Assembly (NCBI GenBank): GCA_038087875.1
Contig: CM075994.1
Coordinates: 3,226,001 to 3,290,000 of the forward strand
DNA length: 64,000 nucleotides
Reading direction: 5' to 3'
Source of the DNA: Malacoraja senta
Lineage: Eukaryota
Below the pieces are notes generated by a model that worked only from the letters and a program-made list of their open reading frames with translations, was not told the origin of the DNA and ran no database searches. Below, piece after piece: positions 1 through 64,000 of this stretch; position 1 is the first letter of the stretch, and the number at the start of each line of letters is the position of its first letter. Both the position numbers and the translations under genes were made by a program.

Positions 1-87
1 TAACACGATTGATATTACAAAATGGCGATGGAGTATGTGTTAACGAAATCCCAAAAAGACAAATAAAGTAAATATGTTTAATATTCT

Positions 88-1797
88 TCGGTGGAACATC
101 AATGGCAGGAATTTGTGGGCATAATCCAGAAGGTGCAGGATCATTTCATTCCAAACAGGAAGTACGATACAAAGGGGACTTAGAGGCAACCGTGGCTGTC
201 AAGAGAAGTTAGGGATGGTTGGAGTAAAACTAAAAGAAAAGTTGTATAACATAACTGAGAGTTTCGGGAAGCCAGAGGATTGGGAAACGTTCAAGGCCAA
301 CAGAAGGAACAAAAAGAGCAATACGGGGTGAAAAGATGAAGTACGAGAGTAAGCTGGCCAAGAATATATAGAAGGATTGTAAACGCTTCTTCATGTAGGT
401 TAAGAGAGGAAGATTAGTAAGGACAATGTGCGTACCCTAAAGGCAGAAAGAGGTGAAGAAATTATGGGGAACAAGTTAATGACAGAAGAGTTGAACAGGC
501 ACTTTGGTTCTGTCTTCACAGAAGGAAGACACAGACAATCTCCCAGATGTACTAGAAGGGAACGGAAATAAATTTGCATTAGCCAAGAAGTAGTAACGGG
601 TAGACTGATGAGACTGAAGGCTGATGAATTTCCATGGCCTGATGGTCTGCATCCCAGGGTACTGCAGGAGGTGACTCTCGCAATCGTGGACGCATTGGTG
701 ATAATTTTCCAATATCCTATAGATTCAGGATCAGTTCCGGTGAGTTGGAGGGTAACTAATGTTAACCCATTTTCAAGAAAGGAGCGAGAGAGAAAACGAT
801 AAATTATAGACCAGCTAGCCTGATATCAGTGGTGGGGCAGATGCTGGAGTTATTTGTTGAAGAACTAATAACGGCGCATTTGATTAGCAGTAAAAGGATT
901 GGACCAATTCAGCATGGATTTATGGGGGAAATCCTGTTTCACTAATCTTCTGGAATTTGTTGCAGATGCAGTGTAGTATAGATGAATGTGGGGTTATCCA
1001 CTTTGGCGGCATGAACAAGGAGGCAGATAATTATCTCAATGGTGTCAGATTAGGAAAAGGGGAAGTGCAACGAGACCTGGGTGTCCGCGTGCACCTGTCA
1101 TTGAATGTCTACATGCAGGTACAGCAGGCAGTGAAGAAAGCTGATGGCATATTGCTCTTTATAATGAGAGGATGTATGTATTGGAGTAAATAGGTCCTTC
1201 TGCAGTTGTACAAGACTCTGGTGAGACCACATCGGGAGTATTGCCTGTAGTTTTGGTCTCCTCATTTGAATACGAACATTCTTATTATTATTATTATTCT
1301 TGCTATTGGGGCAGTGCAGTGTAGGTTCACGAGGGTAATCCCCGAGATGGCGGGACTGTCATATGATGAAAGATTGGAATGTATGGGCATTTATACAATG
1401 GAATTTACAAGGATGAGCGGGGATCTTACAGAAAAATACAAAATTATAAAAGGACACGACAAGCCAGGTGCAGGAAAATGTCCCCAATGTTCGCGCACTC
1501 CAGAACCAGGGGGCCGCAGTCCAAGAATAAAGGGGAGGCCATTTAAAACTGAGACGATGAAAAACGTTTTAACCCAGAGAGTTGTAAATTCTCTGCCACA
1601 GAAGGCAGTAGAGCCAATTCACTAGATTAATTTAAAAGATAGTTGGTTAGAGCTCAGGAGGCTAGCGGAATCAATTGATATGGGGAGAAAGCGGGCACGG
1701 GTTACTGATTGTGGATGATCAGCCATGAACACAATGCTTGCTCGAAGAGCCAAATGCCCCCCCCCCCCTGCACTTATTTTCTATGTTTCTATGTTTC
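88..1797 (+). mobile_element. CR1 LINE, decayed 3' portion with internal deletion near 958
   Basis: Fragmentary CR1 ORF2 peptides (KADEFPWPDGLHPRVL, IHFGGMNKEADNY, RFTRVIPEMAGLSYDERL); TTTCTATG-type tail. Confidence 0.9.
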
Positions 1798-2504
1798 AAT
1801 ATCAAATCCTTAGATTTAACGTATTAAAATGAAATTAGAGGAAGAAATGTGTCAGCATTTCAAGTTCTTTCTGTTCTCCATTTGCAACAGAAGAGAAGTG
1901 ACCATGAATGTTACCGTTCATCCTTTGATACAGTTAATACATTACTTCCTGGCAAATGCGAACCTTTTACGTCAAATATGTTGCAAATTAGATTCGTATC
2001 AGATGAATCACTTCAGTGGAATTTGTTGCTGACATGAGTGTTGAATTGCAGTTGTGAATATTATCACTATTATACAGATTGCTCGCGATTTTCAAACGAA
2101 GTTCATTGGAAGAATGAGGTATCTTTATTTACGTTTCCAGTTATAATTCTTACCGCTGAAACAGACGTGATAATTTACGCTGGTACAAATACAATGCATT
2201 ATGTAAGCGACATTACTGTCCTATACTTTTGTTATGATCAGCATAAGGGCTGTTTCGCGGAATTATCTTTGTCTCAGAATTGTTCTACTCCGCGGGAGTT
2301 TATAATTTCAACGCATGTTTCCACTGATTAATCTCTTAATAAAGATAAAGAAGAGGAATAACAGTGTTGCAGTCTCTTTGCTTCGAGTGCATATGTTTAA
2401 AATATAGCCTAGAAAATGTACCTTTCCATTTACTCCTACAAAAACCCACTCGCACGAACACAACATTTCTTCATCTCCTTTTAGTTTATATACTTGCGAA
2501 GTTT

Positions 2505-2815
2505 CGTTTACTTTAGTTTAATTTAGGGATACAGCGCAGAAACGGAGCCTATGGCCCTCCTGCTCCGCGCCGACCAGCGATCCCGCACACTAACGCTATC
2601 CTACGCCCTCAATAGGCAGTTCACAATTATACCAAGCCAATTAGCCAACCAACGTGTACGACTGAAGTGGAGGAGGAATGCATATCCCGAAGAAACCACA
2701 CGCGGGTCACGGGGAGAACGTACGAACTCCGTGCAGGAAACACCCGTAGTCAGGATCCAAACGGGGTCTCTGGCGCTGGAAAGCAGCAATTCTACCGCTG
2801 CGTCATCGTGTCGCC
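2505..2815 (-). mobile_element. tRNA-derived SINE (HE1/V-SINE-like)
   Basis: Reverse-complement similarity to the + strand SINE at 23229-23539; (CTAAA)n-type tail. Confidence 0.8.
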
Positions 2816-2898
2816 TATTCACTAAAAAATGCAAACTGATGAAGAGATCCATAACATCTCCATTATAACGGCAAAAACACATTTTCATTTCTACACAG

Positions 2899-3018
2899 CA
2901 ATGGCAGCACCGTCGGATCAATATATCAGCAAAGAAGCAGAAGATGGCGATCAAAATAATGTAGTAGAGCAACACGTTCGAGAAGAAGAAATAAACTTCA
3001 AATCCATTAATACAAAAG
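2899..3018 (+). CDS. Exon (120 nt) of microexon coiled-coil gene: MAAPSDQYISKEAEDGDQNNVVEQHVREEEINFKSINTK; ATG at 2901 may be the start
   Basis: Acceptor ttttcatttctacacag, donor aaag|gtactt; only the phase-1 frame is open. Confidence 0.6.
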
Positions 3019-3620
3019 GTACTTGAGTGAGTAGAGGATTAACTACTATTTGTTGCTTAATATTTTTCGTGCAATATTTTTTCAAAGCATCAGTTGCAAT
3101 TCCTATTTTAACATATTTTATTAATAACGTCTCGAGATTTTGGAAATAATAATCAAATAGTGTTCATCAAATCAACATAAAGAAGCAGGTTCTTAAAAAA
3201 ATAACTTGACCCGGAGTCCATAGAGCAATGTCTCGAGTTGTCTCATTTTGCAATGATAATTTGAACAGCGTGCGAAAAGCCAGTGATGAAAGATGAAAGG
3301 CCCAACTGTACCTCATGAATACACCTCTATTTACATAGTAAATGAGCATATAGAGTGAATATAAAAACGACATTATCATACCCACCTCCCAACTTGAATT
3401 CTCTGATGCGCTTCTGATTTCAAGAATGCTTACTTTAACGTATGATGTTCATCGTGAGATTTGTTTTCAGTTTTTCATCTTCATCCACCAAATAGATCAA
3501 GCGCAATTATACCCAATGGTGATTCTATGCAAGAATTCCCTCTGTACAAAATGCTCCCAATGTTTAGTTGTCAATGTACATTCAGTGCATCATAGTACAT
3601 AACTAGAAGCATGATGTTCG

Positions 3621-4264
3621 TTTTGGAGAAGGATTAGCTTCAATGCTACTTGCGAGAACGTCAAGAAAAATTATTGGCTTTTTTTTACTTTGATGGATTT
3701 TGTCCTCACATCTTAACGTCGATTTAACAAACTTGATTAATGATATCGATTTAGAGTTGATGCTTCACCAACAGTAGCATACGCCAAAGCAGCGAAGAGA
3801 TGTCAACATTAACTTACTAATCCTTAATCAATCACATAGTTGAAACGTCTATTTCAGAAAACCGGAATCAAGAAGACATGTGTCTTCTTGAACATAATTT
3901 ATGCCGATCAGCTTTCCTTAACGATTAAAATACGCATGCTTTTTGGAGAAGGATTAGCTTCAATGATACTTCCGAGAACGTCAAGAAAAATAATAGGCTT
4001 TTTTTGTTTTACTTTGATGGATTTTGTCCTCACATCTTAACGTCGATTTAACAAACTTGATTAATGATATCGATTTAGAGTTGATGCTTCACCAACAGTA
4101 GCATACGCCAAAGCAGCGAAGAGATGTCAACATTAACTTACTAATCCTTAATCAATCACATAGTTGAAACGTCTATTTCCGAAAACCGGAATCAAAAAGA
4201 CATGTGTCTTCTTGAACATAATTTATGTCCATCAGCTTCCCTTAACGATTAAAATACGCATGCT
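3621..4264. repeat. Tandem duplication, two ~320-bp near-identical units
   Basis: Units 3621-3940 and 3941-4264 both start ttttggagaaggattagcttcaatg and end aaaatacgcatgct. Confidence 0.95.
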
Positions 4265-4870
4265 GTAAGATCAGAAAATTCCACTTTGCTTGGAAACTGT
4301 AATCATGTGAAGAGATGGAAAAATAATAACTCTTTTACTTAGAGATTATTCTTCACAACCGACGAAAAGTCTGTTGGCCCATAGCTCATTTTAATTATTT
4401 TGCCAAATTATTTCCTGACCTTCTTAAAATTTCCAGAATTTATTTTCATGTTGTTACCTTTAACTTCTGAATTCGTCTTTTATTAGTGATCGGTTCTTAT
4501 GTGAACAGTCCTGTTATATTCGATTCCAATTCAATTTCCTCGTAAAGTAATACCTTGGTTATGGTGTTCGAATTTTGCCCCAAAAAAATTATTATGTCCT
4601 TGTCGAAGCTCGTTCCTCAAATTCATTGTGCACTTAGTCCCGAGCACGTGAACACGGATGATGCCATAATGCGTAGTCAGCCGTCAGTGCTTTCGTTAAA
4701 TATGTGATTTTGGAGTTTCATTATCTGCTCGGTAACTTCTAAGTTCATACGTTCATAAGTGATATGAGCAGCATTAGGTTATTCTGCCCATTAAGTCTAC
4801 CTGGCAATCCAATCATGGCTGATCTATCTCTTCATCCTAACCCCATTCACCTGCCTTCTCTCCATAACCT

Positions 4871-6232
4871 GTCCCAAAGAAGACCCATCCCACTCACCAC
4901 AATGACTACAGACCAGCAGCGCTCACTTCACATATTATGAAGACATTTGAGAGACTTGTCCTTTCCTACATCAGGACTAGTGTGTCAAATCAAATGGATC
5001 CTTTACAGTTTGCATATCAGCCTAACATCAGTGTCGATGATGCCCTCATTTACATGCTGCAGAGGGTGTACACACATTTGGACACTACTGATGCATCTGT
5101 AAGGATTACATTTTTTGACTTTTCAAGCGCCTTCAACACAATTCAGCCCCGATTGCTAGGGGAGAAGATGGAGAAGATGAAAGTGGATCCATCACTGGTA
5201 CTGTGGTGTTTGGATTACCTTTCCCTCAGACCACAGTACGTGCGCCTACATAACAACAATGTCTCAAGCACCATCTTGAGCAGCACAGGGGCTCCACAAG
5301 GAACTGTGCTGGCCCCATTCCTGTTTACCATCTACACAGCGGATCTCCGATATAACACCAACAGCTGCTTTTTGCAGAAGTTTTCGGATGACACAGCTGT
5401 TGTCGGCCTCATTAAAGGGGGCAATGAGGAGGAGTACAGGGACATAATAAGTAACTTTGTGGAGTGGAGTGCACTCAGTAACCTCCATCTTAACACCACA
5501 AAAACCAAGGAGATAGTTGTGGACTTCAGGAGGGGGAGGAGGAAGACTCAAGCAACACCAATCACCATTAAGGGCACTGAGGTGGAGGTGGTCGCTAACC
5601 ACAGGTACCTTGGTGTGCAGCTTGACAGGGAGCTGGACTGGAAGTGTCATATGGAGGCGGTGTACAGGAAGGGACAAAGCCGACTGTATTTTTTAAGGAG
5701 GCTGAGGGCATTTAACATCTGCCAACCCCTACTGTGCAGTGTCTACCATTCAGTGGTGGCCAGTGCTCTGTTTTTTGCGGTGGCCTGTTGGGGAGATGGC
5801 GCTCGCATAGCGGACAAAAACAGACTGGACAAACTGATCAGGAAGGCCGGCTCAGTGGTCGGGGCTGAGCAACGAACGGTCCAGCAGGTGGCAGAGGCCA
5901 GATCTCTGAAAAAACTGGGTTCTATAATGACCAACCCCACTCACCCACTCCATGCCCTGAAGGTGATCAAGAGCAGCAGCTTCAGTCAGAGACTGATTGC
6001 ACCAATGTGCAAAACGGAGAGACATAGGAAGTCCTGTCTACCAGCTGCGATAAGATTATACAATGCGCATAAATAACTGCACTTTTGTTTTAATTAATTG
6101 TATTTTAACTTGTATTTTAACTTGTATTTTAACTTGTTAAGTATGGAAGCTATTTGTGGTGTTATGTATGTCTTGAAGCTGTCGTGGCATTGTAATTTCC
6201 TGCAAAGGATTATTAAAGGTAAATCTAATCTA
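4871..6232 (+). mobile_element. Rex1/Babar-type LINE, 5'-truncated, uninterrupted 379-aa RT ORF (4937-6076), nested in a minus-strand CR1 3' fragment (~4740-4870 and ~6233-6342)
   Basis: DPLQFAYQ, FFDFSSAFNTIQP, GAPQGTVLAPFLFTIY, KFSDD; aatct-type tail; taacc present at both junctions. Confidence 0.9.
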
Positions 6233-6711
6233 ACCCTTAACACCCGTTCTAATTTAAATTTATTTATCTCTGCCTTCAAAATATCAATTGACTAGGCCCC
6301 TACAACATTTTGTGGCAATTAATTCAACAGATTTACCACCCTTAAAGATAACAACGTAAACATAAAACTCTCATCCTTCCTCAAAACATTTTTTTTTTAC
6401 CCTGTAATCAATGAATAGTTTTTATTTATTGACGCTCGTAAATAAAATTACATTATAGACAACTGCGGTCAAAGACTAGGTGTCGTTATGAAAGATAATT
6501 TTTGAATGCAATACTACCCGATATAGTGATACGAATAATAGTAAATTAATGTTAGCAACCAGATTTATCATTTTGCAATGTGAGCAATGATTGCAATATG
6601 AGCTATTACAAACGCAAATTCGGTATCCTGGCTTTCATTCAATGGATAGAACTATTAAGGCGCTTGGGCACAACATTCAAGTGTCATACGTGACCATTAC
6701 TGATATCGCAG

Positions 6712-6738
6712 ACTTGGTGAACAGATTAAAATATGCAG
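6712..6738 (+). CDS. Microexon 27 nt, (D)LVNRLKYA
   Basis: cgcag|...gcag|gtaaga; phase 1-1; fits the Leu heptad register. Confidence 0.65.
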
Positions 6739-6987
6739 GTAAGATTCAAAGGGAAAGTCACTAATGTAGGGGCATATATTAAAATATTAATGATACGTTC
6801 ATAATATGTTTACATTGCTACGATAACATTTTGTTAAAGTTCCCCGTGTCCATAGGTCGATGTAGCATTCAAGTCATAAGGGAAAACATCCCTGCAGATA
6901 GTCAACTAGCTGCAGACAATGGCAACCGATAGTCTAGCATTGTTTCATAGTAAGATCAATATGAATGCTGCAACGTTTCACATTTAC

Positions 6988-8910
6988 CGGCGGGTGGCGA
7001 CGTACGATGGCAGCTTCGCCAACATTCTGTCTCCTCATTTTCTTTTTTTATGTTTTTGGTCTAGTGTTAAATGCATTTGTCAGTGTATCTTTAGTTTTGT
7101 ATTATGCGGGGGTTGGAGGGGGGCGTAGGGAAAACTTTATTTTCCTCTTTACTTGACGGAGATGCGACTTTTTCCGTATTCCTTCTCAGTTGACAATAGA
7201 CAATGGACAATAGACAATAGGTGCAGGAGAAGACCATTCGGCCCTTCGATCCAGCACCGCCATTCAATGTTATCATGGCTGATCATACACAACCCCGTTC
7301 CTGCCTTCTTCCCATATCCCCTGGCTCCACTATCTTTAAGTGCCCAATCAAACTCTCTCTAACAAGTATCCAGAGAGAGCTGGCCTCTACTGCCCTCTGA
7401 GGCTGAGAATTGCACAGACTCACAACTCTCTGTGTGAAAAAGTGTTTCCTCATATCCGTTCTAAATAGCTTACCCGTTATTCTTGAACTGTGTCCCTGGT
7501 TCTGGACTCCCCCAACATCTGGAAAGGGTTTCCTGGTTCCAGCTTGTCCCAAGCCTTAATAATCTTGTATGTTTCCATAGGGTCCCCTCTCATCCTACTA
7601 AGTTCCAGAGTATACAAGTCCAGCCCCTCCATTCTCTCAGCATATGACAGTCCCGCCGTCCCGGGAATTAACCTTGTGAACCTACATAGCAAGAAGGTCC
7701 TTCCTCAAGTTAGGGGACCAAAACTGCACACAATACTCCAGGAGTGGTCACAATAGGGCCGTATGCAACTGCAGATGTACCTCTTTGCTCCTATGCTCAA
7801 CTCCTCTAGTTATGAATGCCAACACGCTTGCTTTCATTGAATGATGATCAAGGACCCCCAGATCCCATTGTACTCCCTTTTCCCAACTTGACACCATTTA
7901 GGTAATAATCTGCTTTAACTTGTTGCTACCAACGTGGATAATATCACATTAAATTGCGTCTTCCATGCAGCTGCCCAATCACCAAACCTGTCTATGTCAC
8001 CCAGCATTTTCATAGCATCCCCCTCACAGTTCAAACTGCCACCCAGCTTTGTGTCGTCTGCGAATTTGCTACGGTTATTTTGAATCCCATTCATCTAAAT
8101 CTTTGAAATATATTGTAAATAGCTGCGGTCCCAGCACCGGGCCTTGAGGTACCCCACTGGTGACTGCCTGCAATTCTGAAAAGGATCCGTTAATCCCTGC
8201 TCTTTGCTTCCTGTCAGCCGACCAATTTTCTATCCATGTCTGAATTCTACTACCAATACCATGTGCCGTAATTTTGCGCACTAATCTCCTATGTGGGACG
8301 TTATCAAATGATTTCTGAAAGTCCAGGTACAGCATAACCACTGTCTCCCCCTTGTCCATTTTCCTAGTTACACCCTCACAACATTCTAGAAGATTAGTCA
8401 AACATGATTTCCCCTTCGTAAATCCATGCTGACTTGCACCGATCCTGTTACATCTATCCAAATGTGCCGCTATTTCATCTTTTATGATTGACTCCAGCCT
8501 CTTCCCCACCACCGATATTAAGCAAACTGGTCTATAATACCCTGTTTTCTCTCTCCCGCCTTTCTTAGAAAGTGAAAAATCTCCGTCCGCACTGCGGCCT
8601 AACATGGTGGAGATGGCGTTCCCTTTGCCGGGAATTGTCTTCGGGAGCTCTAACGGCAGGAGTCTGCGGACATAACATCGAGGAGCGCGCGGTCCCTTGG
8701 CTAGGTACCGACTTCGGGAACTCCAACCGCAGGATCTTCGATCGCCCAGATCACGTGAGCTCCGTTCGCCCCGACTGCGTATGGTTCGACCGCGGGAGAA
8801 ATAGAGGGAATAAAATAATTCGTGCGCTGTGGTGGATGTTTATGTTAATTGTTATGAAGTTGTGTGTCTTGGTGACCTTTTGGTATGAAGGTGTGACAGT
8901 ATGGCGAATC
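6988..8910 (+). mobile_element. CpG-rich interspersed (SINE-like) repeat split by insertions: ~6988-7187, ~8575-8910, tail at ~13688-13740
   Basis: The pieces flank a CR1 and a DIRS insertion and read as one unit ending in a LINE-like aataaa tail; family not identified. Confidence 0.45.
7188..8572 (-). mobile_element. CR1 LINE, decayed RT region and 3' UTR
   Basis: YRPVCLISVVGK, QHGFTKGKSCLTNL, SGVPQGPVLGPQLF; (AGACAAT)n tail on + strand. Confidence 0.92.
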
Positions 8911-11900
8911 AAATAGTAAGATTAAACGAGAACATACCAGTTTGAAGTTTGATCTTTATTTTATGAGGAGTTACGTTGGTATTACGTGAAAAGGACCAGT
9001 CATGGCGCATGCGCGTCAATCTTCAAAGCAGCGGTGTGAAATCACAGACAACACAATAATTGAAGTAACATATTAAGATGAGCAACATGAGAACTACCAT
9101 ATGACCTTTTTTATGAGAGAGGGTTGGGCGTGGCGGGCACGTAATCACCAACGTAACTCCTCATAAAATAAAGATCAAACTTCAAACTGGTAAGTTCTCG
9201 TTTAATCTTACTATTTTACTTTGGAGTCACGTGAGTGACTACGTGAAGATTTCAAAGCTCTGTGATTTTATGCCGCAGATCCAAATCCCGGCCTCACTGC
9301 ATTGATTGACTTTCGATGAGAAACAATCAATAATGCGTTAAACATGAAATGGTAATATCATGCAATAACAATTGATTTGAATAATCAAAACAAACAGTAA
9401 CCCGTCTATCCCAAGGGAAGTAAACAGGACTTAATACTGAATTTGCAAACAGCCTCTTTCCGATCGGTGATCGGCCGATGGTAAAAATGTTTAAATAATT
9501 CATTTGACCACCCGGCACCTATCAAATATGGCCGCTGTGAACATCCATCGTCCTAGCCGACGACGTTGCTGCTGCACTAGTGGAAAACGGATATATACAC
9601 TTCAGTGTTAATACCTGCCTTAATCAACATTTGATTTAAACCACCTTGAGATAGTCTGTACTGACACTCTCCTGTGTGGCTTCATGTAACTGATAAACAA
9701 TGCTGTTTCCACATTTCTTAAGGTCTTTATAGCTTCAATAAAATGAAAATAAATGTGCCATTACACATAAACATGGATCAGTAGGTTATGCTGAAACTCA
9801 ATTTTAACAAACCTGTGACACCTGGCCTGCTCTGCTTAGGCAGTACGCAATTATATAACATAACTTTCTCTTCAGCAACTTCCATCCTGTCTAGCAGAAG
9901 TTTTTTCAAAATCTACACTTGCTATGCTGAACCAATGCCAAGAGCATAACCACTTTCATGATTAGTTTGGCAAATTCAGAGACATGCCAGGAACCTACTG
10001 TCGAAACATCTTGAGGACCTCACTTACATCCCAGATCGCCATATACCTGGGTTTAGGATATTTAGAGTTGAAATTCCTTTCATCAATCCAGCTATGATAT
10101 GATGAAACTCAATAGGATCTTTCCTGACCCTATCCAAACCATTCGATGACAAAGCACTTAAAGCTGAATTAATGGTGCTATAACTGAGCCCGTCATCAGC
10201 ATAGAGTGTCAACAGGAACTCTAAAATATCCACAATACCTGTAGTATTATAGTCAATATTATTTTGTACACAATATTGCTCCCATTTAAAAAAAAAAATT
10301 TTTTACATAAGTAATATACCCCTTTTGAGTACTCTTTCTGCAGGCTACAGTGAGCATGTCCACCGTAAACCCTGACAGTCCTTGCTCCCGGTATGGCCTT
10401 CTTAAAACCTGCAAATTAACAAGTCAATACAATCACATAACAGATGACTTTCCCGTGTTAGCGGATGCCCCAGTCAATTCCTACGCTTGGGAACTACCAA
10501 AAAGAGGTTGGATCCCTAACTGTAACATCAAAGGGAAACCATGCTTCATTCGGCCAATTAGGTATTACAAGCACCCCCAAAGCGGCATCCGGCTTGATTT
10601 CTTGCAGACTCCGACCTATTAGGCAAAATGGTAGGAAAATATATAAAATATACCACCTCAATGTCAAAGTATTAATTGCAACTGCCACCTGGTCTGGTTC
10701 CCATGAAACCTATTTAGGCATCTGATGGTTGACCTTGATGCAAAACAAATCGATATCTGGCATTCATATACAAGTACTATATTATTGAACACCTCCTTAT
10801 TGAACATTCAATCTATGTTGTCATGGAACTTTCGTGACTTGGCGTCTGCTACTATGTAGAATCTACCTGGTAGATAAATAGCTGAAATGTATTTTCCAAT
10901 GCACCAGGCCCAAATTTGATTAACCAATCTGTGACAAAATACCGACTTGATTCCACCGATGTGATTAATATATATGCCACTTGCGTAGTATTGTCAATCT
11001 GAAACGGAACATGCAGATTACATTTGTTAAAGCAATAAGCCTTGTCTATTAAAACCTCTTAAAAGTTAATTGCCCATCTCTGCAGAAACGATGCATCTTG
11101 CTCAGTCCATCTGCCTCCACGGTTGAAACTCGTATCCGTGACACCCCACCCAAGTGCACTGACATTCATCTGCAAAATCATGGAAGGCTGGTCAAGCATT
11201 GCCTTGCTATAACTCCTGGACACATGGTGAATCCACCATTGCAAATCAGAATAGTCTTTATTGATAACTGCATAGGTATATTATAATGACCGAATGTATC
11301 CTTAATGCCTCAATTAGCTTGATACAGCTGTCAATTAGCTCTACCCTTTTTCCCTGGGCAGAGCACTTAATTGAATCAATTGTGACCCAAATAGTCAGGT
11401 GTTAATTTGGATTTTTCTGGATGGATCAGCAATCAGCGACTGAGCAGCAATTTTAGAGGCAAACGCCCACTGCTTACCCTCATGCATTCAGCATGTGATC
11501 CCGCAACATAGCCATGTTTGGATTCCTGTTTGGAGTTAATTCATACTAACCTTAGACACTCTTTTAGAGTGGGACTTATCGAAGCTGAAACAGGTATCAC
11601 CATCCATCTCCTCCATTTGCTTGTACATGCCTCTGTACCAAGGATGTTGTTCGACTCCATTACCCACAATCCTAGCACATATGAGTGTGGCTCCATCTTC
11701 ATCCACTATACTTCCACGTGGGAGGACTTATGCAACCTGCAACAGGAGCTGCCCCAGGCCTGTGTGCCTGTATTTTAGCACCATCTCGAGTGGGAGTAAT
11801 GGCAGCCTGCAAACAGGTGTTGCTTCAGGCCCATGTGCATACTCCTGTAGCACTCTGTCGACCACTCCACCATTTGAGTTGGAGAGATTTTTGGCAACCC

Positions 11901-13687
11901 TTTACCTCAGGCATGTGTGCATGTATTTTAGCACTATCTCGACCACTGTGGTGCACCAAGTGGGGGGAATGGCAACCCTACAAACAGGTGTTGCTTCAGG
12001 CACATGTGCATCCTCCTGTAGCACTCTCTCGACCACTCCGACCCGTGAGTGGGGGGACTTTTGCAACCCTTTACTAGGTGTTGCTGCCTGACATGCCTTA
12101 CGATGGAGCGTTCTTGAATTGCAACGAGACGCAATGTTGTCTGACATTGATACCCCTGGCTTGGCACTCGCTCTGGGTTGGAGTTATCAGGTGGCTGCCT
12201 ACAGCAGCCGACAGGACTAGCCATGCTATTCGATACTCTGTTGGTATCCTCCTTCCCCAAACAGGCTGCACGTGCTAGCGACTCCAAATCGTGCTCCTTC
12301 CCGAAGCCAACGCCGTCTATAGGGAAGAATTCGAGCGCCTCTGGCCCCGTACATCAGACATAGTGGGAAATGTTGGAACAAACTTAACAATTATTTGTCA
12401 TAGGCAAAGTCATTTATGTGAATGAAGACGCCCATCCCAGTGAAACCTGGGATTAATTTACTTTTAATATGAGTAATCCGGCGTCCTGGTGAAGAAACCT
12501 GCACAGTCCCTTTTAATGAGCAGCAATTACTATGACGCCACCTGGTGTAACTCCCACAGGTGACTGATAATACAGCTCAACAAGGCTTCCCATTTCCTTA
12601 ATTGAGTAAATGATAATCATCTTTCTCGGTATAATAGTCAAAATGTGACCAAGTGGTAACGATAATGTCTACCCTTTGGAACGCTTCCCAAAATTGCGTT
12701 CGTCTTAATTTGGACGGCAACCTGAAACCTCCTCAGAATTAGCAGAAAATGCTACTTTTCCACCTCGACACATAAGGGTGATAAACCACTAATCTCACGT
12801 CCTGAGTTGGGGTTGGAGTCAGCCACACACTGACTCCTTGTGCTCCTCTCCACTGAGGGAATTGGTAAGCAGCCCTGAAACACAGTTACTGCCGCAATCC
12901 CCTGATGTCCTGCCATGATATGGAGCACCATATCAGGATAATGCACGTGTGAGGACATACATATATGACAGAGGGGACCCTCCTGGCCAGGCTCCACATG
13001 GCTTACCTCATATGGGCTGCCGATGTCGGGGTCCTCAATGAGTCGGGTAATAACCCCGACGACCACGCTCAGTCTACACCCCGAACACCCTCGGGAGTCG
13101 CTGACCTACTGTCAGCGACTCTAACAAGAAATCCGACGGCCACCGGCTCCTCACTTTACCGCGGACCGTAGCCAGTATCCCCGCGGTCCAGAGAACCCCG
13201 CGGCCCATATTTAAAACATATCTCTGGAGTCGCTGACCTGCCTGTCAGCGACTCGAAATAACAAGCTCAACAGCCACCTCTATCGTGGCGGTCGCTTGCA
13301 TAACCCGCGGTCTACAAAAACCGGCGGCCCGAATTAAACCTCGGGAGTCGCGGACCGTTCTGTCCGCGACTCAACCAGCAAAACCCACCGGCAGCCTGCT
13401 ACCGCACTCCCGCGGTCCAAAGCCGACATCCCCGCGGTCCACAATTTCTCCGCGGTCCACCGGGTTTTGCTGAATTTTTCCCATGTCCAGCAGGAACCTG
13501 AGAAAATGATTCCTGCTATGGACAACCTGAAAAGTAAGTTTAAACTTACCTGCAGGATTTTTCAAACTTACCGCTGGAGAACTGTGTTCCTCCCAGCCTG
13601 TCTGCGCCAATGCGAACGACGTAACGACGCGCATGCGCCCTGACGGGTCTTCTTCACGTAGTCACTCACGTGACTCCAAAGTAAAAT
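8911..13687 (-). mobile_element. DIRS1-like tyrosine-recombinase retrotransposon; termini and ICR intact, ORFs decayed
   Basis: 9138-9215 is the reverse complement of 8911-8988, and 9213-9249 of 13651-13687. ITR similarity 8984-9018 vs 13625-13660. Remnants: LSYSTINSALSALS (YR N-terminal), SALGWG and QIDNTT (RNase H), VIPNWPNEAWF, LLIHPEKS. Confidence 0.9.
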
Positions 13688-13831
13688 TATGTGTATGTGT
13701 TTACATACTTGGCTAATAAATTAATTTCCATTACAATACATGGTCGTCCAGACCCTCATCGCCAGTGAAGGGAAAAACATGTCTGGAGGACTGCTGACAT
13801 TCTTTCTTCCTTGCGTATTATTTTCTTTCAG

Positions 13832-13858
13832 AAGCTGTACTCATCGACAAGGAGAAAG
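13832..13858 (+). CDS. Microexon 27 nt, (E)AVLIDKEK
   Basis: ttattttctttcag|...aaag|gtgcgt; phase 1-1. Confidence 0.75.
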
Positions 13859-14197
13859 GTGCGTTATTATGTACTCTGAAAAGACTCCGGATGATGCAAT
13901 AACAAACTATAGATCTTAGCGAGTCAGAGAGCATATGTAGACGGAATTAATCTGCAGATGCGCAGCGTCCTGAACGTCAGCAGTCTGCAGAAAGATTAGG
14001 ACAAGAGACGCCGCTTGTATATTTCCTGTGTGGGGCGCCCTGAATTCCTGCTCATCGCCTGATCGCTTAAGTTCAAGCAGTAGTTGCGTTGTTTTTTTTT
14101 GCTGAAGGTGCACAACAACATATATGCGTTATTCGAACCAGCATAATAAAGCATGGAGTGCATCATAGATTGAAAAACCTTGAATTTTGTTTCTCAG

Positions 14198-14233
14198 AAC
14201 TCAGATCTTTGAAGCAAACTTTGCAAGTTACAC
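14198..14233 (+). CDS. Microexon 36 nt, (E)LRSLKQTLQVT
   Basis: ttttgtttctcag|...cac|gtgagt; phase 1-1. Confidence 0.8.
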
Positions 14234-14410
14234 GTGAGTAACAACTTCGCACAAACCCAGAAAGCATGAAACCAAACTGTGCCATACGTGTGTTTACTAC
14301 AGCCAAATGTGGCCTGTTCATGAAAAATAATTAAGAATAGCGAAACTTTTCACCTTATTTCCGCTATTTCCTGAATATTTTCAAACTCCATTCAAATATT
14401 ATGATGCCGG

Positions 14411-16570
14411 AAATAGACAATAGACAATAGACAATAGGTGTAGGAGTAGGCCATTTGGCCCTTCGAGCCAGCACCGCCATTCAATGTGATCATAGCTGAT
14501 CATCCCCAATCAGTTTCCCGTTCCTGCCTTCTCCCCATATCCCCTGACTCCACTATTTTTAAGAGCCCTATCTAGCTCTCTCTTGAAAGCATCCAGAGAA
14601 CCTGCCTCCACCTGAGGCAGAGAATTCCACAGACTCACCACTCTTTGTGAGAAAAAGTGTTTCCTCGTCTCCGTTCAAAATGGCTTCCTCCTTATTCTAA
14701 AACAGTGCCCCTGGTTCTGAACTCCCCCAACATCGGGAACATGTTTCCTGCCTCTAGCGTGTCCAAGCCCTTAACAATCTTATATGTTTCAATGATATCT
14801 CCTCTCATCCTTCTAAACTCCAGAATGTACAAGCCCAGCTGCTCCATTCTCTCAGCATAAGACAGTCCCACCATCCCAGGAATTAAACCTGTAAACCTGC
14901 GTTGCACTCCCTCGATAGCAAGAATGTCCTTCCTCAAATTAGGGGAACAAAACTGCACACAATACTCCAGGTGTGGTCTCACTGGGGCTCTGTACAACTG
15001 CAGAATCACCTCTTTGCGCCTATTATCGATTCATCTTGTAATAAAAGCCAACATACCATTCGCTTTCTTGGCTGCCTGCTGTACCTGCATGCTTACTTTC
15101 ATAGACTGATGTAAAAGGACCCCCAGATCCCGTTGTACATCCCCTTTTCCCAACGTGACGCCATTTAGATAGTAATCTGCCTTCCTGTTTTTGCTACTAA
15201 AGTGGATAACCTCACATTTATCCGCATTAAACTTCATCTGCCTTGCATCTGCCCACTCCCCCAACCTGTCCAAGTCACCCTGCGTGCTCATAGCATCCTC
15301 CTCACAGTTCACACTGCTGCCCAGCTTTGTGTCATCTGCAAATTTGCTTATGTTACTTTGAATCCCTTCATACAAATCATGTATTTATATTGTAAATAAC
15401 TGCGGTCCCAGCACCGAGCCTTGCGGTACGCCACTAGTCACTCTCTGCCATTCTGAAAGGGACCCATTAATCCCTACTCTTTGTTTCCTGTCTGCCAAAC
15501 ACTTCTCGATCCATGTCAGCACTCTACCCCCAATAATATGTGCCCCAATTTTGCCCACTAATCTCCTATGTGGGACCTTATCAAATGCTTTCTGAAAGTC
15601 CTGGTACACTACATCCACTGGCTCTAGTTACATCTTCAAAAAATTCCAGAAGATTAGTTACATCTTCAAAAAAAGAGCAGAGGATTAGTCAAGCATGATT
15701 TCCCCTTCGTAAATCCATGCTGACTCGGACCGATCCTGTTACTGCTATCCAAATGTGCGGCTATCTCATCTTTTATAATTGACTCCAGCATCTTCCCCGC
15801 CACCGATGTCAGGCTAACTGGTCTATAATTCCCAGCTTTCTCTCTCCCGCCTTTCTTTAAAAATGGGATAACATTAGCTACCCTCCAATCCACAGGAACT
15901 GATCCTGAGTCTATAGAACATTAGAAAATTATCACCAATGCATCCACGATTTCTAGAGCCACTTCCTTAAGTACCCTGAGATGCAGACTATCAGGCCTGG
16001 AGATTTATCAGCCATCAGTCCCATCAGTCTATCCAACACCATTTCCTGCCTAATGTGGATTTCCTTCAGTTCCTCTGTCACCCCAGATCCTCTGGCCACT
16101 AATATATCTGGAAGATTGTTTGTGTCCTCCTTAGTGAAGGCAGATCAATAGTACCTGTTCAACGCATCTGCCATGTCCTTGTTCCCCATAATAAATTCAA
16201 CTTTTTTCGGTCTTCAAGGGTCCAACTTTGGTCTTAACTAATGTTTTCCTCTTCACATACCTAAAGATGCTTTTACTATCCTGCTTTATATTCTTGGCTA
16301 GCTTACCTGCGTACCTCATCTTTTCTCCCCGTATTGTCTTTATGGTTATCTTCTGTTGTTCTTTAAACATTACCCAATCCTCATGCTTCCCGCTCACCTT
16401 TGCTACGTTGTACGTCTTCGCTTTAATATGTATACTGTCCCTGACGACCCTGATGTCAGCCATGGTTGTCCCTTTCTCCCCTTGGAATATTTCTTCCTCC
16501 TAGGAATGAATTGATCCTGCACCTTCTGTATTATTCCTAGAAACACCTGCCATTTTTGTTCCACTGTCAT
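14411..16570 (-). mobile_element. CR1 LINE, decayed
   Basis: SKFADDTKLG, DFQKAFDKVPH, GVPQGSVLGP; (AGACAAT)n tail. Confidence 0.95.
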
Positions 16571-16715
16571 TGAAATATATGAAATAAACAATTAATTCAA
16601 TCTAATGATTTATTCAGGAATATTTCATTCACGTCTTCTAACTATTAATATAGTTATATTTACTTTCACAATGAAGAATGAATGTTATCAAATCACTTGC
16701 ATTTTTGCCATATAG

Positions 16716-16742
16716 AAGAAAGCCTAAAACAACGAGATGAAG
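16716..16742 (+). CDS. Microexon 27 nt, (Q)ESLKQRDE
   Basis: tttttgccatatag|...gaag|gtaaaa; phase 1-1. Confidence 0.75.
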
Positions 16743-17355
16743 GTAAAAGTGAGCATTTCATAATTGTCCCACCTAAAGTGAAAAGTTTATGTTCCAAAAT
16801 GATGCTGAGCATAATTGGTGTAATTTCAGATATTTTTACGAACCTCGGGCGTTAAATGACCATCAGGATCAAATGTGTGCTTCCCCATTTATTTTTCTTG
16901 CATATACTTCACTACAGTAGGATTCGCCTTGTGTTTGGCTACAAATATCCACCCATCCAATATTTTTAATATCACATTGATTGAAGTTTCTATGTTCCCC
17001 ATTGTCGGAACAATCTGGGTAGTTTAGGCACGAAGCACCAACTATCAGTGAGTAATCCATTAAGATCATCGGAATTTCCCGAAGCTGATTCGGGAATAAT
17101 TGACGTAGAACGATATATTCTCTCCAGATTCCGCAAGTTCCTATGCTTTGCATGGTATTTGCGGTACGTGTGATAAAAATGCAAGTAAGAATTTCATTGT
17201 TCTATCTGGGACATATGACAATAAAACACTCTTTACTCTTGACTCTTGACAATGAATTGTAGCGTATAAATTATAGCGAATAAAGCCTAGCTGTTTGCAG
17301 TGTAGCTGCTGCTGGCGCCGAACATGGCTGCCACGTTATACTGTTCCTTGCTATT

Positions 17356-17555
17356 NNNNNNNNNNNNNNNNNNNNNNNNNNNNNNNNNNNNNNNNNNNNN
17401 NNNNNNNNNNNNNNNNNNNNNNNNNNNNNNNNNNNNNNNNNNNNNNNNNNNNNNNNNNNNNNNNNNNNNNNNNNNNNNNNNNNNNNNNNNNNNNNNNNNN
17501 NNNNNNNNNNNNNNNNNNNNNNNNNNNNNNNNNNNNNNNNNNNNNNNNNNNNNNN
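17356..17555. other. Assembly gap (200 N)
   Basis: Run of N. Confidence 1.
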
Positions 17556-19340
17556 GGGTCCCAACACTGAGCCTTGCGGTACCCCCACTAGTCACTGCCT
17601 GCCACTCTGAAAAGGACCTGTTTACTCCTACTCTTTGTTTCCTGTCTGCCAGTCAGTTCTCTATCCACATCAATACAGGACCCCCAATACCACTAATCAC
17701 TTATGTGGGACCTTGTCGAAAGCCTTCTGAAGGTCCAGATATAACACATCCACTGCTTCTCCCTTATCCACTTTACTAGTTACATCCTCGAAAATTATAT
17801 AAGATTCGTCAGACATGATTTACCTTTCGTAAAATCCATGCTGACTTTGTACAATGATTTCACCCCTATCCAAATGTGCTGCAATCCCATCTTGAATAAC
17901 TGACTCTAGCAGCTTCCCACTACCGAAGTTAGACTAACTGGTCTGTAATTCCCCGTTTTCTCTCTCGCTCCCTTTTTTAAATGTGGGGTTACATTAGCTA
18001 CCCTCCAATTCCCAGGAACTACTCCAGAATCTAAGGTGTTTAAAAAAATTATCACTAATGCATCCACTATTTCTGGGGCTACTTCCTTAAGTACTCTGGG
18101 GATGCAGCCTATCTGGCCCTGGGGATTTATCGGCCTTTAATCCATTCAATTTACCTAACACCACTGCCCGGCTAACCTGGATTTCACTCAGTTCCTCCAT
18201 CTCATTTGACCCGCGGTCCGCTGCTATTTCCGGCAGATTATTTATGTCTTCCTTGGTGAAGACAGAACCACAGTAGTTATTCAATTGGTCTGGCATGTCC
18301 TTGTTCCCTATGATCAATTCACATGTTTCTGACTGCAAGGGACCTACATTTGTTTTAACTAATCTCTTTCTCTTCGCATATTTATAAAAATGTGTGCAGT
18401 CAGTTTTTATGTTCCCTGCCAGTTTTCTTTCATAACCTATTTTCCCTTTCCTAATTAAGCCCTTTGTCCTCCTCTGCTGGACTCTGAATTTCTCCCAGTC
18501 ATATGGTAGGCTGCTTTTTCTGGCTAATTTGTACGCTCATCTTTTGTTTTGATACTATCCCCTAATTCCCCTTGTTATCCACGGATGCACTACCTTCCCT
18601 GATGTATTCTTTTCCCCAAACTGGAATGAACAATTGTTGTAGTTCATCCATGCAGTCTTTAAATGCCTTCCCTTGCATATCCATCGTCAACCCTTTAAGA
18701 ATCAATTGCCAGTCAATCTTGGCCAATTCACGTTTCGTACCCTCAAAGTTACCTTTCTTTAAGTTCAGAACCCTTGTTTCTGAATTAACAATGCCACTCT
18801 CCATTTAATGAAGAATTCAACCATGTTATGGTCACTCTTGCCCAAGGGGCCACGCACAACACGACTGCTAACTAATCCTTCCTCATTACACACTGATCTG
18901 TTATGTATTTATGCCTAAAATATTATTTTGTGCTGGCAAGACTTTCACTGTCTTATCTGGGTCACATGACAATAAAACTCTCTTGACTGTTTATTTGAAT
19001 TCTAGAGCCACCTCAATGAGTATCCTGGGATGTAGACCATCAGGACTTGAGCATTTATCAGCCTTCAGTCCCATCAGTCAACCAGCACTATTTCTTGCCA
19101 AATGTGAATTCCTGCAGTCCCTCCGTCACCGTAGGTCCTCTGGCCGCTAGTACATCTGAGAGATTGTTTGTGTCCAAAGTGCCTGTTCAACTCGTCTGCC
19201 ATGTCCTTGCTCCCCATAATACATGCACCTGTTTCTGTCATCAAGGGACCCACATTTGTCTTCTCTCATATTTTCCTCTTCATCTAACTAAAGAAGCTTT
19301 TACTATCCTCCTTTATATTCTTGGCGTGCTCACCTTACAT
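17556..19340 (-). mobile_element. CR1 LINE fragments (ORF2 middle; two pieces)
   Basis: GVPQGSVLGP, SVFTKEDINNLPE, LKADKSPGPD. Confidence 0.9.
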
Positions 19341-20165
19341 CTCGAGGATGTTCTGAAGTCGGTCCGAGACATCTTGAACCCTGGCACGAGGGAGGCAACA
19401 GACTATCCCCGAGTCTCGCCTGCCGCTACAGAATCTTCTGTCCATACCTCGGACAATGGAGTCACCCACGACCGTGGCTTTGTTCGACGACGGCCTCGCC
19501 GGTGGAGCTTCAGCGCCAGGTTTGGAGCCACCGACCTGTCCGCCGCTCGGACTGGAGCGTCGTCTGCCCCGACAGCTTCCAAGAGTGTGTGCCCGTTTTC
19601 ATTAGGTACAGTCACCGGGTGGCGCACGCTTACTCCTCTTTCTCACAGTCAACCCACCTTCGCTCTTCAGGTACACTTGGTGTGACAAACCCACTGAAGG
19701 TCTTATCAAGGAATCTCTCGTTTTCCCGGATGCCCCTGAGGTCATCCAGGTGCTTCTCCAGTCTCCAACACGTTCATTAAGGAGCTGCACCTGAGCACAT
19801 TCTCTCCAGGTACAGTTTCCAGAAGCACCAGCGTTGTCCCTGACTTCGTACATCCCGAAGGAAACACACTGTGGCAACTTGCCTGCCATTTCTTTAGTGG
19901 GCAAACATCACAAATCGCAAATTTCGATCAAGTGTAGCCTTCTTGCCTCAACCTCCTCGCCGAAGACTCTCGAGCAAAAGGCTCACACTTTACTCACCAG
20001 GACACTCTCGAGCCAAAGACTCGCAATTTACTCACCAAGGGACTCTCGAGCCAAAGACTAAGACCTTACTCACCAAAGCCGTCTCGAGCCAAACATTCAC
20101 ACATTGCTCACCAAGGCACTTCACCTCAGGAAGGCTTTTCCGCTACAGCTTTAAATCTCTTACCT
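19340..20165 (-). mobile_element. CR1 5' region: ORF1 remnants (Cys-rich start, esterase-like part) and 5' UTR with ~30-bp tandem repeats at 19965-20120
   Basis: MAGKLPQCVSFGMYEV...CTWREC; GDSIVRG-like motif; similar to 61820-61960. Confidence 0.75.
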
Positions 20166-20171
20166 AATTAA

Positions 20172-20538
20172 CTCGTAGCCCATCCCTCGGTCCTGACTGA
20201 CCGTGGGTGATGCATCCTAGTTGTTGGCTGCTTGCTCCAAACCTCGGCTAGAGCAGCGTCGCTTGTGGCTGAAGAGACCATGGCGGGAGTGACAGTTTCT
20301 GTCGCAAAGGTCACATTTGTGTGTGGTCTCTGGTCTTTTGAAGTCTCTGCGCTCCTCTCTGCGTGCCCGCTTGTCTGCCGCTGCGTTCATGAGTTTCTCT
20401 TCCCCCGTTGAGAGATGTTGGTTCAGGGTACCTCTCCACGTCGTGCGGTCAGCTGCAAGGCTCTACCAGGACTCCACGTTGTTGTGGAGCCCTTTCATGT
20501 CTCTCTTGCAGTCATCCTCGTAGCGTAGCTGGGGGCGA
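20172..20538 (-). mobile_element. RTE-clade LINE 3' end
   Basis: Minus-strand translation RPQLRYEDDCKRDMK...AADRTTWR...HKCDLCDRNCHSRHGLFSHKRRC, typical RTE C-terminal zinc finger. Confidence 0.8.
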
Positions 20539-20667
20539 ATTAATGCAATCAGGGCAGGTAGGTTGGTTCGTTAAGTTGATTTACTAACACAATAGTGCTA
20601 TTGACATTTCAAAGTTATACAGTATTTTGCTTTCTGATGGAAATAATACTTATCCCTTTTATGTCAG

Positions 20668-20703
20668 AACTGCTGGCTCTCCGGAAGTCGGCGAGTGAAT
20701 ATG
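20668..20703 (+). CDS. Microexon 36 nt, (E)LLALRKSASEY, no canonical donor; alternative 27-nt form ends at 20694 (|gtgaat)
   Basis: Good acceptor ccttttatgtcag; the 36-nt length preserves the heptad register but is followed by caattc. Confidence 0.55.
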
Positions 20704-21185
20704 CAATTCTAATTCCCTCGCATCAGAAGCTTAATGTAAACATTCACGATTTCATTTTAAACTTCATACTATCATTAAACAATTCGAAAATTGCATATGG
20801 CAAGTATTGTTCTAAACTGAATTTCGATCCACCCTCTCCTCGCGTGGAGGTATCCCACCACATATAAGATGCGTCATCCAATGTTGGTGCAAGAATTATC
20901 CTACAAAGATTAAACTACAACGGTGCATATTTCAGTCACATAAAAAATATATAAATGTCAACAGTTATCTCAATGCATTCTCTATTTAAAGCTCGGCTGA
21001 CTTGCCACCGTTACATCTACCTTTTCGGTGCGTGTTTTTTATCCCAAATCAGAATCCTTGGACACGAAAAGATTTAATATGAATTGGGGTAAAAACTGCG
21101 CAGAAGTGTAAGTCCTCAGAAAATAGCAGTAAAACTAACAAAAGTCAAGGACAAGTCCTGAGAATGTTTCTTGATTACATTTCAG

Positions 21186-21212
21186 AACAACAACTACTTG
21201 CCAAAGATAGTG
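21186..21212 (+). CDS. Microexon 27 nt, (E)QQLLAKDS
   Basis: ttacatttcag|...agtg|gtacgt; phase 1-1. Confidence 0.8.
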
Positions 21213-21367
21213 GTACGTTTTTGAAAATGAAGACATATGGCGAATTTGTAATTTATTTCACGAAAAATGCTGAATATCTAAAGCAAACGCATGAAAAAAG
21301 ACGACAGATAGGAAAACATTCATGAAGTTCCATAAGAAAGTCGAAAAGAATAGCAATTTAGTTATTC

Positions 21368-21848
<481 letters not shown>

Positions 21849-22045
21849 GAGAACCTCTACCATACTCCTTGATGGCTTCTTCAAAATGAAATACTTGGGA
21901 ACAAGTTATGTATTCGAACCTGCGAGTGCATTGCGATTTCATTTTAACAAAACGTCAAAGTGAAAGATGCTAGAGAAAGCACAAATAACGCACATAAGGT
22001 TTTTGAATTGGTAACCGCTGACCACATGCATACCCTTCATTTTAG

Positions 22046-22081
22046 AATTCAATACGGTGCAACTAAATCTGCAAGCAAAAG
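22046..22081 (+). CDS. Microexon 36 nt, (E)FNTVQLNLQAK
   Basis: cccttcattttag|...aaag|gtgaat; phase 1-1. Confidence 0.75.
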
Positions 22082-22925
22082 GTGAATTAAGTAAAGGAAT
22101 GATAATTTAATTCCATCCAAAGTTTCATTAAATCGTGGTCTACGCGACGGAAGTACAGGCGTCTGCGCTTAATATTTATATCTGACGGGTGCAGGGGCCC
22201 AGGGCGGGCCAACTCGATGGCCCAAAGATAAATCGCTATTAGAGTAAGTTGCAAGTATTTTGTTTGCTGTATGATCTGCAATATCTCAAGGACTCCCGTA
22301 TAACCAAATCAAAACTAAAATATTTAAAAGTGTTGCAATAATACCTACCGCTAATCAAGTTAATTAATGGCGGTGAACCATTAACGCGATGGGCTTCTCA
22401 TTGGTTATATATTCTATGGCTATGATAACGCATAGGAAACTATAGCTAAGTTAACATGTTTTGTTTCCCTCCTTCCGTTCAGCAATGTACCCAGTCGCAC
22501 AGCGAGGCGCATTTGCAACGGCATCTGGCATCCAAAATAACTGCGATATTCGTAGTTGCGTTCACAGTAGATGCCAGATACAACCCGAACACAGCGGTAT
22601 ATCGATAAAGTTCACCATTAGAACACTGCCTTCCACTGCCTTATTCTGCCTTCCACTGTTATACCAAGCATGCTTAATTGTAAACGCGGACTTATAGAGA
22701 GAATCAACAGTCTCTTGCAAAGCGGCTCTGTTCACACGTGTTCAATTTAATGGAGAAATCTATTGCATATTGCTATATCCATTTAATTTATTGAGCTCTT
22801 TCGATCCAACATGGCACGAACCGCTTTATCCGAACTATATGGAATAATTAGGAAAACATTTAAGATTATTCGATTAAGACATGAAGCATATGATATCCTA
22901 ACCACGATTATTTTGGTTTTAAAAG

Positions 22926-22952
22926 AAAACGCACTTTCAACGAAAAATGCAG
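22926..22952 (+). CDS. Microexon 27 nt, (E)NALSTKNA
   Basis: tttttggttttaaaag|...gcag|gtacta; phase 1-1. Confidence 0.75.
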
Positions 22953-23228
22953 GTACTAAAGTAAATGCTAATATACTTTATACTTCTTTAAATGTTCACA
23001 GTGGTTGATGTGTAAACATACTGGAATGTGTTACCTTTCCTTTGGCGTGTGCCGTCCATTCACCAACCTGTTCACTTTGTGTGTGTTTTTCCCTTGTTTA
23101 TTTATCGTTTCGTTTTAATCTCAAAGTATCAATTCAGCCGCAAGGATTGACTGGAAGCACGTGGACTGCATGTTGCTTCCTTTTCGAGATGTTCAAAGCC
23201 CAAGTTTAGCTACAGAGATAGAGCGATA

Positions 23229-23539
23229 GGGGCACAGCGATAAAGTTGCTGCTTTACAGTGCTTGCAGCGCAAGAAACCCGTGTTCGATCCTGACTACAG
23301 TCTGTAATGACTGCACGAAGCTACTACTTTCTACCCGTGACCGCGAGCGTTTTCTCCGAGATCATCCGGTTTCCTCCCACATACCAAGGAGGTACAGTTG
23401 TATAGATTAAATGACTTGGTATAAGTGTACATTGTCCCTTGTGTGTTTTGGATAGTGTTAATGTGGGGATCGCTGGTCGACGCAGCATCGCTGGGCCGAA
23501 GAGCCTGTTTCCGCGCTGTATCTCTAAACTAAACTAAAC
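23229..23539 (+). mobile_element. tRNA-derived SINE (HE1/V-SINE-like)
   Basis: B-box-like gttcgatcc, core tccggtttcctcccaca, 3' gggccgaagagcctgtttccgcgctgta plus (CTAAA)n. Confidence 0.85.
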
Positions 23540-23973
23540 GAAAAGACAGTCCTGATAACTTGTACTCAAGGATTATTCCGTTTGCTGATATCATGGCCAA
23601 AATGAGTACTCATTGTGGTGACTCCCGTTATTACATTTTGTACGGAACTGTGCACCAGGGCAAATTTTTAAAAAACTGCACATTAGTCTGTCGAAATATT
23701 GTGAATAATATAGATCACGTATTCACAATAGCAACACTAAACGCACGTTTATTTGCAAATTCTGATGCCAAAGCCTTGATGGCTTACGCTGATCTGCGGC
23801 ATAGAATTTCCACACTGAATATTTTGCAAACAGTCAGAAAAGCTTGATGAACGGGGTCTATCATAATACAATAGGGGAGTAATGTAAATATATAGAATCC
23901 CGTGTAGAAATATGCAACTGCTGGGAGAGATTTAAAAAAGAAAAATATCAAAAATTATCATGCTTACTTCCAG

Positions 23974-24009
23974 AATTAGAAAAAGTGAAAGACAATCTGC
24001 AAACTTCAG
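23974..24009 (+). CDS. Microexon 36 nt, (E)LEKVKDNLQTS
   Basis: tgcttacttccag|...tcag|gtgagg; phase 1-1. Confidence 0.8.
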
Positions 24010-24665
24010 GTGAGGAAATGTGTTTAAAACATTAGGTTACAACCTATCTTTAATTATTATTATCATTATTATTGTTGTTATTATTATTATTAGTTTTACT
24101 TTTGTGAATAATTTTAGTTTTGAACACTTAAATAAGTAATTTTCCGGTAAATTTTAAGTGGTAGCTTGCTGAATTATACAGATGCATAGATCGGTTGCTG
24201 GTAGTCTATACAGTTATTGCTGGTTAACTGACGGGGTTCTACGCCTGTGCGATTCAATTAATCTGAAGACTTTATGAGAATCGAAGTTGAGGTATAAAAC
24301 ACGACACGATAATCAACGTTTTATTTTCTCGCAATTAACGGTAAACAATGAGGTTTGCAAGAAATGTTCACTATATACCTAATTTCAGCAGTTTCGGATT
24401 CTGAACGATTTATCGAATCTCATATACAATCTAATTTCTGGACAACAAGCAAAGTACATGCAAAATAATACAGACAATGGATATACGACAGATAATGGGG
24501 TGGAAAATACCGAAATAGTTCCGAGCTCCGGTAGTATTTGCGGTAAATTAAAATCATTTTTTATAGATAACTTTCACCCGAATTTCCATCCGCTTCCCAA
24601 ACGCTGATGTTCTTACCTTCTCAGTTTGATGTGTTTTGTTCACATTCCACTTTATTTAACTGCAG

Positions 24666-24692
24666 AAGTACTGTTGAAAATGAAGATTAAAG
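24666..24692 (+). CDS. Microexon 27 nt, (E)VLLKMKIK
   Basis: tttatttaactgcag|...aaag|gtagga; the other two frames contain stops. Confidence 0.75.
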
Positions 24693-25039
24693 GTAGGAAT
24701 CTAGAATTCAGGAGATTCAATTGGAATGGTCAAGATTTAACCCGAATATAAAGATTCGCCTATATCGGATATACAGAGACGGACAAACATAAAATATTCA
24801 AAATTAAATGATGGAAAGTTGTCTTTGTATGAACCCCTCTTGAATAATAGAGCATAAATCTCGAGAATCGTAGTAAATACGTCACGGCATGGCGCGAACT
24901 TAACCAAGAAATGGACAGGCATTATATTTCATACACGCACCAAATATATTTCACAACTCTCTGAATTTGAAACCGGCATATATAAACTGTAAATGACGCA
25001 TCTAGTTAAATCTCACAAGTAGTTTTCCTTCATGTTTAG

Positions 25040-25066
25040 AACTCGTTGAATGCCAGCATGATAGCG
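25040..25066 (+). CDS. Microexon 27 nt, (E)LVECQHDS
   Basis: ttttccttcatgtttag|...gcg|gtattt; fits heptad register. Confidence 0.65.
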
Positions 25067-25805
25067 GTATTTATACAATCTTATATCCATTATTTCATAA
25101 ACTATATAACAGAGCGATTGCCTGTCCGAATGTGCGATTGTGCGTATGTGTGTGTGCGTGTCTTATAACATAACTTTATAAAATAAAATTAAAGTGGAAA
25201 TATAGAAAGCGATGTGGGAAACTATATTAATTTGTGCAAACTTGCAGTAAGATGTATCGAGTGTTGATAAATACGATGATTCGTCATTTGGGAGAATAAG
25301 CGGCAGATGTAAAAGAAAGAGTCATACGCTGATAGGAGCATGGACCAGCAGGCCATTCGATCCTAATGTCCACTCCGGCAATGGACACCCTTCGGTATTA
25401 ATGGCACCTTCCAACATTTAACCCGTTGCATTTTACAGTTAAGAAACATAAATTATCCGCGGGACAACAGTTAAATACTATCAACGACTTTGCTTACTCG
25501 ATTCTCTACCAGTGTATTCCAGTTATTCGCCACTTTTTGAGTTAAAAAGCCCACCTTGTATCGACTTTATAAGTTGAATAAGTTGCCCCTTATTCCTTAT
25601 CCCAAAATACATGTTTGCAAAGAGTCTGTAACAAAACAATAGCAACCCACACCAAACGAGGCACTTAAAACACATTTAAACAGAGATTTCGATTGACCAT
25701 TGTGTAGATCAGGCTCACCGTCTAGTACAAGTAGTGACAGAATATAAATTTCTCCATTCTGAAACGTAAATCAGTTTCAGTCTCCAGAAAATAAATAACA
25801 AACAA

Positions 25806-26887
<1,082 letters not shown>

Positions 26888-27057
26888 TTAGACTCGTGCT
26901 TCTCAATGCATTACAATTTTAATTAAATCCGCTGCTGGATTTGTGTATTTACTTACAAATCCCGGAACAAATGCCCTACAAAGATCGTGAAATTGGAAGG
27001 AACCATATATTAAGCATTCTCCCGAATGAAAGACACTTTAATGATGTCATGTTTTAA

Positions 27058-27185
27058 AAACTGCAGATGCTGGAAAAATCGAAAGTAGACAAAATGTGCT
27101 GGAGAGAGTCAGCGGGTTAGGCAGCATCTATGGAGAAAAGGATGCTGCCTCACCCTCTGAATTTTCCAGCATATTTTTGTCTACT
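27058..27185. mobile_element. Palindromic Penelope-type repeat, centre deleted
   Basis: Arms gtagacaaaatgtgctggaga...ggcagcatc and gatgctgcc...tccagcatatttttgtctac. Confidence 0.65.
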
Positions 27186-27443
27186 TCATGGTGTCATGAA
27201 GTGTGTTGTCCACCCAGAGAGTTTTGTCCACTTTAGCCACACACTTACCAGAGAGAACGTGATCCAATCAAAATCCTTCCCAATAAATATTTGAATATTC
27301 GCCATTTGTGATTAAATAGTCGGAAAGAATATCAAGTTTTACAAATACAGGTGAACCGATATGCCTGAACTCAAAGAGTTCAAATATACTTGATATTTCA
27401 ACGCGTTTTATTTTACGTGTAATAAACATAGTTTTTATCACAG

Positions 27444-27470
27444 CGGTACAAGGGGATTATTCAACCAGTG
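27444..27470 (+). CDS. Microexon 27 nt, (A)VQGDYSTS
   Basis: tttttatcacag|...agtg|gtaagt, strong sites. Confidence 0.75.
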
Positions 27471-27969
27471 GTAAGTTATGGATTAAGATGATACTACAAT
27501 AATAAGAATAACATATTACTTGAAAGTGGATGCATCTCCCATTGTCAAATGTAAAAAACGTGGACAGTCCTTTTGAAATATATCAGATATCAAAGGGGAA
27601 AATAAGAATCAAAAATTCCCGCATTGACTTTATTCGCAATTCAAAGCATTTCTCCTCCTTTTAAAATACAGTAAACTGTCTATTCACTTGAAAATAAGTT
27701 TACAGTCGGTTTCTTTGTTTTAACTAAGTTTACAAGGAATAATGAGTGTGACAGTAGCGATGTATATTGGAAATAGTCAGGGAAAGTAGATGCACTTTTC
27801 ATAATTCCAGAAAAATTAAGATATAATACAATAGTTTCGAAAATTGAAGGCCACAGAGCCGTTTGTTTTCAAACCATTGTCGATGTATTTTCCGTCCTAT
27901 CTTGATGTAGTTATGTTGTCGTGAAATGCGAAAAACAACGTGTTAATCCGACGTCTGATTTACGAGTTA

Positions 27970-28654
27970 AGGGCCTGTCCCACTTACGTGTCCTTGGCAC
28001 GCAAATTACGCGACCTCGTAGTCAGTTTGAGCTGCGACGGTCCCGCGAAGGTCGCGCGCGACTTCATTCGAACGCACTGCCGTCTGGAGCGCGTGGCATC
28101 ATTTGAAGATGGATGCAAAATGCTGGAGTAACTCAGCAGGACCGGCAGCATCTCTGGAGAGAAGCAATGGGTCACGTTTCGTGTCGAGACTTTCTTCATT
28201 CTGAAAGAAGGGTCTTGACCCGAAACGTCATCCATTGCTTTTCTCCAGAGATGCTGCCGGCCCCGCTGAGTTACTCCGGCATTTTGCGTCCATCTTCAAT
28301 TTTCTTGGCCCCGCTCTGGGAGTAGTAGTGTGGGCGGATCCGGGCCGCAACGGCCGTGAGCCCCAGGCCGAGTTCGACGATCGTTTGCCTGCTTATGCTG
28401 CTGTTCGAGGTGAGACGTTGCGTAGCACCAAGGTCTTGGGACTGTCACACTTTGGCTGTCAGTTCCGCGACAGGCCGTTGGCGCATGAAGATTTCGTTCG
28501 CTACAAAAATGTCGGAGCCCCGCGCGATGTCGTGCACAACTCCATACCGCTCAGTGGGACCGGCTTCGCGCGGCCATACGATGCCCGTGCGCTTGAACGC
28601 GACCACGAGGTCGCGTAATTTGCGTGCCAAGGACACGTAAGTGGGACAGGCCCT
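27970..28654. mobile_element. MITE (PIF/Harbinger-like) with ~50-bp perfect TIRs
   Basis: AGGGCCTGTCCCACTTACGTGTCCTTGGCACGCAAATTACGCGACCTCGT inverted at both ends; TTA/TAA flanks. Confidence 0.9.
28103..28299. mobile_element. ~200-bp palindromic Penelope-type element with two opposed degenerate minimal hammerhead motifs, nested in the MITE
   Basis: Two ~95-bp inverted arms; CTGAAAGAAGGGTCTTGACCCGAAACGTC at 28201-28229. Confidence 0.7.
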
Positions 28655-29288
28655 TAAGTTTTAACCTTCTTTGAGCAAGGGTGCAGATTTATCCGCCAAC
28701 AGATGTAGAATATCCAACATATGTAGAATATATGGAAAAAACAAATTATTAAAACATCACACCCTATCAATTGAAAATGCCGCATGCACCTAAACAACTG
28801 AAGGCAGGTTACAAGGACATATGATAGCAGTCATAAAGTTAATAAAATACAAATTATTCAAAGCTGCCGACTGCTTGGTTTCTATCAATGGAATAAACCT
28901 AACAGCACAGTAATACGGTGCAAATAGTCAAGGGTCAAGAAAAGTCAAGAGTGCTTTGTTCGCATATGGCCTGAAACGGAATAATTCCACCAGCAGAATA
29001 ACATGTGTCTAAACCACAGTATGCATTACATGATATATCAAGCAAACAAAAATAAGTTCATCGAGGAATAATAATCCCAATATAGTGCAAAAAATAAAAT
29101 AAAGTACGAAAGTGGGAGAAATGAGTTTGCATGACAACTTGTTTGTATTAGAAGTACCACATGCGGTACATTTGTATGACGCACTACATAATGGAATTTT
29201 ACACGGAAAAGATGCTTGGGCTCATCAGCTCTAGAAAATTGCATTCTATAAAATGTATCTTGACTCGATATTTTGCAATTATTTTCAG

Positions 29289-29306
29289 TTAAACGAACTG
29301 GTTCAG
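29289..29306 (+). CDS. Microexon 18 nt, (V)KRTGS
   Basis: ttattttcag|...tcag|gtaagg, strong sites. Confidence 0.7.
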
Positions 29307-29667
29307 GTAAGGTTTTTCGAATATATTTTAAAAAATGTTTCTCGCACTACTTCCTTATATTTGTCTGTGCATTTGCAAATCGCGATTTTACAGCAATTGC
29401 AGACTCTCGCGTCGGTCTATTTAAGATTAAATGGTTGAAATAGCTGCCTAGCAAGTTAATGGTATGAACATGCCGTGCGTAAAATGAAAGGTTATTCGTT
29501 TTGTTTTGCGAATTGACTCCTTTACTATCCTTTAGGAGTTGAAACACTTCGTTTGCAACTTGGTATAGTATCAAATTAATTGATCTGTTAACTACTATTT
29601 AGCTTTCACACGCATGCGCTCGAGCGACATAATATTGGACATTAATGCTCTTTGAACTGCCCATATA

Positions 29668-30156
29668 TCTATATACTTTTAAAACTCTCTGGCTGTCTGT
29701 ACGTCTGTACGTCTGTACGTCTGTACGTCTGTACGTCTGTACGTCTGTACGTCCGTACGCCGCCTTTGATACCGCCCCTGGCCCACACAGCGCGCGGAAA
29801 GGCCAATATTTTTTACCATTTCCAAAGAGATGACATTTATCTTTACGAATAGCCACTCCTGATTAAATTCGGTCCTGTTTATGTACACGTTTTTTAAAAA
29901 TAAAATCCATCCCCCCACCCACCCCCATGTGATTGTCTCCGATTTTCTCCGAAAACGACGCCATCTTTTTTTCGCCGATTTTCTCCGAAAAAGACGCCAT
30001 CATTTTTTCGCCGATTTTCTCCGATTTTTTCCGAAAACGACGCCATCTTTTTTTCCACGATTTTCACCCCGGGGTATGAAGGACGTTCGGGAAAAAACAC
30101 CCCGGGGTGTCAAGCACTTTCGGGTACCAGACCCAACGGGTCTGCACTTGGTCTAG
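29668..30156 (+). mobile_element. Non-autonomous Helitron (~490 bp)
   Basis: A|TCTATA 5' end, hairpin CAGACCC-AAC-GGGTCTG, CTAG|T 3' end, no TSD; internal (GTCTGTAC)n and ~35-bp repeats. Confidence 0.88.
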
Positions 30157-30397
30157 TATAGTTTAAAATAATCAGTACTATTCAATTGAATTACATATCA
30201 TTGCATCGGCGCTCCTTTTAGTGAATGCATCAGTTAGAGATGGCGATCTCGCAATTAGCACCGGTAAAATTTACTGAATTTTTGCTTGCAAACCTGAAGG
30301 AACTAAGCAAATGTTCCAATCGCTAAAAAAGAAATCATGAAGTGGACATGTGCAGAGATTGAAAGGGGTGGGTACATTAAGTAAATGGAAGGCAACG

Positions 30398-31040
30398 TTT
30401 CATAGCAAAAGGATTTGAGTATAGGAGCAGGGAGGTTCTACTGCAGTTGTACAGGGTCTTGGTGAGACCACACATGGAGTATTGCGTACAGTTGTGGTCT
30501 CCTAATCTGAGGAAAGACATTCTTGCCAGAGAGGGAGTACAAAGAAGGTTCACCAGACTGATTCCCTGGATGTCAGGACTTTCATATGAAGAAAGACTGG
30601 ATAGACTTGGTTTGTACTCGCTAGAATTTAGAAGATTGAGGGGGGATCTTATAGAAACGTACAAAATTCTTAAGGGGTTGGACAGGCTAGATGCAGGAAG
30701 ATTGTTCCCGATGTTGGGGAAGTCCAGAACAAGTGGTCACAGTTTAAGGATAAGGGGGAAATCTTTTAGGACCGAGATGAGGAAAACATTTTTCACACAG
30801 AGAGTGGTGAATCTCTGGAATTCTCTGCCACAGAAGGTAGTTGAGGCCAGTTCATTGGCTATATTTAAGAGGGAGTTAGATGTGGTCCTTGTGGCTAAAT
30901 GGATCAGGGGGTATGGAGAGAAAGCAGGTACAGGATACTGAGTTGGATGATCAGCCATGATCATATTGAATGGCGGTGCAAGCTCGAAGGGCCGAATGGC
31001 CTACTCCTGCACTATTTTCTATGTTTTTATGTTTCTATGT
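30398..31040 (+). mobile_element. Young CR1 3' end
   Basis: Open 164-aa CR1 ORF2 C-terminus; TTTCTATG tail; very similar to 63168-64000. Confidence 0.95.
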
Positions 31041-31137
31041 TTATGTACATATTGTCACACTTTAACATATAGCCTTGCTCACTGACGATATGCACGAAAC
31101 AAAATGCATTTTTAATACTTTCATAATTATTTACGAG

Positions 31138-33541
31138 TATATAACTAAAAGTCTGATCTTGACGGCTTTTGGCTCACTGTGCTGTGATTTCCGTGAGAAC
31201 GCCGCCACCTACGGCCGTCATTTCTGGCCACCTCGCTCAGAGCCCCCCTCCGCCTTCCTGGACCAGAGGATTTTTCCCATCGATGAAAAATCAGAGACAT
31301 ATTAATGGTTTTTATTTAATTGCCATTCTCTCTGCTGCCCCTGCTGGAGGGAGGGGGGGGACTATAAAACCAGGAAGTGGTGTGCCTCACTCAGTATCTG
31401 CAAGATGGAGGAAGCTAGAGGGTCACGTCTCTCTGAGCTCTGAATAACACTGAACAAATATCTACTCAACTGTGAGTGCCCTTAATGTGTTTTGAAAATG
31501 AAAATATGGTTGGTTTGAAGTAAAAAGGCACTGCCTGCAAATGGTTGTTTTTCGGGGGTTTGGGTTGAAGTAAAAAGGCACTGACTGCAAATGGTTGTTC
31601 GGGGGGGGGGGTTTGGGATGTAGTGATAAGGCACTGCCTGCAAATGGTTGTTTGAGGGGTTTGCGTTGAAGTGAAAAGGCACTGCCTGCAAATGGTTGTT
31701 TGGGGGCGTTGGGTTGAGTGAAAGGGCAATGCCTGCAAATGGTTGTTTGGGGGTTTGGGTTGAAGTGAAAAGGCACTGCCTGCAAATGGTTGTTTGGAGG
31801 GTTTAGGTTGAAGTGAAAAGGCACTGCCTGCAAATGGTTGTTTGGGGGGTTTGAGTTGAAGTGAAAAGGCACTGCCTGCAAATGGTTGTTTGGCGGGTTT
31901 GGGTTGAAGTGAAAAGGCACGGCCTTCAAATTGTTGTTTGGGTTGAAGAGAAAAGGCACTGCCTGCAATTGGTTGTTTGGGGGGTTGGGTTGAATTGAAA
32001 AGGCACTGCCAGCAAATCGTTGTTTGGGGGGGTTGGTTGAAGTGAAAAGGCACTGCCTGCAAATGGTTGTTTGGGGGGGTTGGTTTGAAGAGAAAAGGCA
32101 CTGCCTGCAAATGGTTGTTTGGGGGGGGGTGGGTTGAAGTGAAAGTCACTGCCTGCAAATGGTTGTTTCAGGGGGTTGGGTTGAAGTAAAAAGGCACTGC
32201 CTGCAAATGGTTGTTTGGGGGGTTTGGGTTGAAGTGAAAAGGCACTGCCTGCAAATGGTTGTTTCGGGTGGTTGGGTTGAAGTGAAAAGGCACTGCCTGC
32301 AAATGGTTGTTTGGGGGTTTGGGTTGAAGTGAAAAGGCACTGCCTGCAAATGGTTGTTTGGGGGGTTTGGGATGAAGTGAAAAGACACTGCCTGCAAATG
32401 GCTGTTTGTCTAAACTTGACAACTTCCTTTTCGCACTATATTGAATTTAGATAAAACGCTACCACTTACGGCTGTGATTTTTGGCCATCTTACTTAGTTC
32501 CCCTCCGCTCAAGAGGTGCAGAGGATTCTTCCCATCAATGAAAAACAAAACTGTTATTGGTGTTTAAATTTTGTTGAGAATCTCTCTCCTGTCAATCACG
32601 CCATGAAGTCCACACCTCTTCCGGTGGGAGGGGGAGGGATTATAAAACCAGGAAGTGTTGGTGTGTCTCAGACTCTGCATGATGGGGAGGGAGAGGTCAG
32701 GACTCTGTCTGAGCAGTGAATCAACTGAACACACTGAATGTCTACTGAACTGTGAGCGTGGTGTTTTGTGTGGTTTTATTGTGGTTGTTATGGTGGTTTC
32801 ACCCTGCTTGAAATAGTAGGAATGCATTTGAGTGTGGTGGCCTTGCACCCTGCATGAAATGGTATGAAACTGCATTTGAATGTGGTGTCGTTGCACCCTG
32901 CATGAAATGGTATGAAACTGCATGTAAATTTGGTGGCCTTGCACCCTCCTTTAAAATGATATGAAACTGCACTTGAATTTGCTGTCCTTGCACCATGCTT
33001 GAAGTGGTTGGAAACTGCACTTGAATTCGGTGGCCTTGCACCCTGCTTGAATTGGTAGGAAACCGAACCTGAATTTTGTGTCCTTGCACCCTGCTTGAAG
33101 TGGTATGAAACTGCACTTGAATTTTGTGGCCTTGCACCCTGCTCGAAGAGGTAAGAAATTGCACTTGAATTTGGTGGCCTTGCACACTGCTTGAAATGGT
33201 ATGAAAATGGATTTGAATTTGGTGGCTTTGCACTCTGCTTGAAATGGAATTTCAAGGAATAGCCGTTAGTCAACTGCCAGCCCACTAGCCGTGAGTGAGC
33301 TGCCAGCACATCAGGCATGAGGGACTGAGCTGTCACCCCAATAATCTATTTGGCGCACAATGTCCATACTAGCCCTCTGGAGACCAGTAGTCCCTGCAGC
33401 CAGCAACACCCATACCAGCGCTCCTGAAAGCCCCCCCCCCATTAGACACCAATATTGGAATTGGTGAAGAGGTGGACTATTGCGTCGGGGGACCAGCCCT
33501 CCCGTATGAACATGGGACCCAACGGGTCCCACTTAGTCCAG
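31138..33541 (+). mobile_element. Non-autonomous Helitron with two minisatellite arrays (~47-bp unit at 31505-32410; 48-bp unit at 32795-33250)
   Basis: Start tatataactaaaagtc matches the family 5' module; ends GGGACCC-AAC-GGGTCCC acttagtCCAG. Confidence 0.85.
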
Positions 33542-35474
33542 TATTTTACTAAAAGTCAAATCTTGACCACGTCCTGTTTTTCTGTTTCATGATTTTTGAA
33601 AAACGGCTGCCACTTATCGCAGTGATTTATGGCCATCTTACTCAGAGTCCCCCTCTGCTGCCCAGGACATGAGGATTTTTCCCATCGATGAAAAATAAAA
33701 GATGTATTAATGTTATAAAAATGTTGCCATTCTCTCTGCTGCCCCTGCTGGTGGAGGGGTGAGGGACTTTAAAACCCGGAAGTCTTGCGCCTCACTCAGT
33801 CTCTGCAAGATGGAGGTTGGTGGTGGTTGCTTTGAAATGATGCACTGCAAATGGCTTTTGGTGGGCGGTTGCTTTGAAATGCTGCACTGCAAATGGCTGT
33901 TGGTGGACGTTTGCTTTGAAATGCTGCACTGCAAATGGCGGTTGTTGGGCGGTTGCATTGAAATGCTGCACTGCAGATGGCGGTTGGTGGGTGGTTGCTT
34001 TGAAATGCTGCACTGCAAATGGCGGTCAGTGTGTCGTTGCTTTGAAATGCTGCACTGCAGATTGCGGTCGTTGTGTGGTTGCTTTGAAATGCTGCACTGC
34101 AGATGGCGGTTATTGAGTGGTTGTTTTGAAATGATACACTGCAGATGGCGGTTGGTGGGTGGTTGCTTTGAAATGCTGCACTGCAATTGGCGGTTGGTGA
34201 GTGGTTGCTTTGAAATGCTGTACTGCAAACGGCGGTTGGTGGGTGTTTGCTTTGAAATTCTGCACTGCAAATCGCGGTCGGTGGGTGTTTGCTTCGAAAT
34301 GCTGCAATGCAAATGGCAGTTGGTGGGTGGTTGCTTTGAAATGCTGCACTGCAAAAGGCGGTTGGTGGGTGGTTGCTTTGAAATGCTGCACTGCAAATGG
34401 CGGTTGGTGGAAACTTGAAAACTTCCTGTTTGCACTGTATATTGATTTTAGTTAAAACGCTATCACTTACGGCTGTGATTTTTGGCCATGTTACTCAGTG
34501 CCCCTCCGCTCATCGGGTTATTAGTGTTTAAAAATATGTTGAGAATCTCTCTCCTGTCAATCACGCCATGAAGTCCACGCCCTTCCGGTGGGGGGGGCGG
34601 GAATATAAAACCCGGAAATCTGGGTGTGGAACAGTCTCTGCAAGATGGGGGAGGGAGAGGTCACGACTCTGCCTGAGCAGTGAATCAACTGAACACACTG
34701 AATGTCTACTGAACTGTGAGTGTGGTGTTTATGTGGTGATTATATGGTGTTTATGTGGTGCTGTGTGGTTTTATGTTGGTTTAATGGTGGTTTCACCCTG
34801 CGTGAAATGGTATGAAGCTGCATTTCATAGTGGTGGCCTTGCACCCTGCTTGAAATGGTATGAAATTGCATTTGAATGTGGTGGCCTTGCACACTGCGTG
34901 AAATGGTATGAAACTGCACTTGAATCTGGTGGCCTTGCACCCTGCTTGAAATGGTATGAAACTGCACTTCAATTTGGCTGCCCTGCGCCCTGCTTGAAAT
35001 GGTATGAAACTGCACTTGAATTTGGTGGCCTTGCGCCCTGCTTGAATTGGCATGAAACTGCACTTGAGTTTGGTGGCCCTGCACCCTGCTTGAAGTGGTA
35101 AGAAACTGAACTTGAATTTGGTGGCCTTGCACCCTGCTTGAAATGGTAGGAAACTGCATTTGAATTTGGTGGCCTTGCACCCTACTTGAAATGGAATTTC
35201 AAGGAATAGCCGTGAGTCAACTGTAAGCCCACCAACCGTGAGTGAGCTGGCAGCACATCAGGCTTGGGTGACTGTCACCCCAACAATGTCCACAATGTCC
35301 CTACTAGCCCTCTGGAAACCAGTCCCTTCAGCCCACAATGCCCATACTAGCGCTCCAGAAAGCCCCCCCCCCCACTGTCCACCAACATTTGAATCGTTGG
35401 GGAGGTGGAATATTGCGTTGGGGGACTCGCCCTCCCGTGTGAACATGGGACCCAACGGGTTCCACTTAGTCTAG
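33542..35474 (+). mobile_element. Non-autonomous Helitron, head-to-tail with the previous one; 42-bp array at 33815-34410 and 48-bp array at 34795-35195
   Basis: Start tattttactaaaagtc; end gggacccaacgggttccacttagtCTAG|T. Confidence 0.88.
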
Positions 35475-35683
35475 TATTAATATAAGAGACAAAGTTGATC
35501 ATTGATCACTTTTTATCAAGAGTAGGTAGGCAATATTAATACATCTCGATCAGTTTCGTAATAACGGCCAATTACTTTAATGCTCAGGAATGGAGTATAC
35601 TGGTGCGGAAATTGCATTTTGACTGAAAGGAAAACAAGCCTTTTCAATTGGAAATCCTGTGATCCAACGAATGGTAATTTTCG

Positions 35684-38402
35684 AACATTCCAGGATTTCG
35701 TTGCTTCAGGGGTGATAGAATTGGAGGGGCAAGAGGTGGGGGTGTGGCATTGCTTGTCAAGGAAGATATTACAGCAGTGCTTTGGCAGGATAGATTAGAG
35801 GGCTCGTCTAGGGAGGCTATTTGGGTGGAGCTGAGAAATGGGAAAGGTGTAGCAACACTTATAGGGGTGTATTATAGACCGCCAAATGGGGAGAGAGAAT
35901 TGGAAGAGCAAATATGTAAGGAGATAGCAGATATTAGTAGTAAGCACAAGGTAGTGATTGTGGGAGATTTCAATTTTCCACACATAGACTGGGAAACACA
36001 TTCTGTAAAAGGGCTGGATGGTTTGGAGTTTGTAAAATGTGTGCAGGATAGTTTTTTGCAGCAATACATCGAGGTACCTACTAGAGAAGGGGCAGTGCTG
36101 GATCTCCTGTTAGGAAATGAGACAGGGCAGGTGGCGGAGGTAAGCGTTGGGGAGCACTTCGGGTCCAGTGATCACAATACCATTAGTTTCAATATAATTA
36201 TGGAGAGGGACAGAACTGGACCTAGGGTTGAGATTTTTGATTGGAGAAAGGCTAACTTTGAGGAGATGCGAAAGGATTTAAAAGGAGTGAATTGGGACAT
36301 GTTGTTTTATGGGAAGGATGTAGAAGAGAAGTGGAGGACATTTAAAGGTGACATTTTAAGAGTACAGAATCTTTATGTCCCTGTTCGGTTGAAGAAATAG
36401 TAAAAATTGGAAAGAGCCATGGTTTTCAAGGGAAATTGAACACTTGGTTCGGAAAAAGAGAGAGATCTACAATAATTATAGGCAGCATGGAGTAAATGAG
36501 GTGCTTGAGGAGTATAAAGAATGTAAAAAGAATATTAAGAAAGAAATTAGAAAAGCTAAAAGAAGATATGAGGTTGCTTTGGCAAGTAAGGTGAAAGTAA
36601 GTCCAAAGGGTTTCTACAGCTTTAATAATAGAAAAAGGATAACAAGGAATAAAATTGGTCCATTAGAGAGTCAGAGTGGGCAGCTATCTGCAGAGCCAAA
36701 AGAGATGGGGGAGATATTGAACAATTTATTTTCTTCGGTATTCACCAAGGAGAAGGATATGGAATTAGGTGAGGTAAGGGAAACAAGCAGAGTAGCAATG
36801 GAAACTATCAGATTCAAATATGAGGAGGTGCGGACCCTTTTGAAAAATATGAAAACTGATAAGTCTCCAGATCCTGACAGGATATTCCCGAGGACATTGA
36901 GGGAAGTTAGTGTAGAAAGAGCAAGGGCTATGTCAGAAATATTTCAAATGTCATTAGAAACGGGAATAGTGCCGGAGGATTGGCGTACTGCGCATGTTGT
37001 TCCGTTGTTTTAAAAGGGTTCTATGAGTCAACCTACCAATTATAGACCTGTTAGTTTGACGTCAGTGGTGGGAAAATTAATGGAAATAATACCTAAAGAT
37101 AATATATAAAAGCATCTGGATAAGCAGGGTCTGATTAGGAACAGTCAACATGGATTTGTGCCTGGAAGGCCATGTTTGACTAATCTTCTAGAATTTTTCG
37201 AAGAGGTTACTAGGGAAATTGATGAGGGTAAAGCAGTGGATGTTGTCTATATGGACTTCAGTAAGGCCTTTGGCAAGGTTCCTCATGGAAGGTTGATTAA
37301 GAAGATTAAATTGTTGGGTATTAATGGTTGGTGCCAGGTTGGAGGCCGGTGACTAGTGGGGTGCCTCAGGGGTCTGTGTTGGGTCCACTGTTGTTTGTCA
37401 TGTACATCACTTATCTGGATGATGGTGTGGAAAATTGGATTAGTAAGTTTGCAGATGATACTAAGGTAGGTGGTGTGGTGGATAATGAAGTAGATTTTCA
37501 AAGTCTACAGAGAGATTTAGGCCATTTGGAAGATTGGGCTGAAAGATGGCAGATGGAGTTTAATGCTGATAAATGTAAGGTACTACATCTCGGCAGGACA
37601 AATCAATAGAGGACGTACATGGTAAATGGTAGAGAATTGAGGAATGCAGTTGAACAGAGGGATCTAGGAATAACTGTGCATAGTTCCCTGAAGGTGGAAT
37701 CTCATGTAAATAGGGTGGTGAAGAAAGCTTTTGGTGTGCTGGCCTTTATAAATCAGAGCATTGAATATAGAATTTGGGATGTAATGTTAAAATTGTACAA
37801 GGCATTGGTGAGGCCATTCTGGAGTATGGAGTACAATTTTGGTCGCCTAATTATAGGAAGGATGTCAACAAAATAGAGAGAGTACAGAGGAGATTTACTA
37901 GAATGTTGCCTGGGTTTTAGCAACTAAGTTACAGAGAAAGGTTGAACAAGTTAGATCTTTATTCTTTGGAGCGCAGAAGGTTAAGAGGGGACTTGATAGA
38001 GGTCTTTAAAATTATGAGCGGGTTAGACACAGTTGACGTGGATAAGCTTTTTTCCATTGAGAGTAGGGAAGATTCAAACAAGGGGACATGACTTGAGAAT
38101 TAAGGGACAGAAGTTTAGGGGTAACATTAGGGGGAACTTCTTTACTCGGAGAGTGGTAGCTGTGTGGAATGAGCTTCCAGTGGAAGTGGTGGCTGGTTCG
38201 ATTGTATCCTTTAAAAATAGATTGGATGGGTATATGGACGGGAAAGGAATGGAGGGTTATGGTCTGAGTGCAGGTAGATGGGACTAGGGGGAAGTATTTA
38301 TTTAAAACAAATAAAAATAAAAAATAAAAAATAAAAGTTCGGCACGGGCTTGAACGGCCGAGATGGCCTGTTTCCGTGCTGTAATGGTTATATGGTTATA
38401 TG
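35684..38402 (+). mobile_element. CR1 LINE of a second subfamily (HER1-like), most of ORF2 (APE endonuclease plus RT), with stops and frameshifts
   Basis: GVYYRPP, GDFNFP, SDHN, DFSKAF, KFADDTK; 3' end ggcctgtttccgtgctgta matches the SINE tail. Confidence 0.95.
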
Positions 38403-38983
38403 GAATAACAAAATTTGTAATTTTTTATAAAGGAAACACATATAAATCAAAAACACCCTCCACTCAAGTGAACCAATTGCAGAATCCATTATAAATAAAT
38501 AATTCTTGCAGAAAATGTTCAAAAGGCACACGTGATAAGTGTATGGTGTGTTGAAGTTATTTTCGCAGAACATGTTTTATCAGTATTACGACAGATTTGT
38601 GGTGCTGCAAACTTTGCGATGGTTACGAAAGTTGCCGGGTAGATATCATGCCGGTGAATTTGGTGGACCTTTTCCGCTCATTGGAGTATTACCATTTTTT
38701 TCAGTAGTGAAACATTTTCGGTGAATTCATTTTCCCAAAAAGTGTTTTACCATGAAATAGTTGAGATCCGAATTTAATGTATCAAGGTAAAGGAAAATAT
38801 AGATAAACTGTAGTGTTGCGACGATTCAGATATGTACCAGTTTTATTATCAAACGCTAATGTTGCATTAAACATGGAAAATAATATGAATGCATGCAAGT
38901 ATGCTCCCATCTAATTAGTCATCCATGATTTCAAATACAAATATGGGCATTACAAGTTAAATATTACCTCTGCCTGTTTTCAG

Positions 38984-39007
38984 TCACAAAGATCAAGGAA
39001 GCCAAAG
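38984..39007 (+). CDS. Microexon 24 nt, (V)TKIKEAK
   Basis: ctctgcctgttttcag|...aaag|gtaatt; phase 1-1. Confidence 0.75.
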
Positions 39008-39118
39008 GTAATTGCGATAAATTATGAAAAAATTGGTGTTCCGAATCCCGACGGAAATGTAAAGAAATTTCGCAGTAATAAGTCTACCTTATATACTGTT
39101 GATAATATATGAAGTAAA

Positions 39119-40398
39119 CTAGACTAAGTGAGACCCGTTGGGTCCCAGCATCACACAGGAGGGCTGGTCCCCCAACGCAATATTCCACCTCTCCACCAAT
39201 TCCCATATTGGTGGTCAATGGGGGGGGGGACTTTCTGGAGAGCTAGTATGGGTGTCGTGGGCTGAAGGGACTGGTGTCCAGAGGGCTAGTATGGACATTG
39301 TGGGCAGAATGGATTCTTGGGCAGGCGGCTCAGTCACTCAAGCCTGTTATGCTGGCAGCTCACTCACTCACGGCTGGTGGGCTGGCAGTTGCCTCACGGC
39401 TATTCCTTGAATTTCCATTTCAAGCACGGTGCAAGGCCACCAAATTCAAGTGCAGTTTCTCACCACTTCAAGCAGGGTTCAAGGCCACCAAATTCATGTG
39501 CAGTTTCATACCATTTCAAGCAGGGTGCAAGGCCACTAAAGACAGCGAGTCGTGACCTCTCCCTCCTCCATCTTGTAGAGACTGAGCCACGCCCACACGT
39601 ATGGGTTTTATAGTTCCTCCCCCTCCCACCAGAAGGGGCGTGGCCTTCATGGCGTGATTGACAGGAGAGAGAATCTCAATATTTTTTAAACACTAATATC
39701 TCTTATTTTTCATCGATTGGAAAAATCCTCGGCACCTGAGCAGCAGAGGGGGACTCTGAGTAAGATGGCCAAAAATCACAGCCGTACGTGGTAGCGTTTA
39801 TTCTAAAATCAATATAAAGCGCAAACAGGAGGTGGTCAAAATTAGACTTTTAATTATATAGAAGGCAAGGCAACTTTAATTAGGCACGGCAATTTTAATT
39901 ACACAAGGCAACTTTAATTAGGCAAGGCAACTTTAATTAGGCAATGCAACTTTATTTAGGCAACACAGCGTTTGCATTACCAAACCAAAAGCAACACAGC
40001 TTTAGCATTTCCAAACTATAGTTTCAAACCACATTAAGGGCACTGAAAGGTCAGTAAAACCACTCACAGTTTAGTAGACATGTGTTCAGTTTTATTCACA
40101 GCTCAGACTGAGAGACGTGACCCTCTCGATTCCCCATCTTGCAGAGACTGACAGGCACTGAACACTTCCGGGTTTTATAGTCCCTCCGGAAGGGGCGTGA
40201 TCTTCAGGAGAGAGTATGTCAACATGTTTTAAACACTAATACCTTTTTTACTTTTCATCGATGGGAAAAATCCTCTTGTCCTTGTCCTATCTTACTCAAA
40301 GATAACCAAAAATCACAGCCGTAAGTGGCAGCGTTTTTTCTAAAATCAATATACAGAACAACATGAAGTGGTCAAGATGAGACTTTTAGTAATATAGA
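39119..40398 (-). mobile_element. Non-autonomous Helitron, same family, with an internal second 5' TC terminus at 39862
   Basis: Minus strand A|TCTATATTACTAAAAG ... GGGACCCAACGGGTCTCACTTAGTCTAG|T; ~19-bp repeats at 39863-39962. Confidence 0.9.
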
Positions 40399-41140
40399 TT
40401 TCTAATGCAAATTAGGAAGATAGTTAACATGATTCAATATCTTTAAAATGAATGTAAAGGCTATGTTGTATTATTTAGTTCGTTATAGTGTGCCTCGGGC
40501 AAACTTATGCAATGGCTCCAAGCAAAAATGGTCAAACATTAGCAATTCGCACTGTATTGTTTCAGATAGTGATACACACAATTAGTACAAAATATGTGCA
40601 TATAGTTTTACTTGGAGAAGCTAACACAAATATACCTGTGCAATTTATCCAATTGTATCTTATATCCACATTAATTGTGTACTAAATGTGCATAAATGGT
40701 CGAAACTGATAATTTGAAAGATGTAAACCTTGACATTATTTTCCACACGTTAACAATAGATGCACGTTTTTTTTCAAATCTACTCCCTCGACAGAGTCTG
40801 ACCTTATATTAAGAAATCTCCTGCATCGCGCTGAGTCTCGCAAGCTTGGCGAAAACCTGGTTTTATGGGAATTGTAGATGAGAACCCAATTTACAGATTC
40901 GGCGCGCAGATTCTGTTGAATGCTAATTAGAAATTATCGCCTATTTTCTTTAAGTTATTAGCGTATGTTGGTAGACAAATTTCGGTTCATAAACATGCAT
41001 CTTGCCAGTTTAAACAAGTTTCCATTCTAATGTTTTTGCACGATTTTAAGATCTCTTTTGAATCATTAGATTAGCAAAACACTTACTTTGTTCGCGAAAA
41101 AAATGTCCTTTACTATGTATTATGATATTCTTATTTCCAG

Positions 41141-41167
41141 ACAGTAGGACAGCCCTTGAAATGTTAG
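41141..41167 (+). CDS. Microexon 27 nt, (D)SRTALEML
   Basis: ttcttatttccag|...ttag|gtgagt, strong sites. Confidence 0.78.
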   Translation, partial: TVGQPLKC

Positions 41168-41834
41168 GTGAGTATGATCTAACTTTGTCCTAGGAAAAAG
41201 AGAAATATTGAACTAGAGAAATAGAGAAATAATTTACTAAATTAACTGTGTCGAATGGAATTATGGGTATTAACCTTCTTTTGATATCAATAACTTCTGA
41301 AATATAATTGCCAATTGATACTTCAGTGTCTCCAATGCAGTAGCGTTATCTCATTCGTTGCTGGTAGAAAGATACGTTCTGATGAGTAGCAATATTGGAT
41401 TATAATGGTGAGAAAGAGAGAAAATGATTATGAACCATGGCGTTTCTATACAACTCGGAATTTCTGTGAACTATTGTGCACTTTACAGTTTAATGTATTC
41501 ACGGAAACTAGAATTATGCCAATGCATATAGATGTTACCAAAAAGCAAGTGTGTAGTCAGGAAATGCAATTATACAGACATAACACCAATGCGTCTTTCC
41601 ATTAAACGAGCAAAGCACAATATGCAAACGGAACTTAACTGGTCAGGTGCCGTCTCTGGAGGTGATTGATACGAGACATCTCTATCCATGACACTTCTTC
41701 AGATTGAAAAATTAATAAAGAATTGTCCGACTCGAAACGTCGCCAAATCTGTCGTGATCACGGCCGAATCCTTGAAGCCTGGATAATTTTATCACGTTCC
41801 TTCACTGCTCAGACAAAACCTATATTTTTAGCAG

Positions 41835-41870
41835 ACATAACACAAATCACCCGTGAACAGTGCAACTGCG
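41835..41870 (+). CDS. Microexon 36 nt, (D)ITQITREQCNC
   Basis: tatttttagcag|...gcg|gtagat; length fits the 27/36 alternation. Confidence 0.55.
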
Positions 41871-42222
41871 GTAGATGTACCACTCCTATTCTCCCATGCA
41901 AATTAAAATAAAATTATCGCCTAAGTTGATGAGTTGCAAAAATATACAAGAAAATTGATGCAGACTATTGCTGGCCTGTGAAATGTTTCACCTTTTTCTG
42001 ACATGAATTGTTTATGTGAGCAAACCGAAACGGGTAATTTATTAAGGATACATCTCCCTTGCCACGTGGTATAATACTACCATCACGATTGAAACAATTA
42101 CGTGGAAAGGATACAAACTGATGGAGTCTTAATGTGCCGCCGTATCCCTCCAGTGTGAATGAAAATGTATACGTTCAATTTACAAAATAACACGTCTGAA
42201 TTCATTTCATTCTATCCGACAG

Positions 42223-42249
42223 AAGCACAGCTCAGAACAAATGGACAGG
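42223..42249 (+). CDS. Microexon 27 nt, (E)AQLRTNGQ
   Basis: ttcattctatccgacag|...cagg|gtgagg. Confidence 0.72.
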
Positions 42250-42830
42250 GTGAGGAAATTAATATGATATGTTTGGATCTTACGAAAGATTGTCACTAAA
42301 ATTACCATTTGAACCACACGACAAGTGCTAATCCGAAAAAAATCTGGAGATTTTTGCGCATTTTGCCGGAATGATTTACGAATGAAAAATGATGTGTTTT
42401 GTGGATTCTTGGTGGGGTTCACAATATCTGCGAATTTGAAAGTATAATAAATAACGCGGGAAATCTCAAAATATATTGCATTTGGCATCAATTCGCGCAG
42501 AAGCAACGACGATTTCCTTTCTCCTAATTGAATTCAGGCTGATTCAGTGCTCGAACAATTTATCGTGGTATTCATTTCCCGTCGTCGATATGGAATTCAA
42601 ACGAAGTTGCATCCATCCGCAAAGTACATCGACAAGCTAGTAGAATTTGTAATTGACGGGTTAAAAATATGCTATGGAATTTTTTGGATAAATGAAGACA
42701 TTGTTCCTTCTCCTAGAAAACCCATTTGTTATGTGCAATGTAATGGATTGTTGCTCCAGTATATATATACAAATGAATCTCAATCAATGCAAATGAAAAA
42801 ATCAAATAACGCATCTATTTCCCTCATCAG

Positions 42831-42866
42831 AATTGGAAAGAACTGAGCGAAGTTTTGCAGCTACGG
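42831..42866 (+). CDS. Microexon 36 nt, (E)LERTERSFAAT, donor apparently mutated (TTGAGA)
   Basis: Good acceptor tttccctcatcag; ends acgg|ttgaga versus acgg|gtgaga at 55988. Confidence 0.55.
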
Positions 42867-42994
42867 TTGAGATAATTTACAGAGGCGTGCCCACACAGAC
42901 GTTCTCTCCCATGACACATATTTGGGAGTTGCGGGATTACAGAATTCGCGATGCAATGCAATACATCTGATAATGTCCTATTTCAATTTGCCAG

Positions 42995-43021
42995 ACAAAA
43001 TGCTGAAAGATAAAGAAAGTG
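42995..43021 (+). CDS. Microexon 27 nt, (D)KMLKDKES
   Basis: tttcaatttgccag|...agtg|gtacgt; junction nearly identical to the 21186 exon. Confidence 0.8.
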
Positions 43022-43268
43022 GTACGTTTTTGTAAATATACTCTCAGTAACTCGTTTTCCTGTAAAGAAATCACCTGTTTACAGTCAGTGTAAGAATATA
43101 TTTCGTTGTGGTGGGAAGCTGATTTTACTCAGCAGATAAGCAGATAAGAATTCATGCTCCCCAGAGGAGTTGCCTGACTCGCTTAGTTACTGCAGCATTT
43201 TTTTAAATGAAAACTAGAATCTGCTGTTTCTTGTTTCCGTAAACGTTCCAGTAACATTTTAATTCCAG

Positions 43269-43292
43269 TAGAATGCGCGTTGGTTACTCGGC
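43269..43292 (+). CDS. Microexon 24 nt (V)ECALVTR, or 21 nt from 43272 via NAGNAG
   Basis: ttttaattccag|tag...ggc|gtaagt. Confidence 0.65.
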
Positions 43293-43491
43293 GTAAGTGT
43301 ATATTTTTGTTAGGCCCACGTTACCCTGGATTAATGGTTCTTTAAATCTGTCGGGGAAGCATTAAATTTATTCTGAAGACGGGTCTTTTGCTGCCCTCTA
43401 GTTCCATTACGCGATCTATCCAATAAGCTTTCAAAGATAATGGTCACATTCTCTTTCATTTCCATATTATTCGTAAGAACATCCAGTCTAA

Positions 43492-43720
43492 AGGGCCTGT
43501 CCCACTTCGGAGTCATTTGCGCGTCACGCAGATGGCGCGCAAAGATTTTGTACATACAACATTTTGAGGCGCCGCGCGCGACCGCGCGTCACTGCCTATG
43601 CCAGCACGAACCATGCGCGCGTAATGAGCACCACGCGCGCATCACGTGCGCAGCACAATGCGCGGTTTGTGCGTCGTGACGCGTAAGCTACGCGCAAATG
43701 ACGCCCGTGGAACAGGCCCT
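43492..43720. mobile_element. Short CpG-rich PIF/Harbinger-like MITE
   Basis: TAA|AGGGCCTGTCCCAC ... GTGGAACAGGCCCT|TAA; TAA TSD. Confidence 0.85.
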
Positions 43721-43809
43721 TAAAGATCAAACAAATTTTATGGCACTTTCGTGTTCTCAGTTTTAAACAATCCGGCTCCTTATGGATGATCATCGATGAA
43801 TGCAAGAAG

Positions 43810-46557
43810 GCGCGGCCGGGTCCTATCGCCGTCGTGGTAGCTCCGCTGAAACTGTGTGTTTTTTTAACTTGCATTTTCGTTTTAAATGTATTTCTAAGTA
43901 CTAACTCACTAGCACTAACAACGTACGATCCGGAAATCTCTTAAAAATAAACTTTAGCGTAACCGAAGACGTTTTAAACACTGTAATCATCGATCCAGCG
44001 TGGCCGGCAGATCCAAAGAGCGCGCCGCAGCAACAACAATGGGAGCGCGGCTCCGAGAAAAAGCAGGAGAAAACATCGGGGTAGCACTATCGGCCCCACA
44101 CGATGTGCTATGTCAACAGCGAAACAAGAATCCCGATGCAGCTATGGTGGTGGCTGAAACGTTTATTAAATCAAATCTACAAAATGTCATGCCTAACTTC
44201 TGCCAATACATCACGTGTGCCACCGGGGGGCAACTTTGGACCACTGCTACAGGCCGTTCAGGAAAGGCTACAAGGCCGTTTCACTCCCTCCATTTGGAAA
44301 ATCTGACCACGCTTCCATTTTCCTGCTGCCGGAGTATAAACAACGGATAGTACGGGAAGCGGCAGTGACAAGGTACGGAAAGCGGTGGTTCAACCAGTCA
44401 GAGGCCATGCTACAGGATGCACTGACTGATGTCGACTGTAATATGTTCCAAGCAAGCTCCATTGACGACAGTGAGTTCGCGGAAGCGGTCACGAATTTCA
44501 TTGCAACAATAGCCGACAACATCGTCCCCACAGTAAAGGTTAGCATCATTCTTAATCAAAAACCCTGAGTGGACAGGTGCATTCGGGTTGCCTTGAAAGC
44601 TCGCACCGCTGCTTACAACTCTGGCCTGGCATCCGGAAATATGGACGACTTCAAGGTAGAGTGCTACCGACTGCGACGGGCGTGTAAGGACGCAAAAAGG
44701 AGGTACAGGGACAGGATGGAGGTCGCAGGTGGAGCAGAAGGACACCAGACGCATTTGGCAGGGGCTACGGATTATAACTAACTTGGCGAGCACCCCACCC
44801 CCACCCTTCAACCGGAAGTGCCGGCACCTACATAGCTGACGACATGAACTCTTTCTACGCGGGATTCGAGACGGGCAATATCACCCCTAGCTCGCTGGCT
44901 AACAACAACACAACCAGCGTGCTGGCTAGCGAGGCTGGAGGGAGGCCCTCCGCTGGGGATGTGCACACATTCTCGTTTTATGAGCACGACGTGAGGAGGG
45001 CTCTGACACGAGTGAACACGGGGAAAGCTGTAGGCACAGATGGTATATCTGGACGAGTACTTAAGTCTTGCGTTACTTAGCTAACTCCAGTCCTCACCAC
45101 AATATTCAACCTATGCCTGGCCAAGTCCGTGGTCCCTGCCTGCTTCAAAAGCTCCATCATTGTACCTGTACCAAAGAATGCCTCTGCAGCTTGTTTGAAT
45201 GACTACCGACCGGTGGCCCTCCCCTCGGTAGTCATGAAATGCTTCGAGAGGCTGGTAAAGACCCACAACTGCACCTTCCTACCTCGCAACTTGGACCCGC
45301 TACAGTTCGCATACCGTTCGAACAGATCCACGGACGATTCAGTCTCCCAGGTTCTGTACACGGCTCTCTCTCACCTTGACAGCCAGAAGGGGGGCTATGT
45401 GAGGATGCTGTGCATTGACTTCAGTTCAGCTTTCAATACGATAGTCCCCACCAGACATGCTGAGAAGCTGCTGGAACTGGGGCTTAACACTCCCCTCTGT
45501 GCCTGGGTCCTGGACTTTCTCACTGCCATGCCCCAGGTATTCAAGATGGGAAGACATACATTGAGCACCCTCATTCTCAACACATGATCCCCCCAGGGTT
45601 GCGTCCTCAGCCCCCTACTGTACCCGTGTACACACACGACTATGTAGACAGGTTCAGCTACAACTCCATAATCAAGTTTGCTGATGACACTGTGGTGGTG
45701 GGCCTGATCTCCGATAACAAAGAGAAGGCCTACCGGGAGGAGTTGTATGATCTGGCACTCTGGCGTCAGGACAACAGCCTCCTCTTGAATGTCATATAAA
45801 CTAAGGAGCTGGTTCTGGACGTTAGAAAGGCACAACATTCGAGGACGTATACGCCACTGGAGATAAATGGGGCTACTGTGTTTAGGGTGAGCTGCTTTAA
45901 ATACCTGGGAGTCCACATCACAGAGGATCTGACATGGACATCACGCGCTGCCGCTCTGGTGAGTAAGGCAAGGCAGCGCCGTTACAACCTCAGGCAGCAG
46001 AGGAAATTCAGAGTCTCTCTGAGGATCCTTCTGTGCTTCTACTCAGGGGCTGCAGAAAGCATCTTGTCCGGGAACATCACAATCTGGTTTGGGAACTGCT
46101 CTGCCCAGGACAAGAAGGCTCTGCAGAGAGTAGTGTGTTCGGCCGAACGCACTATGGGAACTACACATTGCCCCCCTGCAGGAAATATACATCAGAAGAT
46201 GCAGATCCAGAGCCATCAACATAATGAAGAACACCTACCACGCCAGCAACGGACTGTTCCAGCTGCTACGGTCAGGCAAACGCCTCCGCAGTCATGCTGT
46301 GAAAAATTAGAGGATGAGACGGAGTTTCTTCCCACAGGCCATCAGGACTGTAAACTGTTATCTCACCTGGGACTAATTTACTATACTAGTCTACTGTTGT
46401 GTTGTGTGTTTTAAAAGTGCTGTTTTTTCCATTATGTATATATTGATTCCGTTCTATTCTGTTATGTAGCTTTTTGCACAATCCGCAGGCATTGCCACTT
46501 TCATTTCACTTCACATCTTGTATGTCTATGTGACAAATAAAGTTGACTTGTCTTGAC
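43810..46557 (+). mobile_element. Rex1/Babar-type LINE, decayed (endonuclease end plus RT)
   Basis: LDHCY...FGKSDH, LNDYRPVAL, DPLQFAYR, DFSSAFNTI, KFADD; tail aataaagttgacttg. 5' boundary uncertain. Confidence 0.88.
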
Positions 46558-46769
46558 TACTAAAATGTGATGTGGTGAAACGTCAATGTTAATGTCGCCA
46601 ATGCTCTCATAAATGCTTACCTGTTTACTGCAATGCTACATTTTGGAAGGGTCTGGCATACCGTTGTAGAGGACAAATGTGGCAAACTCATTATCTATCC
46701 ACTCTGAATACCACATCGTCATGATTCTTTTTGAATCGTCTGTGAGATGTCCTTCTAATGAAGGAATGA

Positions 46770-47545
46770 GTGAATGAATGTATGAATGAATTAATAAGTT
46801 TATTAACCAAGTATTCACATACAAGGAATTTGCATTGGTGCTCCTCCCGTAAGTGACAACATGACATACAGTGAAAGAGGAATGACGCATAAAACATTAA
46901 ACATTAATCATAAAACATTATCTATTAAACATGTGAGTAAAATAAAATGCCAGAGCAAAAGGAGGCTACAGATTTTTGGTTATTGAGTAGAGCTACTACT
47001 CGAGGAAAAAAGCTGTTTTTCTGTCTGGCTATGACAGCTTTGACAGTCCGGAGTCGCCTTCCAGAGGGAAGTGACTCAAAGAGTTTGTGGCCAGGGTGAG
47101 AGAGATTAGAGATTATCTTACCCGCTCGCTTCGTGGCCCTTGCAGCGTGCATTTCGTCAATGGAGGGAAGGATGCAGCCAATAATTCTCAGCTGATCGGA
47201 CGATTCGCTGCAGCCTCCGGATGTCGTGTTTGGTGACTGCAATGCTACATTTTGGAAGAGCCAAACCAGACCATGATAGAGAAGGTGAGGACAGACTCTA
47301 CGATGGCTGTATAGAATTGGACTATCATTTCATGTGGCAGATTGTGCTTCCTCAGCTGCCGCAGGAAATACATCCTCTGTTGTACCTTTTTGACTGTGGG
47401 GTCGATGGCGGCCCCCCATTTATGGTCCTTAGAGATGATGGTTCCCAGGAACTTGAAACACTCCACAGATGTGATTGTGGTTTTGTTCCTGGTGAGTGTG
47501 GTGAGGGGAGGGGGGGCTCTGCAAAAGTCTATAGTTAATTCCACT
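46770..47545 (-). mobile_element. Rex1/Babar-type LINE 3' fragment
   Basis: FKFLGTIIS...QQRMYFLRQL, HPGHKLFESLPSGRR; (ATTC)n tail. Confidence 0.85.
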
Positions 47546-49019
47546 GTCTTAAGAGCATTGATCTACATTCGATATCGGCTTCCAAATGTTTTAGACTGAA
47601 CTTTGCAATAACAAAGGGCGTTGCGCACATAGATGTTTGTCCCAATGCAAGATAGCCCTTCGGTTTATCGTCGGCGCCTATTTAAATGGTAGGTAATGAG
47701 AGGAAGCATAATCTGCTGGGAATTTAAAAAAAAAAGACCAACTACCTTCGACTAAAGATCACCCTCGTCAGAAGAATTAAAGCTTTCGTGTTATTCAACT
47801 TCGCGATATTGAAATACAATAGCGTTATGTCCCTCAAATTCCATACATTTCAAAACCCTCTCATGGTAAATGAGAAATACGTATGTTACTGGTTAACAGT
47901 GTGAACACCTCAATAATACACGATGCATTTACTGATCATATTTACTAATTATATATTTTCAATTGCGGGGATTATTTTGACTTGAACAACCCTTCGGCTG
48001 AAAGACTAAATTCGGATTGTTACAATAATAATATTTTCCAAGTCCATGGAATATATTATATTTTATAATATACCCCATATTGTATTTCTGTTCATTAAAC
48101 CAACCCATTCAATTACAAATTAATAAAAAATAAATTTGACTGATATAAAGGAAAACGGTCGAATATGTTCACATCCTATTCTGTGTGTCGCTTTATTCTG
48201 ATTACTTTGAAGACAATTCTAAAAAGAACTGCATTTTAAATGCATGCTTTATAACCATAATGCCAGATTGATGAAAGAGAGTTCGGGATATGTTTTTTCA
48301 CAGACAACATTTGAACTATACAAGTTGCATTGCTACTTTAGGCGAAATGATGTTTGCTTATAATGTCTACTCATTTTGATTTTTTCATCGTATTAACCGT
48401 CCTCAAATTAGAAGACACTCCGGTATGTTTCATGTGAAATTATCAGACTCATTTTTCATCTTTTTACCGTATGCTTTAGCAATGAACAGCTAACCAAGAT
48501 TTATCTTTCCTCGCGACGTGCAGGGACATAGCACACTATTTGATAGATGTTGTTTCTTCGAAAGATCATGTTGAGAGCTGTCTGTTTTTTTTACAATCTA
48601 CTGTTGCATATAGCATTGCACACTGGGTGGCCTGGGATGCAATAATCTCTATCACGACTGTTTAAAAGCCTTTAAACCCATCCACCCAAATCAGCTTTTG
48701 ATGATGTACATGAATGATCTCATTATTGAGTCAAATACGCTCTCTGTCTTCCCGTAGTATTCTAGCCGCTTTGCTTATCAAATATATCTTTAATTTTGCG
48801 TTACATTCAATACCCGTTTTCAAGCTGCCCTTTAACTATGAGAGCAATGAACACTTTGGAGTTTCTCTTGGACAGGAAATAACCCCATATCTGTCTTCAT
48901 TGGGCAACCACATTTTTAAACGGAAACATTCCACCTGCAAGCGGCTTCGACCTGCCATCTGCGTGCTAGAGGCAATTTACATTGCTTAATGACGCTACCC
49001 ACGGCTTTGATATTTGAAA

Positions 49020-49155
49020 CTGAATCGGAGGACGCAAACCTATGAATCATATGAAGAAGGTGCAAACTCCGCAAGACAGCACCGGACATCAAAATTGAAC
49101 TGCGGTCGCTGGGATTGCGATGCACAAATTTAGCAATTGTGCCTCCGTGCTTCCC
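49020..49155 (-). mobile_element. Old tRNA-SINE 5' fragment
   Basis: tgcaaactccgcaagacagcacc...aaaattgaactgcggtcgctgg resembles the SINE head. Confidence 0.55.
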
Positions 49156-49636
49156 TTATAAATTGTACAACGCCAACTCGCAAAGGATTTTTTACCGAAC
49201 TTTTTTGACACCCTGCTTACCGAAAAAAACGAGTTAAGGAACATGGCATCGTTTGCGACATTTCCAGTCGTAAATAAATAAAGCACACCAGCATTAATCA
49301 AAGATGCCATGAAGATATGAATTGAAGACATTTTTCCAGAGCATGCATGCTAAAGGTTTATCCTGTGGGTTCAGGGTTGGAAAGCATGAATCGTTTTCAA
49401 ATCGCAAATTAGAACACCTGCATAACGTTTTTTTTAATTTGTGGCTGGCAAGGCTTCTCGACTGCACCTTCCCCTCACAATAAAACATCCCATCACGTTC
49501 CACTGAAATATTCGCCCCTGCTGTGTTCCAGCTACTTTGCACACGATTTATCACATTCGTTCAAGGACCATCTTCATATCTATATTACAAAAACGCTTCT
49601 CTTGTTTGTGTGTATGTATATATGTGTGTATGTGTG

Positions 49637-49806
<170 letters not shown>

Positions 49807-49876
49807 GTGTGCGTGTGCGTGTGCGTGTGCGTGTGCGTGTGCGTGTGCGTGTGCGTGTGCGCGTGCGCGTGTGCGT

Positions 49877-49992
<116 letters not shown>

Positions 49993-50212
49993 GTTTGTGT
50001 GTCATCTGGGCACAATCTGGCTAATTCTTATTTTCCTCCGAACGCTAGGCCACAGCCTTCCCATTTTCAAACATACTACACCTTTTTCCCGTGGAGGCGA
50101 TAAACATCTTTCCGTCGCATTTCTACCTTTATTGCCGAAGTTATTGATCCTTGAAATTTTAAAAGCAGCCCAAACTCACCGACTGTCGTGTGACCATCAT
50201 TTTCCTGCCGCC

Positions 50213-52053
50213 AGCACCAGCATAACTGGGTCCCCTGCTAAGTGCGAGGAATTTACTACATTTTTCACCAGCAAGACAAAAAACATAAGAACAAACATTT
50301 CCCCTCCCACCCGTGACCTGGCTGTCTCATTGGTCTGCTCTTCAAAATTTGATTGTTTCCAACCCGTTACTCTACCCTCCCTTGTAAAACTGATCACCAC
50401 CATGAAACCTACTGCCTGCCCCCTCGACACTGTCCCATCTGCCCTCCTAAAGGACGTCATTACAACAGCCGGTCCCAGCATCCTCGCCATCTTCAACAGC
50501 TCTCCGGCCACTGGCACTCTACCGACCTGCTTCAAGCATGCGGTGGTCCAGCCACTCCTGAAAAAACCTAACCTCGACCCCACCTTGCCAAGCAACTACA
50601 GACCCATTTCCAAACTGCCTTTCCCCTCATAAGCCCTTGAAAAGGTAATTTTAAGTCAACTTATGCCTTACCTTCACCAAAACACTATATTTGAAACTTT
50701 CTAATCAGGTTTCAGGGCTCACCACAGCACAGAGTCTGCCTTGTTGAAGGTACATAATCACCTACTGCTCACCGTTGACTCCGGCGACTGTGCAATCCTG
50801 CTCCGTCTTGACCTCAGCGCAGCATTTGATACTGTCGACCACACCATCCTAATTGACCGTCTCCGGTACGGGGTTGGTATAGATGGTACTTTCCTGAGCT
50901 GGTTCATCTCCTACCTCAATGGTAGGAGTTTCTCGACTAACATAGCCAACTCTTTATCCTCCCCAGCTAATCTCTGCTGTGGGGTTCCACAAGGTTCCAT
51001 CCTTGGCCCCATTCTCTTCTCCCTGTATATGCTCCCCTTAGGCCAAGTCATTGAAAGGCACGGCATTTCCTTCCATTGCTACGCAGACGATACACAATTC
51101 TATCTCCCCTTGAAGCCCCAAAACCAATCCGATCTGCTTAACCTTACCCGCTGCCTCGAGGATATAAAGTGTTGGATGGCCCAGAACTTCCTCCAACTAA
51201 ACGAGAGTAAGTCTGAGGTCATCCTTCTCGGCCCCTCGGACTCAATCAAAATGATAGCAGGCAGCCTTGGAAGCCTTACCGCACTACTCAAACATCACGT
51301 CAAAAACCTTGGCGTGATATTTGACTCAGCACTGAAATTTGACAAACAAGTCACTGCCGTGGTAAAAGCTAGCTTCTTTCAGCTTCGCACGATACCTAAA
51401 ATAAAACAATTCCTCCACTTTGATGACCTCGAAAAGATCATCCATACATTCATCTCCTCCCGCCTAGATTATTGCAAATCCCTTTACACTAGCATCAGCC
51501 AATCTCCCCCGTCCCACCTGCAACTGGTCCAAAACGCCGCAGCGAGACTCCTGACGGGCACCCGAAAAAGGGACCACATCACCCCGATCCTGGCCTCTCT
51601 CCACTGGCTCCCTGTGCGGTTCCGTATATATTGCAAGATCGGCCTCTATGTCAACAAAGCCCTCAATGGGTTTGCCCCCACCTACATTAAAAGTCTTCTC
51701 ACCCACCACTCCACCTCCAGGTCCCTCAGATCGGCCGACTTGGGGTTGCTGAATATCCCGCGGTCTAGGCATAAGCTCAGGGGCGACAGCGCCTTTGCGG
51801 TTGCAGCTCCTAGACTGTGGAACAGCATCCCCCTTCCCATCAGAACTGCCCGCTCCATCGACTCCTTTAAGTCAGGACTAAAAACGTATCTATTCTCCCA
51901 AGCCTTTCTCGACGTCCTCTGACCGAGGGCTATATGTATATATGTATGTAGTTTGTTTGTTTATATTATTCTTATAACAATTGTAAAGCACTTTGGCCAA
52001 CGAGAGTTGTTTTTTAAATGTGCTATATAAATAAATGTGACTTGACTTGTCTT
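50213..52053 (+). mobile_element. L2-clade LINE, 5'-truncated; 393-aa RT ORF at 50741-51922
   Basis: [41 protein letters not shown]; gacttgactt tail. Confidence 0.92.
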
Positions 52054-52644
52054 GGATTGAAAAATAAACCCGAAGAACTTCACAAGGCAGGGCGGGACAC
52101 TCGCAGACCTCAAGTCCTCTGGTCCTCGTATCCTCGCGTCCACGCCCGCCCGGGCCTGCCCGCGGTCTCGCTCGGATCTGGGCTTCAGCTGGAGCCGAGC
52201 TTGGTGCTGGAGCTCGGGGATTGGGATGGGGCCGGGACCGGAGCCGGGAAAGAAGCCACTGTTGGAACCAAGTACCAGCCTGTGTCCGGGGTCAGGTACG
52301 AACCCGGAGAAGAATTCGGGGACTGGACTGCAGCCCAAGTGGCGGCCGAGGTGACGGCTGCAGTCTATAGCCAGGGCCGGACCGAGTACGCGAACCAGGC
52401 CGAGTTCCAGGCCCTGGCACTGCTTTACAATCTGGGTAGGTGCTGGGGTAGGGAATGGGAGTGAGGGGAGGAGGATACGGGAAATAAGGAGGGAGATGGG
52501 GTGGGATCTCCACCCCCTCCCTCTCTGCCGCTCCCCCTGTCTACCCCACTCCCCCTCCCTCCACCTTCCCTTACTGCTCGCCACCCCTCTCTCTAACTAA
52601 CTACACCCTCTCCCTCCTTCTCTACCCCTCCCCCTCCCTCTTCA

Positions 52645-54815
52645 TTTAAATCATTTTATTTGAATTTCACAGCAATTTGCATACATACTATGATAACAGA
52701 CAGTGACAGTCAAGGCATAATTGTGCAACAGTATGTAAGCGACCCTCAAAGCCCTTACACTTAGCCCCCTTCAACCCACCCGAATCAGGTCGGAACCAAA
52801 CGGGGACAAACAACACTCACATACGTACACATCCACACAAATATGGTAAGATAAACGAAACAAAAAGTACTAAAGAAAGAAGAAAAAAAAGAAAAAGAAA
52901 AAAATAACACTTATAACAGTAAATAAGTAAGTAATTAAATAAATAAGTGTGGGGAGGGCGGGGTTAAGGGGAGAGCAGCTGCAGTAGAGCAGAACAATGG
53001 TGGAGAGCACTCAGTCCTCTTCCGAGTCCGGGGACTGGTTGAGAGAGTTAACAAGTTCCAAGAAAGGGTTCCATGTATCTAGGAAGGTCTTGGTAGAGCA
53101 TTTGAGAGAGAACCTACGTTTTTCAAGCTTTAAATTGTAAAGCACCTCCTTAATCCAGCGGGCGTGTGTCGGGGGACAGGTGAGCCTCCAGTTAAGCAAG
53201 ATCAGTCTCCGGGCTAACAAGGTAGTAAAAGCTAGGACCTGTTTCACCGCAACAGAGAGGTTGGTGTTGGGAGGGGTACCTAAAATGGCAGACATTGGGT
53301 TTGGAGGAATAGTCTGGCAGTAGGCTCTGCTTATCAAGTCGAAAGCACTCCTCCAAAAGGCTGCTAGCTTAGGGCAAGACCAAAACATATGGCTATGGTT
53401 GGCAGGGGATTGATTACATCTGTTACATCCCTAACAGCGGGGTAAATCCTAGATAATCTTGCATTTGTGTAGTGGACTTTGTGAAGGACTTTGCATTGGA
53501 TTAGGCCATGACGGGCACATATGGAGGAAGAATGGATCAAATCCAAGGCAGAGTCCCATTGCTGGTCTGTTAATTTCGTATTCAGCTCACCCTCCCACGC
53601 AGCTTTTAATGAGGTATGAGGTTTCAATATAACCGACCCTAGCAAGTTATACAAAACAGAGATGCATTTCTTCCGGTTGGGATCTAGAGCTAAGATGGTA
53701 TCGGTCAGGGTTTCAGGGGGGCGATTTGGGAAATGGGGGAATGTCTTCTTCACAAAATCCCTAATCTGGAAAAAACGAAAAAGGTGGGAGTTTGGGAGGC
53801 TGTAGTTGGACGAGAGCTCCGCAAAGGACGAAAAGATGTCATCCTTGTATAGGTTTTTGATACTACTGATACGGTTGCTATGCAAGGTTTTGAATGCGTG
53901 GTCTGTACTTGAAGGTTTAAAGATGTGATTTTTAAGCAGTGGGGTCAAAATGGAAGGGCATTGTAAACCGAAGTTTTTCCTGAGTTGACTCCATGTCTTG
54001 AGCGAGAGGGACGCAATTGGGCCTGCACCCACAGATGTTATAGGAAGGGGGAGTTGGGAACATAGGACAGACCGCAACGGGAGACGTGAACTCTCCTTTT
54101 CCATGTGTACCCAGGTCGGTAGGTGGTCGCAATCATCATTCATCCAATACAGGAGTTTTTGCAAATTAGCTGCCCAATAGTATCGCCTAAAGTCAGGAAA
54201 TGCCAACCCGCCGTCACTCTTAGGAGACTGCAGTATCGCCTTTCGTATTCTAGACGGTTTGCTACCCCATAAAAATTTAGATATTGTCCTTTCTAATTGA
54301 TCAAAAAAGGATTTAGTGATAAGTATAGGGACGTGCTGGAAAAGATACAGGAATTTGGGTAGGACGACCATCTTGACCAGATTTATCCGGCCCACGAGGG
54401 ATAGCTGTAAAACTGACCAGCGGTCAAAATCTCTTTCGGCTTTCTCAACCAGAGGCAGAAAGTTTGTGCGGAAAATATCAGATAAGGGTGTTGTGATAAA
54501 AACGCCGAGATAGCGAAACCCGTCCTCTGCCCATTTGAATGAGGTTAAAGAGCGAGGGAGCTGCTTAGCCAATGAGTTAATCGGTATTAGCTCACTCTTT
54601 TGGTAGTTACGTTCATAACCAGAATACGCACCAAACCGTTCTAAAATATTCGTAATCACAGGGAGAGAACTGACTGGGTTGGAGCTGTACAGGAGCAGGT
54701 CATCCGCATACAATGAGACTTTATGAGTTGTGTCAAACCGTGTAATACATTTAAAGCCCTTCTCTGAGCGTAACCAGACCGCCAAGGGTTCTATCGCGAC
54801 AGCAAACAGGAGTGG
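52645..54815 (-). mobile_element. L1-clade LINE, 3' half of ORF2
   Basis: 473-aa ORF with SLYADDLLLY, GFRYLGV, LPKFLYLFQ, GGLAFPD; frameshifted HMFWSCP; A-rich 3' UTR. Confidence 0.9.
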
Positions 54816-55952
54816 TGATAACCTTCCCCTCCATATTTACCCTCCTCCCACTCCCTCTCTACTGCCCTCACACTCCATCTCTACCCCCCCCTCTCTACCT
54901 CTCCCTCTCTTCTCCCCTCCCTCTCTATCCCCTCCTATCAACCCCCCCTCCACCTCTATCACCCCTCACTAACTACCACCCCTCCATCTCTACACCCCCC
55001 CTTCCCTCTGTAGCGATTGGTGAATATTGGGACCTGCGACTGAGTGGTGCAATATTGCGTTCGGGGTCCAACTCTCCCCTGACGGGTCCCACTTGGTCTA
55101 TTGCTATTTACAATTTTGGATTAATGTGCGAGTACTACGGGAGTGAACTTCATACTTGACACTAACACTGGATTCCCATGAGTATGCATTGATATATTCA
55201 ATAAATAAATATATGTACAGTTGTCTCACCAGAACATTTCTTACACTGGCAGGTGTTTAACTACTTCTTGTGTTGAGTAACTAAGGCTGTACCACATAAA
55301 GCTTCAGGGAAATCTGAACGTTCATTTATTCAAATTTTTAATATCAATGACGTATGAGCGAATGTTCTAAAGGAAGTCTTCGTTAATTATGTTCACTATA
55401 CAGATACAACGCGTGCGCATTTCTGCATGATCGCCATGCTCAACAGTCAGGAACGACTTGACTTCCTCTCTTTTGCGTTATCTTCCTAATTGTGAAATAG
55501 CGAATCACATAGATTAGCAAACGCAATATCTTTATACGGAGGGAATGATTACGGAGGTGGTGCAATTCCAAGGAGGAAGGTGCAGTACTGGGTTGGTAAA
55601 ACGAAATAAATGATTACATGAAAGGAAGAATATATCAGGAGCGTAGTTCGATGTCGGGAGCAAATTGCATTGAACATACTGTCATTAATTCACTGGGCCA
55701 AGCCTCTTAATTCGGGGTTGGGACATTCCCGTGATACTGACTGTTCCGGCAAACGATAGTCGCCATAATTCAGATTAAGATTGAGATTCACACCCATATC
55801 AGTTAACCGTCATATAAACAAGGTGTAATGAAATTCAGAGTTTGCTCGGAACTCAAAGTGTACCCACTGAATACAGTGAATACACAGTCAATGTCTCGTC
55901 ATTCTATTTCTGCACGAATTACATGGATTGATTTTATTTCATTATCTGTCAG

Positions 55953-55988
55953 TGAGCAGCAAAGTAAAAAAGCGGGACGTCAGCACGG
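55953..55988 (+). CDS. Microexon 36 nt, (x)SSKVKKRDVST
   Basis: tttcattatctgtcag|...acgg|gtgaga. Confidence 0.65.
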
Positions 55989-56308
55989 GTGAGAAAATAT
56001 GCCAGTAACATGTAGTTGTATAGCAGAATCAATGTTGCTATAAAACTGGTCATAATTATCAACAACGTATGACATCCGCTCAATTGAACGTGATGTTTTG
56101 TATTTGTGCAAGGGAAGATAATAGCCAGTGTAAAGACGTGGGATCATGTTGCCTTCGAAAATGTCACCTTTTTACGTCTCTATACATCTCAGAAAAACGA
56201 AAACAAATGTGAAAATCTGGTTTTCACTATTGGACCCAATCTATAATTCAGAAGGAAAGAAAATAGTTTATTTATTCCGGAAGAAACAGAATAACACATT
56301 ATTTCTTA

Positions 56309-56470
56309 TAGACAATAGACAATAGGTGCAGGAGAAGGCCATTCGGCCCTTCAAGCCAGCACCGCCATTCAATGTGATCATGCCTGATCATACACAATCA
56401 GTGCCCCGTTCCTGGCTTCTCCCCATATCCCCTGACTCCGCTCTTTTCAAGATCCCCATCTGGAGCCCTA
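56309..56470 (-). mobile_element. CR1 3' UTR fragment
   Basis: (AGACAAT)n plus ggccattcggcccttc, as in the other copies. Confidence 0.85.
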
Positions 56471-56584
56471 TCTTTCCAACGATTATCTACAAACTTCGCC
56501 TTTAATGCCGTTAAGCGTCAGGGATATTGAGGGATGTAAGCGATTTTAGTTTAAAGATATCGGGTGGGAATTTTTCAACTATCT

Positions 56585-56755
56585 CGTTTAGTTTAGCGCT
56601 ACCACTTCTGTGGAATGTGGGAGGAAACCGGGACACCCTCATTAAACCCACATCGATCACAACAAACGTGCACATTCCGCAAAGACAGCACCAGTAGTCA
56701 GAATCCCAGCCGTGTCTTTGGTGCTGTAAGGCAGCAACGCGACAGCAACGCCACT
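56585..56755 (-). mobile_element. Internally deleted tRNA-SINE
   Basis: tgtgggaggaaaccgg core and SINE head. Confidence 0.7.
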
Positions 56756-57123
56756 CTAGAGCCCCTATTCCACAAGTGATTGAATTTGCAGTTATGTGTT
56801 CTGGATGGAGACAAGTGAATTTTATCTTCATTATATTGATCACAAGAGAATTCAAATGCGGTTTATAGTCTCAGAATATATTCCGTGATGAAAGGAATAT
56901 TCCAAAGAAGTGTGACAAAATAAGTTTCGTGAAGTTTGGGAAGCAACTCCGTTCACTGTCATCCAATAGCCTGTGTGTGTCAAACGAACTTATTGCCGAT
57001 CCATATTCTAGTATTCCGTTCAAGTTTGAAAATGTTTTTAATCCGTCTCCTCCCAACTATCTCATGGGGAAATATCAATGATATTTTTTAGTCGGATAGT
57101 TCAAACATTTTTGGACTGTAAAG

Positions 57124-57141
57124 CTAATCTACAACTGCGAC
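57124..57141 (+). CDS. Candidate microexon 18 nt, (A)NLQLR
   Basis: Strong donor gac|gtgagt, moderate acceptor ctgtaaag. Confidence 0.45.
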
Positions 57142-57720
57142 GTGAGTTCAACTCCACAAGCAATTCACGGAGGCGAACGATGATTTTCATGTGCGCCCAA
57201 TTTGACTAATTATTTCACTTAGCATCCACCAACACAACGGATAAGATTGAACAGCGGTATATTTCGCAAATATCTCCCAATATTTCCAATTTCATTATAA
57301 AATTGTTAGCTTTTAACAGCTGGACAATTCGTCTCTGATTGCTTGCCGATGTGTTAAAAGTGAGTTGTATTGTAAAACATTGTTATTTCACCTTTATATG
57401 ATTTATTTCCATTCATCAAAAAAGTTTATATTATTCGATGATAAAAATATTTCTAACAATACACCACCGATAAATATACTTCCAATAGACAATAGAAAAT
57501 AGGTGCAGAAGTAGGCTATTCGGCCCATCGAGCCAGCACCGCCATTCATGGCTGATCACCACATTCAGTACCCCGTTCCCGCCTTCTCGTAATATCCCAT
57601 GACTCCACGATATTTACGAGCTTTATCTAACTCTCTTTTGAAAGCATCCAGAAAATTGTGCTCCACTGCTTTCTGAGGCAGTGAAGTCCAACGATTCACA
57701 ACCTTCTGTGTGAAAAACTG

Positions 57721-58026
57721 TAGGTACACAAACATTCTGGAGAAACTCAGCGGGTGCAGCAGCATCTATGGAGCGAAGGAAATAGGCAACGTTTAGGGCC
57801 GAAACCCTTCTTCAGACTGATAGGGGGTGGGGGGGGGGTTCATAGAGTTGGAGGGAAGGGGGGATCACAGAGGGGGGGAGGGCAGTTTGAGAGGAGGTTG
57901 TGAAACTAGCTCCGGAGAGAGGAGGATAACTTCTTCAAAGTAGGCATACCTTGAGGAGATTTCGCAGTGGAGTAGACTAAGTGTTTAATAGGAACTGCAG
58001 ATGCTGTAAAATCGAAGGTACACAAA
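57721..58026 (-). mobile_element. ~300-bp Penelope/retrozyme-like monomer with a degenerate hammerhead motif
   Basis: Minus strand CTGAAGAAGGGTTTCGGCCCTAAACGTT; aggtacacaaac directly repeated at both ends. Confidence 0.65.
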
Positions 58027-60469
58027 CTGGTCCTTCCTATCCGTTCTAAATGGCTTACTCGTTACTCTAAAAATGTGGCCCTTGCTTCTGGACTCCCCCA
58101 ACATCGAGAACATATCTTCTGCCTCTTGCTTGTCCAAACGCTGGAGAATATTTTAGGTTTGAATAAGATGCCCTCTCATCCTTCTAAATTCCAGAGTAAA
58201 CTGGCCCAGCCGCTCCATTCAATCGACATCTGATAGTCCTGTCATCCCAGGAATTAACCTTTTGAACCTACAATGCACTCGCTCAATAGCAATAACGTCC
58301 TTCCTCAAATTTGGAGACGAATCTGCACACAATACTCCAGCTGTGGTCTCACTAGGGCCCTGTAAAACAGCAGAAGGACCCCATTGCTCCTACACTCAAC
58401 TCCTCTTGTTATGAAGTCCATGCCATTCGCATTCTTCACAGCCTGCTGTACTTGCATGCTTACTTTCAGTGACTGATGAACAAGGACCCCCAGATCTCGT
58501 TGTACTCTCTGCCTTCCTGATTTTCCACCAAAGTGGGTAACCTCGCATTTATCCATATTAAACTACATCTGCCATGCATCTGCCCACTCACCCAGACTGT
58601 GCAAGTCACCCTGCATCTTTATAGCATCCTCCTCACAGTTCACACTTCCACCCAACTTTGTGTATTTGCTCATTTGCTAATGTTACTTTTTATCCCGTCA
58701 TCTAAATCATGAATGTATATTATAACTAGATGTGTTCCGAGCACCTAGACTTGCGGTACCCCACTAGTCACTGATTGCCATTCTGGAACGGATCCGTTTA
58801 TCCCTACTCTTAGTTTCACGTCTGTGACCAATTTTCTATTAATGTCAGTACCCTATCCCAAAACCATGTCCTCCAATTTTGCCCACAAATCACCCATCTA
58901 AGACCTTTTCAAATATTTTCTGAAAGCCCTGGTACACTACATCCACTGGCTCTCCCTTGTCTATTTTCCTAGTTACATCTTCAAAAATTTCAGAAGATTT
59001 AACGTCGGGAAATCCATGCCGACTTGTACCAATCCTTTTACTGCTATCCAAATGTGCCGCTATTTCGTCTTTTATAATTGACTACAACCTCCCCACCACC
59101 ACCGATGTCAGGCCAACTAGTCTATAGTTCCCTGTTTTATCTCTCCCGTCTTTCTTTAAAAGCGGGATAACATTAGCTACCCTCCAATCGACAGGAACTG
59201 ATCATGAATCTATAGCACATTGGGTAAATGTTCACCAATGCGTCCACGATTTCTAGAACAAACTGATTATGTACCCTAGGGATTTGTGAGTCTTCAGTCC
59301 CATCAGTCTACTCATCACCATTTCCTGCCTAATGTGAATTTCCTTCAGTTTTCCATCACCCCTGATCCTCTGGCCACTAGTACATCAGGGAGATTGTTTG
59401 TGTCTTCCTTACTGAAACGGTTCCAAACTAACTCGTATGCCATTTCCTTGTTTTTCATAATAAATTCACCTGATTCATTCTTCACGGGTCCAACTTTGGT
59501 CTTAACTATATTTTTTCTTCTTAACATAGCTAAAGAAGCATTTACTCTTCTCCTTTATATTATTGGATAGCTTGCCTTCGTGCATCATCTTTTCTCCACA
59601 TATTGCTTTTTTTCCATCCTCTGTTGCTCTTGAAATGTTTCCCAAACCTCTGGCTTCCTGCTCGTCTTTGCTATGTTATACATCTATCCTTTTATTTATA
59701 TACTGTCATTGACTTCCCTTGTCAGCCACGGTCGACCCTGACTACCCTTGGAATCTTTCTTCCTCTTTGGAATGAACGGATCCTGCACCTTCTGTATTAT
59801 TCCCAGAAACACCTGCCACTGTTCTTCCGCTGTTATCCCTGTTGGGGTATCTTTACAGTCAGCTTTGGCCTGCCTCTCGGTCGTGGCTTCATAGTCCCTT
59901 TTGTTCAATTGTAGTACAGACCCTTCCGATTTTCCCTACTCCCACTCAAATTGCAGATTAATTCTTATCATATTATGGTCACTACCCCCAAATGGCTCAT
60001 TTACCTCGAGTGCCCTTATCAAATCCGGATTATTACACAAAACTAAATCCAGAATTGCCTTCTTCCTGTTAGACTCCAGTACAAGCTGCTCTAAGAATCC
60101 GTCAAGGAAGCCTCCACAAACTCCTTTCCTTGGGGTCCAGTACCAACCTAATTTTCTCAGTCTACCTGCATGTTGAAATCTCCCATAACAACCGCAGCGT
60201 TACCTTTCCGGTATGCCAATTTTAAATCTTGATTCAACTTCCACCCTATATCCAGTCTACCGTTTGGGGGCGTGCAGATATCTCCCATTGGGGTATTTTT
60301 ACCCTTACAATTCTTCAGTTATATCCATACTGACTCTGGTTCTCCTGATTCGATATTATCGCTCGCAAGGGAGTGAATTTCATATATCACCAAAAGAGCT
60401 AGCCCCACCCTCTCTGCTCACCTGTATGTCTTTTCGATAGGACGTATACCCTTGAATGTTCAGTTCCCA

Positions 60470-61212
60470 ACGACCAACACCACAGCAGTCATCAAAAGAG
60501 CGCAGCAGCAGCTCCACCCTCTCCGGAGACTAAGAAAAGCAGGTCTCCCTACTGTTCATCCAAGGACCTTCTACAGGGGCACAATCGAGAGTATATTGTC
60601 CTACGGCATCACTTCCTGGTTTGGGAGCTGCAAGGCTTTTGAGCAAAACCAACTTAACAGGATATTGTAGACAGCCAGTAGGATCATTGGTGCCCCACTC
60701 CCTTTCCTGTTGGAGATCTATCAGAAGCGGAGCTGCTGATAGATCTCCAACAGGAAAGGGAGTGGGGCACCAATTAAGGACCATTATTAAGGACCCCTAT
60801 CATCGATCACACCACATATTCTCCATTCTGCCATCTGGGAAGAGGTACAGGAGCATCAGCTGCAAAACCAGCAGGATGCTACACAGCTTCTTCCCACAGG
60901 CAATAAGACTGGTTACCGGACTGTGTTCCCTCCCCATATATCATACACCAACACATCTAACCTCGCCCATATTTTGACAGCTAGGCAACTGTCAAAGCAA
61001 AGCAAAGTTCGGTCTGAATGTCTTATTTCAATTATTAGGCCTATTTTAAATATGGTAATTTTAATTTTTAAAGCTATATGTATTTATTCTGTTTTTAATA
61101 ACTGCACTGACGGGAACTGATTGAGAAACAATTTTTCGTTTCCTCTGTGTATGTAAGTACTCAGTTAAATGATATTAAAGTAAATACTAAATACTGAATA
61201 CTGAATACTGAA
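60470..61212 (+). mobile_element. Rex1/Babar-type LINE 3' fragment nested in CR1
   Basis: KRAQQQLHPLRRL, FYRGTIESIL, LPSGKRYRS, SFFPQAIR; (TACTGAA)n tail. Confidence 0.85.
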
Positions 61213-62137
61213 TGGTCCGCCTGTAGCCATGTTTCTATAATACTCACAACATCATATTGGCCAGTTTATAACTGAGCCTCAAGCTCATCCACTTCATTTC
61301 GTATAGTTCGCGCAATCACTTTATACAACACTTTAACTTCGGTAACACCTCCTCTCTCACATCGGTAACTATTGGCCCTGAATTTACTCTCTTATCCCTT
61401 CTCGAACTTTCCTTCCAATTAATGCCGGAGTCTTTTGTAACTTTTCCTGTACGCACTTCCCCTTTGACTCCATATTTATACTCCCCGCACTATTCATTTT
61501 ATTCCCACCCGTGTAGCACTAGCAGACCTGCCTGGCAGAACGTTGGTCCCCCTCCAGTTAAGGTGTAGCCCGTCCATTTAATACAGGTCACCCCTACCCC
61601 TGAAGATATCCCATTGGTCTATCAATCTAAATCCTTCCTCCCTGCACCATCACTCCAGCCACACATTCGGATCCACTGCATCCCTGTTCCTGTGCTCACT
61701 AGCATGAGGGACTGGAAGCTATCTAGAGATAACCACCCTAGAAGTCCTGCTTTCCAGTCTTCCTCCTAACTCTATAAACTCGCGTTGCCGAACCTCCTTC
61801 CTCATCTTACCGATGTCGATTTTGCCTCTCGAGGATGTCCTGAAGCCGGTTCGTGATATCTTGCACCCTGGATCCAGGGAGGCAACAAACCATCCTCGAG
61901 GCACTTCTACCGCCATAGAATCTCCAGTCCGCACACCGGACAATGGAGTCACCCACCATTATATTTCTGCCCGACGGTTTCACCAGTCGAGTCTCATCCA
62001 AATATGAATTCCGCAGTGTACATTTGAATCATCATACACTCCAACCATATTAGTCCAAAACGTTGTTGGCATTAGTGTATCTTTGAATGGCAGTTCAAGG
62101 GCAACACATAATTAATTTTAATATTTTTATATTTTAG

Positions 62138-62164
62138 AAGTGGATGTTCTCCGAATTGAACTGG
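62138..62164 (+). CDS. Microexon 27 nt, (E/Q)VDVLRIEL
   Basis: tttttatattttag|...ctgg|gtaaat. Confidence 0.72.
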
Positions 62165-62534
62165 GTAAATCAGTCACTTGAACAATCCTTTTAAATGAGG
62201 AGATGAAACGTTCGCAATTCACATTAAATCAATACCTTTTCTATGTATGGCGAAAATCGAAATTATTGAATCTACGTGACTCAACGTACGTCATCGGTGT
62301 GATATATTAAAGTAGAGGCAATTACTCCGTGCTAAATTGACAATAAGTTATGTCACCATTCACTGACATATTGGGATATATTTCCATCGCAATAATTTTA
62401 TGCGGTGTAATGACTTTTGCAATACCAATCAAAATTAAAATTAAAATTGGCCATAATAATAAATATAACAACGACTTATCATTTCCTAATATTGAAATTT
62501 AATGTTTTAATCCATTTATGTTTTGGTTTCTCAG

Positions 62535-62558
62535 TTGACAGATTGAAGGAAATTCGCG
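62535..62558 (+). CDS. Microexon 24 nt, (V)DRLKEIR
   Basis: ttttggtttctcag|...cgcg|gtaatt; paralogous to the 38984 exon. Confidence 0.75.
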
Positions 62559-63044
62559 GTAATTTGCGTGAAATTATCTAAACACGTTCTACGATTATTA
62601 CTCGCCGTTCTTTTCCTTGTCTTCTCCTTTTATCTCCAATTAAAAGTGCTTAAATTATTCTATCCTCTTGAGATTACGAATGGATCAACAAATTATTAAA
62701 TAAATAATTGCATCACCATTACAAAGATTTGGCATAATTTTCAGTACCCTGGTCTTGAATAAAACATAGGAATTTTAGCTGTTAATTATAAATAACGTCG
62801 AGTAACTTGCGCAATGACGGTCAAATGAGTACTGCGGAACAGGGTCGTGCAGTATGTCAAGTCGATTGTTAAGGTTCATGTTTCATTTATTCTTTCCGAT
62901 GTTAACTCCTCAGATTTTTTTGTGTTTTATATCCGATGTTATCTCCTCAGATTCCTTTGTGTTTTATATCCGTATTGTCCTTCTCGTGGGATCACATGCT
63001 ATTTATATAATTTTCATGTCTGCAATTTTTCATCGACTGCACAG

Positions 63045-63086
63045 CTGGCTCTTTCAGCATATACCTATCAAACATAAGTAGCCCTG
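63045..63086 (+). CDS. Candidate exon 42 nt, (A)GSFSIYLSNISSP
   Basis: tttttcatcgactgcacag|...cctg|gtaatc; phase 1-1 open. Confidence 0.4.
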
Positions 63087-63167
63087 GTAATCAGCGTTTG
63101 CGACTGTTTATCTTGGAAAATGGTTACACACTTAGTCCCTGGCGTACCGATGACAAGTGTGCATCAC

Positions 63168-64000
63168 ATAGATACATAGAAAATAGGTGCAGGAGTAGGC
63201 CATTCGACCCTTCGAGCCTGCACCGCCATTCAATATGATCATGGCTGATCATCCAACTCAGTATCCCGTACCTGCCTTCTCTCCATACCCTCTGATCCCC
63301 TTAGTCACAAGGGCCACATCTAACTCCCTCTTAAATATAGCCAATGAACTGGCCTCAACTACCCTCTGTGGCAGAGAGTTCCAGAGATTCACCACTCTCT
63401 GTGTGAAAAAGTTTTTCCTCATCTCGGTCTTAAAGGATTTCCCCCTTATCCTTAAGCTGTGACCCCTTGCCCTGGACTTCCCCAACATCGGGAACAATCT
63501 TCCTGCATCTAGCCTGTCCAACCCCATAAGAAATGTGTACGTTTCTATAAGATCCCCTCTCAATCTCCTAAATTCTAGCGAGTATAAGCCAAGTCTATCC
63601 AGTCTTTCTTCATATGAAACTCCTGACATCCCAGGAATCAGTCTGGTGAACCTTCTCTGCACTCCCTCTATGGCTATAATGTCATTCCTCAGATTTGGAG
63701 ACCAAAACTGTACGCAACACTCCAGGTGTGGTCTCACCAAGACCCTGTACAACTACAGTAGAAACTCCCTGCTCCTATACTCAAATCCTCTTGCTATGAA
63801 AGCCAACATACCATTCGCTTTCTTCACTGCCTGCTGCACCTGCATGCCTACTTTCAATGACTGGTGTACCATGACACCCAGGTCTCCTTGCATCTCCCCA
63901 TTTGCTAACCGGCCACCATTTAGATAATAGTCTGCCTTCCCGTTTTTGCCACCAAAGTGGATAACCTCACATTTATCCACATTATACTGCATCTGCCAAA
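63168..64000 (-). mobile_element. Young CR1 3' end, runs off the window
   Basis: CR1 ORF2 C-terminus (RPHLECCVQFWSP...); same subfamily as 30398-31040. Confidence 0.95.

What the first reader, a model, noticed from the sequence alone, without database searches (positions are those of the whole stretch)
2899..63086. Hidden microexon gene: about 25 symmetric phase-1 exons over 60 kb encoding a long leucine-zipper coiled coil
Seen: exons of 120, 27, 27, 36, 27, 36, 27, 36, 27, 36, 27, 27, 27, 18, 24, 27, 36, 27, 36, 27, 24/21, 36, 18, 27, 24 and possibly 42 nt. All lie on the + strand in non-repeat DNA, all are open in phase 1-1, and all but two are bounded by AG and GT. The joined peptide from 6712 to 25066 has L,L,L,L,L,L,A,L,F,L,L,L,L,L,L at every seventh residue across eleven separate exons, which chance splice-like sites would hardly produce. 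Established: coiled-coil tails built from tiny exons occur in chicken BG and butyrophilin genes, and symmetric microexon arrays generate variants in schistosome MEG genes. Inference: this is an unannotated or lineage-specific coiled-coil gene in which any exon can be skipped in frame. I cannot name it or tell whether it continues beyond the window.
Basis: partly seen in the sequence, partly recalled or inferred. Interest (0 to 1): 0.92.

Follow-up and report, generated by a model that had tools for sequence, protein, structure and literature searches.

The report
Microexon gene for a leucine-heptad protein
A real but apparently unannotated vertebrate gene spells a small helical, leucine-zipper-like protein with about twenty tiny exons spread over 60 kb, and a second copy 700 kb away shows that natural selection still protects its reading frame.

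Summary
The core of the finding holds. A second copy of the locus lies 700 kb downstream on the same contig (C18:3.92-4.00 Mb) and is colinear with the whole window.

I kept only AG..GT segments whose two splice sites are conserved and score well in both copies, with no demand on length or reading frame. That gave 12 independent + strand segments. All 12 are multiples of 3 and open in phase 1-1 in both copies. The minus strand gave 5, and none is a multiple of 3.

Twenty-one exons are shared: one of 120 nt with a conserved ATG, then twenty of 18-36 nt. dN/dS between the copies is 0.38 in the phase-1 frame. It is 0.86 and 1.46 in the other frames, and 0.85 in intron controls.

The joined 226-233-residue product has no proline after exon 1 and is rich in Leu, Lys and Glu. 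Leu-Leu spacing peaks only at 7 and 14 residues.

Not confirmed:
- the exact count of about 25 exons
- the 42-nt exon
- an unbroken 15-heptad run (I get 7 and 5, with a register shift between)
- any link to BG or butyrophilin genes: no Ig, TM or B30.2 exon within -33 kb or +10 kb

No RNA data exist here, and the joined peptide could not be searched.

The parts
2899..3018 (+). Exon with the conserved start codon (ATG 2901, G at -3 and +4). 120 nt, ends in phase 1. Encodes an acidic 39-residue N-terminus.
   Evidence: The paralog exon is 117 nt, an in-frame 3-nt deletion. AG and GT are kept, and identity is 100% from -24 to +17. The upstream in-frame extension is closed by TAA in the paralog.
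6712..6738 (+). Microexon, 27 nt (LVNRLKYA)
   Evidence: Paralog: 27 nt, AG/GT kept, LVDSLKNA. It lies inside a block of at least 90% identity.
13832..13858 (+). Microexon, 27 nt (AVLIDKEK)
   Evidence: Top-scoring conserved segment. Paralog peptide AVLSEKEE.
14198..14233 (+). Microexon, 36 nt (LRSLKQTLQVT)
   Evidence: Kept open with AG/GT in the paralog (LTSLKQALQVT) and in the C4537 fragment.
16716..16742 (+). Microexon, 27 nt (ESLKQRDE)
   Evidence: The paralog differs at 2 of 27 nt. The C4537 fragment has a 29-nt version, which breaks the frame.
20668..20694 (+). Microexon, 27 nt (LLALRKSA)
   Evidence: Paralog: 27 nt, LQALREST, AG/GT kept.
21186..21212 (+). Microexon, 27 nt (QQLLAKDS)
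   Evidence: One of the 12 unbiased conserved segments.
22046..22081 (+). Microexon, 36 nt (FNTVQLNLQAK)
   Evidence: Paralog: 36 nt, LNTMLLHLQEK.
23974..24009 (+). Microexon, 36 nt (LEKVKDNLQTS)
   Evidence: Unbiased segment. Exon identity 0.81 against flank identity 0.59.
24666..24692 (+). Microexon, 27 nt (VLLKMKIK)
   Evidence: Unbiased segment. Paralog peptide AQLRDKVK.
25040..25066 (+). Microexon, 27 nt (LVECQHDS)
   Evidence: Paralog: 27 nt, LEECQRST, AG/GT kept.
27444..27470 (+). Microexon, 27 nt (VQGDYSTS). Part of the non-heptad linker.
   Evidence: Paralog peptide VQEDYSTS, donors gtaagt and gtgagt, in a block of at least 90% identity.
29289..29306 (+). Microexon, 18 nt (KRTGS). Linker.
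   Evidence: Unbiased segment.
29536..29562 (+). Microexon, 27 nt (VETLRLQL)
   Evidence: Paralog peptide IETLRLQL. Acceptors are strong and donors weak (gtatag, gtacag).
38984..39007 (+). Microexon, 24 nt (TKIKEAK)
   Evidence: Paralog peptide AKIREAK, with 80% identity over the block.
41141..41167 (+). Microexon, 27 nt (SRTALEML)
   Evidence: Unbiased segment. The peptide is diverged (NKKNFDNL) but frame and splice sites are kept.
42223..42249 (+). Microexon, 27 nt (AQLRTNGQ)
   Evidence: Unbiased segment.
42831..42866 (+). Probable lost or weakened exon. It is a 36-nt exon in the paralog with a GTGAGT donor. In the window the donor position reads TT, and only a weak 21-nt alternative (42831-42851) remains.
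   Evidence: Alignment, inside a 67-nt block of 90% identity.
42995..43021 (+). Microexon, 27 nt (KMLKDKES)
   Evidence: Unbiased segment. Paralog peptide KMLKDKDS.
55953..55988 (+). Microexon, 36 nt (SSKVKKRDVST)
   Evidence: Unbiased segment.
62138..62164 (+). Microexon, 27 nt (VDVLRIEL)
   Evidence: Unbiased segment.
62535..62581 (+). Last coding exon. Either a 24-nt unit ending at the conserved GT (62558), or, more likely, a terminal exon read through to TAA at 62579-62581 (DRLKEIRGNLREII*).
   Evidence: The paralog has TAG at the homologous codon. Translation.
62582..62830 (+). Putative 3' UTR, with AATAAA at 62699 and 62758.
   Evidence: Paralog homology continues to about 62815 and then decays. 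AATAAA positions are; the motif is common in the window (102 matches), so this is weak evidence.

Best explanation
The window holds one complete protein-coding gene on the + strand, about 60 kb long. Its coding sequence has 21 exons: a 120-nt exon carrying the start codon, followed by twenty microexons of 18-36 nt, mostly 27 and 36. Every intron interrupts a codon after its first base (phase 1-1).

The product is about 226-233 residues:
- an acidic, fast-evolving N-terminus of 39 residues
- a proline-free, Leu/Lys/Glu-rich helical rod with leucine at seven-residue spacing (leucine-zipper-like, in two blocks separated by a register shift)
- a short Gly/Ser/Thr linker
- a second helical segment

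It has no signal peptide and no membrane span, so I read it as a cytosolic or nuclear protein. It probably dimerises or oligomerises through a parallel coiled coil and acts as a rod or scaffold.

The gene has one full paralog 700 kb downstream and one decaying fragment on an unplaced contig. It arose by repeated duplication of 9- and 12-residue exon units. Because all units are symmetric, skipping any of them keeps the frame, so rod length and heptad register could be varied by splicing.

Shown: the exons, the frame, purifying selection, and leucine periodicity. Inferred: coiled-coil dimerisation, cellular location, alternative splicing, and the gene's ends.
For: 1. A paralog colinear with the whole window lies at C18:3,920,001-4,001,753. 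Aligned identity is 72% over about 16 kb.

2. Unbiased test. I took AG..GT segments of 15-130 nt whose splice sites are conserved and score above 0 in both copies.
- The + strand gave 15 segments, 12 of them independent. All 12 are 3n in both copies and open in phase 1-1 in both.
- The three extra nested segments are not all 3n or open.
- The minus strand gave 5 segments of 37, 74, 29, 46 and 26 nt, so 0 of 5 are 3n.

3. dN/dS, window against paralog.
- 0.38 over 225 codons, and 0.33 for the microexons (Fisher P = 9e-7).
- Per exon by frame: 0.39 in the phase-1 frame, against 0.86 and 1.46 in the other two.
- 200 intron control sets gave a mean of 0.85 and a minimum of 0.44.
- The 12 unbiased exons alone give 0.50 (P = 0.01), the 11 unbiased microexons 0.40 (P = 0.004), and the 9 exons I added by ranking 0.35 (P = 0.003).

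4. Identity is 0.794 in exons, 0.818 in splice flanks and 0.719 in introns. Of 28 blocks with at least 90% identity, 11 overlap the exons, although the exons are only about 4% of the aligned bases.

5. The only indel inside an exon is 3 nt long.

6. Composition of the 187 residues after exon 1: 0 Pro, 4 Gly, 29 Leu, 25 Lys, 20 Glu.

7. Leu-Leu spacing peaks only at 7 and 14 residues in both copies. Exon-order permutations reach the observed value with P = 0.024.

8. The ends of the gene.
- The ATG has a conserved context, and the upstream frame is closed in the paralog.
- Both copies have a stop 7 codons past the last donor.
- The 5' limit of the duplication lies about 700 bp before the window.

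9. A partial third copy carries a frame-breaking 2-nt insertion, as expected for an unconstrained copy.
Against: There is no transcript evidence.
- No RNA run is listed for this organism.
- The two runs I laid are genomic DNA and show no exon-exon joints.

The splice-site weight matrices were recalled approximations and were used only to rank sites.

Nine of the 21 exons were chosen after I had seen that they were 3n and open. That biases their dN/dS somewhat, so the unbiased 12 are reported separately.

Exon 1 itself evolves nearly neutrally after its first 9 codons: about 21 nonsynonymous and 5 synonymous changes, by difference between the sets.

General a/d hydrophobic periodicity is not significant in the window copy (z 0.2). 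The a/d occupancy is no better than in exon-order permutations. Only one core position is regularly leucine, so a canonical long coiled coil is not shown.

The 5' UTR exon, the promoter and the polyadenylation site are not located.

The donor after 62558 is conserved, so continuation into exons beyond the window is not excluded.

The joined peptide could not be given to homology, coiled-coil or structure tools, so a known orthologue may exist.
Confidence: 0.72

Rival explanations
1. The microexons are the cytoplasmic tail of a BG- or butyrophilin-type immunoglobulin-superfamily receptor. Its signal, Ig-V and TM exons would lie further upstream, and perhaps a B30.2 exon downstream, outside the region examined.
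For: The overall design matches BG tails: a long run of tiny split-codon exons encoding heptads (PMC4046983, passages read). The 2899 exon has a conserved acceptor and is open from its first base, so it could be an internal exon. The donor after 62558 is conserved.
Against: Pfam scans found only transposon domains.
- all 60 + strand ORFs of at least 70 aa in the 10 kb either side of the window, plus 8 of 40 minus-strand ORFs.
- 59 of 78 + strand ORFs of at least 60 aa in the next 20 kb upstream and in 10 kb upstream of the paralog. The 19 dropped were all 69 aa or shorter.

None of the 30 ORFs of at least 45 aa listed (both strands) in window 1-2900 looks like an Ig or TM exon by eye. Apart from 2601-3038 on the minus strand, tested, these were not scanned against Pfam.

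None of the top 150 V-set matches in the genome lies on C18. That is 150 scored out of 1517 candidates, so weak matches could be missed.

Homology between the two copies stops about 3.6 kb upstream of the ATG exon. Exons are 27 and 36 nt rather than 21 and 24.
Confidence: 0.08
2. It is the local orthologue of an already named vertebrate coiled-coil gene. I could not recognise it because only single exons, and not the joined peptide, could be searched.
For: Homology searching was limited to exon 1, which evolves fast. The rod sequence has an ordinary coiled-coil composition.
Against: I recall no named vertebrate gene that encodes about 230 residues with about 21 exons of 18-36 nt. This is recall, not a search. 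Full-text searches for microexon, heptad and coiled-coil gene structures returned nothing that matches (listings and abstract starts only). The exon-1 peptide hits no protein of 71-2000 aa.
Confidence: 0.15
3. It is a chance chain of splice-like sites, or a non-coding or decayed relic rather than a working gene.
For: Within the window alone, open AG..GT 3n candidates are abundant (1753 at 15-60 nt) and the excess of well-scoring ones is modest (23 against 13-15). Conserved candidates are also common in other frames (61 of 320 and 54 of 296, against 88 of 347). There is no RNA support.
Against: All 12 unbiased segments are 3n and open in phase 1-1 in both copies, against 0 of 5 on the minus strand. 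dN/dS is low only in the claimed frame, and none of 200 intron control sets comes as low. Leucine spacing across exon boundaries exceeds exon-order permutations. Both copies keep all 21 exons intact at a synonymous divergence of about 0.48.
Confidence: 0.04

Closest known systems
Cytoplasmic tails of chicken BG genes, including the 'zipper protein' (PMC4046983; passages read)
   Same: A long series of very small exons with codons split at each junction. Each encodes a short piece of a heptad-repeat helix. Exon number varies between paralogs, and alternative splicing and read-through of these exons is documented in BG genes. A soluble tail fragment, the zipper protein, is reported to act on actin-myosin interaction.
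   Different: BG exons are 21 (sometimes 24) nt, one heptad each, and follow signal, Ig-V and TM exons. Here exons are mostly 27 and 36 nt (9 and 12 residues, so not one heptad each). No Ig or TM exon was found. The protein starts with its own ATG exon. Introns run from 229 to 12,931 nt. Sequence kinship could not be tested.
Schistosome micro-exon genes (MEGs) (bioRxiv 10.1101/2023.06.21.545858; search listing and start of abstract only)
   Same: Most of the coding sequence is made of short symmetric exons separated by long introns. This is a formal basis for in-frame exon skipping.
   Different: MEGs encode secreted proteins of a flatworm. This product has no N-terminal hydrophobic signal (peptide), is a leucine-heptad helix, and lies in a vertebrate-type genome with Ig V-set arrays. 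No homology is implied.
Heptad linker exons of butyrophilins (as described in the introduction of PMC4046983)
   Same: Small exons encoding a few cytoplasmic heptads.
   Different: Butyrophilins have only a few such repeats, between Ig/TM exons and a B30.2 domain. None of those parts was found here.

Membership tests
BG gene family (chicken MHC-linked B-G) | First exon with a signal sequence and second exon encoding an Ig V-like domain | tested here: not met
   No V-set hit among the ORFs scanned from -33 kb to +10 kb. None of the top 150 genomic V-set matches is on C18. The search range is limited.
BG gene family (chicken MHC-linked B-G) | [quoted passage not shown] | tested here: not met
   No conserved hydrophobic exon lies between or before the exons. 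The joined product has no hydrophobic span.
BG gene family (chicken MHC-linked B-G) | 13-36 small exons of 21 (or 24) nt, each encoding one heptad | tested here: not met
   There are twenty small exons, but the sizes are 27 (x13), 36 (x4), 24 (x2) and 18 (x1), and none is 21. The array-of-tiny-exons principle is met; the unit size is not.
BG gene family (chicken MHC-linked B-G) | Sequence similarity of the tail to BG tails | not testable with these tools
   The joined peptide could not be submitted. Single exons are 5-11 whole codons long.
Butyrophilin | C-terminal B30.2 (PRY-SPRY) domain | tested here: not met
   No SPRY or PRY hit in the 10 kb downstream. The 13 of 64 window ORFs of at least 120 aa that were scanned gave only transposon domains. 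A stop codon is conserved 7 codons past the last donor.
Micro-exon genes (MEG) of schistosomes | Symmetric micro-exons make up most of the coding sequence | tested here: met
   561 of 681 exon nucleotides lie in exons of 36 nt or less, all of them 3n and phase 1-1.
Micro-exon genes (MEG) of schistosomes | Secreted product with a signal peptide, and flatworm lineage | tested here: not met
   The N-terminus is acidic and not hydrophobic. The genome carries vertebrate-type Ig V arrays.
Leucine-zipper / coiled-coil proteins (structural class) | Leucine, or another hydrophobic residue, recurring every seven residues over several heptads in a proline-free helix | tested here: met
   Runs of 7 and 5 heptads. 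Leu-Leu excess only at spacings 7 and 14. Zero Pro in 187 residues.
Leucine-zipper / coiled-coil proteins (structural class) | Regular a/d hydrophobic core, and demonstrated or predicted dimer | tested here: inconclusive
   The 3.5-residue hydrophobic periodicity gives z 0.2 for the window and z 2.7 for the paralog. The a/d occupancy is no better than in permutations. No predictor or fold could be run on the joined product.

The most novel reading that the evidence does not exclude
This is a lineage-specific vertebrate gene family invented independently of BG genes. It encodes a stand-alone cytosolic leucine-zipper rod written entirely in 9- and 12-residue symmetric microexons, separated by introns of up to 13 kb. 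Combinatorial skipping sets the rod's length and heptad register, and so its partner choice. Twenty consecutive exons of 36 nt or less across 60 kb would also demand an unusual microexon-definition mechanism in constitutive splicing.
Probability: 0.3. Interest if true: 0.75.

Novelty: new variant of a known kind. Interest (0 to 1): 0.62.

Why it matters
Gene finders routinely miss exons shorter than about 50 nt. A whole gene made of twenty of them in a row, each separated by kilobases of intron, is close to invisible to annotation, and it is an extreme test of how the spliceosome defines exons.

Comparing the two paralogs gives frame-specific evidence of selection without any RNA data, and the approach can be reused for similar hidden genes.

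If the exons are used combinatorially, the locus would be a second, independent example, after avian BG tails, of a coiled coil whose length and register are set by splicing.

The paralog-specific loss of one exon's donor (42831-42866) already hints that exon content changes between copies.

Tried and rejected
- **RNA evidence.** No RNA holder was listed for window 2700-3300. The two holders, X1 and X2, are genomic DNA. X2 has depth of about 20 over exons and introns alike. The only joints are at the SINE-like repeat, and none is at an exon boundary.
- **Homology of exon 1.** No protein of 71-2000 aa shares it. Within the genome it matches only the two copies, at DNA level and at protein level.
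- **Large DNA query** (20600-25200). It was swamped by a SINE-like repeat.
- **Similarity between exons inside the window.** None was detectable apart from a 26-nt match between 21203-28 and 43012-37. The exon duplications are therefore old.
- **Extra exons in window-specific intervals.** I found none with a conserved counterpart. The intervals 6954-13736 and 30374-38619 are insertions absent from the paralog.
- **5' UTR exon.** No convincing conserved donor lies in 1800-2898. Blocks 1868-1943 and 2070-2126 are 88-89% identical but remain unexplained.
It is not conserved.
- **Earlier findings of this scan.** Nothing relevant turned up.
- **Literature.** Searches for a matching gene structure listed only the BG papers and unrelated work.
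- **Type II lectin-stalk reading** (CD23-like; the idea came from recall). I rejected it because no TM exon exists.
- **Collagen-like reading of the multiples of 9 nt.** I rejected it because the exon peptides show no Gly-X-Y pattern.

Full report
**What the window is.** The window is G000:C18:3,226,001-3,290,000 of a 1.94-Gb eukaryotic assembly. It is rich in transposon debris:
- reverse-transcriptase and endonuclease ORFs at 4868-6076, 8075-8839, 35678-36400, 50705-51922 and 53364-54836 (13 of the 64 ORFs of at least 120 aa were scanned)
- satellites and microsatellites
- one N gap at 17356-17555

**Checking the observation inside the window.**
- The exon at 2899-3018 is as described. It follows ...acag, ends ...AAAAG|gtactt, and reads in phase 1 as an ATG (2901) followed by an acidic peptide.
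- Open AG..GT segments with 3n length are very common: 1753 at 15-60 nt. The window alone therefore proves little.
- With a crude splice-site score, 23 candidates pass on + phase 1. The controls give 14 on the minus strand and 15 and 13 in the other + frames.
- The passing candidates include 13832-58, 14198-233, 16716-42, 21186-212, 22046-81, 23974-24009, 24666-92, 41141-67, 42223-49, 42995-43021, 55953-88, 62138-64 and 62535-58. Their peptides look like pieces of a charged, leucine-bearing helix.

**A paralog gives the decisive test.**
- Searching the organism's own genome with 13780-14290 found related stretches at C18:3.926 Mb, C18:3.952 Mb and on contig C4537.
- After fetching C18:3,920,001-4,001,753, the window proved colinear with it from about 960 to 62,930.
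- About 16 kb is alignable at 72% identity. The rest consists of copy-specific transposon insertions.
- Because introns still align, conservation alone is weak evidence. "Conserved" open candidates are 88 of 347 in phase 1, against 61 of 320 and 54 of 296 in the other frames, and 35-38 of about 290 on the minus strand.

I therefore asked a question with no reference to length or frame: which AG..GT segments of 15-130 nt have both splice sites conserved and scoring above zero in both copies?
- On the + strand there are 15, of which 12 are independent. All 12 are multiples of three in both copies, and all 12 are open in the phase 1-1 frame in both.
- On the minus strand there are 5, with lengths 37, 74, 29, 46 and 26 nt.
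- Ranking by summed splice score adds nine more conserved 3n, open exons whose signals are weaker on one side.

This gives the 21 exons listed under parts. Every one keeps AG and GT in both copies. The only indel inside an exon is a 3-nt deletion in the paralog's exon 1.

**Selection on the frame.**
- Between the copies, dN/dS is 0.38 over 225 codons and 0.33 for the microexons (Fisher P = 9e-7). Synonymous divergence is 0.48, of the same order as the intron distance of 0.35.
- The signal is specific to the frame: 0.39 in the phase-1 frame, against 0.86 and 1.46 in the other two.
- None of 200 sets of intron segments of like size fell below 0.44 (mean 0.85).
- To guard against my own selection, I scored the 12 unbiased exons alone. 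They give 0.50 (P = 0.01). The 11 unbiased microexons give 0.40 (P = 0.004), and the nine added exons 0.35 (P = 0.003).
- Exons are 79% identical, splice flanks 82% and introns 72%.
- Of the 28 most conserved 40-nt blocks, 11 overlap the exons.
- A third, partial copy on C4537 keeps the 36-nt exon but has a 29-nt version of the 27-nt exon, which breaks the frame.

**The product.**
- Joined in a script, the 21 exons give an open frame of 226 residues (225 in the paralog).
- After the 39-residue acidic N-terminus, the 187 residues contain no proline, 4 glycines, 29 Leu, 25 Lys and 20 Glu.
- Leucine falls every seventh residue through the exons 6712 to 20668 (L,L,L,L,L,L,A). After a two-residue register shift it does so again through 22046 to 25040 (five L).
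- A Gly/Ser/Thr-containing stretch (exons 27444 and 29289) separates a second helical part.
- Leu-Leu pairs are in excess only at spacings 7 and 14. In the window they number 10 against 4.3 (P = 0.003) and 9 against 4.0. In the paralog they number 11 against 3.7 and 8 against 3.5.
- The spacing-7 count exceeds exon-order permutations (P = 0.024). The register is therefore carried across exon junctions.
- A general hydrophobic 3.5-residue periodicity is not significant for the window copy (z 0.2; paralog z 2.7). The a/d occupancy is no better than in permutations.
- Only one core position is regularly leucine, so the product is zipper-like rather than a textbook long coiled coil.
Skipping one 27-nt exon, or adding one 36-nt exon, would restore the register. 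That is arithmetic, not evidence.

**Where the gene begins and ends.**
- The ATG at 2901 has G at -3 and +4. The 41 bases around it are identical in the two copies. The upstream in-frame extension is closed by a stop in the paralog.
- Homology between the copies begins only about 700 bp before the window.
- At the 3' end, reading through the donor after 62558 gives seven more codons and a stop (62579-62581). The paralog has a stop at the same codon.
- AATAAA lies at 62699 and 62758 (the motif is common), and homology fades after about 62.8-62.9 kb.
- I therefore think the gene is complete within the window. The conserved donor leaves continuation possible.
- At 42831-42866 the paralog has a 36-nt exon with a GTGAGT donor, whereas the window reads TT at the donor. 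The two copies thus probably differ in exon content.

**Comparison with known systems.**
- Chicken BG genes have a signal exon, an Ig V-like exon, a TM exon, then 13-36 exons of 21 (or 24) nt encoding heptads, with alternative splicing and read-through. The "zipper protein" is a BG tail (PMC4046983; passages read).
- The present gene shares the principle but not the defining parts.
- No V-set, TM or B30.2 exon was found from 33 kb upstream to 10 kb downstream, or in 10 kb upstream of the paralog (scope and dropped ORFs are stated under Rival explanations).
- No strong V-set match lies on C18.
- Exon sizes are 27 and 36 nt.
- Schistosome MEGs share symmetric micro-exons with long introns but encode secreted flatworm proteins (abstract start only).
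- I therefore treat it as a new variant of the "coiled coil written in microexons" design, not as a member of either family.

**Limits.**
- No RNA run exists for this organism in the index, and the two runs laid are genomic DNA.
- The joined peptide could not be given to homology, coiled-coil or structure tools. A named orthologue, and the actual fold, remain open.
- Splice scores come from recalled, approximate weight tables and were used only for ranking.

Noticed in passing
window 42831-42866, against paralog C18:3,990,204-3,990,239: The paralog has a 36-nt phase-1 exon here with a GTGAGT donor. The window copy reads TT at the donor, so only a weak 21-nt alternative remains. The two copies probably differ by one exon.
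   Followed up: partly
L002 (G000:C4537:37317-40628): This is a third, partial copy of the gene. It starts at the homolog of window 13935 and lacks the LINE insertion at 14420-16570. Its homolog of exon 16716 is 29 nt (two extra A), which breaks the frame, so it is likely a pseudogene fragment.
   Followed up: partly
window 23231-23543: A SINE-like repeat of about 310 nt with more than 10,000 first-look candidates genome-wide at about 80% identity. It causes huge depth spikes and all the false joints in the laid DNA runs.
   Followed up: no
window 31510-35194 and 39415-39540: Arrays of 48-nt and 42-nt satellites, in both orientations. They sit inside a window-specific insertion (30374-38619) that the paralog lacks.
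   Followed up: no
window 1868-1943 and 2070-2126: Two blocks upstream of the ATG exon are 88-89% identical between the paralogs, well above the intron background of 72%. They could be promoter or 5' UTR exon sequence. No strong conserved donor was found.
   Followed up: partly
window 47834-47973: Two conserved blocks of 46 and 50 nt (88-91% identity) lie in the long intron between exons 42995 and 55953. They have no AG..GT open candidate and their function is unknown.
   Followed up: no
G000 contigs C41, C3819, C25 and C4: Tandem arrays of V-set exons recur at regular spacing (about 22 kb on C41). This points to cluster-type immune receptor loci. None is on C18.
   Followed up: no
L062:2233-4128 (C18:3,198,233-3,200,128): A 632-residue ORF with weak reverse-transcriptase and GIY-YIG hits (both below Pfam cut-offs), which would fit a Penelope-like element (recalled association). 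A PIF1-helicase ORF pair (possibly Helitron-derived, recalled) lies at L039:4351-5136.
   Followed up: no
window 3621-4264: A 324-nt unit is tandemly duplicated (2 copies, 95% identity) in the first intron.
   Followed up: no
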